Below are positions 1 through 64,000 of a stretch of 64,000 nt of DNA, piece by piece. The notes beneath the pieces were generated by a model that did not search any database, was not told the origin of the DNA, and saw only the letters and a program-made list of their open reading frames with translations. The stretch is from Lingula anatina (lineage: Eukaryota; Animalia; Brachiopoda), in the NCBI GenBank assembly GCA_051362555.1, contig CM120649.1:20164567-20228566 (forward strand), written 5' to 3'. Position 1 is the first letter of the stretch, and each line of letters starts with the position of its first letter. The position numbers and the translations under genes were made by a program.

Positions 1-222
1 TTCTCTTATTAATGACAAAGGACTCTGTGGACTTAGGCAACCATCACAGTTCGTAGCAAGTTTGGCATCCAAATGTATGCAAAGCCAGCGGGTCATGACA
101 ACCAACAAATTACCAATAACCCCCAAACCAAATGTCTAGTCCATCCCATCGGACATACTAGTAACGTGCACGTGTTCGGACAACGCCCATCAATGATTTC
201 TACCCCCAACTGTGGTACTTAC

Positions 223-2883
223 CTATACATGACTTTTGGGCCACTTGGAACCCGGCCATGCACTCGCATCTGAAGCTTCCAGCTGTGTTCACACATTTAT
301 ATTCACAGCCTCCGCCATTGGTCCTGCATTCGTCAATATCGACAGCCTCTGGAATGAATTCGAACAACAAAGGAGCAAATCAGGCACCAATTAATTCAAA
401 AGCATTATCTTATATGAAGACTGTATTTCTACCAGATGGGCGTAGTATTTAAAGATCCAATATTGCCTACTAAACCGTTCTGTGCTCGGAAGTCCCATTG
501 CCCACTCACCGTACTGTGCTCGGAAGTCCCATTGCCCACTCACCGTACTGTGCTCGGAAGTCCCATTGCCCACTCACCGTACTGTGCTCGGAAGTCCCAT
601 TGCCCACTCACCGTACTGTGCTCGGAAGTCCCATTGCCCACTCACCGTACTGTGCTCGGAAGTCCCATTGCCCACTCACCGTACTGTGCTCAGAAGTCCC
701 ATTGCCCACTCACCGTACTGTGCTCGGAAGTCCCATTGCCCACTCACCGTACTGTGCTCAGAAGTCCCATTGCCCACTCACCGTACTGTGCTCAGAAGTC
801 CCATTGCCCACTCACCGTACTTAGCTCGGAATCCGTAATAGCGTTCATGACCATCTGATGTGAAGTGGAAGGTTAAAAAGCGTCCAGCCGAGTTGATCGG
901 ATTAACCGGTCTGCCCCAGTGGCTGTTTTTTAACGTCCCCCTCAGCTTGCTGGTGCCATTGCTCTCATAGACATGGAGATAATCGCCAGCAGCTAAAGTC
1001 AAGACTGTAGTAAACGTCACCTTGATGGTGTAACCGTCTGGTACTACTATGTACCAGTAACAATCCTCGTTGTCCTGGTAGTAGGTGTTTTCACGAGCGG
1101 CAGCGAAGGTTCCAGACAGGTTGTCAAGGAGATACTTGCCATTATTGCATGTCTGAGCAAAAAGGAAACGGCCATTTAACTTTTATGACGTTCACTGTTC
1201 CATATATTTCATTAACAAAGCAAATGTTTTGCCAAAGAACTCTCCCTCAAACACGCACTATACTCTCCCTCAAACACGCGGTATACTCTCCCTCAAACAC
1301 GCGGTATACTCTCCCTCAAACACGCACTTTACTCTTCCTCAAACACGCACTTTACTCTCCCTCAAACACGCACTATACTCTCCCTCAAACACGCACTTTA
1401 CTCTCCCTCAAACACGCACTTTACTCTCCCTCAAACACGCGGTACACTCTCCCTCAAACACGCACTATACTCTCCCTCAAACACGCACTTTACTCTCCCT
1501 CAAACACGCACTATACTCTCCCTCAAACACGCACTTTACTCTCCCTCAAACACGCACTTTACTCTCCCTCAAACACGCGGTATACTCTCCCTCAAACACG
1601 CACTATACTCTCCCTCAAACACGCACTTTACTCTCCCTCAAACACGCACTTTACTCTCCCTCAAACACGCGGTATACTCTCCCTCAAACACGCACTTTAC
1701 TCTCCCTCAAACACGCGGTATACTCTCCCTCAAACACGCGGTACACTCTCCCTCAAACACGCACTATACTCTCCCTCAAACACGCGGTATACTCTCCCTC
1801 AAACACGCGGTATACTCTCCCTCAAGCACGCGGTACACTCTCCCTCAAACACGCACTATACTCTCCCTCAAACACGCGGTATACTCTCCCTCAAACACGC
1901 GGTATACTCTCCCTCAAGCACGCGGTATACTCTCCCTCAAACACGCACTATACTCTCCCTCAAACACGCACTTTACTCTCCCTCAAACACGCACTATACT
2001 CTCCCTCAAACACGCACTTTACTCTCCCTCAAACACGCACTTTACTCTCCCTCAAACACGCACTTTACTCTCCCTCAAACACGCGGTATACTCTCCCTCA
2101 AACACGCACTATACTCTCCCTCAAACACGTGGTAAACTCTCCCTCAAACTCGCGGTATTCTCTCCCTCAAACACGCACTATACTCTCCCTCAAACACGCA
2201 CTATACTCTCTCTCAAACAGGCACTATACTCTCCCTCAAACACGCGGTATACTCTCCCTCAAACACGCACTTTACTCTCCCTCAAACACGCACTATACTC
2301 TCCCTCAAACACGCACTTTACTCTCCCTCAAACACGCGGTATACTCTCCCTCAAACACGCGGTATACTCTCCCTCAAACACGCACTATACTCTCCCTCAA
2401 ACACGCACTATACTCTCCCTCAAACACGCGCTATACTCTCCCTCAAACACGCACTATACTCTCCCTCAAACACGCACTATACTCTCCCTCAAACACGCGG
2501 TATACTCTCCCTCAAACACGCACTATACTCTCCCTCAAACACGCGGTATACTCTCCCTCAAACACGCGGTATACTCTCCCTCAAACACGCACTATACTCT
2601 CCCTCAAACACGCGGTATATGCGTCAAATTTACCATTAACCCTCTGAATTATCTGGATGTACAAAACATCGGTCAATTGCGAATGCTCTACAGCATCATA
2701 TCAATCTTCCGTTAATTCCCACCACAATTTTTGTTTGGTTTAAATCCATATTTCAGTACATAAAAACATTTCGAGACTTACACCCGTCGTTACATCGTAG
2801 TACACGTTCTCTGGCGTTTCTTGGCGAACAGCGGTCGCAGCAGCGAGCAGCAAAAAACTCGCACTTGCATAAACGTACGCCAT
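223..2883 (-). CDS. Secreted CUB + calcium-binding EGF domain protein, 5' part (continues off the left edge)
   Basis: Exon 2883-2782 encodes MAYVYASASFLLLAAATAVRQETPEN..., signal-peptide-like, phase 0. Exon 1152-816 encodes TCNNGKYLLDNLSGTF...DNEDCYWYIVVPDGYTIKVTF...GDYLHVY...LTFHFTSDGHERYYGFRAKY, a CUB domain, phase 1. Exon 348-223 encodes AVDIDECRTNGGGCEYKCVNTAGSFRCECMAGFQVAQKSCI, a cbEGF domain, phase 1-1. All junctions are GT-AG and phase-compatible. Confidence 0.88.
478..830 (-). repeat. 34-bp tandem array spanning the CUB exon donor (10 donor copies)
   Basis: Unit gtactgtgctcggaagtcccattgcccactcacc; ctcacc recurs every 34 bp from 505 to 811. Confidence 0.95.
1240..2620. repeat. 23-bp minisatellite (about 60 copies) in CUB gene intron 1
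   Basis: Unit tactctccctcaaacacgc(acta/actt/ggta). Confidence 0.97.
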
Positions 2884-4616
2884 CCCTAATACCTAGACCT
2901 TGGTTACGTAACATCTGTTACCTTTGCTCTTCATGTGGCGCTAAAATACTGCTTTATCTTATCTTTGTATTGACTTTGTCAGGGCTTTCTGTTTGCAGAT
3001 GGTTTATTTGGACCACATGGACTGCTGTTACTCTCTACCAGCATGGCAGATATTATGGGCAAATTTACAAAAAGCCACCCTGTGACTTTTGACCAGATGG
3101 TAGCAATTAAATCTGCACGCGCGCAGATGACATTGTACCCGCTCTGTAGGGAGCTGCTACAGGAGATTCCTTAGTTAACTTTAGTCTGAAGTAACAAGTT
3201 ATTCATAAGGGGCTATTTTTATCAGTCACAAAGAGCAGGTGATTAAAATCAGAGCAATTAACTGTCTTGACTGCTGTCAAGGGGACTTGGCTTGGGCCTA
3301 GTAAGTGGTAGTGGTTGAGAACCAGCCATGTAATCATCCTTGAGATTTCATCACAGGGCGGCAGATGACTATTTATGTAAAGACATTTTTAAACATCTGT
3401 GAATATCTTGTGAAAATTCAGTCAGTCACCCTGGTAGGGGGTAGCCTAGCGCAGTGTTCTAAGTAACACACACGACATCGACGGGGCAAAGAGATAAACT
3501 AGCATCAGGCTCTAATATAACTGGAAATAGAATATGGTACGTGAAAGTTTAGGATACCCATGGGCTTGTTATCGTAAAACGCTGTTTACATGCCAGCAAA
3601 GCTCTCCAATGTACAGGCATAAAGCAGAAAATGACGATGACACTGCACATAATATTTTTGACAATTTTCAATCATTTGTTTATCATGTACTGCAGGTAAC
3701 ATGCACATTCAGAAAATGTTACTTACGCAGAGCTTTTAGGCCATGGGACTTAAAACTCAATCATTTAAAACGCCAATGTGTAAACAATTAGACACTCATG
3801 TAAAAACTACATAACATTAAGAAAAAGAGTCCAATTAGTCTTGTTTTTGAATGCCAGCTGTATATTGTATAGAGTACTGTACGTATCGTTCTTATTAGTT
3901 TGAAAATAAGAGCTAACATGGTTTTCAAAGAAGTCAGACCTGCAGATTTGAGGATAGAAAGTCACTCGGTTATCAAATGATTGCATGTGTTTCCATTGAA
4001 AAGAGCAGACAGCGCCGTCTGGCGGTGATGGCTACATGTATATAAAAAACTAAAATCAGAAAACTTTGAGACAATAAATGGGCCGCTGACATAACATTGT
4101 ACTAAACATTTATGTTTGTTGAAATAAGATGAGGAAATTGTGAGTTACTGTCAGTATTGTTATGAAATGTTTATGTAAAATTCATTTATATGGTAGGAGT
4201 ATGAAGCCATGTATTAGGGTATGTATTTGTGCAAGTTAAATCTTACCACACATGTCAGTAAGTTGTGTCTCTAAGGAGTTCGATTTCTCAACTTCTCTTA
4301 ACAATCTTTACTAACCATAGCTTTTGGCATTTTTTCTCACGTTTTGTATTATTCATATTTTACGATATATAAACATAGAGACGAGAACTTAGTTGGCGTT
4401 AAATGTGCAATTTTAGACTAAAAAATGGATTTGACCAAGTAGTTCAAATCCATTATTTAAATTAAATCCATAAATACGTACTACCTTAAACGCATTTTAC
4501 TCATATTCAACAAACATCAATCTGTTACTCAAAGCTTTTAATGTTCTGAATCTCTCCGTCACTGAAATGCTCATTTTGTCTTTATTCATGAGTGGTTTCC
4601 ATGCCTAGATCCATCC

Positions 4617-4817
4617 ATCTGGATCGGTCTAACTCCCTGAGGAATCTCATTAAGTTGCTATCAACTAACCGGCTTAAATGTCTGTCACGCCTACCTAATC
4701 AGCTTGGGGGTAAAGATAATTACCTCCTAACAGCTTTACTAGGCGTGACAGACATTTAAGCAAGTTAAGATGACAGCTATTTAGTGAGACTCCCCAGGGA
4801 GATAGATTGATCCAAAT
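4617..4817. mobile_element. Imperfect ~200-bp foldback, MITE-like
   Basis: The ~78-bp arms are inverted copies (gcttaaatgtctgtcacgccta / taggcgtgacagacatttaagc) with several mismatches distally. Confidence 0.6.
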
Positions 4818-5014
4818 ATCTGTGGGAATGGTCCCTAAGTTCTCATGCTATAATGATTTCAGCTGCAAACTTCTCATTTGCCCAATTATTCCATCCATGA
4901 TTTGTTGGGCAGTGATCCAACGAAGCGTTACTTGGGCGTAGTTAGGATGATCGTGTTTTGTTTTGGTGCAACTTGCGTAAACAGTTTGAGTAAACCAGGC
5001 GTTGCGGTTTGCGG

Positions 5015-5147
5015 TTTTTCTTCAGTCAACAGCTAATATTGAGATAGGTTTTACCTCCAATATTTCGATTCCCTGAAGATGTCCTGATAGACATCGAAAT
5101 ATTGGAGGTAAAACCTATCTCAATATTAGCTGTTGACTGAAGAAAAA
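5015..5147. repeat. Perfect inverted repeat, 55-bp arms, 23-nt spacer
   Basis: 5015-5069 is the exact reverse complement of 5093-5147. Confidence 0.9.
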
Positions 5148-5969
5148 TTCACATCATTCTCAGGAAGATTGTTTTTGAATCACGTCTTTTTATGCATGTA
5201 GCATATCTGTTGTTAATTCGTCTTGTAATTAAATTGTCAGGTGATTTTAGTACCTAATTTGTCAGCAACTCAAACTACTAATTCGTGCTCATGCAGGTCG
5301 CCAGATCTAAGTTTTTTTTATATTATTGTCGGAAACGCCTGTGGGCCGCCACGAGTAAAGCGCCACATTTCTGTTATGTATTTGTATGAATAATAATATT
5401 TTAAGAAGATATTTTCGTTATATTTAGTCAAATCTACCAGTACTGTACATGTAGCACACGCTGCCACATTCATATGATGAATTCATTATTAGTTTTACTT
5501 TGCGTCTGTTTTATTTTGTTTTCGTCTGTATTTAATTATTTCGTTAATTTTTCATTTAGTTTTCACCATACCATACCGTATAGCGTGAATGAACAATGTG
5601 AAAAGCTTCCCGATGTTATTTTGTACTTGTGATGTGAGACTTGCAACTTAACATGATCCAACAATAAGAGTGTAAATAGAAAGGAAACCAAACCAAAGAA
5701 CTTCGTCATCTTCTGCAATACAATTAATATAATGTGACATATATGATAAGGCTCCAATAACAAATAAAATAAAATTGTCACCACAGTAAATTTCTAAAGA
5801 AAATGTGTACAATTAAAGGCACCATTTCACAGAAAATAATCCACAACAAAGAAAAGCAAAGTTGTAACAACGGTTACTGTAAAAAGCTGCTAGGAATAAA
5901 AAATTACAACTTATTAAGTAAAGATAATTTTTAATGGTCTGAGCGGTATTACACTTCATTAAATTTGTT

Positions 5970-6080
5970 ATTATAATATAATATAATATAATATAATATA
6001 ATATAATATAATATAATATAATATAATGCAATATAATATAATATAATATAATATAATATAATATAATATAATATAATATG
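5970..6080. repeat. (TATAA)n pentanucleotide microsatellite
   Basis: Direct reading. Confidence 0.97.
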
Positions 6081-7544
6081 CAATCTATTTCATTGAAAGA
6101 TGACCTGTATTTATCCTTGTAGATTATTCAAAAAAGTCAAAACAAAATGTCTGCTTTCAAATTATCACTGTAACATGATGTATAAAACTAAGGTATCCAT
6201 GAGGTGGGAGATGGATTGATATAAATATAACTGTGAATTTAAAAACGTGATGCTCACAATAACAAATGTCTGTTTTCTGGCACACTAAGTGTATTTTATA
6301 GGAACACAGTTAAAAACGTTTAAGTCATATGCACACATAAATAAAAAAATCTGTAATACATAAACATTTTAGCAGGGAATAAAGAATGTATCTTTGGCAT
6401 GGGACTGAAGATGGGTCATTAAATTAACATATCTTAATAATTCACGTGGTACAAATTAAGATCAACAAACTCAACATATGTAAGAGACTAGAGTATCTGT
6501 CATATATGCTCCCTTCTAAAACCTTTAAACAATGAACTTCACAAAACATTGTGCACTCTAAAGAAAAATATATAGTTGGCTGTGGACCTCAATTTCACTA
6601 GCAATCTTATCAAATTCAATAAAATATCATAAATAGTAGTTATTTAACACAATTTTCCATACTGTAGCTTGATGTAGGCTTTCATCAGACTAAAGTTAAC
6701 AAGCTAACCATAACATGTATTTCAACTTGTCTTCAATAATTTCTAAATAAGACCCAACTATCAACAAGCTTATGAACATCTTGGCTCAATAAAATATTTT
6801 TACAGAACTTAACAAAAGGAACAAAGATCTACCCTCTCTGCTTGGTGAGATTTTCCAAGAGATTCTCTGTTATCATCAGCAAAAGCAACCAGCAGGGGTT
6901 CATACAAACCTCAGTGTTGAAAAAAATAATAAAATAAGCAAAAAACAATAAATCCACACTTAAATGTGGAGTAATCTGTAACAACTTACTATTAAAGAAA
7001 GTGCATCTTAATACATCATCCCTATCATATACGACCTGCATAGCATACCTTTCATTAGACATGGGATTACTGTAACAATAATTCAGGAGGCTGACAGAGA
7101 GAAAATGTATATTTATAGAGCAACATCTGGACATCTAGCATTACATACAAGACAAACTGTCTTCATCTTTACCTTTTTATTACATCTAAAAGTAGTTTCA
7201 GTTAAACTTGAATTAAGTTTTGTGTGAAAATTACGTGTCATATTGATAATGAAATAATTACCACCAGTATGCAACTAAAATTCAATGTACTTTAACTTAA
7301 ACATTTTAAAATGTTAATGGATCAATAAAATACAGTAATCAAAAATTTAAAAAAATCATTTCTATGTTGTATACATTCCTATTGGTATGTAATAGATATC
7401 CTTTAGTTAAATAAGTCATATCATCATGGTGAAATATCTGCAAGTATTTATACAGGAGAAATCCTTGCTGAGAATCTTACTTGAGATAAAATACAATAAT
7501 TGTTTTACCAATCACACAAAACACCATGATTAACAAAACGCTTT

Positions 7545-10500
7545 TTAAGTCTCTACCAAGTTTCCATTCAATTTTTGTGTACACGTCTGGTCAGTTTGCA
7601 CCAGGTCTGATGTCCCTGCTGCCAGTTGTTCTTTCTTCACTTCATATTTCCTGGCTACTGGCTCCAGACACAAGATGGTGGAGGCAGTTACCATGGAGAT
7701 TCCACAGATACGGAAAAGCCAGCTGTAAGACCCTGTAGTATCAGCCACCCAGCCTATATTAACATAAGAAATAAATATAACAACTGCACAATATTTCATT
7801 TCATTTTGCTCTGAAATTTTTAATAAGGACAAATTCATAAAAAAATGTCTGAAATATTTACTGCTTTCTTACACTAAAACAGGTCACTGCCTGAGCCACG
7901 CCAGAGTTCCTCATTGAAAGTTGGTGGATTTTAAATTAAAGAGAATGTAAATTTGTTCCTCCTTCCCCCTCAGCATAGCATATGCACAAACCCTAACTTT
8001 AAAGGAAAAGAGTCAGACGTACCTAAAAAAGGTGGGGATCCTACGGTAGATATAGTAGTCCCCAGGAGCAGCAAACCCATGGAGTAGGCCAACCTCTCCA
8101 GTCCTAGGACTTCTACTAAAGTGACAGCTATCACAGCGATGAAAGCCCCGCCAAACAGACCCAGACACACACAGTAAACAACCAGCCCTGGAAAGAAAAC
8201 ATCAAGTTTACATTCTGTGTTACAAGTCATTGCAAGAGAACACCAGATTAACACCAACACACTACATCTCTTTATGAAATCCAGCAAGAGATGGAGAGAC
8301 GGAGTGAAAGACAGACTCTGCACTGCTCAGATCAAAAGTAGTATATATTTATAGGGCACTTTATTTTTGTGTGTAAATATGCAACCTATTTACTTATTTA
8401 TGTAACTGTGTTGCTTACTTCTTTGTGTAACTTTATGTACATGTGTGTATATGTAGTAGTATTTGTGTAACTTTATGTACATGTGTATATGTAGTAGTAT
8501 TTGTGAAACTTTATGTACATATGTGTATATGTAGTAGTATTTGTGTAACTTTATGTACATATGTGTATATGTAGTAGTATTTGTGTAACTTTATGTACAT
8601 ATGTGTATATGTAGTAGTATTTGTGAAACTTTATGTACATATGTGTATATGTAGTAGTATTTGTGTAACTTTATGTACATATGTGTATATGTAGTAGTAT
8701 TTGTGTAACTTTACGTACATGTGTATATGTAGTAGTATTTGTGAAACTTTATGTACATGTGTATATGTAGTAGTATTTGTGTAACTTTATGTACATGTGT
8801 ATATGTAGTAGTACTTGTGTAACTTTATGTACATATGTGTATATGTAGTAGTATTTGTGTAACTTTATGTACATATGTGTATATGTAGTAGTATTTGTGT
8901 AACTTTATGTACATAGGGACAGTCGGTCATCCGGGCACTTTACCTTAGCAACCGGCATCTGGGGTAAAACAAATCGGGCAACATGGCGGATCGCATTGAC
9001 TTCTATGTAAAAGTTGGCAGACTTCGTCCGAAGATATCATACTTCACAGTGCCTGACCACTTGTGTCAGTGAGGATGAGTTATTTACCTGGTCGATTTCC
9101 TTTACAGACCTTTGTAATTAGCCGCTGCACACCTGGTCAAGAGATAAAATCGGCCTTAAATGCCGATTGTTATCTGTGGTCGGGAATCTTACAGTGGTAG
9201 ATTGCAAAGACCCATTTGCTTACCTGGATGAGCATAATATTCACATGTCTTTGAAAATAAAACCATACGGAAGCAACTAATATTATCAAGGAAGGTTTCA
9301 ATTGTACTATAATAACTGTTGATGTTGCATATATTGCTGACACATATGACGGGGTAGATTTTGCAGGCCTACTGAATTGAACCGGTACTGTTTAACTCTC
9401 AGGCACGAACAAAAGTGAAATGGTGGAAGCTTGCTGTTAACCAGGTGACACTACCAACACATTAATAAAATCTAATGGGATTTGTTAAATTTCAAAGATC
9501 CACGGAAAAGTAAACGACTGTTGCAGGCTATATATATAGGTCGTGCAAACGTGACTAAAGACGGGATTGTTGATCGAAACAAGATTTGGTCATAGCTATA
9601 CATGCACTACGAGAATTGTGTATGTGTGTATAGATTATTTTATTATAGATAAGGAGAAAGTCATTGTACCTTGTTTGGTATTTATGTTTGTCATTTGTTA
9701 CAGGAATTAATAAGTAATATTTACAAGAAATTGAGATTGCATCTTGTTTTGGCATGTGACGGTATATCAATTCTTTTAGTTAAAATTGATGGACTATAAC
9801 GTCGAACTTTTTTGTTGCAAGTTAACTGAGGGTGTTATGAAGATAAGATAAAAACGTACGTCAATATATTGACAAACCTGTGAGTTAATGTCTAAATCTT
9901 TAAGTTATCAAGTAAAATAAAAAAAAGTTGCCATAAATAAAGCGACCTTAAATGGTAAAATGACATACATGTACAGCTTTATTACCGTGTTTGTTATTCA
10001 ATTTAATTTTAACCTTGTACGTTTTGAAACTTTTAAAACGTTCTGTCTTCCATGATATTTCGCCAATTTTCGTACCAGAAAAGTGCACACTAAGATTGTA
10101 AACACTCATAGACGCATAGCTGCCAATATTAATACAGGTAACAAAAAGTTAGCAAGCAACTGCCTATGCTGTCCTATTACTATACAGACAAATTAAGAGG
10201 CCATGGGACCGATGACATTGCCCCTATCCTGTTCCCCTGGGTATTGCAGCAGCAGGTGATTTAATCACAATTTGTAGAACTCTCATTCAAATAACTTCTC
10301 AGTGTTGCACATTTTCCAGGCCTTTCTTACGATCCACGTTCTAAGAAGCCATTCCTTTTTCACCAACTTATGTACATGTATAGGCCTATACTTAAGGTGA
10401 ACATATGCGTATTCAGTTTATACCAATTTTATCCCGTAACAAGTTAAACAGTAGTTTATTACCAAGGCCTGCTAACTCAATAGTCCAGGTAAATGATTCA

Positions 10501-13500
10501 ACCCGCCAGACACAAAAGGTCAAGCACTGCCTTTGCGAAATCTTCTGCTGTAAAATTCCCGATCACAGATAACGATCGGCAGTTATGTTAGGGCCGATTT
10601 TATCTCTTTACCAGGTGTGCAGCGGCTAATTACAAAGGCCTGTAAAGGAAAACGACCAGGTAAATAACTCATCCTCACTGACACAAGTGGTCAGGCACTG
10701 TGAAGTATGATATCTTCGGACAAAGTCTGCGAACTTTTACATAGAAGTCAATGTGATCCGCCATGTTGCCCGGTTTGTTTTACCCCAGATGCCGGTTGCT
10801 AAGGCGCGTGACGTCAGCCCGACTGTCCCTATATGTGTATATGTAGTAGTTTTTGTGTAACTTTATGTACATATGTGTATATGTAGTAGTTTTTGTCCCA
10901 TAATTGTACCTTATTTGTGACGGGGTAGGCTACATGAATGAAGAAATCTGAAACTATATAGCAGCAAACTCTCATCTATGTCTTGATTTCAAAATTTGTG
11001 ATCATGTAACAAGACAGATATTGACTTGGGTGTTTTTGTCATCTTGGTTATATTTATTGACCCTGGAATAACTGACCTCAGCCACAGCCAGTATATGTAT
11101 GTAAATTACCTGTATAGCCTGTTACAAAAGAAACTCCAAATGATGAAATTCCAGTAATCATCAAAGTGATCAGCATGATATGATGTGTCTTCAGGAAGTG
11201 ATAGTCAGTAAACAGGCCAATAGAAACACGCCCCACCAGGTCTGCGCCACCTACAATAGATAAAAGAAGAGCTCCTCTGGTGTCGTCAATACCAAGACTT
11301 TTGGCCAGAGCTGGGATAAAAATAAACTGATTAAAGTATCCAAGCTGTCCAAGAACATTTGTGAAGAAAAGGACAATGAACAGTGCATTCTTGAATAAAG
11401 TAAAATCAAAAAGAGGAATTTTCTTTGTCTTTGTTGCAACCCCTTCTTGGAGGCTTGCAAAGGTGCTGCCACCTAGAGTTCTGTGACTTCCAAGTGCAGA
11501 CTGCTCATCTGAGGGCCATTCCTCTGTTGCTCTGGGGATGTTCTGAACAGAAGGAATAAATAAAAAACTACTGCTAGGAAAGACATTGATTTCTGGTGAG
11601 ATAAGATGATCCCATATCCCTCGGTGATTTAGACTTTGTTTCTGTTTTATCTGTTCTGATTGGTTAATTTCTGGATCAGACTGGTGGTGCAGAATGACAC
11701 CAGGTTTGTCTCCCTCAGTGGCAGGTTTATAGCCTACCCCAGACAGAGCTGCTTTTCTTAACAAGTGACCTGCGTCTGACTGCACTCTTGGTCTCGCATT
11801 TAATGCTGAATCAGACTGCAGCGTGGGGTCCCTTTGCACGTCCACACTGTTCCTGACAGGTCCCAGAAAGTTGTCCTGATGTTTGACCTCATCCAGCCTT
11901 TTATTTCTCAAATGCAAATTCTTTTCACCACTTATTTTTATTTCTTTTCCACCATCAGCATCACTTTCATCACGACCAGTAACAAAGTCAGCCTTCTGCT
12001 GGACTGGAGACTTCCTATACATGTTGAAAGGTCGGTAGAGAGCTCCACAAAACACCACATGAAAGCACAATCCACCCAGGATGAGGAAGGCACCTCTGTA
12101 TGTGTAGTTGTCTATAAGGAACCTGCAAGATAGTAATATAGAACATACCTGAGTAATCTTAAACAATACAGTCTTACCTCTGTATGTGTAGTTGTCTATA
12201 AGGAACCTGTAAGTTAGTAATATAGAACATACCTGAGTAATCTTAAACAATACAGTCTTACCTCTGTATGTGTAGTTGTCTATAAGGAACCTGCAAGATA
12301 GTCACATAGAACATACCTGAGTAATCTTAAACAATACAGTCTTACCTCTGTATGTGTAGTTGTCTATAAGGAACCTGCAAGATAGTCACATAGAACATAC
12401 CTGAGTGATCTAAAACAATATAGTCTTACCTCTGTATGTGTAGTTGTCTATAAGGAACCTGCATGTTAGTAATATAGAACATACCTGAGTGATCTTAAAC
12501 AATACAGTCTTACCTCTGTATGTGTAGTTGTCTATAAGGAACCTGCAAGTTAGTAATATAGAACATACCTGAGTAATTTTAAACAATACAGTCTTACCTC
12601 TGTATGTGTAGTTGTCTATAAGGAACCTGTAAGTTAGTAATATAGAACATACCTGAGTGATCTTAAACAATACAGTCTTACCTCTGTATGTGTAGTTGTC
12701 TATAAGGAACCTGCAAGTTAGTAATATAGAACATACCTGAGTAATCTTAAACAATACAGTCTTACCTCTGTATGTGTAGTTGTCTATAAGGAACCTGTAA
12801 GTTAGTAATATAGAACATACCTGAGTGATCTTAAACAATACAGTCTTACCTCTGTATGTGTAGTTGTCTATAAGGAACCTGCAAGTTAGTAATATAGAAC
12901 ATACCTGAGTAATCTTAAACAATACAGTCTTACCTCTGTATGTGTAGTTGTCTATAAGGAACCTGTAAGTTAGTAATATAGAACATACCTGAGTGATCTT
13001 AAACAATACAGTCTTACCTCTGTATGTGTAGTTGTCTATAAGGAACCTGCAAGATAGTCACATAGAACATACCTGAGTGATCTTAAACAATACAGTCTTA
13101 CCTCTATATGTGTAGTTGTCTATAAGGAACCTGCAAGTTAGTAATACACAGACAACATATATTATGCCGGAGCCAATGTGTGAAGTTTGCACTACTAACT
13201 TATCAACAGTTTTCAAGTTGGGAATTCAGTTTAATTACAAAAATACAATTTGTTTATTGGACTGGACCAACAATGAACTCACCTGGACAAGGGTGGAATA
13301 ATGAACTGGCCAACACTTCCTCCAGCCACAGAGAGACCATTGGCCAAAGCCCTCCTCTTATCAAACCAATGACCCACTACAGTCACACTGGGAGCATAGG
13401 ACATGGAAAAACCTACACCTTCAAGACAAAGTAAAGTAATAAATGATATTGTTTAGGACATGGAAAAAACTACACCTTCAAGACAAAGTAAAGTTATAAA

Positions 13501-16500
13501 ATGGTATTGTTTAGGACATGGAAAAACCTACACCTTCAAGACAAAGTAAAGTTATAAATGATATTGTTTAGGACATGGAAAACCTACACCTTCAAGATAA
13601 AGTAAAGTAATAAATGGTATTGTTTAGGACATGGAAAAATCTACACCTTCAAGACAAAGTAAACTTATAAATGGTAGTGTTTAGGACATGGAAAAATCTA
13701 CACCTTCAAGACAAAATTATTAAATGGTATTGTTTAGGACATGGAAAAACCTACACCTTCAAGATAAAGTAAACTTATAAATGGTAGTGTTTAGGACATG
13801 GAAAAATCTACACCGCAAGACAAAATTATTAAATGGTATTGTTTAGGACATGGAAAAACCTACACCTTCAAGACTAAGTAAAGTTATAAATGGTATTGTT
13901 TAGGACATGCAAAAACCTACACCTTCAAGACAAAGTAAAGTTATAAAATGGTATTGTTTAGGACACGGAAAAAAATACACCTTCAAGACAAAGTAAAGTT
14001 ATAAATGGTATTGTTTAGGACATGGAAAAACCTACACCTTCAAGACAAAGTAAAGTTATAAAATGGTATTGTTTAGGACATGGAAAAACCTACACCTTCA
14101 AGACAAAGTAAAGTTATAAATGATATTGTTTAGGACATGGAAAAATCTACACCTTCAAGACAAAGTAAAGTTATAAATGGTATTGTTTAGGACATGGAAA
14201 AATCTACACCTTCAAGACAAAGTATAGTTATAAATGGTATTGTTTAGGTCATGGAAAAACCTACACCTTCAAGACAAAGTAAAGTTATAAAATGGTATTG
14301 TTTAGGACATGGAAAAACCTACACCTTCAAGACAAAGTAAAGTTATAAATGATATTGTTTAGGACATGGAAAAATCTACACCTTCAAAACAAAGTAAAGT
14401 TATAAATGATTTTGTTTAGGACATGGAAAAATCTACACCTTCAAGACAAAGTAAAGTTATAAATGATATTGTTTAGGACATGGAAAAACCTACACCTTCA
14501 AGACAAAGTAAAGTTATAAAATGGTATAGTTTAAGACATGGAAAAACCTACACCTTCAAGACAAAGTAAAGTTATAAATGGTATTGTTGTTCTGCACTTA
14601 AGATAAAGTCAATCAAATGCCACCATATAGTTTCAAATAGATTAATATATATCTTAGAGTAAGTACTGACAAGATATAACATAATGTATACTACACAGTC
14701 CACTACTAAGGGATGTAATACTTGCCAGATATGATAGCAAAGGTGCCCAGCACATATTCCATGCTCTCAGCAAAGAAACAAAGACTGAAGCCTGTGGCAA
14801 ATAAGAAGCCTCCCACCATCACTACAGGACGGCCACCAAATCTGGCTGTCAAGCCATTGGTTAGAGGACCTGGAACAAACAACTTTATACTACGACTTGA
14901 ACCCAACTAGCTTTGCTGGTGTAATATAGTATATACTGCCACAAAACACCATCTCCATATTCACAAAACACATTCATATCACTGTTGTCTTTATATCCTC
15001 AGTTATCACAATAGTGATGTCACAACACACTCTCCATATTCTCACAACACATTCATATCACTGTTGTCTTTATATCCTCAGTTATCACAATGGTGCTGTC
15101 ACAACACACTCTCCATATTCTCACAGCAAATTCATATCACTGTTGTCTTTATATCCTCAGTTATCACAATGGTGCTGTCACAACACACTCTCCATATTCA
15201 CACAACACATTCATATCACTTTTGTCTTTATATCCTCAGTTATCACAATGGTGCTGTCACAACACACTCTCCATATTCACACAACACATTCATATCACTG
15301 TTGTCTTTATATCCTCCCTTATCACAATGGTGCTGTCACAACACACTCTCCATATTCACACAACACATTCATATCACTGTTGTCTTTATATCCTCCCTCA
15401 TCACAATGGTGCTGTCACAACACACTCTCCATATTCACACAACACATTCATATCACTGTTGTCTTTATATCCTCCCTTATCACAATGGTGCTGTCACAAC
15501 ACACTCTCCATATTCACACAACACATTCATATCACTGTTGTCTTTATATCCTCCCTTATCACAATGGTGCTGTCACGACACACTCTCCATATTCACACAA
15601 CACATTCATATCACTTTTGTCTTTATATCCTCAGTTATCACAATGGTGCTGTCACAACACACTCTCCATATTCACACAACACATTCATATCACTGTTGTC
15701 TTTATATCCTCCCTTATCACAATGGTGCTGTCACAACACACTCTCCATATTCACACAACACATTCATATCACTGTTGTCTTTATATCCTCCCTTATCACA
15801 ATGGTGCTGTCACAACACACTCTCCATATTCACACAACACATTCATATCACTGTTGTCTTTATATCCTCCCTTATCACAATGGTGCTGTCACGACACACT
15901 CTCCATATTCACACAACACATTCATATCACTGTTGTCTTTATATCCTCAGTTATCACAATGGTGCTGTCACGACACACTCTCCATATTCACACAACACAT
16001 TCATATCACTGTTGTCTTTACATCCTCAGTTATCACAATGGTGCTGTCACAACACACTCTCCATATTCACACAACACATTCATATCACTGTTGTCTTTAT
16101 ATCCTCCCTTATCACAATGGTGCTGTCACGACACACTCTCCATATTCACACAACACATTCATATCACTGTTGTCTTTATATCCTCAGTTATCACAATGGT
16201 GCTGTCACGACACACTCTCCATATTCACACAACACATTCATATCACTGTTGTCTTTACATCCTCAGTTATCACAATGGTGCTGTCACAACACACTCTCCA
16301 TATTCTCACAACACATTCATATCACTGTTGTCTTTATATCCTCAGTTATCACAATGGTGATGTGACAACACACTCTCCATATTCTCACAACACATTCATA
16401 TCACTGTTGTCTTTATATCCTCAGTTATCACAATGGTGATGTGACAACACACTCTCCATATTCTCACAACACATTCATAACACTGTTGTCTTTATATCCT

Positions 16501-18107
16501 CAGTTATCACAATGGTGCTGTCACAACACACTCTCCATATTCTCACAACACATTCATATCACTGTTGTCTTTATATCCTCAGTTATCACAATGGTGCTGT
16601 CACAACACACTCTCCATATTCTCACAACACATTCCTATCACTGTTGTCTTTACATCCTCAGTTATCACAATGGTGCTGTCACAACACACTCTCCATGTTC
16701 ACACAACACATTCATATCACTGTTGTCTTTACATCCTCAGTTATCACAATGGTGCTGTCATAACACACTCTCCATATTCTCACAACACATTCATATCACT
16801 GTTGTCTTTACATCCTCAGTTATCACAATGGTGCTGTCACAACACACTCTCCATATTCTCACAACACATTCATATCACTGTTGTCTTTATATCCTCAGTT
16901 ATCACAATGGTGCTGTCACAACACACTCTCCATGTTCACACAACACATTCATATCACTGTTGTCTTTATATCCTCAGTTATCACAATGGTGCTGTCACAA
17001 CACACTCTCCATATTCTCACAACACATTCATATCACTGTTGTCTTTACATCCTCAGTTATCACAATGGTGCTGTCACAACACACTCTCCATATTCTCACA
17101 ACACATTCATATCACTGTTGTCTTTATATCCTCAGTTATCACAATGGTGCTGTCACAACACACTCTCCATGTTCACACAACACATTCATATCACTGTTGT
17201 CTTTATATCCTCAGTTATCACAATGGTGCTGTCACAACACATTCATATCACTGTTGTCTTTATATCCTCAGTTATCACATTGGTGCTGTCACAACACACT
17301 CTCCATATTCTCACAACACATTCATATCACTGTTGTCTTTACATCCTCAGTTATCACAATGGTGCTGTCACAACACACTCTCCATATTCTCACAACACAT
17401 TCATATCACTGTTGTCTTTATATCCTCAGTTATCACAATGGTGCTGTCACAACACACATATTCTCACAACACATTCATCCTGCTGTTGTTTTCACATAAC
17501 TTACTCAACAGACACATGAGTCCCCCCAGAACAGCTGGGATCCATGCAGTCAGGGCATTACTGGTCTCAAAGGTAGTCAGAATCTCTACAAACAGGATTC
17601 CTAGGGACTTGAAAGAACCAACCACAAATATGTGCATAACAAAACAACCTGAAAGTAGCAGGGAAATATAGGGATGAGTTATCCTCTTACTATACAGTAT
17701 TTAAATATACTGAAATGTGTTTGTGCAAAATTTTGATTTTTTTTCTAGATACCCTCTGTTACCTAAAGCTGTCATCCAGGCCCATCCCTTGTCAACAGGT
17801 AGTGTGTATGTGTGTGTATGTGTGCGTGTATGTGTGTGCACATGTGTGTGTGTGTGTGCACGCACATGCGTGTGTGTGGACATAACATGTTACCTAAAAC
17901 TGTCATCCAGGCCCATCCCTTGTCAACAGGTAGTGTGTGTGTGTGTGTGTTTGGACATAACATGTTACCTAACACTGTCATCCAGGCCCATCCCTTGTCA
18001 ACAGGTAGTGCGTGTGTGTGTGTGTTTGGACATAACATGTTACCTAACACTGTCATCCAGGCCCATCCCTTATCAACAGGTAGGTGTGAAGCTGAACCAC
18101 CATCCAT
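7545..18107 (-). CDS. SLC16/monocarboxylate transporter family protein A (7 coding exons, 624 aa)
   Basis: Exons: 18107-18044 (MDGG...PVDKGWAW), 17648-17505, 14869-14726 (SPLTNGLTARFGGRPVVMVGG; GC donor), 13418-13283 (GVGFS...WFDKRRALANG), 12122-11110 (FLIDNYTYRGAFLILGG...GALYRP...DLVGR), 8187-8023, 7753-7545. They total 1875 nt, all phases match, and MCT signature motifs are present. Confidence 0.9.
8425..8914. repeat. 38-40-bp minisatellite, resuming at 10831-10895 after an insertion
   Basis: Unit atgtgtatatgtagtagtatttgtgtaactttatgtacat. Confidence 0.93.
8915..10830. mobile_element. ~1.9-kb non-autonomous DNA transposon with ~290-bp terminal inverted repeats
   Basis: Ends are (t)agggacagtcgg...ccgactgtccct(a). 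About 8940-9210 is an inverted copy of about 10530-10805. It splits a 40-bp array in register and has no transposase ORF. Confidence 0.88.
12094..13146 (-). repeat. 84-bp array of acceptor + 29-nt exon start + GTAAG donor (13 acceptor copies)
   Basis: Minus-strand unit: ttgcag GTTCCTTATAGACAACTACACATACAGAG gtaagactg...; period 84. Confidence 0.95.
13397..14590 (-). repeat. ~58-bp array spanning the MCT-A exon 4 acceptor (about 20 copies)
   Basis: Unit taggacatggaaaaacctacaccttcaagacaaagtaaagttataaatggtattgtt. Confidence 0.95.
14940..17490. repeat. 79-bp minisatellite (about 32 copies) filling MCT-A intron 2
   Basis: Period 79 (aatggtgctg at 15089, 15168, and so on). Confidence 0.97.
17758..18080 (-). 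repeat. Four copies of the MCT-A exon 1 3' end plus donor, separated by (CA)n tracts
   Basis: cctgttga(c/t)aagggatgggcctggatgacag..ttag|gtaac occurs four times. Confidence 0.92.
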
Positions 18108-19479
18108 CTTGATCTACTTCCTGGCTGAAATGAACAAATGTATTCACTGCCACTGTGCTAGTTGAAACAGTATGATACCAGTAATATGCCTATGAACTGA
18201 ATGCACCTAATGCCAACATTCCCTGGTTTGCATTCATTAACTTTCTTAGGGCGTTTGACAGTTTTATTAATTCTCCATTTAAATGTTAATTCCATCACTT
18301 AACTCAGATAGGTAAACAGGTAAGTCCTCATTTAATAGAATTTATTACCTAACATTGCTATGTGTTACTGTGCTTGAGGTAGTTTAATAGTCACCCAAGA
18401 CCTGGGGAGTGTGCACTTAATGTCTGGCCCTAGAGAAGATGTAATGCCATTCTTAAATTAATTCACAACAACTGAAATAATGGACATCTGCATGTAGAAT
18501 CACAGAAGTACAGATGTCTAGGTCTACTAGTAAATACTACTGTTCCAACCATCTTTTTCAACTCCTTTTAAGTTTAGGTGAAAAACGGATTCATATCAAT
18601 ATTATGTAATATGTAAACGATATCATATAAATAAATATGCACCCTACCCTTGCTCTGATCTTGATATAAACACATTCACTGCCAGATATACTAGAGGTGA
18701 CCAGAACCAAACATATATATCCACTTTGTAATTTTACTTTATGGGGAAATATTAACAAAGCACCAGGATAAAAAATAACCTATATTTCCTTACTTGATGA
18801 AGATTGTCAACTTGCTTAAAGCTATTATGTACAAGGAAGAGATGAGACTCATGTCCTCTGTCACATACAGGGGTATAGGTAGAGGGAAGAAAGCCGGTTT
18901 GGGCTGATGTAATCATATGATAAAATGTCAGGTATAAAAAATGCATTTGTATATAATGTAGCAGCATCAGGACTTAACAGCTGTCAGTGCTGGTAGTACG
19001 CAGGAGTGCAAACCTTTTACTTTTTTTACTAAGATCTAAATATAAACCAATGTAGTCGTAAACGTTTGCCCATATGCACTAGTATATCATATGCACAGTA
19101 GAATTCAGGCAGATATATAGTACACACTACACTGTTATTAAACAAACTGCGATTTATTGGCTGTTTTCTTCATTAGACAGTATAAAAACAATACAAGAGC
19201 TACGCGCGCCAGCATGAAACTGTACGGCTAAATTCCCATTGTATAATGTCTTACCTGTACTAGACAAAGAATCCCTGTGAATTAAACGTACTCTACATGT
19301 ACACAGATCTATTACTGCTCTTGTTCGTCTTTCATTCTAAGAATCAGGTGATGTAAAACGATAAACACAGTACTGTTCATGCCAAATTATACAACATTTA
19401 CCTCTGTTTTGGCTCAAGTTCCCAAACACGTGTACTTTGTTGATGGGTGTTGGAGATAAAGCGAAACTGCCCCTCTCAT

Positions 19480-19600
19480 TTATGAAGAGATATAAGACGT
19501 GACGTCGAACTCCTTGAGGTGATAACCTCTGACCTCGCTTTCCGGAAGTCACGTGGGAAGAAACAGCTGATACTTGGAAAGCTGAGCGGCAAGTAAATAT
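19480..19600. promoter_or_regulatory. Candidate bidirectional promoter of the MCT pair
   Basis: CpG-rich patch with a CRE-like gtgacgtc, a palindromic ETS-like ttccggaagt and an E-box tcacgtg. Outward-facing donor-like sites lie at about 19254 and 19401 (minus) and about 19590 (plus). Confidence 0.5.
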
Positions 19601-20476
19601 TTCTTATAATTCTTAAGCAGTTTTATCTATATATTTAAATGGAAGTAGGGACGTTTCGATATGAGGAAGCAAGTAGATATTGTACATTGTTGAGAGACGA
19701 GCTTATGTCAGTTTTTCTCACTGCGTCCGTTGCTAACCATGCCATGAAAATATGAGTGACACTGTCCTTTGTCATTACTGACCACAGAGGTCAATTTATA
19801 TTTGCAATATCTGTAGAAGTGACAATAAGTCATATAATTATGGCCTGGCATATAACTTACCGTGTAAATTGAAAATACCATTAGAATGTAGATTTTGTAG
19901 CTCAAAATAAGGCTTAAATTTTTGTAGCTTCCCATACAATGAAAATATAAGCACGATATGTTCTTTATTATACGGGGTGGGGTGGGGGGGTATGTATTAT
20001 AAAATACGTATGAATTTTAAGTACAGAGAAGTAATATATAACTTCTCCGCATTTTGCTCCATTGTATCTCGACATAGGTTGTTCCAGATTCTAAGTAGAT
20101 AAGCTTATTTGTTAAAAAAAAGCTTTATTGATGTGCGTCTGTATCAGCAATATGAATGCGGGTTTTATAAATACCAGGTGCGCCCTTTTTTTATTTAGGC
20201 GTTTTTTGCAACCTTGTCTCAACAAATAACATAATCACATGAAGTAAGCAACAGAGAATTGTGTTCCCCTTCTGTGTATTGTATTTTCAGTTAAGGCATA
20301 AAGTTTTTATTATTTCCAATGTTTTATAGATATTCCCTTTTTTTATTTCCTTGGAACATCTTTAAATTCCTTTTTTTTTCTATTTTGAATATAGGAGAAA
20401 AAATTGTGAGCATGCATTAAACTTGCTTATGAAGTTATAGCTTCAGAATCTATAAATACTTGGCTGTAGTCTAATC

Positions 20477-20649
20477 GGGGGCGTCTCGATAGTCGAAGGT
20501 TCATTGGTCCGAAGGTTCATTGGTCCGAAAAGTGGTAACATTTTCATCGATTTTTTAATCAAGGGTTCATTGGTCCGAAGGCTCTATAGTGAATATTCGG
20601 ACCAATGAACCTTCGGACTATTGAACCTTCGGACTATTGCTACGGCCCC
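20477..20649. mobile_element. 173-bp MITE with 8-bp TSD GTCTAATC
   Basis: gtctaatc at 20469-20476 and 20650-20657; GGGG...CCCC termini; inverted internal 16-bp subrepeats ggtccgaaggttcatt / aatgaaccttcggac. Confidence 0.88.
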
Positions 20650-23278
20650 GTCTAATCCTATCTGAAGATACTGAGGATCGTAGTAAACTGAAATACACTG
20701 TTTGTACATGGTAATAATGTAATATGAATTCTGTGTTAGTGACTATTCTGGACCTGGGTGGTTTAAGGGATGTTAAGAACGTCATCTATGTTATTAAAGT
20801 TATTTCTATTTTGGCTATTCTTTTGCAATTGAATTTCTCTTTTCACCTATTTTTAAAGCATATATTTCCTAAATCTTTCAAGCTTGTTTTACTTGTTGCC
20901 CTATAATAATATACCCAGGATAAAGTGCTCATTGAAGATGCCCCCCAGGTGAGGTGCTACCATTGACCCCTATCCATCAGATACCAGTCATGTGCCAGAT
21001 ATGCTGAGCCAGCATTAACATGTGCTTAACAATCAGCTGTCACTAATATCACATGTTTTACAGTCACAGGCACGGGCTCTAGTGAATTTATTACTAGTTT
21101 ATTCCATTTCATTTGTTTGTATCTCATATCATACCTAGGTACTTCGAAGCCTTAGCCAACCAACTGCATGTATCCACCAAAAAAAGTTATTGATAACAAA
21201 AGTTGAGTGGAATACCAAGTACTAGTACTGTATAGATACCTAAAGAGACACCAGCTGAAGTAGTTGGTCTACAGTAGTGCACTTAAGTTCAATGAAGGTC
21301 AAGAATTGGGAATGGCTGCCGCCAGTGTCAGTTACAGATGTGCAGAGATATATTTTTTCTGTGAAAAACTCTTATTTGACAATTTTCTTGGGGTAAACAG
21401 AATTTTCTTCAACTACTAGTAACCAATCTTTATTTAATCCTTCCTTTCACACACTCCCCATAACAATATATTATCTGGGAAAATAAAAATATCATTGAAA
21501 CATGCTTTTTTGTGAGTTTTTCAAATCTCAATATCCTTCCAAATTCACTCCTTGCACTGACCTGGTTGCACATGATTCAAAATTAAACTGTTTTAAAAGA
21601 TAGTTGTCAGGAGATGATCATTTCAATTATCTTAGTGATATTAATTCATGTTATCTGTTGAAAATGATGAAAAAGTATTGCTTGTCAACAGAAAAGTTCA
21701 AAAAGAAGTAATTGGTATTGCACTTATTTAAAACTTTACTAGTACACTTGAAGTAGCACACCGTGCAGTAGCAGGTTTCATTGCATGTATTAACACAGTG
21801 AATGTCTGTAATATTTACTTCTTGTTATGGTGGTTGGAATTACTGTACTCATATCTAATTTTTAATTTTATAATGCTTTTACCAGAATTGTAGTAGCTGT
21901 TTTGAGGAAGGGTCACTATTGCATGCTATGTAAAAAATATTCTTTCAGTGAGCTATATCAAACTGAAAAATACTAAATTACAGTATAAAACAAAGTAAGT
22001 GTTACTAGTAAGTTACAAGTTTTAAAATTAATGACAACTTTTAGACTGCTGCATCATTTTGAATTGGAAGTTTACTATATACAGGGCACACCATTAGTAC
22101 CTCCTCTTTGAGCTTTCAGCAGTCTGACAATGAAATATAATGTGTGTAGAAATATTGGCCTACATATTTTCAGTAAAAGAAAATGTTGCTCTTTTTTCTA
22201 GTAAGTCGAAATGTTACAAAAAAAAAAAAAAATTATTTAGAAAAAAAGATGAAAGTTTATTGCCTTTTAATAGCATTTTGTCATGCACACTTAAATGTTT
22301 TTTTTTTTCATCAAAGGAAAAGGATTTAAAAAACTGTTTGATTTTTTTGTCAACTTTTTCCTGGAGGTTCATATGGTTTATGTAAGTTGTAAAGCAAAAA
22401 ATACCACAATAGCTTAGATTAGCATATTGTATATATCCACTTTTGTACATGTATTTAAGTAAGCCTTATGTGGAAACTAGCATTTGAGTCATCGTTGCAG
22501 GTGGCAGGGCCAGCGGAGAGGTTGATAGGTGACCTGAAAGGCTGGTGGAACAACGCTAGTAAGTACCAGATGGTATTTACACAGGAGGAAAAACATGTGA
22601 CCTTTACTAAGACGGACTTCAGATAAAGAGCCTGGTCTAAATCTGTGTATGCTGTACATAAGATAGTGAGCACATGAGGCAAGCTGGACTGGGAGCTTAC
22701 AGAGTGTGTTCATAGTGAGAGAGTGGACCACAGGGTACTGTTGGCTCAAGGGCAGGGCTGTAGAAGACTGGGCAGACTGAACTAGCTGTTATAATAGCTG
22801 GCTATACATATTAAGTAAATACAGCAGCTCAGTGACCAAGATTTCCATATCTACAGGAGACTATTACTGGCCAGATACACACCTGATGTAACTAAGAACA
22901 TCGATCTCTGGAAATATAGCTGCAACAATACAGGTGAATATGTAACTTCAAAGTTTAATATGTTTTAGTACTCATTTATCTTGAACATGAAGTATTTTAA
23001 TAATATAAGATCAAGTTGTGATTTGCAGCCATAGAAACCTCACTTCTTAAAAAGTAACTGTAGAGAAAATTAAGAGAGAGAGAGAAAAAGAGTAGCAGCC
23101 GGTAAAGCAGCATGGTTTTTAATGTATGAATTTTTTTTCTCTTTATCCATGTCAAGAAAATTCACACACCTGACGTATTTGCCAAGCCACTGGATCAACT
23201 GGAAGAAGTTCTCAGCTCTCTATACACAGACCAGAACCACTGGTTACTACACGCCTCTTAACTGCTGAAACTTTCCAA

Positions 23279-26200
23279 ATGGAGCAGGAGCAGAAAAACA
23301 CTGCTGTCAACGTGGTCACAGTAGACACAAATGACTCCAAAATGGACCAAGAGGACGCAGAGGTAGACCGAGATGACCTAATCATCCCCCCAGATGGAGG
23401 TTGGGGATGGGTAGTGGTGTTTTCCTCGTTTCTCATTCACATCCTGGCGGACGGCATTGTCTACTCATTTGGGATATTCTATGTGGAATTCCTGGAGGAT
23501 TTCAAAGGCAGCAAGGGGGAGACAGCATGGGTGGGATCCTTGGTCCCTGGGATCACTTTATTAACAGGTAATAATAGTTTAACAAATAGTATTTCAACTT
23601 TACTAAGGTCTATAGCTGTATCTTTATAGAGAGACTAACTTTACTGTGGTCTATAGCTGTATCTGTATGGAGAGGCTAACTTTACTGTGGTCTATAGCTG
23701 TATCTGTATGGAGAGGCTAACTTTACTGAGGTCTATAGCTGTATCTGTATGGAGAGGCTAACTTTACTGTGGTCTATAGCTGTATCTGTATGGAGAGGCT
23801 TACTTTACTGAGGTCTATAGCCGTATCTGTATGGAGAGGCTAACTTTACCGAGGTCTATAGCTGTATCTGTATGGAGAGGCTAACTTTACTAAGGTCTAT
23901 AGCTGTATCTGTATGGTCTATAGCTGTTTCTGTGTGGAGAGGCTAACTTTACTGTGATCTATAGCTGTATCTGTATGGAGAGGCTAACTTTACTGTGGTC
24001 TATAGCTGTATCTGTATGGAGAGGCTAACTTTACTGAGGTCTATAGCTGTATCTGTATGGAGAGGCTAACTTTACTGAGGTCTATAGCTGTATCTGTATG
24101 AAGAGGCTAACTTTACTGAGGTCTATAGCTGTATCTGTATAGTGAGGCTAACTTTACTGAGGTCTATAGCTGTATCTGTATGGAGAGGCTAACTTTACTA
24201 TGGTCTATAGCTGTATCTGTATGGAGAGGCTAACTTTACTGTGGTCTACAGCTGTATCTGTATGGAGAGGCTAACTTTGCTGTGGTCTACAGCTGTATCT
24301 GTATGGAGAGGCTAACTTTGCTGTGGTCTATAGCTGTATCTGTATGGAGAGGCTTACTTTACTGTGGTCTATAGCTGTATCTGTATGGATAGGCTTAATT
24401 TACTGAGGTCTGTAGCTGTATCTGTATGGAGAGGCTAATTTTTACTGAGGTCTATAGCTGTATCTGTATGGAGAGGCTAACTTTACTGAGGTCTATAGCT
24501 GTATCTGTATGGAGAGGCCAAATTTACTGACGTCTGTAGCTGTATCTGTATGGAGAGGCTAACTTTACTGAGGTCTATAGCTGTATCTGTATGGAGAGGC
24601 TAACTTTACTATGATCTATAGCTGTATCTGTATGGAGAGGCTAACTTTACTGTGGTCTATAGCTGTATCTGTATGGAGAGGCTAACTTTACTGAGGTCTA
24701 TAGCTGTATCTGTATGGAGAGGCTAACTTTACTGAGGTCTATAGCTGTATCTGTATGAAGAGGCTAACTTTACTGAGGTCTATAGCTGTATCTGTATAGT
24801 GAGGCTAACTTTACTGAGGTCTATAGCTGTATCTGTATGGTCTATAGCTGTTTCTGTGTGGAGAGGCTAACTTTACTGTGATCTATAGCTGTATCTGTAT
24901 GGAGAGGCTAACTTTACTGTGGTCTATAGCTGTATCTGTATGGAGAGGCTAACTTTACTGAGGTCTATAGCTGTATCTGTATGGAGAGGCTAACTTTACT
25001 GAGGTCTATAGCTGTATCTGTATGAAGAGGCTAACTTTACTGAGGTCTATAGCTGTATCTGTATAGTGAGGCTAACTTTACTGAGGTCTATAGCTGTATC
25101 TGTATGGAGAGGCTCACTTAACTGAGGTCTATAGCTGTATCTGTGTGGAGAGGCTAACTTTACTGTGGTCTATAGCTGTATCTGTATGGAGAGGCTAACT
25201 TTACTAAGGTCTATAGCTGTATCTGTATGGAGAGGCTAACTTAACTGAGGTCTATAGCTGTATCTGTATGGAGAAGCTAACTTTACTGAGGTCTATAGCT
25301 GTATCTGTGTGGAGAGGCTAACTTAACTGAGGTCTATAGCTGTATCTGTGTGGAGAGGCTAACTTTACTGAGGTCTATAGCTGTATCTGTATGGAGAGGC
25401 TAACTTTACTGTGGTCTATAGCTGTATCTGTATGGATAGGCTAACTTTTCTGAGGTCTATAGCTGTATCTGTATGGAGAAGCTAACTTTACTGAGGTCTA
25501 TAGCTGTATCTGTGTGGAGAGGCTAACTTAACTGAGGTCTATAGCTGTATCTGTGTGGAGAGGCTAACTTTACTGAGGTCTATAGCTGTATCTGTATGGA
25601 GAGGCTAACTTTACTGTGGTCTATAGCTGTATCTGTATGGAGAGGCTAACTTTACTGTGGTCTATAGCTGTATCTGTATGGAGAGGCTAACTTTACTGTG
25701 GTCTATAGCTGTATCTGTGTGGAGAGACTAACTTTACTGTGGTCTATAGCTTATCTGTATGGAGAGGCTAACTTTACTGTGGTCTATAGCTGTATCTGTA
25801 TGGAGAGGCTAACTTTACTGAGGTCTATAGATGTATCTGTATGAAGAGGCTAACTTTACTGAGGTCTATAGCTGTATCTGTATGGAGAGGCTAACTTTAC
25901 TGTGGTCTATAGCTGTATCTGTATGGAGAGGCTAACTATACTGTGGTCTATAGCTGTATTTGTATGGAGAGGCTAACTTTACTGAGGTCTATAGATGTAT
26001 CTGTATGAAGAGGCTAACTTTACTGAGGTCTATAGCTGTGTCTGTATGGAGAGGCTAACTTTACTATGGTCTATAGCTGTATCTGTATGGACAGGCTAAC
26101 TTTACTGTGGTCTATAGCTGTATCTGTATGGAGAGGCTAACTTTACTAAGGTCTATAGCTGTATCTGTATGGAGAGGCTAAATTTACTGTGGTCTATAGC

Positions 26201-29200
26201 TGTTTCTGTGTGGAGAGGCTAACTTTACTTAGGTCTATAGCTGTATCTGTATGGAGAGGCTAACTTTACTGTGGTCTATAGCTGTATCTGTATGGAGAGG
26301 CTTACTTTTTTGAGGTCTATAGCTGTATCTGTATGGAGAGGCTAACTTTACTGAGGCCTATAGCTGTATCTGTGTGGAGAGGCTAACTTTACTGAGGTCT
26401 ATAGCTGTATCTGTATGGAGAGGCTAACTTTGCTGTGGTCAATAGCTGTATCTGTATGGAGAGGCTAACTTTACTGTGGTCTATAGCTGTATCTGTATGG
26501 AGAGGCTAACTTTACTGTGGTCTATAGCTGTATCTGTATGGAGAGGCTAACTTTACTGCATATATGGTCTATATAGCTGTATCTGTATGGATAGGCTAAC
26601 TTTACTGCATATGGTCTATATGGCTGTATCTGTATGGAGAGGCTAAGTTTCCTAAATTTAGTCTATAGCTGTATCTGTATGGAGAGGCTAACTTTACTAA
26701 GGTCTATAGCTGTATCTGTATGGAGAGGCTAACTTAACTGAGGTCTATAGCTGTATCTGTATGGAGAAGCTAACTTTACTGAGGTCTATAGCTGTATCTG
26801 TGTGGAGAGGCTAACTTAACTGAGGTCTATAGCTGTATCTGTGTGGAGAGGCTAACTTTACTGAGGTCTATAGCTGTATCTGTATGGAGAGGCTAACTTT
26901 ACTGTGGTCTATAGCTGTATCTGTATGGATAGGCTAACTTTTCTGAGGTCTATAGCTGTATCTGTATGGAGAAGCTAACTTTACTGAGGTCTATAGCTGT
27001 ATCTGTGTGGAGAGGCTAACTTAACTGAGGTCTATAGCTGTATCTGTGTGGAGAGGCTAACTTTACTGAGGTCTATAGCTGTATCTGTATGGAGAGGCTA
27101 ACTTTACTGTGGTCTATAGCTGTATCTGTATGGAGAGGCTAACTTTACTGTGGTCTATAGCTGTATCTGTATGGAGAGGCTAACTTTACTGTGGTCTATA
27201 GCTGTATCTGTGTGGAGAGACTAACTTTACTGTGGTCTATAGCTTATCTGTATGGAGAGGCTAACTTTACTGTGGTCTATAGCTGTATCTGTATGGAGAG
27301 GCTAACTTTACTGAGGTCTATAGATGTATCTGTATGAAGAGGCTAACTTTACTGAGGTCTATAGCTGTATCTGTATGGAGAGGCTAACTTTACTGTGGTC
27401 TATAGCTGTATCTGTATGGAGAGGCTAACTTTACTGTGGTCTATAGCTGTATCTGTATGGAGAGGCTAACTTTACTGAGGTCTATAGATGTATCTGTATG
27501 AAGAGGCTAACTTTACTGAGGTCTATAGCTGTGTTTGTATGGAGAGGCTAACTTTACTATGGTCTATAGCTGTATCTGTATGGACAGGCTAACTTTACTG
27601 TGGTCTATAGCTGTATCTGTATGGAGAGGCTAACTTTACTAAGGTCTATAGCTGTATCTGTATGGAGAGGCTAAATTTACTGTGGTCTATAGCTGTTTCT
27701 GTGTGGAGAGGCTAACTTTACTTAGGTCTATAGCTGTATCTGTATGGAGAGGCTAACTTTACTGTGGTCTATAGCTGTATCTGTATGGAGAGGCTTACTT
27801 TTTTGAGGTCTATAGCTGTATCTGTATGGAGAGGCTAACTTTACTGAGGCCTATAGCTGTATCTGTGTGGAGAGGCTAACTTTACTGAGGTCTATAGCTG
27901 TATCTGTATGGAGAGGCTAACTTTGCTGTGGTCAATAGCTGTATCTGTATGGAGAGGCTAACTTTACTGTGGTCTATAGCTGTATCTGTATGGAGAGGCT
28001 AACTTTACTGTGGTCTATAGCTGTATCTGTATGGAGAGGCTAACTTTACTGCATATATGGTCTATATAGCTGTATCTGTATGGATAGGCTAACTTTACTG
28101 CATATGGTCTATATGGCTGTATCTGTATGGAGAGGCTAAGTTTCCTAAATTTAGTCTATAGCTGTATCTGTATGGAGAGGCTATCTTTACTGCATATGGT
28201 CTATATGGCTGTATCTGTATGGAAAGTCTAAGTTTACTAAATTTAGTCTATAGCTGTATCTGTATGGAGAGGCTAACTTTACTGCACACGGTCTGTATGG
28301 CTGTAACTGTATGGAGAGGCTAACTTTACCAAATTTAGTCTATGGCTGTATCTGTATGGAGAGGCTAACTTTACTGCATATGGTCTATATGGCTGTATCT
28401 GTATGGAGAGGCTAATTTTACTGTTGCTTAATCCAGAGTCTGTCTGAATGTCAGACATTGAAATTCTGCCCCTTAAAAGGTCAAGAACTTGATCTTGGAA
28501 TTGGAATCCAAAATACAATCAGCCAGGGTGCAGTTGATATGTCTGGCTCCTTATCTACTGGTACCTTTTTTTGTCTGGACTGCAGCTGCTTATCTCATGA
28601 CTTCTGAACATCAGCCCCCTGTTTCACAAAATTGCATATCTTTAGTTGACTACAATGTAAGCATGTTTCCATAAGATTGCTGTTACACAGTTCCTGATAG
28701 GGTAATATGAGTACATGTGACCATGTATCGTTGGTAACAAAGATGTTAACCAGGGAACTGACTTAAGTGTTTTTATGAAACTGGGGTCAGAAGATAATAT
28801 ACAATATAGTCCATTCTGTGATTCATTTATGTAAGACGTCTTATTTAGTATTTGTTTTTGGTGTGAATCTTGGTATACATTCATTTTTTGATGATATGGC
28901 TTTTTGATATTTTTGGAAGAGCAACTAATTAATGTTCTAATATGTGTTGATAGGCAGCACTGATAGAAAAAATCTTGAAATGTTTTCCTTGCCAAAGGGT
29001 TACAATGCTTCCTCTGCTATATCATTGACACAGGTATTCCTATATAAAAAGGTGTCATTAGCACACAATGTGTTTGAGGAAAGTGATCCGTGTTATTTCA
29101 AGCATAGTTTGTAATGTGCAGTGAGGGTGACATGATGTGTGTCCTTGTTGTGGGGCAATTTGGGCTGGTGAAATAACTTCAGGTTAAATTTGGGATGAGA

Positions 29201-32200
29201 CAGAATACAATTTGGGCTGGTGAAATAACTTCAGGTCAAGTCTGGGATAAGACGGAATACAATTTGGGCTGGTGAAATAACATCTGGTCAAGTCTGGGAT
29301 AAGACAGAATACAATTTGGGCTGGTGAAATAACATCTGGTCAAGTCTGGGATAAGACTGAATACAATTTGGGCTGGTGAAATAACATCAGGTCAAGTCTG
29401 GGATAAGACGGAATACATTTGATTCACTTCTTAACTCATAACTCAAATCGTTTTCTCTGCTGTGATTCACAATTCTAGAATCTCGTGTTATATCTAAGAG
29501 ACAAGGAATAAACGTTTGCTTTAGTTCAAATGTACATGTTGTATTGGCAGGTAATCAGCGGGGTGGCAGCGTCAGCCTGACTCTGCCAAGATCTAGGGGT
29601 CTTTTCTCTCCCATACAGTTCACCCAGATTACTTCCGCATCTACTTGAAATGATTTGTACAAGAGAGGCCGAGATAAGATAATCCTGACCTTTGCTTGGT
29701 TAAATACACTACTGTGGTGGGAGGGCTATTAGGGGAGACCTGAGAGTGAGCCCCTGAATGGTGTCAAGTACCCTTGAAGACATGCAGTCAATGATCCCTG
29801 TTCTAATGTCTTGGTCTAGGCCAGCTAGGCAATGATGCCTTTTTTTTAATGTCTCATTGCACCTCATTGTTGAAAATTTGAAAAACCAATTATATATATC
29901 TACTCCAGAGGAAGGAAATCTTTGGTTTTCGTGCAGCAAACAATTTGGTGTTCTTTACATAATATCTAGCTCACTTATCTGACTGTGTCTAGATAACCAG
30001 TCACACACTTAGGAGACGTCTCTTGCCTTTGTACAGTTGACTCAACAAACCTGACCAATTTTCCCAAAGAATATGATTTTCAAAAATCTTTGCTGACAAC
30101 TAATATTAGTTTAAACTCTGGAGCTTGTGGTTCTTTCCAGAACAAGATGAAACTTGGTGTCATGTGTAACATACCTGCCTCTTGTGGAGCATGTATCAAA
30201 GAACTCACTGAGGCACACTAGAATTGGGGCATATTATTCAGCAGTTTTTCACTTGCTTTATTTTGGGCATATTTGGGAACAAGAATTTCACAATATATAC
30301 TTCCTACATGCAATTATAATATTGAGTACAATTATATGTACATAAAAAGGACAAAGGTTCGAGACTTTTCCATCCCTTCAGCATACTCTAGATATGGGAG
30401 TGCAGCTCCTGTGGTTTGGTGAAAAAAGTCTCTGTGGCTCTGGTACAGGGTACGTCTTGTATATTTAGCATGGGTAATCCTTTCTGTCATGTTTCTCCAC
30501 ATGTTCACACTGCCTTCAGCACAAAATACACATGACTAATGATTATGTGCATAATTAGTTCAATCTTTAACAGTTATCATGCTGATCACTATGCAGGAAT
30601 TACATGTCTATTGCTTGTATACATAATTGGGCCTGTTGGAAATATTAAAGATTATGTATTTAAGTGTGTTTGTATGCTGTTAACAGGAGGGTAATGAGGG
30701 CAAAACACCACAGGATTGGGTAGAATAATGAGTCCACAATTGATGACAGCTGTGTTAGTAAGACGTAGGATGTAACTGTCCTTGTTCACTCCCTGATACA
30801 TATGATACTTATGTCTTTTTTTAGACATCTTATTGTTTCATGTAAAATGTATTATTTATTTTTGTGAAATGTAGCTATTATTATCATTTGTTTTAATTTT
30901 AGACAGTAGGACAAATGCATTATTTTGACTATTATTATTCAGATGAAAAGAAATGCAACAGTGATTTAGGGTGCTCAAATGTATGATATTAATTTTGTCC
31001 TCTGATAAGATGAGATAAGAATTTATTCAGCTAGTTACAAAAACTGAAAATCATTTGCCTTTGGAGCAAAGTTTTATAAATGTACAAAGTAAAAGAAACT
31101 CAATAAATGAATTAAGAAAAAAAAAAAAAAAAACAAATTAAGATGTGTTCCTGGCTTTGGATAAACACTGTTTTGAAAGAGCCTACTGCTGCCAGGTCAA
31201 AAGGTAAACAGTGGTGCTGGCGAAGAAGAGTCCTCCATGTTGCTTTCATTCTTTTTTACCCTATCTGGCCTTTAAAATATCACTCAGCTTGAAGAGATTC
31301 TGTCCAATAATCTTAAAAATATCACTCAGCTTGAGGAGATTCTGTCCAATAATCTTAAAAATATCACTCAGCTTGAGGAGATTCTGTCCAATAATCTTAC
31401 CTGCAGTTTTAACAACATTAGTAGTACTTATTTCTTAGTTTTTTTTACATTCCTCCCCAGTAGTCCCGATTTACCAAATTGTAATGTCATATGTCAGAAT
31501 ACTTTTGATCACACACCTGTTAAGTTGACTAAAATAGGACCACTGTCAGTAAAGTCCTGAGTGATCTTAAACAATTCAGTCTTTGTCATGATTTATTTAG
31601 TATATGCTCTTTATGGTGTTATCTCTCCAGGTAAGTTAATTTACTAATAATATGAATGCCAACAAGTTTTTCCTGTCTTACTTCAATGTTTACGTGTTTG
31701 GAAGGCAGAGATAATATGATATTATTAATTTTTATTTGGAGGGTGTATATATATGTTTTGAGGATGAATGAAGGAATTGAACACTTAGCATTTATATCTG
31801 CCATGTTTGCTTCACTATGATTTTTTTTTTATTTTGCTTTTAATTAATAAGACATATATTATCTGTGTGCTTGTTTCCCTTTTCTATTTTATAATGTAAA
31901 CAAAGCATTTGAATAAAAATCTAGTATTATGATTCTGCCTGGTTTGTTATCTAACAGCCTAACTCAAAATTTTCCAGACAGCTCAGAAATATGGGCCAAC
32001 TTAGAATCAATTATATTTTAGTGATGCTCCGTTAATTATAGTTAGTAGTTAGAAAAAGAATAAGCTTTATCCCAGTGTGTCTTTTCAGGTCCAGTGGCAA
32101 GTGCCTTCACATCTAAGTACGGTTGCCGGGTGACAACAATAGCAGGGGCTGCACTGGCTGCCGTGGGGTTCATTGTCAGCATTTTTTCTCCAAACTTATA

Positions 32201-35200
32201 CATGCTGTACTTTACATTTGGAATTGTTGGAGGTAAGAAGACAGTAATATCTGCTAAAACAATAATAATACAGTTACTGTACAACATTGTATACCATAAT
32301 ACTACCAGATTGAAGTACAGTGTATCAGGCAGTGGCTTATCTAAGAATTTCAAAACATATGAATGATTATATACCATTGGTGCACGTTTGACTCAGCTGG
32401 GCTGGACTAACCAGAGTCATTCATTGTATAGTATTGATCAGATAATTTACTGTTGAGTTGGCATGATACTTCTAGGTGAGATTAGTGTTATAAAATGCTT
32501 TTGTCCCATCAGTCTTGAATTAAGTCTCAGCTCTGTGATCATACAAAATGCATTTTAACAATATTAAAAGGAAATACGTATTATTTTCAATGCAAGCATG
32601 CCAGTTAACATCATACTATTGAAACTTCACAGTTTCTTTTTTACATGATAAATGTTACAACTGTCACAAAATAATAAGATGTTGAAGACATTTTATGGGA
32701 CAATATGTTCAATTAGAAAAACACTGTTATTTCACTTTCATCCTCTGATTTCTAATTCATTTGTTATATTGTTCTTTAGGTCTGGGATTTGGTCTGATCT
32801 ACCTCCCAGCCATCATCAGTGTGGGATTCTACTTTGATATCTGATCCATTTGTTCCATTGTTCTTTAGGTCTGGGATTTGGTCTGATCTACCTCCCGGCC
32901 ATCGTCAGTGTGGGATTCTACTTTGATATCTGATTCATTTGTTCCATTGTTCTTGAGGTCTGGGGTTTGGTCTGATCTACCTCCCAGCCATCGTCAGTGT
33001 GGGATTCTACTTTGATATCTGATTCATTTGTTCCATTGTTCTTCAGGTCTGGGGTTTGGTCTGATCTACCTCCCAGCCATCGTCAGTGTGGGATTCTATT
33101 TTGATATCTGATCCATTTGTTCCATTGTTCTTCAGGTCTAGGATTTGGTCTGATCTACCTCCCAGCCATCGTCAGTGTGGGATTCTACTTTGATATCTGA
33201 TCCATTTGTTCCATTGTTCTTCAGGTCTGGGATATGGTCTGATCTACCTCCCAGCCATCATCAGTGTGGGATTCTACTTTGATATCTGATCCATTTGTTC
33301 CATTGTTCTTCAGGTCTGGGATTTAGTCTGATCTACCTCCCAGCCATCATCAGTGTGGGATTCTACTTTGATATCTGATCCATTTGTTCCATTGTTCTTC
33401 AGGTCTGGGATATGGTCTGATCTACCTCCCAGCCATTGTCAGTGTGGGATTCTACTTTGATATCTGATCCATTTGTTCCATTGTTCTTCAGGTCTGGTGT
33501 TTGGTCTGATCTACCTCCCAGCCATCATCAGTGTGGGATTCTACTTAGATATCTGATCCATTTGCTCCATTGTTCTTCAGGTCTAGGGTTTGGTCTGATC
33601 TACCTCCCAGCCATCGTCAGTGTGGGATTCTACTTTGAGAAGCGCCGTGCGTTTGCCACTGGCCTTGCAGTGTGTGGGAGTGGGCTGGGCACCTTCATCT
33701 TTGCCCCCTTCTCCACTGAGTTAGTCCATGAGTATGGCTGGCGGGGGGCTGTCCTCATACAGGCTGGTCTTATCCTCAACTGTATTCTGTGTGGTGCTGT
33801 ATTCAGACCTTTATATTCAGCCCGAGAGCAGCGTGAAATGAGGGAGGCACGTATTGAGAAACGTTTGAGAAAGAAATTAGGTAAAATAGACAAAGATGGA
33901 GATGTTAAAGCTGCCACAGTGAAGAATGGACAGGGGTCAGCACAGAAGCCGTTGTTACGGAGCCGTAGCACTGCATCTGAGTCCCACACAGTAACAGTTC
34001 AGACACCACTGCCGCCATCTATGATCAAAAGTGAGAGTGATATTCGCAGTGGCAATGTTATAGTGGAAGACCCGCGCTCGCCCTCTGTTGTTCGTAGTCT
34101 GTCTCACCTTGGCTTTAAGCCACACCACACTGTCATGCAGAGGAAAGATGTCCTCTATGTGGGAAGTCTGCGTAATATCCCTCTTTATCGTTCCAATGTC
34201 AGCGTCTACCAGGCAAGTGTTTTGTCAATACCTCATGTAGTTCCACCTTCAGAAACAGATGAACCGGTGGGCTTCTGCACTCAGATGAAGGACTCTTTCC
34301 TTGAAATGATGGATTTCACCCTCCTCAAGGACTGGGTCTTCATCATATTTGCCATTTCCAACTTCCTGACCAGTATAGGGTTCAATGCCCCCTTCATCTA
34401 TATCCCAGACCGTGCTCTGCAGGAAGGCTATGATGAACACTCTGCGGCCTGGCTGCTGTCAGGAGTTGGCATAGGAAACACTGTAGGCAGGATTGTGTTT
34501 GGTCTGATGTCTGACTGGAAGTGGGTGAACAGACTCTGGCTGTATAACATTACCCTGACCATATGTGGTGTAGCCACCGTGTTCAGCTCTTTTATGAAGT
34601 CCTACCCTCTGATGATGGTGTATGCTTGTACATTTGGCTGCTTTATAGGTAAGTGAAGAGCAGGGGAAGAAGCTGCTTAACTTGGCATGTTCATGTCCTT
34701 TTATTTGAAGCAAGACAGATTATTATATTGGACCTCCAAAGAATAATAAATTGATTTTCATAGCATTGGAAATCTTCTGCTAGGCTAAAATGCATGCCAC
34801 AGTTGAAAATTGACCCAGTTCTATTATTTCCAATGTCCATTGGTTTTCTGATTTTTATCAGATGGACATATTTAGAGCAGCCTATTTTTGTTATGTCTTT
34901 GTTGCACAGGTAAACCATAAAGTGTTTGCACTAAATTAAAGGGGTATGTTATCTACTCAGTTTTGATGCAAATGCTGGACTGCAAGTTGAGCAGAATTTA
35001 CTGGCTGTATTTTGAAGAAAAAAGGTCCCTTTTCATTTTTTTCTTCTGTGTTTGAAATCCAGGCATAAATGTTACAGAAATGAGATAGCCAACATATTAT
35101 TTTATAATTATAACTGTCAGCTTATAAATTTACATGTTTATGTTTAGCTGATACTTCAGGTGTACCATGAGCAGAGATACTGCAGATTTGGTTTTTGACT

Positions 35201-36581
35201 TCAGATGCCTTACTTGACTGATACTTGTTACATTCCATGAGTTGAAGACTTGGTTTTTGACTTCAGGTGCCTATGTTGGCTTGACCAGTGTGATATTGGT
35301 GGACTTGCTGGGCCTGGAAAGACTGACTAGTTCCTTTGGACTTGTGCTAATGTTCCAGGGGATTGCCACACTCATTGGTCCTCCTATTGTGGGTAAGTCA
35401 TCTGTCCACATCCACCACACTCATTGGTCCTCCTATTGTGGGTAAGTCATCTGTCTACATCCACCACACTCATTGGTCCTCCTATTGTGGGTAAGTCATC
35501 TGTCTACATCCACCACACTCATTGGTCCTCCTATTGGGGGTAAGTCATCTGTCCACATCCACCACACTCATTGGTCCTCCTATTGTGGGTAAGTCATCTG
35601 TCCACATCCACCACACTCATTGGTCCTCCTATTTTGGGTAAGTCATCTGTCTACATCCACCACACTCATTGGTCCTCCTATTGTGGGTAAGTCATCTGTC
35701 CACATCCACCACCCTCATTGGTCGTCCTATTGTGGGTAAGTCATCTGTCTACATCCACCACACTCATTGGTCCTCCTATTGTGGGTAAGTCATCTGTCCA
35801 CATCCACCACACTCATTGGTCCTCCTATTGTGGGTAAGTCATCTGTCTACATCCACCACACTCGTTGGTCCTCGAGTTGTGGGTAAGTCATCTGTCTACA
35901 TCCACCACACTCATTGGTCCTCCTATTGTGGGTAAGTCATCTGTCTACATCCACCACACTCATTGGTCGTCCTGTTGTGGGTAAGTCATCTGTCTACATC
36001 CACCACACTCATTGGTCCTCCTATTGTGGGTAAGTCATCTGTCTACATCCACCACCCTCATCCATGCAAATGGTGACAGTGTACACCAAGTCAGTACACA
36101 TGCTTGTTTTATCATATATATTTATTCACACACAAGGTAATAGGTAAAAGTAGCATTTAATTTTTTATGGTTTTAAGAAAAAAAGTCCAACCAACAGTCA
36201 TCATATGACTTATTTTTGCTGATAGTGGAGGTAGCATGTTGCCAGTATTGGGGCACAGGTTTGGTATCACACAGAACTGTTTAGAACTGATGTATTACTA
36301 ATATTATTGTCACTGATGCTGATACTGTTTGTATAAGTAGAATAATAATAATAATAATATGTTATTTTTCCCCAGGATGGGTGTTTGATGGCACCAATAG
36401 TTATGATATAGCCTTCTACATCACCGGGTCCATGGTGGCCCTCAGTGGAATGATGCTGTTTGTAATCCCACAAGTGCAGCGCTGGCAGGACAAGAAGAGG
36501 GGCGTCACCAAAAAAGAGATTGAAATGGGGAAGATTGTTTCACCAGATCAACCTATAACTCCTGAAGCCCAAAGTGTTTAG
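23279..36581 (+). CDS. SLC16/monocarboxylate transporter family protein B (5 coding exons, 610 aa)
   Basis: Exons: 23279-23567 (PPDGGWGWVVV), 32089-32232, 33581-34648 (YFEKRRAFATG, YGWRGA, GAVFRP), 35267-35392, 36376-36581. They total 1833 nt and all introns are phase 1 GT-AG. Confidence 0.93.
23596..28423. repeat. 41-bp minisatellite (about 115 copies) in MCT-B intron 1
   Basis: Unit gtctatagctgtatctgtatggagaggctaactttactg(a/t)g. Confidence 0.98.
29156..29420. repeat. 52-bp tandem repeat (about 5 copies)
   Basis: caatttgggctggtgaaataac at 29156, 29208, 29260, and so on. Confidence 0.9.
31272..31400. repeat. 42-bp tandem repeat (3 copies)
   Basis: Unit aaaatatcactcagcttgaggagattctgtccaataatctta. 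Confidence 0.9.
32750..33638 (+). repeat. 89-bp array spanning the MCT-B exon 3 acceptor (10 copies)
   Basis: ag|gtct starts at 32780 and recurs every 89 bp to 33581. Confidence 0.95.
35366..36060 (+). repeat. 49-bp array spanning the MCT-B exon 4 donor (14 copies)
   Basis: g|gtaagt at 35393, recurring every 49 bp to 36030. Confidence 0.95.
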
Positions 36582-36996
36582 GATGTTTCCTAAGAACAGA
36601 AAATCATGATGTCTTCGAAAATTATAGAGGAATTTAGAAACTGTTGTTTAAAAAACATGGGATACATGACAATGACTGTCTCTTGGATATTTTTTTCTAT
36701 TATAGAAGAGAAAAAATGTGAGAACACACTGCAGGTGTTGTTCGTGAAAAACAAATGTTTAAGGAAGATAAATATCACCTGATAAGAGATTATCAGAGAT
36801 GCTCTACTCTCTTGGAACACCTGTCCTAGACTAGAATAGGACAGTTTTTAACTAACAAAACTGGTTGATGGCTTTCTATGAAAACATCTCATGCTGTTTT
36901 GTAGCATCTAACTCTTCCTGCTGTCAGCATCTGGAAACTGCCATTCATTGGGTCACAATGTGCACTCCAACACAGTGGTAAACCTGGACTGGTTGA

Positions 36997-37540
36997 GATG
37001 ACCAGCCAGGTGAACTCTGTGGGATAACCGGCCATGTGAACTCTGCGGGATGACCGGCCAGGTGAACTCTGCGGTATGACCAGGCAGGCAAACTCTGCGG
37101 GATGACCAACCAGGGGAACTCTGCGGGATGACCAACCAGGTGAACTCTGCAGGATGACCAGCCAGGTGAACTCTGCGGGACGACCAGCCAGGTGAACTCT
37201 GCGGGATGACCAGCCAGGTGAACTCTGCAGGATGACCAGCCAGGTGAACTCTGCGGGACGACCAGCCAGGTGAACTCTGCCGGATGACCAGCCAGGTGAA
37301 CTCTGTGGGATGACCAGCCAGGTGAACACTGCGGGATAACCAGCCAGGCCAACTCTGCGGGATGACCAACCAGGGGAACTCTTCAGGATGACAAGCCAGG
37401 TGCACTTAGGATGACCAACCAGGTGAACTTTGCGGGATGACCGGCCAGGTGAACTCTGCGGGATGACCAGCCAGGCAAACTCTGCAGGATGACCAGCCAG
37501 GTGAACTCTGTGGGATGACCGGCCAGGTGAACTCCATGGG
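36997..37540. repeat. 26-bp GC-rich minisatellite downstream of the MCT-B stop
   Basis: Unit gatgaccagccaggtgaactctgcgg. Confidence 0.93.
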
Positions 37541-38639
37541 ATCAGAAAAATATTGTCAATTTAGAGCACATTCAGAATTGATGATTTGTGGTATAAAAAT
37601 GGCCAACCCCACTTCTAAGCAAGCTGCCTAATCCCCTAATGGTGTTCCCGCCTCTATATGTGCCAAGAAATGGATTAAATCTTGGCTCCGGGGTTTAATT
37701 GCTTTTAGAGTAAATTATTATATTATTTAACATGTTATTAGATTTAAAACCTTATTGTTGGACCTGAGGCAGTCTAGGTGTATGTGTGTGTCTGCACATG
37801 AGAGTGTTGTGTGTGTTCTAGTACTTGTCCATGTGAGTATTAAACAGAAGCTTTCTTCAGAGAACCAGGGTCTGAAAACGTGAATTATTTATCCTATGAA
37901 GAGATAAACCAGTTATAAGACCCGATATTTTAGTGAGCCATTGATTAATGTGAGTTTGTTATATCTTATATATGATTGTATATTGATTGGGAATTTATGT
38001 CCCATGCAGTAATAATTATGCCATATGCATATATTGATTGGGAATTTATGTCCCATGCAGTAATAATTATACCATATGCACATATTGATTGGGAATTTGT
38101 CCCATGCAATTACATTTATACTATATTGTAATATTCCAATGACCTGTGAATGCCAGCAGATAGCCAGAATACCTCATAAGAACTTTTAATTGGTTGCTGA
38201 TCTCAATCACATGCGCTTACAAATTTAGCTTTAAATATTTTTAAAATTTAAATCTTTTAAATGTTTTACAGTATTTCTATCAGAAAATTCTTTAACAAAT
38301 GGTTATTCCATAGCTTTGTATGGGTGTTGAAGACAACATAGATATTACCTCATCAGTGAAATTAATGTTTTAATGATTTTAATCAAGTTTACATATAAAC
38401 TGCCATATTCTATCCTCACAGATATTTTTCATTATAAAGTAATAGTAAGGATTACTTACCAATATACTCCAGTATTTTTGTTGTGTGCTGTGCCATATTA
38501 ATTGTCTCATTTGTTTACCAGAAAGTTTGTATATCATGATTATTTGTTGTGAACCATTATAATTACATTTTCAATGTAGTTCAACCTGTCCATCATGTAA
38601 CACTCAGCCTGCTAACATTGTATGTAACTCATATAACAC

Positions 38640-39150
38640 TAACATTGTATGTAGGACATGTGGTCAACAGGACAAGGATCAGGGCCTGCTAACATATTGT
38701 ATGTAGGGTGGTCAGCAGGACAAGGATCAGGGCCTGCTAACATATTGTATGTAGGGTGGTCAACAGGACAAGGATCAGGGCCTGCTAACATTGTATGTAG
38801 GGTGGTCAACAGGACAAGGATCAGGGCCTGCTAACATTGTATGTAAGGTGGTCAGCAGGACAAGGATCAGGGCCTGCTAACATTGTATGTAGGGTGGTCA
38901 GCAGGACAAGGATCAGGGCCTGCTAACATTGTATGTAGGGTGGTCAACAGGACAAGGATCAGGGCCTGCTAACATTGTATGTAAGGTGGTCAGCAGGACA
39001 AGGATCAGGGCCTGCTAAAATTGTATGTAGGGTGGTCAGCAGGACAAGGACCAGGGCCTGCTAACATTGTATGTAGGGTGGTCAGCAGGACAAGGACCAG
39101 GGCCTGCTAACATTGTATGTAAGGTGGTCAACAGGACAAGGATCAGAGCC
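38640..39150. repeat. 46-bp minisatellite (about 10 copies)
   Basis: Unit ctgctaacattgtatgtagggtggtcagcaggacaaggatcagggc. Confidence 0.93.
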
Positions 39151-42100
39151 CATTGTTATATTTACACAATGTTTTTTATGTTGGCCCAGTATCGCACTCC
39201 CTTCTGTTACTATGGAGGAACTGGTTGGTTGGATCCAGCATTTGATCTTTCTAGCAATTGTCTCATGTTTGCCTTTTTGTTGTGCCATATTTAATTTTTG
39301 CTTAACATGCTTAAAGAAGTGTTGTTGTTAAATTGATTCCTTACTAATATACCTCAAAATAAATGGTGCCTGAAATTATAATTCATATTAATCCCTTTAT
39401 TCTAGTCTTTCTTGGTGCAGGTACTCGGGGTAGTTGTGACCTCATTTTATATTCTGCCCCAGTTCTGTACAATTCCAGATGAAGAAGTTCAGCAGGAGTT
39501 CTGACAGCAGAATCACTCCAGTCCATAGATGAGTATTACATTGTCTTAACATATCTTATTGTACTGTTATAATTTGTTAATCATCAAAACCAAAACAATA
39601 TTTTTTTAATATTGAGATATATTCTGTCTTTTCACTTGTTTTACTGTTAACTTTTTCTGTCTTTGAAGTACTTTGTCCCAGTCTAAGTGATCTTATTTGT
39701 TGACTGTATAAAGGCAGAACTGTTTCTCAGTGACTGAAAATAAACTGGGGCATTTTATTTGTTAAAGTGCATTTCAAGATAAAAAAAAAAATAATGAATA
39801 GACTTGGATCATTGTTATTGATTAGTTATTGCATTTTTGTCATGTTTTGTATCACTCATATTTGCATAGACTCCCTTTAATCAGTTTTTTTTATTCATTG
39901 TTTTTGTTAACAGTCTGAATACATTATAGCCTTACTCACAAGAAGGATTAAGTACAATATTACAGGCCTGATGTGGCCAGATATGCTTCATTGTGGAAAA
40001 AGTCCACTGGAGGATGCTGTGCATGTGATGACATGTTTGAAATATTTGACATATTTGAAAATGATTTGACATATATGAAAATTATTTGATGAAGATAAAT
40101 TGCACCAAGTATGAAATTCTTTGTTACTGCTCAGTAATTTAGAAAATAAAACTTTTTGAAGCTGTCTACTTTCAGATCTTCATCTGCTATACTAGTAGTA
40201 ACTTAATAAAATATGTCTATTGTTTATGGCATTACATTTTTTCCTGCATATCTTGAAACTTGTCATACTTTTCTCTGTATTCCAAAATTGAAGAATTTCC
40301 AACTAGAAGGAATTATAGTTGGCAATTCTCTCTTACAAAAGTAAGGCAAGTATTGCAATTGCTTTATATAAACAGATTCTGTGCATAAAATGAAAACTTT
40401 ATAAATTAGATTAAACTTGTTTATGTTCAAGGTAATACTCCCAGTGCCTCACAATTCCAGGAATAGGGAAAAAATCTGGAAAAAGTGGGAAGATGTATTT
40501 GGCTATTTAGTAAGTTGAAACAAGCTTGGCACTGTAGAAGAACAATTGAAACTGTGCTAACAAGATGATTTCATCAAACAGTTACAATGGAGTCTGCACA
40601 CTGTTTTAAAACACACCGCTACTACAAAGCCGTACTGTATCAAAAGGGATATCTTTATTTCTAAATTGCACATGGTCAATATAAACTAATTTATGAATAT
40701 TCAGACGAGATTATTAATACTGCACAATTAGCACCATCTCCAAGTTATCACCTTCAATGATCTGTTCCTTACATTAGGAGTAAAAGCCTAAGGCTCCAGA
40801 ACTCAGAGACTCCCCAAAAATGGACAATGGATTTTAACTAAGGAGTGAATGATTTAGTTATCCAGTAGAATTACAAGGAGAATTTGGTAAAACTCTGATA
40901 TTGGAACTTCCAGTGACAACTGACTGTATGACAATAAATCACTCCATCCAGGTCATTACCTAGTGAAAAGTCTCGGGTTAAAACAACAACAATCAGTTGT
41001 TAATATAAGTTCCAGTATATATCAGAGTTGGACATAATTCTCAATTTTGACTAATCATAACAGATTGAAAAAAAAACCCTTTTGACTGAGACTAAAAATT
41101 GACCTTATGAAGATAACAACACATTACTAGACTCCATATGCTGTGCTTCAATCTGCAATGTCCCACTGTGACTTAGTGGGAGAATTAAGCAGAGGTATCA
41201 AAGTTGTGTCAAAAATGATGCCATCATCTTGCAGATATGTTTGTTGGACTATAATTCAGCTGCTGACAAAACTAAAGTTAATCTCAAATCTATCACCCTG
41301 ATCACCATTTGTTCACCTAATTATCTGAACAGATTAAGACCAACTTGTATCATGAACCCAAAGCCATGAGGATATGAGCCTTCCCATGACATTAAGGTAG
41401 CTTAGTATATAATTATCTGAACAGATTAAGACCAACTTATATCATGAACCCAAAGCCATTAAGGTAGCTTAGTATATACTAACAGATATAGTTATGGATT
41501 GTCATATATTTGTTCCCTGATTTGATCATAATGGTATGAGATTATTTAATTTAAATAATTTTTAAAAACTCCCATTATGCTACAGCTAAACATATATATA
41601 TATATATATTACAAATAACATATATATTACAAATAACATATCTATTACATAACTCTAAGTCAAAATCATTGACAAGCAAAGAGCACCAGAAATGATGACC
41701 TTAGCTATTATGATACTTGGTCTGTTATAATTTACTATTATTATAATTTTTATGATCACAGCAGCACTGAGCACCAGTCACAATTAACTGCTTAATTAAT
41801 GTGATCATTTCTAATAAGAAAGTTCTCATAGATGCTTCACAAATATACAAAGCATCAGACAAAAGTATATGGACAAATTGGATTGGATGCCATGAAAAAC
41901 TGACATTCAAAATGTGCTACACACTATGATAGTCCCAAAAATTCAAACAAACGTGGATTTCAGCAAGAAAGCCTGTAATTACACCTTCACAGAAAACGAA
42001 AACATGACTAGGTTGTCATACAACAAACACTAATGGGCCTGAAATGGTCTTCATCTGCAATTTCAGATCTCAAATGATCTTAATCAATGAGTATGACTAT

Positions 42101-43070
42101 TTTACTGACTTCCAGTTTAGTTGTTATGCAGTGGTCTCTGCTCACACATTTACCCACTGTGAGAGAAGGTAATTGCCTGACTACTTAATTAGAAGTTAGT
42201 CTAATAATAGCCTAACTCATCCAGGTTCAGATCATTTTTATCTTACAAGCAGAGCCAGTCTATGGTAAGACCATTGCCATAATGATTAAGACCATGTAAG
42301 AACAACTGTGATCTGAAATCGAGATTAAGACCATTTCACTGGTGAAGCTGGTACCAGCTTTCTGTCTGCCTAAGATGTTCATCAATCTGAGTTTTCATCC
42401 AAATACTTGGTGGCCAGTCTCTCAGAATTTTTATTTGAGTCCACTGCCAGGTAAGTACACCTTACTATGACTAGATAATACTGTAACTATGGCACACATT
42501 GCATCCATGACTGACAATACTAGCAGCCGAGAAAGAAAACTACATATCACATGCCATTTCAACATTGAAATATATACCTCTGACTGAGTACACCTTGAAG
42601 GCTACATGTTAAACCTTTTATAGTTACTATATAGCACATTTTATAACCTCTTTCTACAGTCTACATCAATGCCTCTGGCATCATTTCATGTAGAATATTA
42701 GATAATTTGTCAGTATTAAATCAATACATAGTAACCTAACTTCTCTGCAAAATAATCATTTACAATAATGCACACTGTTAAATTTCACTGTTTAGATATT
42801 GCCAAAATATTCATCAATACCAATACAGGATATTATAAATCAATTAAATATGCAATGATTTCTACATTTTTTTTTCTTCAAATTATGTTTTTGTGCAGAA
42901 AAATAACCATACTGTCTATGAACATATTCTACCAATGAAAATCACTTATTGAACTCCTGTACCATTTCAATGGTGGGAGTATGTCTCATGGCTGTCTGCC
43001 AGTGTTACAGGACACATCAAATTATCTTCCTGATGGAGTCCCACTCCTCTGTGTTATAGGACACAAAAAA

Positions 43071-46000
43071 TTATCTTCCTGAAGGAGTCCCATTCCTCTG
43101 TTTTGTCTCAGCCTCCAGAAACTTCTCTCTCAATTCCTGGATTTTGGCTCTTGGGAATGATCCAGGAATTGTAAAGATGTCCTAGTAAAGACAACATATT
43201 AAATCTAAATGCAACAATAACTATTGCAGTTAAAGGAATAAGAAAAGTCAAATCTAAATGAGATTTTAGGCATTTATTGCATACTTTATCCCAATATCCA
43301 CATGTGCATGTGAAGGCTATTTGCACAAACACACACATGTACATGCACACACAAACACTTGCACAAACAAATGCACACATACGTCGTACACATGTGCACA
43401 AATACACACGTCGCACACACTCACACACACACACACACACCTGCATCAGCTGATGACACTCCAAGTTCCTTATGTCTGTGGTTGTTGCCTTGAAGTCCTT
43501 GGTGATTCCATCAAATCCCTTGGAGTGGAGAATCTGCTCCTTGTTCCTGAGGACCAGGGTGATGCCCACTCTGTGAAGAACCTTGACTCCCTCATAAAAC
43601 AAGCAGTCCCAGATCCTGAGAACTGTCTGTGTGCAATGAAATATAAAGTAACAGTTGCTGTAGGTCAGTAACTGTACTGGCAATGAAGACAGAAGCACCC
43701 TAAGCTGGAGCAGCCAGTAAATATAAACAAGTTGACTATTTGTATTGATTGTTAATGACAAGATATAAAGAGAAAACAATAGTATTTAGATATTATAAAA
43801 CAAAGCAACAAATGTAGGAGTATTCTTATGACCATATGACAGCATATATAACAGTAAAATTAGGCTCAAGACAACATGAACTATGGCACACATTCACCAA
43901 GAGTCTTAACTCAGTATCATTTGTAGACAAGGTAGGGTCAGGTTTACCTCTATAGGTAGAACATCAATAAACAGGCAGATAAACCATCTGGTGAAGACGA
44001 CCGCCCATGGTACACCCTCTCTCTCCACATTATCATAGATCCCTGCTTCCTTCTGCCTGCAACATAACACCTTGTATTATATGATAATATGACTTAAACT
44101 ACACCCTCTCTCACTACATAATCATATATCCCTGCCTCCTTCTGCCTGCAACATAACACCTTGTATTATATGATCATATGACTTAAACTAAGAAAATACA
44201 ATGCAGTCTTTATCTGGGAGCTTTATTAGATATTGGGACTGTCACAGTACTTCACGTCACTATGGAGTATGCTCAGATGTTATTAACAGTACTCTCCCAA
44301 CAATAGGTCTGTACCAAGACTACCCAATTATAAGACTGCCGATTTTTAAGACTGCCCAATAGTAGGACTGCCTAATTACAGGACTGTCCTAAGACTGCCC
44401 AATTTTTGGGACTGCCCAATAAAACTTCTGAACAAGGACTGTTCAATAATAGGACTGCCCAATAATAGTACTGCCCTACAACTGCCCAATGGCATAGTTT
44501 TCATCTTACCTTATAAGCTCTGCTAACACTGCAATTTCTGCCTTCAGGCCTGCCATACCTGGGCTGTAGAGATCTGGAAAATATATTAATATATAATAGC
44601 ATTATATATATTACCTGACAATATCTGTGTCATCAAGGTGTGTAATATTACCTGGCAATATCTGTGTAATCAAGGTGTCTAATATTACCTGGCAATATCT
44701 GTGTAATCAAGGTGTCTAATATTACCTGACAATATCTGTGTAATCAAGGTGTCTAATATTACCTGGCAATATCTGTGTGATCAAGGTGTCTAATAACCAA
44801 AACGTTTTCTGTTCATCTCGCAAGATTAGCAGCATCACCCCTACGATGAAGTTAAATCCCTGAAAACAAACAGTTATCATTATTACTAATTCAGAATCAA
44901 CTGATGTGTTTATCAACAGAAAATCGTATTCTAAACACAATCCATAGGGAGGAAAATTAAAAGAGAGAAAAACTCAGATGTAGGTTACTAATTAACAACT
45001 GGAATAATAAATATGTACTCATTTGTGTGTCATATTCCATATTTGAACATTTCAATATTTGAAAACATACACTGCTAATATATATACTGAAATATAGTAT
45101 AAATAAATATGGCAAATCCTGAATGCATATCATAAGACTAAGATAAGTAATAAACATCCCCTCCCTCACCTCTAAGAAACAAACAAACCACAATTAAACC
45201 ATAACTGACTACCTGACAATAGCCAATCTTGGGATTCTTCAGAGCAAATGCTGTGAGGACATTGCACAGTGGCTGGCGTAGACCTGTCGGGTCCAAGGTA
45301 TCACAGAAATAGATATTTTCAGGGAATGTTCTATGGAGATCTGCAATGTTTATATAACATGCTTGGAAAAAAGGCATACTTAGTATTCTGTTGTTATTAT
45401 TTGTATTAAGTAATATTTGGCAGGTTTTGCAATATGAAAAAAATTGATAACACCAGTAAAAGTTAGTCAACTAAAACTAAAGACAAGCAATATACATTTA
45501 AACAAGACCAACAAAATACTACATTAAGCAGAAAGGCCCTCAGAGAGCAGAGATCTCTGCCAAGGTAGCCCAATTGTCATTCTTTATTTACAAATCATAT
45601 CACAGATATACTACACAGTCAAGGCATTTAACTCAGAGAGCAGAGATCTCTGCCAAGGCAGCCCAATTGTCATTCTTTATTTACAAATCATATCACAGAT
45701 ATACTACACAGTCAAGGCATTTAACTCAGAGAGCAGAGATCTCTGCCAAGGCAGCCCAATTGTCATTCTTTATTTACAAATCATATCACAGATATACTAC
45801 ACAGTCAAGGCATTTAACTCAGAGAGCAGAGATCTCTGCCAAGACAGCCCAATTGTCATTCTTTATTTACAAATCATATCACAGATATACTACACAGTCA
45901 AGGCATTTAACTCAGAGAGCAGAGATCTCTGCCAAGGTAGCCCAATTGTCATTCTTTATTTACAAATCATATCACAGATATACTACACAGTCAAGGCATT

Positions 46001-47676
46001 TAACTCAGAGAGCAGAGATCTCTGCCAAGGTAGCCCAATTGTTATTATTTATTTACAAATCATATCACAGATATACTACACAGTCAAGGCATTTAACTCA
46101 GAGAGCAGAGATCTCTGCCAAGACAGCCCAATTGTCATTCTTTATTTACAAATCATATCACAGATATACTATACAGTCAAGGCATTTAATTGATGCATCA
46201 GCAGGATACCATGGCAACAGCAGGTGGCAGTGTGGGTGAAATACAGGCCACTCTGTAACATATTGAAAAGCTAGTTTTCCTATCCAAGTGTTCTGAAGTA
46301 GTTATTTGGGACAGATTAATTTCATAAATGCTGCGTCAGTCATAGGTATACTGTAACTGCAGACTTCTAAATATATCAAATATTCATTTGAAGCAAGAAG
46401 GGCAAAGCTGCTGACACATACAAGACAGGCTAAAGGTCAATGTTGCTAGAGTTCTTACCTTGGTCAATGGACTCCTTAACTTCTGACTGTGGTTGTTGAG
46501 TGAGGAGGTGTTGGTAGAGTTCTTACCTTGGTCAATGGACTCCTTAACTTCTGGCTGTGGTTGTTGAGTGAGGAGGTGTTGGTAGAGTTCTTACCTTGGT
46601 CAATGGACTCCTTGACTTCTGGCTGTGGCTGTTGAGTCAGGAGGTGTTGGTAGAGCTGTGGTTGGGAGTCCATCCTCATCTGGGCTCCACTGAGGGTCAT
46701 CCAGGCAAGTGGCCTGAACTCTTTGGGAATGCCTTTACGTACATATCTCTTAACTACAAAGTAGAAAAAGCAAGTTACATGTATAGTAAAAAAAGACTCC
46801 AGTTACACATATAATCTACTAATATATCAAACAAAATGGAATATTAAATACAAAAGACAACCTATGATAATAAAAGAAATGCGCGGCCTTGTTCAAATGA
46901 ATAATAGGTGGTATGAACATACAAGTAGTAGCATATGCTTTGGGCAGTACTTTGAAAAAGCAAAATGAATTTCAAAAGGGTGACATTAATATAAATAATT
47001 AATATATCTCCTGTTTTTTTTTCTAAATAACACTAAATCGACTCAATAGATTTATCACAGAAATTCCAGGGGATTCTTAAGAATCGCATTACCAGTTCTG
47101 TTCTTCTTCACTTTTTCCTTGTGTCCTAGTAAACTTTTCCATTTCCTGCTCCTCCTGGCGAGTACTTGGATATAGCTGGACTCATAAGCATCGTATGCAG
47201 AGAAATCAAAGTCCTCCGGCCACTCAAAGCCGTACTGGTCTGTCCGCGACCTAGAGGAAAATAGCTACTGCTTCAGCAAAATACATGTACTAGTAAATGT
47301 TTGTCATTAAAATAAAATGGTTGGTTTCTTATATAACGTTAAATTTTCAAACCACTCGCTTTTGTGAATTTCAATGGAATCAATCTGGTATGAATAACCT
47401 CTTGAAAATGTCTTAACAATTAAAACATTTGAAGAAAGTTGTCCTGTGAGGCTGTGTCAATTATCATGTGCTGAAATCGTCCTCTTGCTGTAGCTGCGCC
47501 GTTGATAGAAAAGTTTTTGCTAAATCAAAGGTCAAATAAGGGCACCCTACACACTATATGTATCTCAGTTGATATATCTGGTACATACATACAAAATTAA
47601 TTTCATCAAAAAATTCTATAAATGATCTGAAACCGGTAAATCCTACATTGAAATCACTTCCTTACCGTTCTGCCAT
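43071..47676 (-). CDS. GRTP1: Growth hormone-regulated TBC protein 1 (TBC1D6) homologue, Rab-GAP, 9 exons, 340 aa
   Basis: Exons: 47676-47666, 47250-47093 (DQYGFEWPEDFD), 46753-46595 (VKRYVRKGIP), 45340-45213 (DLHRTFP...GYCQ), 44859-44763 (GFNF...FWLL), 44573-44510, 44056-43948 (RWFICLFIDVLPIE), 43626-43441 (TVLRIWDCLFYEG), 43181-43071. They total 1023 nt and the TBC Arg and Gln fingers are intact. The orthology call rests on recalled similarity to human GRTP1. Confidence 0.9.
44610..44795 (-). repeat. 37-bp array spanning the GRTP1 exon 5 donor (5 copies)
   Basis: ttacctg recurs every 37 bp; last exonic bases at 44763, 44726, 44689, 44652, 44615. Confidence 0.92.
45539..46190. repeat. 93-bp tandem repeat (7 copies) in GRTP1 intron 3
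   Basis: 31-aa periodicity in ORF 45574..46239. Confidence 0.95.
46447..46655 (-). repeat. 68-bp array spanning the GRTP1 exon 3 donor (3 copies)
   Basis: Last exonic bases at 46595, 46527, 46459. Confidence 0.92.
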
Positions 47677-47679
47677 CCC

Positions 47680-48005
47680 AAAACATTTGGTTGTGTCAAA
47701 AATAAAGAATGTCAAAAGACTTTTACTTATACTTTCACCCCATAGTAATGACTCTCACAAAGTATAAACGAATGGTTCGGAGTTTTGAAAATTTTAATAC
47801 AGCCCTTTGGATTTATTCTGTATTTTTCTTTAACAAAAATAATAACCTGCAAGGATAAATTTCAAAATCAAATTCGCATGAAGCACTTTCTCTAGTAAAA
47901 GGAGATTACAAAGTGATACTTCCGCTCGACCCACCCAAGGAGAGCTAGATGTCCCCATTTCACAACCGAAATACACCATGAAAAATAACACCAAAAAGAT
48001 GTGAG
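47680..48005. promoter_or_regulatory. Candidate bidirectional promoter and first exons for GRTP1 and Rap2
   Basis: GRTP1 ATG at 47676 (minus). A strong plus-strand donor gag|gtaaga at 48005/48006 could splice to the acceptor ttttccag at 49520, ahead of the Rap2 ATG. Confidence 0.55.
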
Positions 48006-49589
48006 GTAAGACCAGATCAAAGTTCATTTTATATTTAAACGTCTCTTGGTGTTCTTAGTCGCACATATAATTTATTTTTAGCAACAGATTGTGTGAATTT
48101 CTTTGTTTGAAAACCGTGAAGAGGCCCAGCCTGGTACAAATTAAGAGACAGATGGGAGAGATTGGAGGAATAAGTCGCTATCATTATGTAGTGTATGGGA
48201 GAGAGTGATAACCGCCTCTCGGTAGAGTAATAAAAAAACCGAGATGATTATGTCGCAGATAACCTTAAACAAGCCTTTGTAGTGTGATTTAGGTGTGAAT
48301 GTGGTGAAGATATTGCCAGGATATTTCTGTACTTGTATACATACAGGGAGCGTCTCTGTGTTAGAAATGGTGGGTTTAGTCATGCTTGATACCTGTGATA
48401 ATGTAAGATTTGTGTCAAGTTTCTTGGCTTTAAAATATGATTTATATTGAGCAATTCAATTATGAATATAAGCTTCATTGTCTGATTTAGTCCATGTATA
48501 TATTGTTAATCAGCACATTTCAGTAGATAATGCATTAGTATTGTGGCAGCTATTATGTTGATTTAAATGTAATATTTTATCTGTCGTACAGGATGGTTAC
48601 TTTGAATAATGGTGTTATTTTAAGTGACTGGTCCACTCATTGTTTGTTGATGCATATTATGTCATCCTGCTTAATTAATCTTTGTTTATTCTAATAAATA
48701 ATAAGACGCGATTTAATAGTTAAAGTTAACATTCTGTTAAACTTAACTTATTTGGTTATAAACCAGATAACTTGTGGGTAACTTTTGCCATATGTAATGT
48801 TATCTGTATAATTTTTCAATTACATCTTCATCACAACAGAGAGTTTAGGATTCTAATTATTTTTACAAAAAAGTCTTTGCAAAATATTGTGAGGCTTTTA
48901 GTAAAATGTTCTAGAACCAGTAAAGATCATTATTCATGTTATCATTATAAAACATATCTTCCTCAGCTTAACATAGTGTGGAATTTCAATTTGTTTAGAA
49001 CTGCTTAATAGAACAGTTGAAAAGTGAAACATTGAAAGGATAATCCCTGAGTTGAACATTTTACAGAGACAATTTGGTAAAACTTTTAGCTTTGGGGACA
49101 ACTTGGAAATATCATTAGCATGTTGTACTTTGAAGATGACATACACAAACATGTCCTGTGACAAGTTACACCTGTCTGCACACCTGATACTGCTACATAC
49201 TTCTAGTACTTCACTGAAAACATTGTAAAGATTATAACATGGTTAATTGATGACAACATGAAATGGTTACAGGAGTCATTAGTTCACTCCACATAGCTTC
49301 AAACTTAGAGTTGATATATTGAGATCAACATTTGTCATTGCAGTATCAAATTTGTTGATAATTTTAAAGCTATTTAAAGTTTATTTAAAATTAGCTATTT
49401 AAAACAGACATAGACATAAGATTGTTCTATTTTCAGTAGTTGCATACATGTAGAAATACTTACAGATAGTTGATTGTCTCATATGATAAGCAAACTTTAA
49501 ATTATCTTCTTCTTTTCCAGATCCTATTGACCACAGCCAGTGAAGTGTACATGATCATTTAACCAGAGAGAAAGGGAGCAGAAAAAACC

Positions 49590-50129
49590 ATGAGGGAGTT
49601 TAAAGTGGTGGTTCTGGGCAGTGGTGGGGTGGGGAAAAGTGCCCTCACTGTGAAGTTTGTCACAGGGAATTTTGTTGAGAAATATGACCCTACAATTGAA
49701 GATTTCTACAGAAAAGAAATTGAGGTGGATGGAGCCCCCTCAGTGCTGGAAATCCTGGACACAGCAGGCACAGAGCAGTTTGCTTCCATGAGGGACCTGT
49801 ATATAAAAAATGGACAAGGATTTGCTATTGTCTATAGCATCACAAGTTTACAAACTTTCCAGGATATTAAAACAATGAAGGACCAGATCATGAGGGTGAA
49901 GGGCACAGATAAAGTCCCCATGTTACTTGTTGGCAATAAGAAGGACCTGGAACACCAGAGAGAGGTGGCCACTTCTGAAGGAATGGCACTGGCTCAACTC
50001 TGGGGGTGTCCTTACTGTGAATCCTCAGCCAAAAATACTCAGAATGTGAATGAAGTATTTGTTGAGATTGTAAGAGAGATGAATTCAAGCCCGGTGAAAG
50101 AGAAGCAGGATTGTTGTACTATATTATAG
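49590..50129 (+). CDS. RAP2: Ras-related protein Rap-2, intronless CDS
   Basis: GSGGVGKS P-loop, YDPTIEDFY effector loop (F39 is typical of Rap2), DTAGTEQF (T61 is typical of Rap), NKKD, SAK, and C-terminal CCTIL CaaX box. Confidence 0.95.
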
Positions 50130-50769
50130 CAGTTGGACAAGGTAATTATAAGATGTGGATCATGTTGTTCTACCTGGCATACATTATTTGGGCACATTCC
50201 AGATGAAACTGTAGTCTGTTTAGACAGATACAACTCTGCAGGGACACTCGCTGAATGTAGTCAGATTTACTGAATGAGGCCTAGCAGCTAGGGGATGGAA
50301 ATTTTTGCATGCATTAGGTCACTTTCAAAACAAAGTGAAAAAGATTCCAAAAGTCGAGCCTACCCAGAAATTAATCACTTCCTAGTTTGAGGAGGTGTAT
50401 CATTCACTTTTAAGATCTGATTGCATTCAGGGAATCCCTGTTGAGTTGGTTAGATCTACGTTGGTTTGATCTACGTAGTTACATTGGGAACACACCCTTT
50501 AATGTCTCTGGTACTGGACTAAGATGACTGGACTGTAGTTTTCATTTACTACAAAGTCCCATCATTATTGTATTGAATTATATCTACCATGTGTCCTTAT
50601 TTATGAAAATGTCTTATTTCTGTTGTAAATAAATGGCATTAGTGTGTAAAAAGGCATTTTGAATTGAGGTAGTCGGAATGTATTATGGAGATTGCATGTA
50701 GTGTCCAATTTCTATCGAAGAAATTTTAAGGTGATGATGGAAATGTTCAACAGCCTCCTAAATGGCCAT

Positions 50770-51095
50770 GTATACAGTTAGGTGCTTACCCCAACTTATA
50801 CAGTTATAACTTATACAGTTAGGTAGGTGTGCTTACCCCAACTAATACAGTTAGGTAGGTGTGCTCACCCCAACTTATACAGTTATAACTTATACAGTTA
50901 GGTAGGTGTGCTTACCCCAACTTATACAGTTAGGTAGGTGTGCTCACCCCAACTTATACAGTTAGGTAGGTGTGCTTACCCCAACTTATACAGTTAAGTA
51001 AATGTGCTTACCCCAACTTATACAGTTAGGTAGGTGTGCTTACCCCAACTTATACAGTTAGGTAGGTGTGCTCACCCCAACTTATACAGTTAAGT
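50770..51095. repeat. ~32-bp minisatellite
   Basis: Unit tatacagttaggtaggtgtgcttaccccaact. Confidence 0.9.
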
Positions 51096-52187
51096 TAAGA
51101 TGATTACTGGTGACTTATATTAATTGCAGCTTATTTGATAAAATTGGCTTTATGCCCATTAGCAGTTTAACCGGACACACTTTTTTAAAAAAAATTGAGT
51201 CATAACTTCTCATATATATTCCACATACTGTAATCCGCCAATCCCTTATTTCCCTTCTGCTTGAGTGAGAGTGAGTTGACCTTGAAAGTGCAATCACCTT
51301 AGGTGGCTTGACACAAATCATAACTCTAGTTTGAAGCAGTTAAATGGACCTGCCATGAATTGGGATGAGACCAAGATGGTTGTCTGCACATCATTTTTAT
51401 GGCGTGTTATTTGTGGTTTAATGGTATGTCACCTGTATGTGGGCCATCTTTATAGTGGAGGATTTTTTTATATTTATTTCAGGTCCTCTTTTGTAACTTC
51501 TGTGCTTAAATTTAACTGAGCACACTGACAGAAAAGAAGTAGCTCAAGATGAAGTATTCAGTTTGTCAGAATAATAACAAAATTTTACTAGACTAGTAGA
51601 TTTTGAATACAACTCCCATTCAGAACTTCACATTGTATATGACAACTTTGCAAAAAAGGCAAATCTTCCTAATTAGGAAATTTTTTTGCTATTGATTTTA
51701 TAAAAAAAAAACAAAGTTTTGACATTGATTTTACTGTACAATAACATGGAAGAAAATGGATAGGATAAAAAGAAGTTTCTCTGGCAGACTTGCAGAACAA
51801 GAGGTTACTAGTACACTGTCAACAAACTGGTCAGCTTTTATGCTGTGAAAAGAGAAATAAATGCTGGATAAAAAATCCAGTAATAGATTTCAAAGATATG
51901 AAGATAAGAGAACTATTGGTTTTATCTCAGTTTGACAAAATGGGACCCCTCCTGTGATACCTGCAATATCTGGTCCAGATATGATAAGTTAGCAGTTGAA
52001 ATATCATATGGCCATGATAATTGGTTTCTGATTGAACTGGTTATCAGTGGATTAAGCTGAACTAAACTCAGATTCTCTCTCTCTCTCCAGCATCTCTAAG
52101 TACCTAATAAAACTGGTCATATAAATTCAGCCCAACTCCACTCAAGCACCCCATCTCACTCTCTTTCCAGGGTAATCACAGGAAAGT

Positions 52188-52418
52188 AGACACATGTCCC
52201 AGTGATTTCAGTTTAAATGACAATGAAACACTCAACAAATAGACATGTCCCAGTGATTTCAGTTTAAATGACAATGAAACACTCAACAAATAGACATGTC
52301 CCAGTGATTTCAGTTTAAATGACAATGAAACACTCAACAAATAGACATGTCCCAGTGATTTCAGTTTAAATGACAATGAAACACTCAAGAAATAGACATG
52401 TCCCAGTGATTTCAGTTT
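52188..52418. repeat. 51-bp tandem repeat (about 4.5 copies)
   Basis: 17-aa periodicity in ORF 52176..52388. Confidence 0.93.
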
Positions 52419-53079
52419 GCTGGGATTGCTGTTGCCCTACAGGCATGGATAAGTGTTGCCCCTCTTTTTTAGGCATGCTGCACCACTGAAATAAAAACAA
52501 ATGTCCTATAAAATTTAGTTTGGAGCTCAAATCTATACCAATAAAAATGAACGTTTCTCTTTTTCGTTTATCTCTTACTCCACATGGTCCTTAAAGAAGC
52601 CCTCTTGTTTTTTACTGGCAGGGTACAAATATGAAGGTGTTCTATATCATCCCTGTGTACTTATGTGTGACTGGTCAGGACCTGTTTTCACAGTGTATAC
52701 TTACAGTAACTGTTGCTAGTGTTTTTAGAATGATACTGATGTCATTGGTTAATCTAACTTGTTCTTTTTTGTTTGTTTTGTTTTTACATCAAGTCATGAC
52801 AGAATGTCAGATATATTTGAGCAACTTTTTAAAAGTAAAAATAACTGTGAATATTGCCCCCCCCCCCCACCCCCCACCCCCCACCCACTTTTTTTCGGAA
52901 CCCAGTTGCAACACTTAATTTCCCAGTTATATCATTTTAAACTACAGGTTTAAATGGCAGGGTCATCACAGTGGAGTAACAATACATACCAGTGTCATTA
53001 TCTGCCACTTAATGGGTTTTATATGTATCCATCTCTGTTCATAAGGATGACATTGAAGTGCTCAGTGTTTGGAGATATT

Positions 53080-54836
53080 TATCTATGTCATCACTGCAGA
53101 AGTAATGGGTTAGTTAGGCTTTACACAGTTCTCTTGCCTTCTCTGCCTATGTCATCACTACAGAGGTAATGGGTTAAGCTGTACACAGTTCTCTTGCCTT
53201 CTCTGCCTATGTCATCACTACAGAAGTAATGGGTTAGTTAGGTTGTACACAGTTCTCTTGCCTTCTCTGCCTATGTCATCACTACAGAAGTAATGGGTTA
53301 GGTTGTACACAGTTCTCTTTCCTTCTCTGCCTATGTCATCACTACAGAAGTAATGGGTTAGGTTGTACACAGTTCTCTTGCCTTCTCTGCCTATGTCATC
53401 ACTACAGAAGTAATGGGTTAGGCTGTACACAGTTCTCTTGCCTTCTCTGCCTATGTCATCACTACAGAAGTAATGGATTAGGTTGTACACAGTTCTCTTG
53501 CCTTCTCTGCCTATGTCATCACTACAGAAGTAATGGGTTAGGTTGTACACAGTTCTCTTGCCTTCTCTGCCTATGTCATCACTACAGAAGTAATGGGTTA
53601 GGCTGTACACAGTTCTCTTGCCTTCTCTGCCTATGTCATCACTACAGAAGTAATGGGTTAGGCTGTACACAGTTCTCTTGCCTTCTCTGCCTATGTCATC
53701 ACTACAGAAGTAATGGGTTAGGTTGTACACAGTTCTCTTGCTTTCTCTGCCTATGTCATCACTACAGAAGTAATGGGTTAGGCTGTACACAGTTCTCTTG
53801 CCTTCTCTGCCTATGTCATCACTACAGAAGTAATGGGTTAGGCTGTACACAGTTCTCTTGCCTTCTCTGCCTATGTCATCACTACAGAAGTAATGGATTA
53901 GGTTGTACACAGTTCTCTTGCCTTCTCTGCCTATGTCATCACTACAGAAGTAATGGATTAGGTTGTACACAGTTCTCTTGCCTTCTCTGCCTATGTCATC
54001 ACTACAGAAGTAATGGATTAGGTTGTACACAGTTCTCTTGCCTTCTCTGCCTATGTCATCACTACAGAAGTAATGGGTTAGGTTGTACACAGTTCTCTTG
54101 CCTTCTCTGCCTATGTCATCACTACAGAAGTAATGGGTTAGGTTGTACACAGTTCTCTTGCCTTCTCTGCCTATGTCATCACTACAGAAGTAATGGGTTA
54201 GGTTGTACACAGTTCTCTTGCCTTCTCTGCCTATGTCATCACTACAGAAGTAATGGGTTAGGTTGTACACAGTTCTCTTGCCTTCTCTGCCTATGTCATC
54301 ACTACAGAAGTAATGGGTTAGGCTGTACACAGTTCTCTTGCCTTCTCTGCCTATGTCATCACTACAGAGGTAATGGGTTAGGCTGTGCACAGTTCTCTTG
54401 CCTTCTCTGCCTATGTCATCACTACAGAAGTAATGGGTTAGGCTGTACACAGTTCTCTTGCCTTCTCTGCCTATGTCATCACTACAGAAGTAATGGGTTA
54501 GGCTGTACACAGTTCTCTTGCCTTCTCTGCCTATGTCATCACTACAGAAGTAATGGGTTAAGCTGTACACAGTTCTCTTGCCTTCTCTGCCTATGTCATC
54601 ACTACAGAAGTAATGGGTTAGGTTGTACACAGTTCTCTTGCCTTCTCTGCCTATGTCATCACTACAGAAGTAATGGGTTAGGTTGTACACAGTTCTCTTG
54701 CCTTCTCTGCCTATGTCATCGCTACAGAAGTAATGGGTTAGGTTGTACACAGTTCTCTTGCCTTCTCTGCCTATGTCATCACTACAGAAGTAATGGGTTA
54801 GGTTGTACACAGTTCTCTTGCCTTCTCTGCCTATGT
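53080..54836. repeat. 60-bp minisatellite (about 29 copies)
   Basis: The 60-nt printed lines repeat in register. Confidence 0.98.
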
Positions 54837-55169
54837 GGTGATGTCCATTTCATGTTCAAAACCTTGCTGAAAACTCCTACACCCAGTATTCAAGGGCTCA
54901 TTGGATCCCAAAATGAATATACAGTACATACCTAGAATTTGTGTATAGAGGGTGATAATAGACTTGTTATATGTAGAATATACATATATTTATGGAATGT
55001 GATTACTAGTATAGACTAACACAAGGTCATCACATCATTAGTACTAGTATCTGTGCCACATCTAGACACCAGTGCAGATTTCCACTATGCCTGAGTAAGT
55101 ACTGTGGATGGATCAGATGTTTGCAGGGCCCATAGACACGAACCTCTCAACAGAAGGTCTAGAAATTCA

Positions 55170-58100
55170 TTTTTATGTACAGACACAGATGTATCTGTAC
55201 ATATTGCCATCACCTGCGTCTGTCGTCGGCGATGCCGATGCCGTCGTCGTGCACTTTCCTTGTAAACACGATAAGTGGAAGGCAGTTTTACTTTTTGGCT
55301 TTATATTTACAGAGCTGATGAATATTCATAAAACGCAGGTCAAGTTCGAAAATCAGCATGATCGGGCCATTATTGTAGAAGTTATGCTGTTTTTTCACTT
55401 TTCAGCATATATGCAACCTTGTAAACACATTTTAAGGAAAACCGTTAGGCCTGTTGTCATGACACTCACAGGAATAATCAATCTTACTAAAACGCAGGTC
55501 AAGTTAGAAAATCGGCATGATCAGGCCACTATTTTAGTAGTTATGCTTTTTATGTACAGACACAGATGTGTCTGTACATATAGCCATCATCTGCGTCTGT
55601 CGTCGCCGTCGGCGCCATCGTCGCCGTGCACTTTTACCGATAACACGATAAGTGGAAAACCATTTTACCTTTTGACTTGAAACTTGCAGAACTGATGAAT
55701 ATTCATAATACGCAGGTCAAGTTCGAAAATCAGCATGATCGGGTCACTTTTAGGGAATAAATGCTGTTTTTTCACTTTTTTCAGCATATATGCAGCACCG
55801 ATAACACGATAAGTGGAAAACCATTTTACCTTTTGACTTGTAACTTACAGAACTGATGAATATTCATAATACGCAGGTCAAGTTCGAAAATCAGCATGAT
55901 CGGGTCACTTTTAGGGAATTTATGCTGTTTTTTCACTTTTTTCAGCATATATGCAGCACCGATAACACGATAAGTGGAAAACCATTTTACCTTTTGACTT
56001 GAAACTTACAGAACTGATGAATATTCATAATACGCAGGTCGAGTTCGAAAATCAGCATGATTGGGTCACTTTTAGGGAATTTATGCTGTTTTTTCACTTT
56101 TTTCAGCATATATGCAGCACCGATAACATGATAAGTAGAAAACCATTTTACCTTTTGACTTGAAACTTACAGAACTGATGAATATTCATAATACGCAGGT
56201 CAAGTTCGAAAATCAGCATGATTGGGCCATTTTTAGGGAATTTATGCTGTTTTTTCACTATTTTCAATATAAATGCAACACTGATAACACAATATAAGAA
56301 AAACGGATTGGCCAATTGTAATTATACTCACAGGAGTGGTCAATCTTACTAAAACGCAGGATGAGTTCGAAAATCAGCATAATCGGGCCATTATTTTAGA
56401 AGTTATACTGTTTTTTCACATGTCTTCAGATTCAATTATTAGGCATGTTAACAGTCTCATTATTTAACTAATAAGATGCCTAAAAGTGTTTGTTTGACAT
56501 TTCCTGCATCTTTACAACATTGTTAGTTGATTTTGTAAAAATGATGGTAAACTTGTTATTGTGTATTGTGTAATAAAGTGTCAAAAATGGAAATAAACTC
56601 ATATCATTGCAGTTTGTCAGATTCAATCATTCACTATGTTCAGAATCTCAGAATGGAAGAAATTGGACATTTAACACTGCTTTATTGATATTTTTCCCAT
56701 CTCATCAATTTTCTTAGTTGATCATATAAAAATGGCAGTAAACTGTTAATTTTGTTTTATGTTAAAAATTGTTAAAAATGAAAAAAAAAAAATTCAGAAC
56801 AGTGCTGTCTTTGTTTACATTTTGGCACTTTCAAGTTGTGACTTAGAGGTTCCATGGGCCTGAAGACCTTGGCTAGTCACATTTTCTGAATATCCATGAT
56901 ACTAATATTTTATTATTAAAAATTGATGGTCATTATGCTGTTAAACATTATGTAATATTGCATCAAAATTTGAAAAAAACCTATTTTGGGCACTGCTCCC
57001 ATGATGACCATTTAAGAAAAACCATGTCACTTACTGTTCTCAAACAGTACAGTAAATATATATATATAGATGTGTCTGTACATATTGCCATCACCTGCGT
57101 CTGTCGTCGCTGTCATCGGCGTCGCCGGTGCCGTGCACTTTCATTGTAAACACGATAAGTGGAAGGCAGTTTTACTTTTGGGCTTTATATTTACAGAGCT
57201 GATGAATATTCATAAAACGCAGGTCAAGTTCGAAAATCAGCATGATCGGGCCATTATTGTAGAAGTTATGCTTTTTTTTTCACTTTTCAGCATATATGCA
57301 ACACTGTAAACACATTCCAAGGAAAACCGATAGGCCTGTTGTCATGAAACTCACAGGAGTAATCTATCTTACTAAAACGCAGGTCAAGTTCGAAAATCAG
57401 CATGATCGGGCCACTATTTTAGTAGTTATGCTGTTTTTTCATTTTTCAGCATATATGCAACACTGTAAACACAATATAAGAAAAACAGATAGGCCAATTG
57501 TCATTAAACTCACAGGAGTGGTCAATCTTACTAAAACGCAGGTTGAGTTCGAAAATCAGCATAATCGGGCCATTATTTTAGAAGTTATGCTGTTTTTTCA
57601 CATTTCCTCAGATTAAATTCTTAGGCATGTTAACAGTCTTATTGTTTTACTAATAAGATACATAAAAGTGTTTGTTTGACATTTCCTGCATCTTTACAAC
57701 ATTGTAAGTTGATTATGTAAAAATGATGGTAAACTTGTTATCGTGTATTGTGTAATAAAGTGTCAAAAATGGAAATAAACTCATATCATTGCAGTTTGTC
57801 AGATTCATTCATTAACTATGTTCAGAATCTCAGAATGGAGGAAATTGGACATTTAACACTGTTCTATTGATATTTTTCCCATCTCATCAATTTTCTTAGT
57901 TGATCATATAAAAATTGCAGTAAACTGTTTATTTTGTTTTATGTTAAAAAATTGTTAAAAAAAAAAAAAAAAATTTCAGAACAGTGCTGTCTTTGTTTAC
58001 ATTTTGGCATTTTCAAGTTGTGACTTTGAAGTTCCATGGGCCTGAAGACCTTTGCTAGTCACATTTTCTGAATATCCATGATACTAATATTTTATTATTA

Positions 58101-58455
58101 AAATTGATGGTCATTATGCTGTTAAACATTATGTAATATTGCATCAAAATTAAAAAAAAAAAACTATTTTGGGCACTGCTCCCATGATGACCATTTAAGA
58201 AAAACCATGTCACTTACTGTTCTCAAACTTACAGGAAAGAAACATGGGACTAAAATACAGCTTCAGTAGGCAATGCAGTCTGTTTGGTAATTCTTACTGC
58301 CAGTTAAACGGTTTCACATATTGGCATTTTCAAAGTGTGACTTTGAAGTTCCACGGTCTTGTTTATTATTGCATCAAAATTGGCAAAATGACCTCTTTTG
58401 CATCCTTTTTTCTGTTATTTTGTCTGTACATTTGACAGCTTTGCTGCCTTGTCTT
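55170..58455 (+). mobile_element. Compound non-autonomous Helitron/Helentron-type (HINE-like) element with internal 161-bp repeats
   Basis: 5' heads ttttt-atgtacagaca...tctgtacat plus a cgtcg-rich tract at 55170, 55547 and (partial) about 57068. Internal repeats have period 161. The 3' end has the inverted tgtctgtacat followed by a short hairpin (cagc ttt gctg) and a T tract. About 56290-57045 is duplicated at about 57470-58228. Confidence 0.75.
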
Positions 58456-58959
58456 TAAAAGCCAGTGTCAGTTGTCTTTTGGTGAAGATATCTGATTCTT
58501 GACAAGCCAGGCAGCCATTCTTGTTGCTTCAGTTAAAGCTGCCCTTCTCCCCAGAAAAGTATATTGATCTCAAAAGACATGCAGATGCAACAGCAGAAGA
58601 AACTGACCCATTAACTGCCAATTCTTTTTTTATCATTTTATTTATTTATTGTTATTTTCATTATTAATATTCTCCTTTCTTTTTCAGTGTCTGCAGTATG
58701 TCATCAAAACCAGCATGTTGATGTCCATTTCAATGTACAGTACCAGCTAACAGCTGACCATTCTTTTGCTGGCAACAATACAGCCATTAGCAGCATTATA
58801 CTTGACAAATATTCTGTATTAAATCTTCACGTAAATATCAAAAAACAGTCAACAGGTGGATGTTTGATTCATGGCACCAGTACAGACCAGTCAAGAAGTG
58901 TAGGAATAAAATCATTTCAACAAACAGCATCAGTGAACCAATGGGAATGACTTTCGTGA

Positions 58960-59375
58960 CTGGAACTGTATCAGATATTCAATACAGAAGTCACTGAGAT
59001 TGGAACTGTGTGTATAAAATATTCAATACAGAAATCATCAAGATTGGAACTATTGTGTGCCTAAAATATACAATACCGAAATCACCAAGATTGGAACTGT
59101 GTGCATAAAATATGCAATACCGAAATCACCAAGATTGGAACTGTGTGCATAAAATATGCAATACCGAAATCACCAAGATTGGAACTGTGTGCATAAAATA
59201 TGCAATACCGAAATCACCAAGATTGGAACTGTGTGTATAAAATATTCAATACCAAAATCACCAAGATTGGAACTGTGTGTATAAAATATTCAGTACAGAA
59301 GTCATCAAGATTGGAATTTTGTGTATAAAATATTTAGTACAGAATTCACCAAGATTGGAACTGTGTGTATATAAC
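58960..59375. repeat. 44-bp minisatellite
   Basis: caccaagattggaactgtgtg at 59127, 59171, and so on. Confidence 0.9.
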
Positions 59376-60179
59376 ATTCAGCTCATAGTTAAGGCAGGAC
59401 TGGAACACAGTATATGTTACATCCATGGTCTGAAAGTCACTAGTAATTGACAGGATTGGATAACCCCTAAAATGCCAGTAGAACCAGTGCCACTGACCAG
59501 TATCAAGTGATTGGGATATAAATGTCAACTAGAGGGAACTTCCGAAAACCATTTTAAATTGACCATCCAGTAGAACTTATTGTGCAGGCCACAAAGTGTA
59601 ATGTCAAAGTTTGAGTTGATCATTTCTGCTTGCATGTATTTGGTTGGCTGTGTCTGTATCTGAAGTCTTCACTTTTGAGAGTTAAAAAGAAATACTTAAT
59701 AATTTGAAATCCCTCTTTTACTTAGCAGTATTGATGTGTAGAAATAAGGAAAGAGAAAAAAAGCACAGTTTGTGACTGCTTCTGAAAAAATACTGCCTGT
59801 CAGTTTTCAGAGAGAAAATATCTATATATTGATTATTTTTATTTTAAATTCTTCCAAGTAGCATGTTCTTTCATAAACAGATTTTAACAGGGTGTGTACA
59901 TTGAACCAGGGTATGAACTCTTACGTTTTTCCTGGATGTGAGTATAAATTTTTACTTTTGAAGTATGTACAGATGAATCTTTGTCATGTCTGTTAGTTGA
60001 CTAAAATCTTAAGTTTCACGTGGGTTCACAGGTTCAAAGGATCTTTGTCATTACTGCAGTGTATTCACTCTTTGAATGTGTAAACATATTTCAAGATTTT
60101 GTACCTCACCAAAACTGAGGTTCTTTTATGGTTGCCAGGGCTTGAGTAGGTTGCCAGGGTCTTTGTGGATTGTGAAATG

Positions 60180-60450
60180 CACCTCCAGCCTTGTAGTCAG
60201 ACATCCCCCAGCCTTGTAGTCAGGCATCCCCCCAGCCTTGTAGTCAGACATCCCCCAGCCTTGTAGCAACCTTGTAGTCAGACACCTCCAGCCTTGTATT
60301 TAGACATCCCCCAGCCTTGTAGTCAGACATCCCCCAGCCTTCTAGTCAGACATCCCCCAGCCTTGTAGTCAGGCATCCCCCAGCCTTGTAGTTAGACATC
60401 CCCAAGCCTTGTAGCAGACTTGTGGTTAGACATCCCCCAGCCTTGTAGTT
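60180..60450. repeat. ~24-bp minisatellite
   Basis: Unit ccagccttgtagtcagacatcccc. Confidence 0.88.
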
Positions 60451-60695
60451 TACTACATGTGGTCACATTGTTCTTGTCTGTATGCTGATATTTTGTGCCA
60501 AGAAATATATTTGATAAAAGAATATACATTTTACTACAAATCTGAACACATCGCCATAAGCTACTAACAGCTGTGGAGAGATGAACTATGAGTTGATCTG
60601 TCACAGGAACTAAGGCTGGGGAACTATGGAAAGTTTTTCAAGGTGAAGAAGATAAAAATGATGTTATCGGCCCTGTCCTATGCCATTCATTCAGC

Positions 60696-61127
60696 TTTTA
60701 CTGCTATGGGACAGCACATGGCTGAAGTCCATTACTAGTGGTCAGCATGGTCACATCTCTGCTAATACAACTAGAGTTCTCAGTTTACTGCTATGGGACA
60801 GCACATGGCTGAAGTCCATTACTAGTGGTCAGCATGGTCACATCTCTGCTAATACAACTAGAGTTCTCAATTTACTGCTATGGGACAGCACATGGCTGAA
60901 GTCCATTACTAGTGGTCAGCATGGTCACATCTCTGCTAATACAACTAGAGTTCTCAGTTTACTGCTATGGGACAGCACATGGCTGAAGTCCATTACTAGT
61001 GGTCAGCATGGTCACATCTCTGCTAATACAACTAGAGTTCTCAATTTACTGCTATGGGACAGCACATGGCTGAAGTCCATTACTAGTGGTCAGCATGGTC
61101 ACATCTCTGCTAATACAACTAGTTCTC
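60696..61127. repeat. 87-bp tandem repeat (about 5 copies)
   Basis: 29-aa periodicity in ORF 60680..61165. Confidence 0.93.
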
Positions 61128-63704
61128 TGTTTGAATTACTCTTTATGTCAGAATACATTGTGTGATAGGCACCTCTAAAAAGATTTATTCTAAAAAATGT
61201 CATTTTCCAGTGGGGGCGAGTGAGAGAGCAGATGTCAACAAGTTCAGGTAGGCAAGTTGGTCATGAGCTAGGTGTTGAAACTGAAGAAAGGTGTCTGGCA
61301 TATAGTGTAGTTTTTAATGTGACAAATTCAGGAACAAATATCAGCTATGGTAAAAGTATGGGGAGACATTTTGCCCCACACTCACCCTACCAAAAAAAAA
61401 AACAGCTTCAAAAATGGTTATTGGTTTTATCAGTCACATTGAAATGTGTTTTAAAGACAGATAATTTGAAAATGAATACTGAGACGAAGCTGCTATAGTT
61501 ATGGAGTTTAGAAGAGATGGGTTTTTTTTTTTTATGTCATTTAGAATTTAATAGAATTAAATGCTGTTGAAGACTGCCAGTAGAATTATCTCACTTATGT
61601 TTGCAGCTGAAATCCTCCTTTTTGCTGTCCTCTAATTATCTGCAGAAAATACATCATATGTAAGGCATTGTATCATTTTAGTGCAAGGAGATGTATTTTG
61701 CTGTTTGAGCCCTTTTCAAGACCACTGTGTGAGGCACATTTTGTACATAAGAGGTTATAGCAGGAGGTGGAGAGAACACAAATCATGTCCACATTCTGCC
61801 TATTTCTAGCAGAAAAAGCTGTTTTTATATCTGATTTACTTATTGCATCCTTTTTTATTAGATAGTTGATATCCTGTTCAAATATTACATTTTTATCTCA
61901 AATGTGAAACTGCAAGTTAGTGCTATTTGAGTTATGTGAAAAAAAAATCATAAGAAACTGTTATATGTAATTTTGGATTTTGAATTGTGTAGAGTGGTTG
62001 TTGATAAGTATAAAACATGGAAGTCCCTGGAAGCATCAAATATCGATGACAGCTTTTAACTGACAGTTTGAAGATGTGGACATTTTTAGGGCCACAGTTT
62101 CACGTTAATAACTGCGACTGACTTCAGTGCAATCTATTACATTATGAAGAAAGGCTGTATATTTAGTGGTGATACAACCAAATGTCAACTATTCTAAATA
62201 TGAACCCTTCTCTATTTACAGATGATATAGACAAGCAGGTCTTTTGAAATCTCATATAATGCTACTTTCAAAACGTACAAAAAGGAAAATAATTCCGTAT
62301 AAAAATATACACATTCTAAGGACTATACATGGCCCATTATATTCTATAGTATGGATGTGTTTGATATATATATATATAAATATATGAAATAATTATTATA
62401 CAATAGCGTGTGTATGTGAATAATAACCAGGATTATCATTACTATGAACATTATCAGTATAATATTTTATGAACTTGATGTATAGTTTCTTGACCGAAGT
62501 GTAGTCCAGTAAGTCTGCTGACAGGAAGACAGGGGGAGGCAAATCATGGAATAAATATGGACTTGGAAATGAAATGTCTTCTGAGTTCTTAGTTCTTAAG
62601 AACTGTGATAAATATTAAACATGATGAAGATTTTTTCCTTTTATTTGGGGACTCGCTCCTGTGCATGTGGCAAAGAATATTTAAAACGGACATGTTATAT
62701 GAAATGCCAGTGAAAGAGGCGGGGGGGACTCTGCAATATGTACACACTCGTTCGCGCGCGTGCAAACATACCGACGTTAGCGCACTGCCCAATACACGCC
62801 ACCGTGTACTCGGGATCAGATAATACAGTCGAAACCGTGATGGCATCCTTGTCGACAATATCGCTCTTTATTGTGCCAGAGAAGATGTGATGTAGGAACG
62901 GCCACTGCTGCATCATGTCTGTGGTATCGAGGAAACCGGGGCAACGGTTATCCATGCAAACGTAATGTTTCACATACATACTCATTACAGAAACACGACC
63001 TGGGCGAGTTACGGAATCAAGACGCTTGCGCTCGGTCGCAATGCGCGATGGTTTCGAGTTCCGGGGCCTGGACACAGACGCACACACGCACACGCACACA
63101 CACACACACACACACAGTCGCACACACAAACACACACGTGCGGGAAGCACACACGTTGCGGGACACAAGAAGTAGAGTTACAATGCCTTATATATTATAC
63201 TTTTTATTTATTTATTTTCCATACAAATCTCAGAATCAACATATCTTCTTAGGTTCTTTTAGCAAACATATCCGTTTCGAGCGGAACGAAAGGAAATCTA
63301 GAACGCTTATATTATGCATTTTACAAAAACGTATTAGGTGCACGTGATTTTAAATGTCAAAAGTCCGTTTATCTTTAAGATGTATTGTACCGACCAGACT
63401 ACACAAAAGGCCTGATTTCACGCTGATACAGAGCAAAAGAAACAAAACTAACTGTGAATTAATTGACCGTACTTGGTGCCGCCGCCCATTAAAATTCAAA
63501 TTGATTGATAAATGTAAAACACGTGGTTACAAATTGCCCATTAACAAGATAATATTTTTGGTGCCATAGACACTTCACATTATTGATGTGTGGAATAAAG
63601 CTCAAGACAAAGTCATGCATAGTATATTTATTAAGATAATTTTTAACACGTTTGAGAATGCTTGTTACAATTCAACCAAGCCTGCTATGTTCAGATAGGG
63701 GGCT

Positions 63705-64000
63705 GACCACTCCCCAACCGCTCACTCTATGGACATACAGTGGATATATGACCACTCCCCAACTGCTCACTCTATGGACACACAGTGGATATATGACCAC
63801 TCCCCAACCGCTCACTCTATGGACTCACAGTAGATATATGACCACTCCCCAACTGCTCACTCTATGGACACACAGTAGATATATGACCACTCCCCAACTG
63901 CTCACTCTATGGACACACAGTGGATATATGACCACTCCCCAACCGCTCACTCTATGGACACACAGTGGATATATGACCACTCCCCAACCGCTCACTCTAT
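63705..64000. repeat. 45-bp minisatellite running off the window
   Basis: Unit gaccactccccaaccgctcactctatggacacacagtggatatat. Confidence 0.93.

Follow-up and report, generated by a model that had tools for sequence, protein, structure and literature searches.

In the 64,000-nt stretch of the Lingula anatina genome analysed here (the window), 10 of 41 coding splice sites lie within tandem arrays whose units span the exon-intron border, and these arrays are mirage minisatellites, a kind already known from lancelets and here extended to brachiopods. The assignment draws on units that cross the border (9 arrays called by TRF and 1 decayed duplication), GT or AG kept in 72/73 extra copies, proximal splicing at 3/10 sites and presence in DNA reads for 4/10 arrays. 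The splice arrays were likely made by the same duplication process as the other minisatellites of the window, and were likely kept since the exon-adjoining copy still yields normal mRNA. Splice sites are hit modestly more often than chance predicts.

Gene models were built as open frames from the window, with Pfam support, and four spliced genes carrying open frames (CUB-EGF, MCT-A, MCT-B and GRTP1-like; Table 1) together hold the 41 coding splice sites (21 donors, 20 acceptors). The MCT-B model is identical at 608/610 residues to a database protein named Lingula anatina MCT12; RNA joints confirm GRTP1 introns 4-7, and introns 3 and 8 are backed by loose ends. The MCT-A intron that ends at acceptor 4 (13418) has GC as its upstream donor (14725). 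Arrays were called by TRF, and those with a period of at least 10 were counted as minisatellites (n = 38 in the window). Nine of the 41 sites are overlapped by TRF arrays and one more, recovered by junction probe, lies in a decayed two-copy duplication, in agreement with the original prediction that about 10 of 41 sites are units of tandem arrays. Its further claims that all four spliced genes are represented (by TRF and junction probe, with up to 21 units) and that the unit sequences look unrelated to one another (by inspection) also held. Five donors and five acceptors are hit.

Table 1. Modelled genes and tandem arrays at coding edges in the window.
Feature	Position	Strand	Evidence or remark
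CUB-EGF gene, CUB-domain exon	816..1152	-	modelled; Pfam
CUB-EGF gene, further modelled exons	2883-2782, 348-223	-	gene continues past window start
MCT-A gene, MFS monocarboxylate-transporter-like, 7 coding exons, ~624 aa	7543..18107	-	modelled; Pfam
MCT-B gene, 5 coding exons, 610 aa	23279..36581	+	modelled
GRTP1-like (RabGAP-TBC) gene, 9 coding exons, 340 aa	43071..47676	-	modelled; Pfam; RNA
34-bp array, 11 units, across CUB exon donor 815; unit of 16 nt exon + 18 nt intron	462..831	-	TRF, junction probe
84-bp array, 13 units, across MCT-A acceptor 5 (12122)	12092..13146	-	TRF, junction probe
57-bp array, 21 units, across MCT-A acceptor 4 (13418); AG lost in one decoy	13397..14588	-	TRF
75-bp array, 3 units + decayed fourth, across MCT-A donor 1 (18043)	17762..18088	-	TRF
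89-bp array, 10 units, across MCT-B acceptor 3 (33581)	32746..33638	+	TRF; DNA runs
62-nt decayed two-copy duplication, MCT-B acceptor 4 (35267)	35188..35290	+	junction probe; missed by TRF
49-bp array, 14 units, across MCT-B donor 4 (35393); end overlap 10 nt	35366..36061	+	TRF; DNA runs
89-bp two-copy duplication across GRTP1 acceptor 7 (44056)	44011..44190	-	TRF; RNA
37-bp array, 5 units, across GRTP1 donor 5 (44762)	44608..44795	-	TRF; RNA
68-bp array, 3 units, across GRTP1 donor 3 (46594)	46441..46655	-	TRF; RNA
49-bp two-copy duplication over GRTP1 stop codon, coding edge without splice site	43002..43101	-	TRF

Four of the ten arrays were examined in DNA runs, and all four were present in runs of two studies (X1, X4 and X7); they are therefore not assembly errors, and the expectation that arrays would be found in raw genomic reads was borne out for these four. 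At the MCT-B 89-bp unit joint, depth was 768+102 against 91 in the flank in X1, and 292 against 48-208 in X7. The MCT-B 49-bp tandem joint was represented by loose ends in both of these runs, and the GRTP1 37-bp and 89-bp arrays appeared in contigs of X4. That the arrays stem from mis-assembly is thus scarcely credible and largely refuted for these four, whose unit joints recur in contigs and whose units carry structured variants. The copy numbers given are those of the assembly, contig depth being no measure of copy number. A variant unit was present at the GRTP1 37-bp array in X18, and one RNA run, X12, held an extra copy of the GRTP1 stop-codon duplication.

The copy that is spliced was identified in raw RNA runs labelled as the same species, which represent steady-state RNA. 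These runs resolved three of the ten splice arrays, all of them short arrays of GRTP1 (1, 2 and 4 decoys), and in each case the exon-proximal copy was the one used: 27 reads were spliced at the first copy of donor 5 (37-bp array), 16 at the exon-proximal copy of acceptor 7 (89-bp duplication), and 15 spliced reads at donor 3 (68-bp array) bore a letter specific to the first copy. No joints to a decoy were listed in the RNA runs at these three arrays. The earlier proposal that the spliceosome bypasses up to about 20 decoys therefore stands for arrays with 1, 2 and 4 decoys; steady-state RNA, however, cannot tell decoys that are ignored from those whose products are destroyed by NMD. Six reads (2 starts, X18) lay inside the GRTP1 37-bp array and four (2 starts, X13) spanned the MCT-B 89-bp unit joint, and these may represent either unspliced RNA or decoy use. 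MCT-B RNA was sparse, with X13 giving 6 reads, 0 of them spliced at the tested sites, and 16 of the 18 reads in X16 deriving from a paralogue (<90% alike).

As predicted, the units combine coding sequence with an intact GT or AG, the sole loss among the 73 extra copies being that listed in Table 1. Selection for or against decoy sites was not seen in unit-column variability across the splice arrays of the window, because GT/AG columns were neither more nor less variable than other unit columns (1/18 versus 82/562 variable, P = 0.49). Use of the nearest decoy would cause a frameshift in 7/10 cases, an in-frame stop in 1/10 and an open in-frame insertion in 2/10 (MCT-A donor 1, +25 aa; MCT-A acceptor 5, +28 aa); the claim that the exon-proximal copy alone gives a normal protein fits the 8/10 sites at which the nearest decoy breaks the frame and needs a small qualification for the two with open insertions.

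One may postulate that the arrays are functional, with copies that adjust expression through unproductive or stepwise (recursive) splicing, or that serve as needed spacers, and the near-complete retention of GT/AG would be consistent with such a role. So would the inner 84-bp units at MCT-A acceptor 5, in which the 29-nt exon copy is followed by a new strong donor, giving a pseudo-exon whose donor scores 11.1 versus a real-donor median of 6.9. These units also hold a second AG|GT; this inner AG|GTATGT scores 9.7 and is a separate candidate for stepwise splicing (all scores are from a window-trained matrix). The few RNA reads within arrays point the same way, as does the human ABCA7 VNTR, whose length affects splicing (PMC5954066). 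GRTP1 intron 5, at 189 nt, would be left with 41 nt if the extra 37-bp units were subtracted. We nevertheless consider function very unlikely, given that GT/AG retention is no higher than that of other columns, that a proto-splice AG|GT preference was not seen at array sites (7/10 versus 15/31, P = 0.29), and that collapsed introns bearing splice arrays are not significantly shorter than others (P = 0.15). Donors rebuilt by decoy-acceptor splicing score 0.2, 2.0, -1.9, 4.1 and 0.7 (real donors: median 6.9, minimum 3.6); recursive splicing via such donors is unsupported, as 4/5 fall below the weakest real one.

All enrichment statistics come from one window that was chosen for the pattern, and the P values are therefore inflated. 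Because arrays take up 34% of the window and collapsed introns measure only ~300 nt (median about 310 nt), 3.5-5.4 chance hits are expected within genes against the nine seen (P = 0.003-0.04). Over the full set of nulls, the expectation is 1.9 for the whole window and ranges from 3.1 to 5.5 within genes; this within-gene excess of 1.6-2.9-fold was present in all 12 variants of the re-placement null and in the other nulls, with P across all nulls ranging from 5e-5 to 0.04. Under the per-gene null, 9/21 arrays lay at splice sites versus 3.5 expected, and under the most conservative null, in which each array was re-placed in its own intron, 9/20 did so versus 5.4 expected (P = 0.03). Array cover dropped from 9/41 at the junction to 1-3/39 at 50-150 nt into the intron. 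Genes contain 21/38 arrays (P = 0.04; non-splice arrays alone, P = 0.23), and 29/38 arrays of period at least 10 lie away from splice sites. GC bias as the whole cause was rejected: GC weighting (GC preference P = 0.07) lifts the per-gene expectation only from 3.5 to 4.0-4.4, versus 9 seen. The enrichment over shuffled arrays, assessed in the window, thus appeared under each null, but it amounted to only about twofold.

These figures can be read in several ways. The count may be a pure by-product of minisatellite density, short introns and window choice, with no bias at all; the outcome of the most conservative null leans in this direction, and the window was picked for its pattern among a very large number, but the excess persists under every null, and we regard this reading as unlikely though deserving of serious attention. 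Alternatively, transcription- or spliceosome-linked lesions (R-loops, border pausing) may duplicate splice junctions in the germ line. The involvement of 9-10/41 sites in all four spliced genes, a cover that is highest at the junction and falls within 50 nt, and the per-gene excess would all be compatible with such targeting. Yet splice arrays are anatomically like other arrays (unit length P = 0.23, end overlap P = 0.30; 9 versus 21 arrays of period at least 20), the junction has no fixed place within the unit (exon share 0.37-0.90), donors and acceptors are equally affected, the enrichment is small, and the edge at the GRTP1 stop codon, one of the four stop codons in the window, is duplicated as well; targeting therefore appears improbable. 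A broader conjecture, in our view a long shot, is that germ-line duplication is aimed at exon borders in Lingula and other repeat-rich marine invertebrates, such that roughly one splice site in four would carry a decoy array genome-wide, some arrays would become obligatory spacers (GRTP1 intron 5) or poison pseudo-exon stacks (the 84-bp unit), and the arrays would steadily feed intron sliding and the control of splicing.

We somewhat favour the explanation that these are mirage minisatellites produced by a general duplication process and filtered by selection, with borders keeping about a twofold excess. Between the two options that the original prediction offered, a general generator with a selection filter fits better, as 29/38 arrays lie off splice sites and anatomy is alike; targeting fits less well, yet a mild bias (1.6-2.6-fold) may remain. 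In the favoured scenario a piece of 30-90 nt lying between short direct repeats would first be duplicated, and slippage or unequal exchange would afterwards add further copies; end overlaps in the nine splice arrays are 0, 2, 3, 3, 10, 11, 18, 47 and 69 nt, hence 0-18 nt in 7/9, with later turnover blurring the ends. The process is very active here, with 38 minisatellites that take up a third of the window. Introns are also short, so that many duplications must strike a border. Duplications wholly within exons would be purged, and those at coding edges would persist, since use of the first donor or the last acceptor gives back the original exon. The exon-proximal copy would then be spliced, as it is at the three GRTP1 arrays, presumably through first-come donor choice as in human F7 and exon definition for acceptors, with NMD clearing the 8/10 cases in which the nearest decoy breaks the frame. 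Since the excess survives every null and peaks at the junction, chance and filtering are not the whole account; the border excess probably comes from more seeds in or beside exons, or from exon-anchored arrays being shielded from deletion, and not from spliceosome marking. The duplication at the GRTP1 stop codon, where the coding edge is not a splice site, supports a general process. Two end overlaps (47 and 69 nt) are not directly explained by a simple microhomology origin and count against it.

Amphioxus mirages have been described in Adh3, the globins BflGb6 and BflGb9, troponin C and PGBD5, with units that likewise straddle the border on its 5' or 3' side (PMC3087553, PMC3902484). As given there, their units measure 10-160 bp (34-89 bp in Lingula), their splice signals are mostly intact and normal mRNA is made (in Lingula, at the three GRTP1 arrays), their end copies diverge from inner ones and their copy number varies. 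The Lingula case differs in its phylum (Brachiopoda), in the counting of four neighbouring genes against a tested null, and in reaching 21 units. The original Adh3 mirage paper is said to be that of Canestro in 2002, and somatic length instability has reportedly been seen in this mirage.

Human loci provide further parallels. In the 37-bp VNTR of F7 intron 7 the real donor lies in the first unit, identical silent donors follow and the most upstream is used (PMC1557585), an arrangement and unit length matched by GRTP1 donor 5; F7 is, however, one locus with a donor-side array, where pseudo-sites were proven functional by mutation, whereas half of the Lingula sites are acceptors. The 25-bp VNTR of ABCA7 intron 18 has a donor GT opening its unit, fills its intron and is polymorphic in length (PMC5954066), but unlike in Lingula no exon sequence precedes the GT in the unit as portrayed there, and second-unit use and length-dependent splicing are ABCA7 results. 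In human segmental duplications, internal tandem repeats situated at exon-intron boundaries supply new splice sites by duplication across the boundary (PMC2812944), and a tandem-duplication route to intron gain has been proposed (Rogers 1989, Zhuo 2007, Gao and Lynch 2009, as cited in PMC3087553); such cases create new introns or isoforms, whereas the Lingula arrays show no new intron. Tandem duplications that arise through microhomology are for the most part neutral and are under-represented in coding regions (PMC13167724), and their short direct end repeats, neutral behaviour and coding purge resemble the generator we infer for Lingula, where the mechanism is conjectural; the main text of that paper does without the words splice, exon and intron.

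The prediction that such arrays had not been described as a genome-wide system holds in part: the array kind is known from amphioxus mirages, F7 and ABCA7, but a genome-wide enrichment test at splice sites and a report for Lingula were not found in the literature searched, subscription papers lying outside that search. Such arrays go unmentioned where the main text of the Lingula genome paper (PMC4595640) treats repeats, introns and heterozygosity. Gene prediction and read mapping can be led astray by splice arrays. If strong junction-specific enrichment were to hold genome-wide, it would suggest that splicing and germ-line mutation are linked and that intron sliding has a working route, the window alone giving about twofold. 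The Lingula arrays also form a dense natural panel for how the spliceosome settles on a single acceptor among as many as 21 near-identical copies. At acceptor arrays the real site is the last to be transcribed, and two of these real sites stand before an exon longer than 1 kb.

The four spliced genes in the window were modelled with 3 (CUB-EGF, within the window), 7 (MCT-A), 5 (MCT-B) and 9 (GRTP1-like) exons, all in open frames, and the spliced models matched the Pfam families CUB, EGF_CA, MFS_1 and RabGAP-TBC. A database protein under the name Lingula anatina monocarboxylate transporter 12 agreed with the large MCT-B exon at every residue (100% identity) and with the spliced model at 608 of 610, which places the window in this brachiopod or a species very close to it. 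Intron borders were GT-AG throughout, with the sole exception of MCT-A intron 3 (GC-AG).

Merging the TRF rows gave 41 arrays covering 21,999 of the 64,000 bases, with units of at least 10 nt in 38. Nine of the 41 coding splice sites lay inside these arrays and one more in a decayed 62-nt duplicate overlooked by TRF, in agreement with the original observation that about 10 of about 41 sites are arrayed. These five donors and five acceptors represent all four spliced genes; units combine 16–61 nt of exon with 4–53 nt of intron, and the junction falls anywhere within the unit. As originally described, the copies carry exon sequence and an intact GT or AG (72 of 73 extra copies in nine arrays), and the real splice site was the terminal, exon-proximal copy in every affected case. 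The accompanying claim that only this copy yields the normal protein largely held: use of the nearest decoy copy is predicted to cause a frameshift at seven of ten sites and an in-frame stop at one, but would add 25 or 28 residues at the other two.

Four of the ten arrays were compared with contigs from three DNA runs of two studies (one run possibly the source of the assembly), and all four were found; these are short-read contigs, which indicate presence and not copy number. The unit-to-unit joint of the 89-bp array at MCT-B acceptor 3 was found in two runs, X1 (depth 768+102 vs. 91 in the flank) and X7 (depth 292 vs. 48–208), both of which also showed the joint of the 49-bp array at MCT-B donor 4 as loose ends; contig pieces from the third, X4, span both short GRTP1 arrays with elevated summed depth.

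We compared junction cover with a null in which each array was collapsed to one unit and re-placed randomly, barring placements wholly in coding sequence. Nine covered junctions were observed against 1.86 expected across the whole window (P = 5e-5), 3.5 when placement was per gene (9/21; P = 0.003), 4.0 under GC weighting (P = 0.007), 4.5 after removing a transposon-like insert and its duplicate array (9/20; P = 0.014) and 5.4 within each array's own intron (9/20; P = 0.03). Many chance covers are expected because the collapsed introns are short (median ~310 nt). Within this one window the anticipated enrichment over shuffled expectation was thus recovered as a 1.6- to 2.9-fold excess inside genes, with P values that overstate it given that the window was picked for the pattern. 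Array cover was 9/41 at the junction, 5/41 at 25 nt into the intron and 1–3/39 at 50–150 nt.

Splicing was assessed in three RNA runs (6–25% of each), listing joints with at least three reads from two starts. The first copy of GRTP1 donor 5 was joined in 27 reads and the last copy of acceptor 7 in 16, and 15 reads ending at acceptor 4 had the base that distinguishes the first copy of donor 3; no decoy joints at the GRTP1 arrays attained the listing threshold in these runs. The proposal that the spliceosome passes over decoys is supported for the three GRTP1 arrays of 2, 3 and 5 units, where the proximal copy is used, and would have to extend to the arrays of 10–21 units; steady-state RNA does not separate copies ignored from copies used and degraded. 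In run X18, six reads from two starts lay inside the GRTP1 37-bp array, and in run X13 four of six MCT-B reads crossed the 89-bp unit joint, none being spliced or over the exon body; these reads could reflect unspliced RNA or decoy use.

Two origins had been put forward: a duplication process targeted to splice junctions, or a general minisatellite generator filtered by selection. Splice arrays and other arrays did not differ in unit length (P = 0.23) or end overlap (P = 0.30; 9 splice and 21 other arrays of unit length ≥20 nt, excluding one cut by the window end), GT/AG columns were no different in variability from the remaining columns, and no enrichment of AG/GT context was found at array sites. 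This likeness favors the general generator, although a mild, unexplained junction bias persists. End overlaps of 0–18 nt in 7 of 9 splice arrays would fit an origin by microhomology-mediated duplication (PMC13167724) with later expansion. The simplest account is a very active general generator whose duplications inside exons would be eliminated, whereas those at coding edges would persist, since splicing at the first donor or the last acceptor still yields the original exon, together with a slight additional border bias. At acceptors, we infer that exon definition and NMD would select the proximal copy, a reading least comfortable for two acceptors that open exons >1 kb. Recursive splicing via rebuilt donors is not supported, as the rebuilt donors score weakly.

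These arrays are genuine and belong to a known kind, the mirage minisatellites named in amphioxus (PMC3087553, PMC3902484), of which the window offers a dense and clean example. In humans, the VNTRs of F7 and ABCA7 both lie on the donor side (PMC1557585, PMC5954066), with first-come choice among identical donors shown experimentally for F7 (PMC1557585); the Lingula window, in contrast, has donors and acceptors alike. A search of openly accessible literature returned no genome-wide enrichment test and no Lingula report. The suggestion that no such genome-wide system had been described thus stands for the test but not for the kind, and as far as our searches reach mirage arrays are new for brachiopods. 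The questions raised are the size and cause of any genome-wide excess, and how an acceptor is chosen among many copies.

Individual features are collected in the table. The 37-bp array may now be required for the length of GRTP1 intron 5, and the filler of the 84-bp unit, part of which matches MCT-B intron 1, may derive from a dispersed repeat. The inverted-end element is likely a non-autonomous DNA transposon, and the long dispersed repeat looks like a transposon-borne satellite. We take the Ras-family GTPase to be Rap2-like, and the stretch divided by GRTP1 intron 6 is presumably one exon in human GRTP1.

Features of the window, with positions and strand
Feature	Position	Strand	Remarks
Intragenic array, 23-bp units	1239-2613		TRF; among three largest intragenic; no splice site spanned, end 85 nt from one
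MITE-like inverted-repeat element	4666-4767		48-nt arms
MITE-like inverted-repeat element	5015-5147		55-nt perfect arms
Inverted-end element	8943-10804		217-nt ends, 96% alike; inserted in 40-bp minisatellite, MCT-A intron 5
MCT-A 84-bp array	12092-13146	-	Each inner unit makes 29-nt pseudo-exon, strong donor created at unit joint; second AG/GTATGT 29 nt further on
Match to part of 84-bp unit filler	31554-31583		MCT-B intron 1; 4/30 mismatches
MCT-A intron 3 donor	14725	-	Predicted GC donor CTG/GCAAGT, required for frame; same intron carries 21-unit acceptor array
Intragenic array, 79-bp units	14945-17478		TRF; among three largest intragenic; no splice site spanned, end 25 nt from one
MITE-like inverted-repeat element	20494-20639		36-nt arms built of 16-bp units
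Intragenic array, 41-bp units	23596-28423		TRF; among three largest intragenic; no splice site spanned, end 27 nt from one
49-bp duplication over GRTP1 stop codon	43002-43101	-	Edge without splice site; further copy in RNA run X12 (joint going back 47, 6 reads, 4 starts)
GRTP1 intron 6	44057-44509	-	Divides 173-nt stretch into 64+109 nt
GRTP1 intron 5	44574-44762	-	189 nt; 41 nt once four extra units removed
Ras-family GTPase, 179 aa	49590-50129	+	Single coding exon, Pfam Ras; head-to-head with GRTP1; array-free
Long dispersed repeat, two copies	55170-58230		Carry 161-bp and 159-bp tandem units

Across 43083-45288, X18 had many fixed exonic differences from the window, and 0 of 34 reads were 99% alike, which suggests that this run represents a distinct population or a cryptic species sharing one label.
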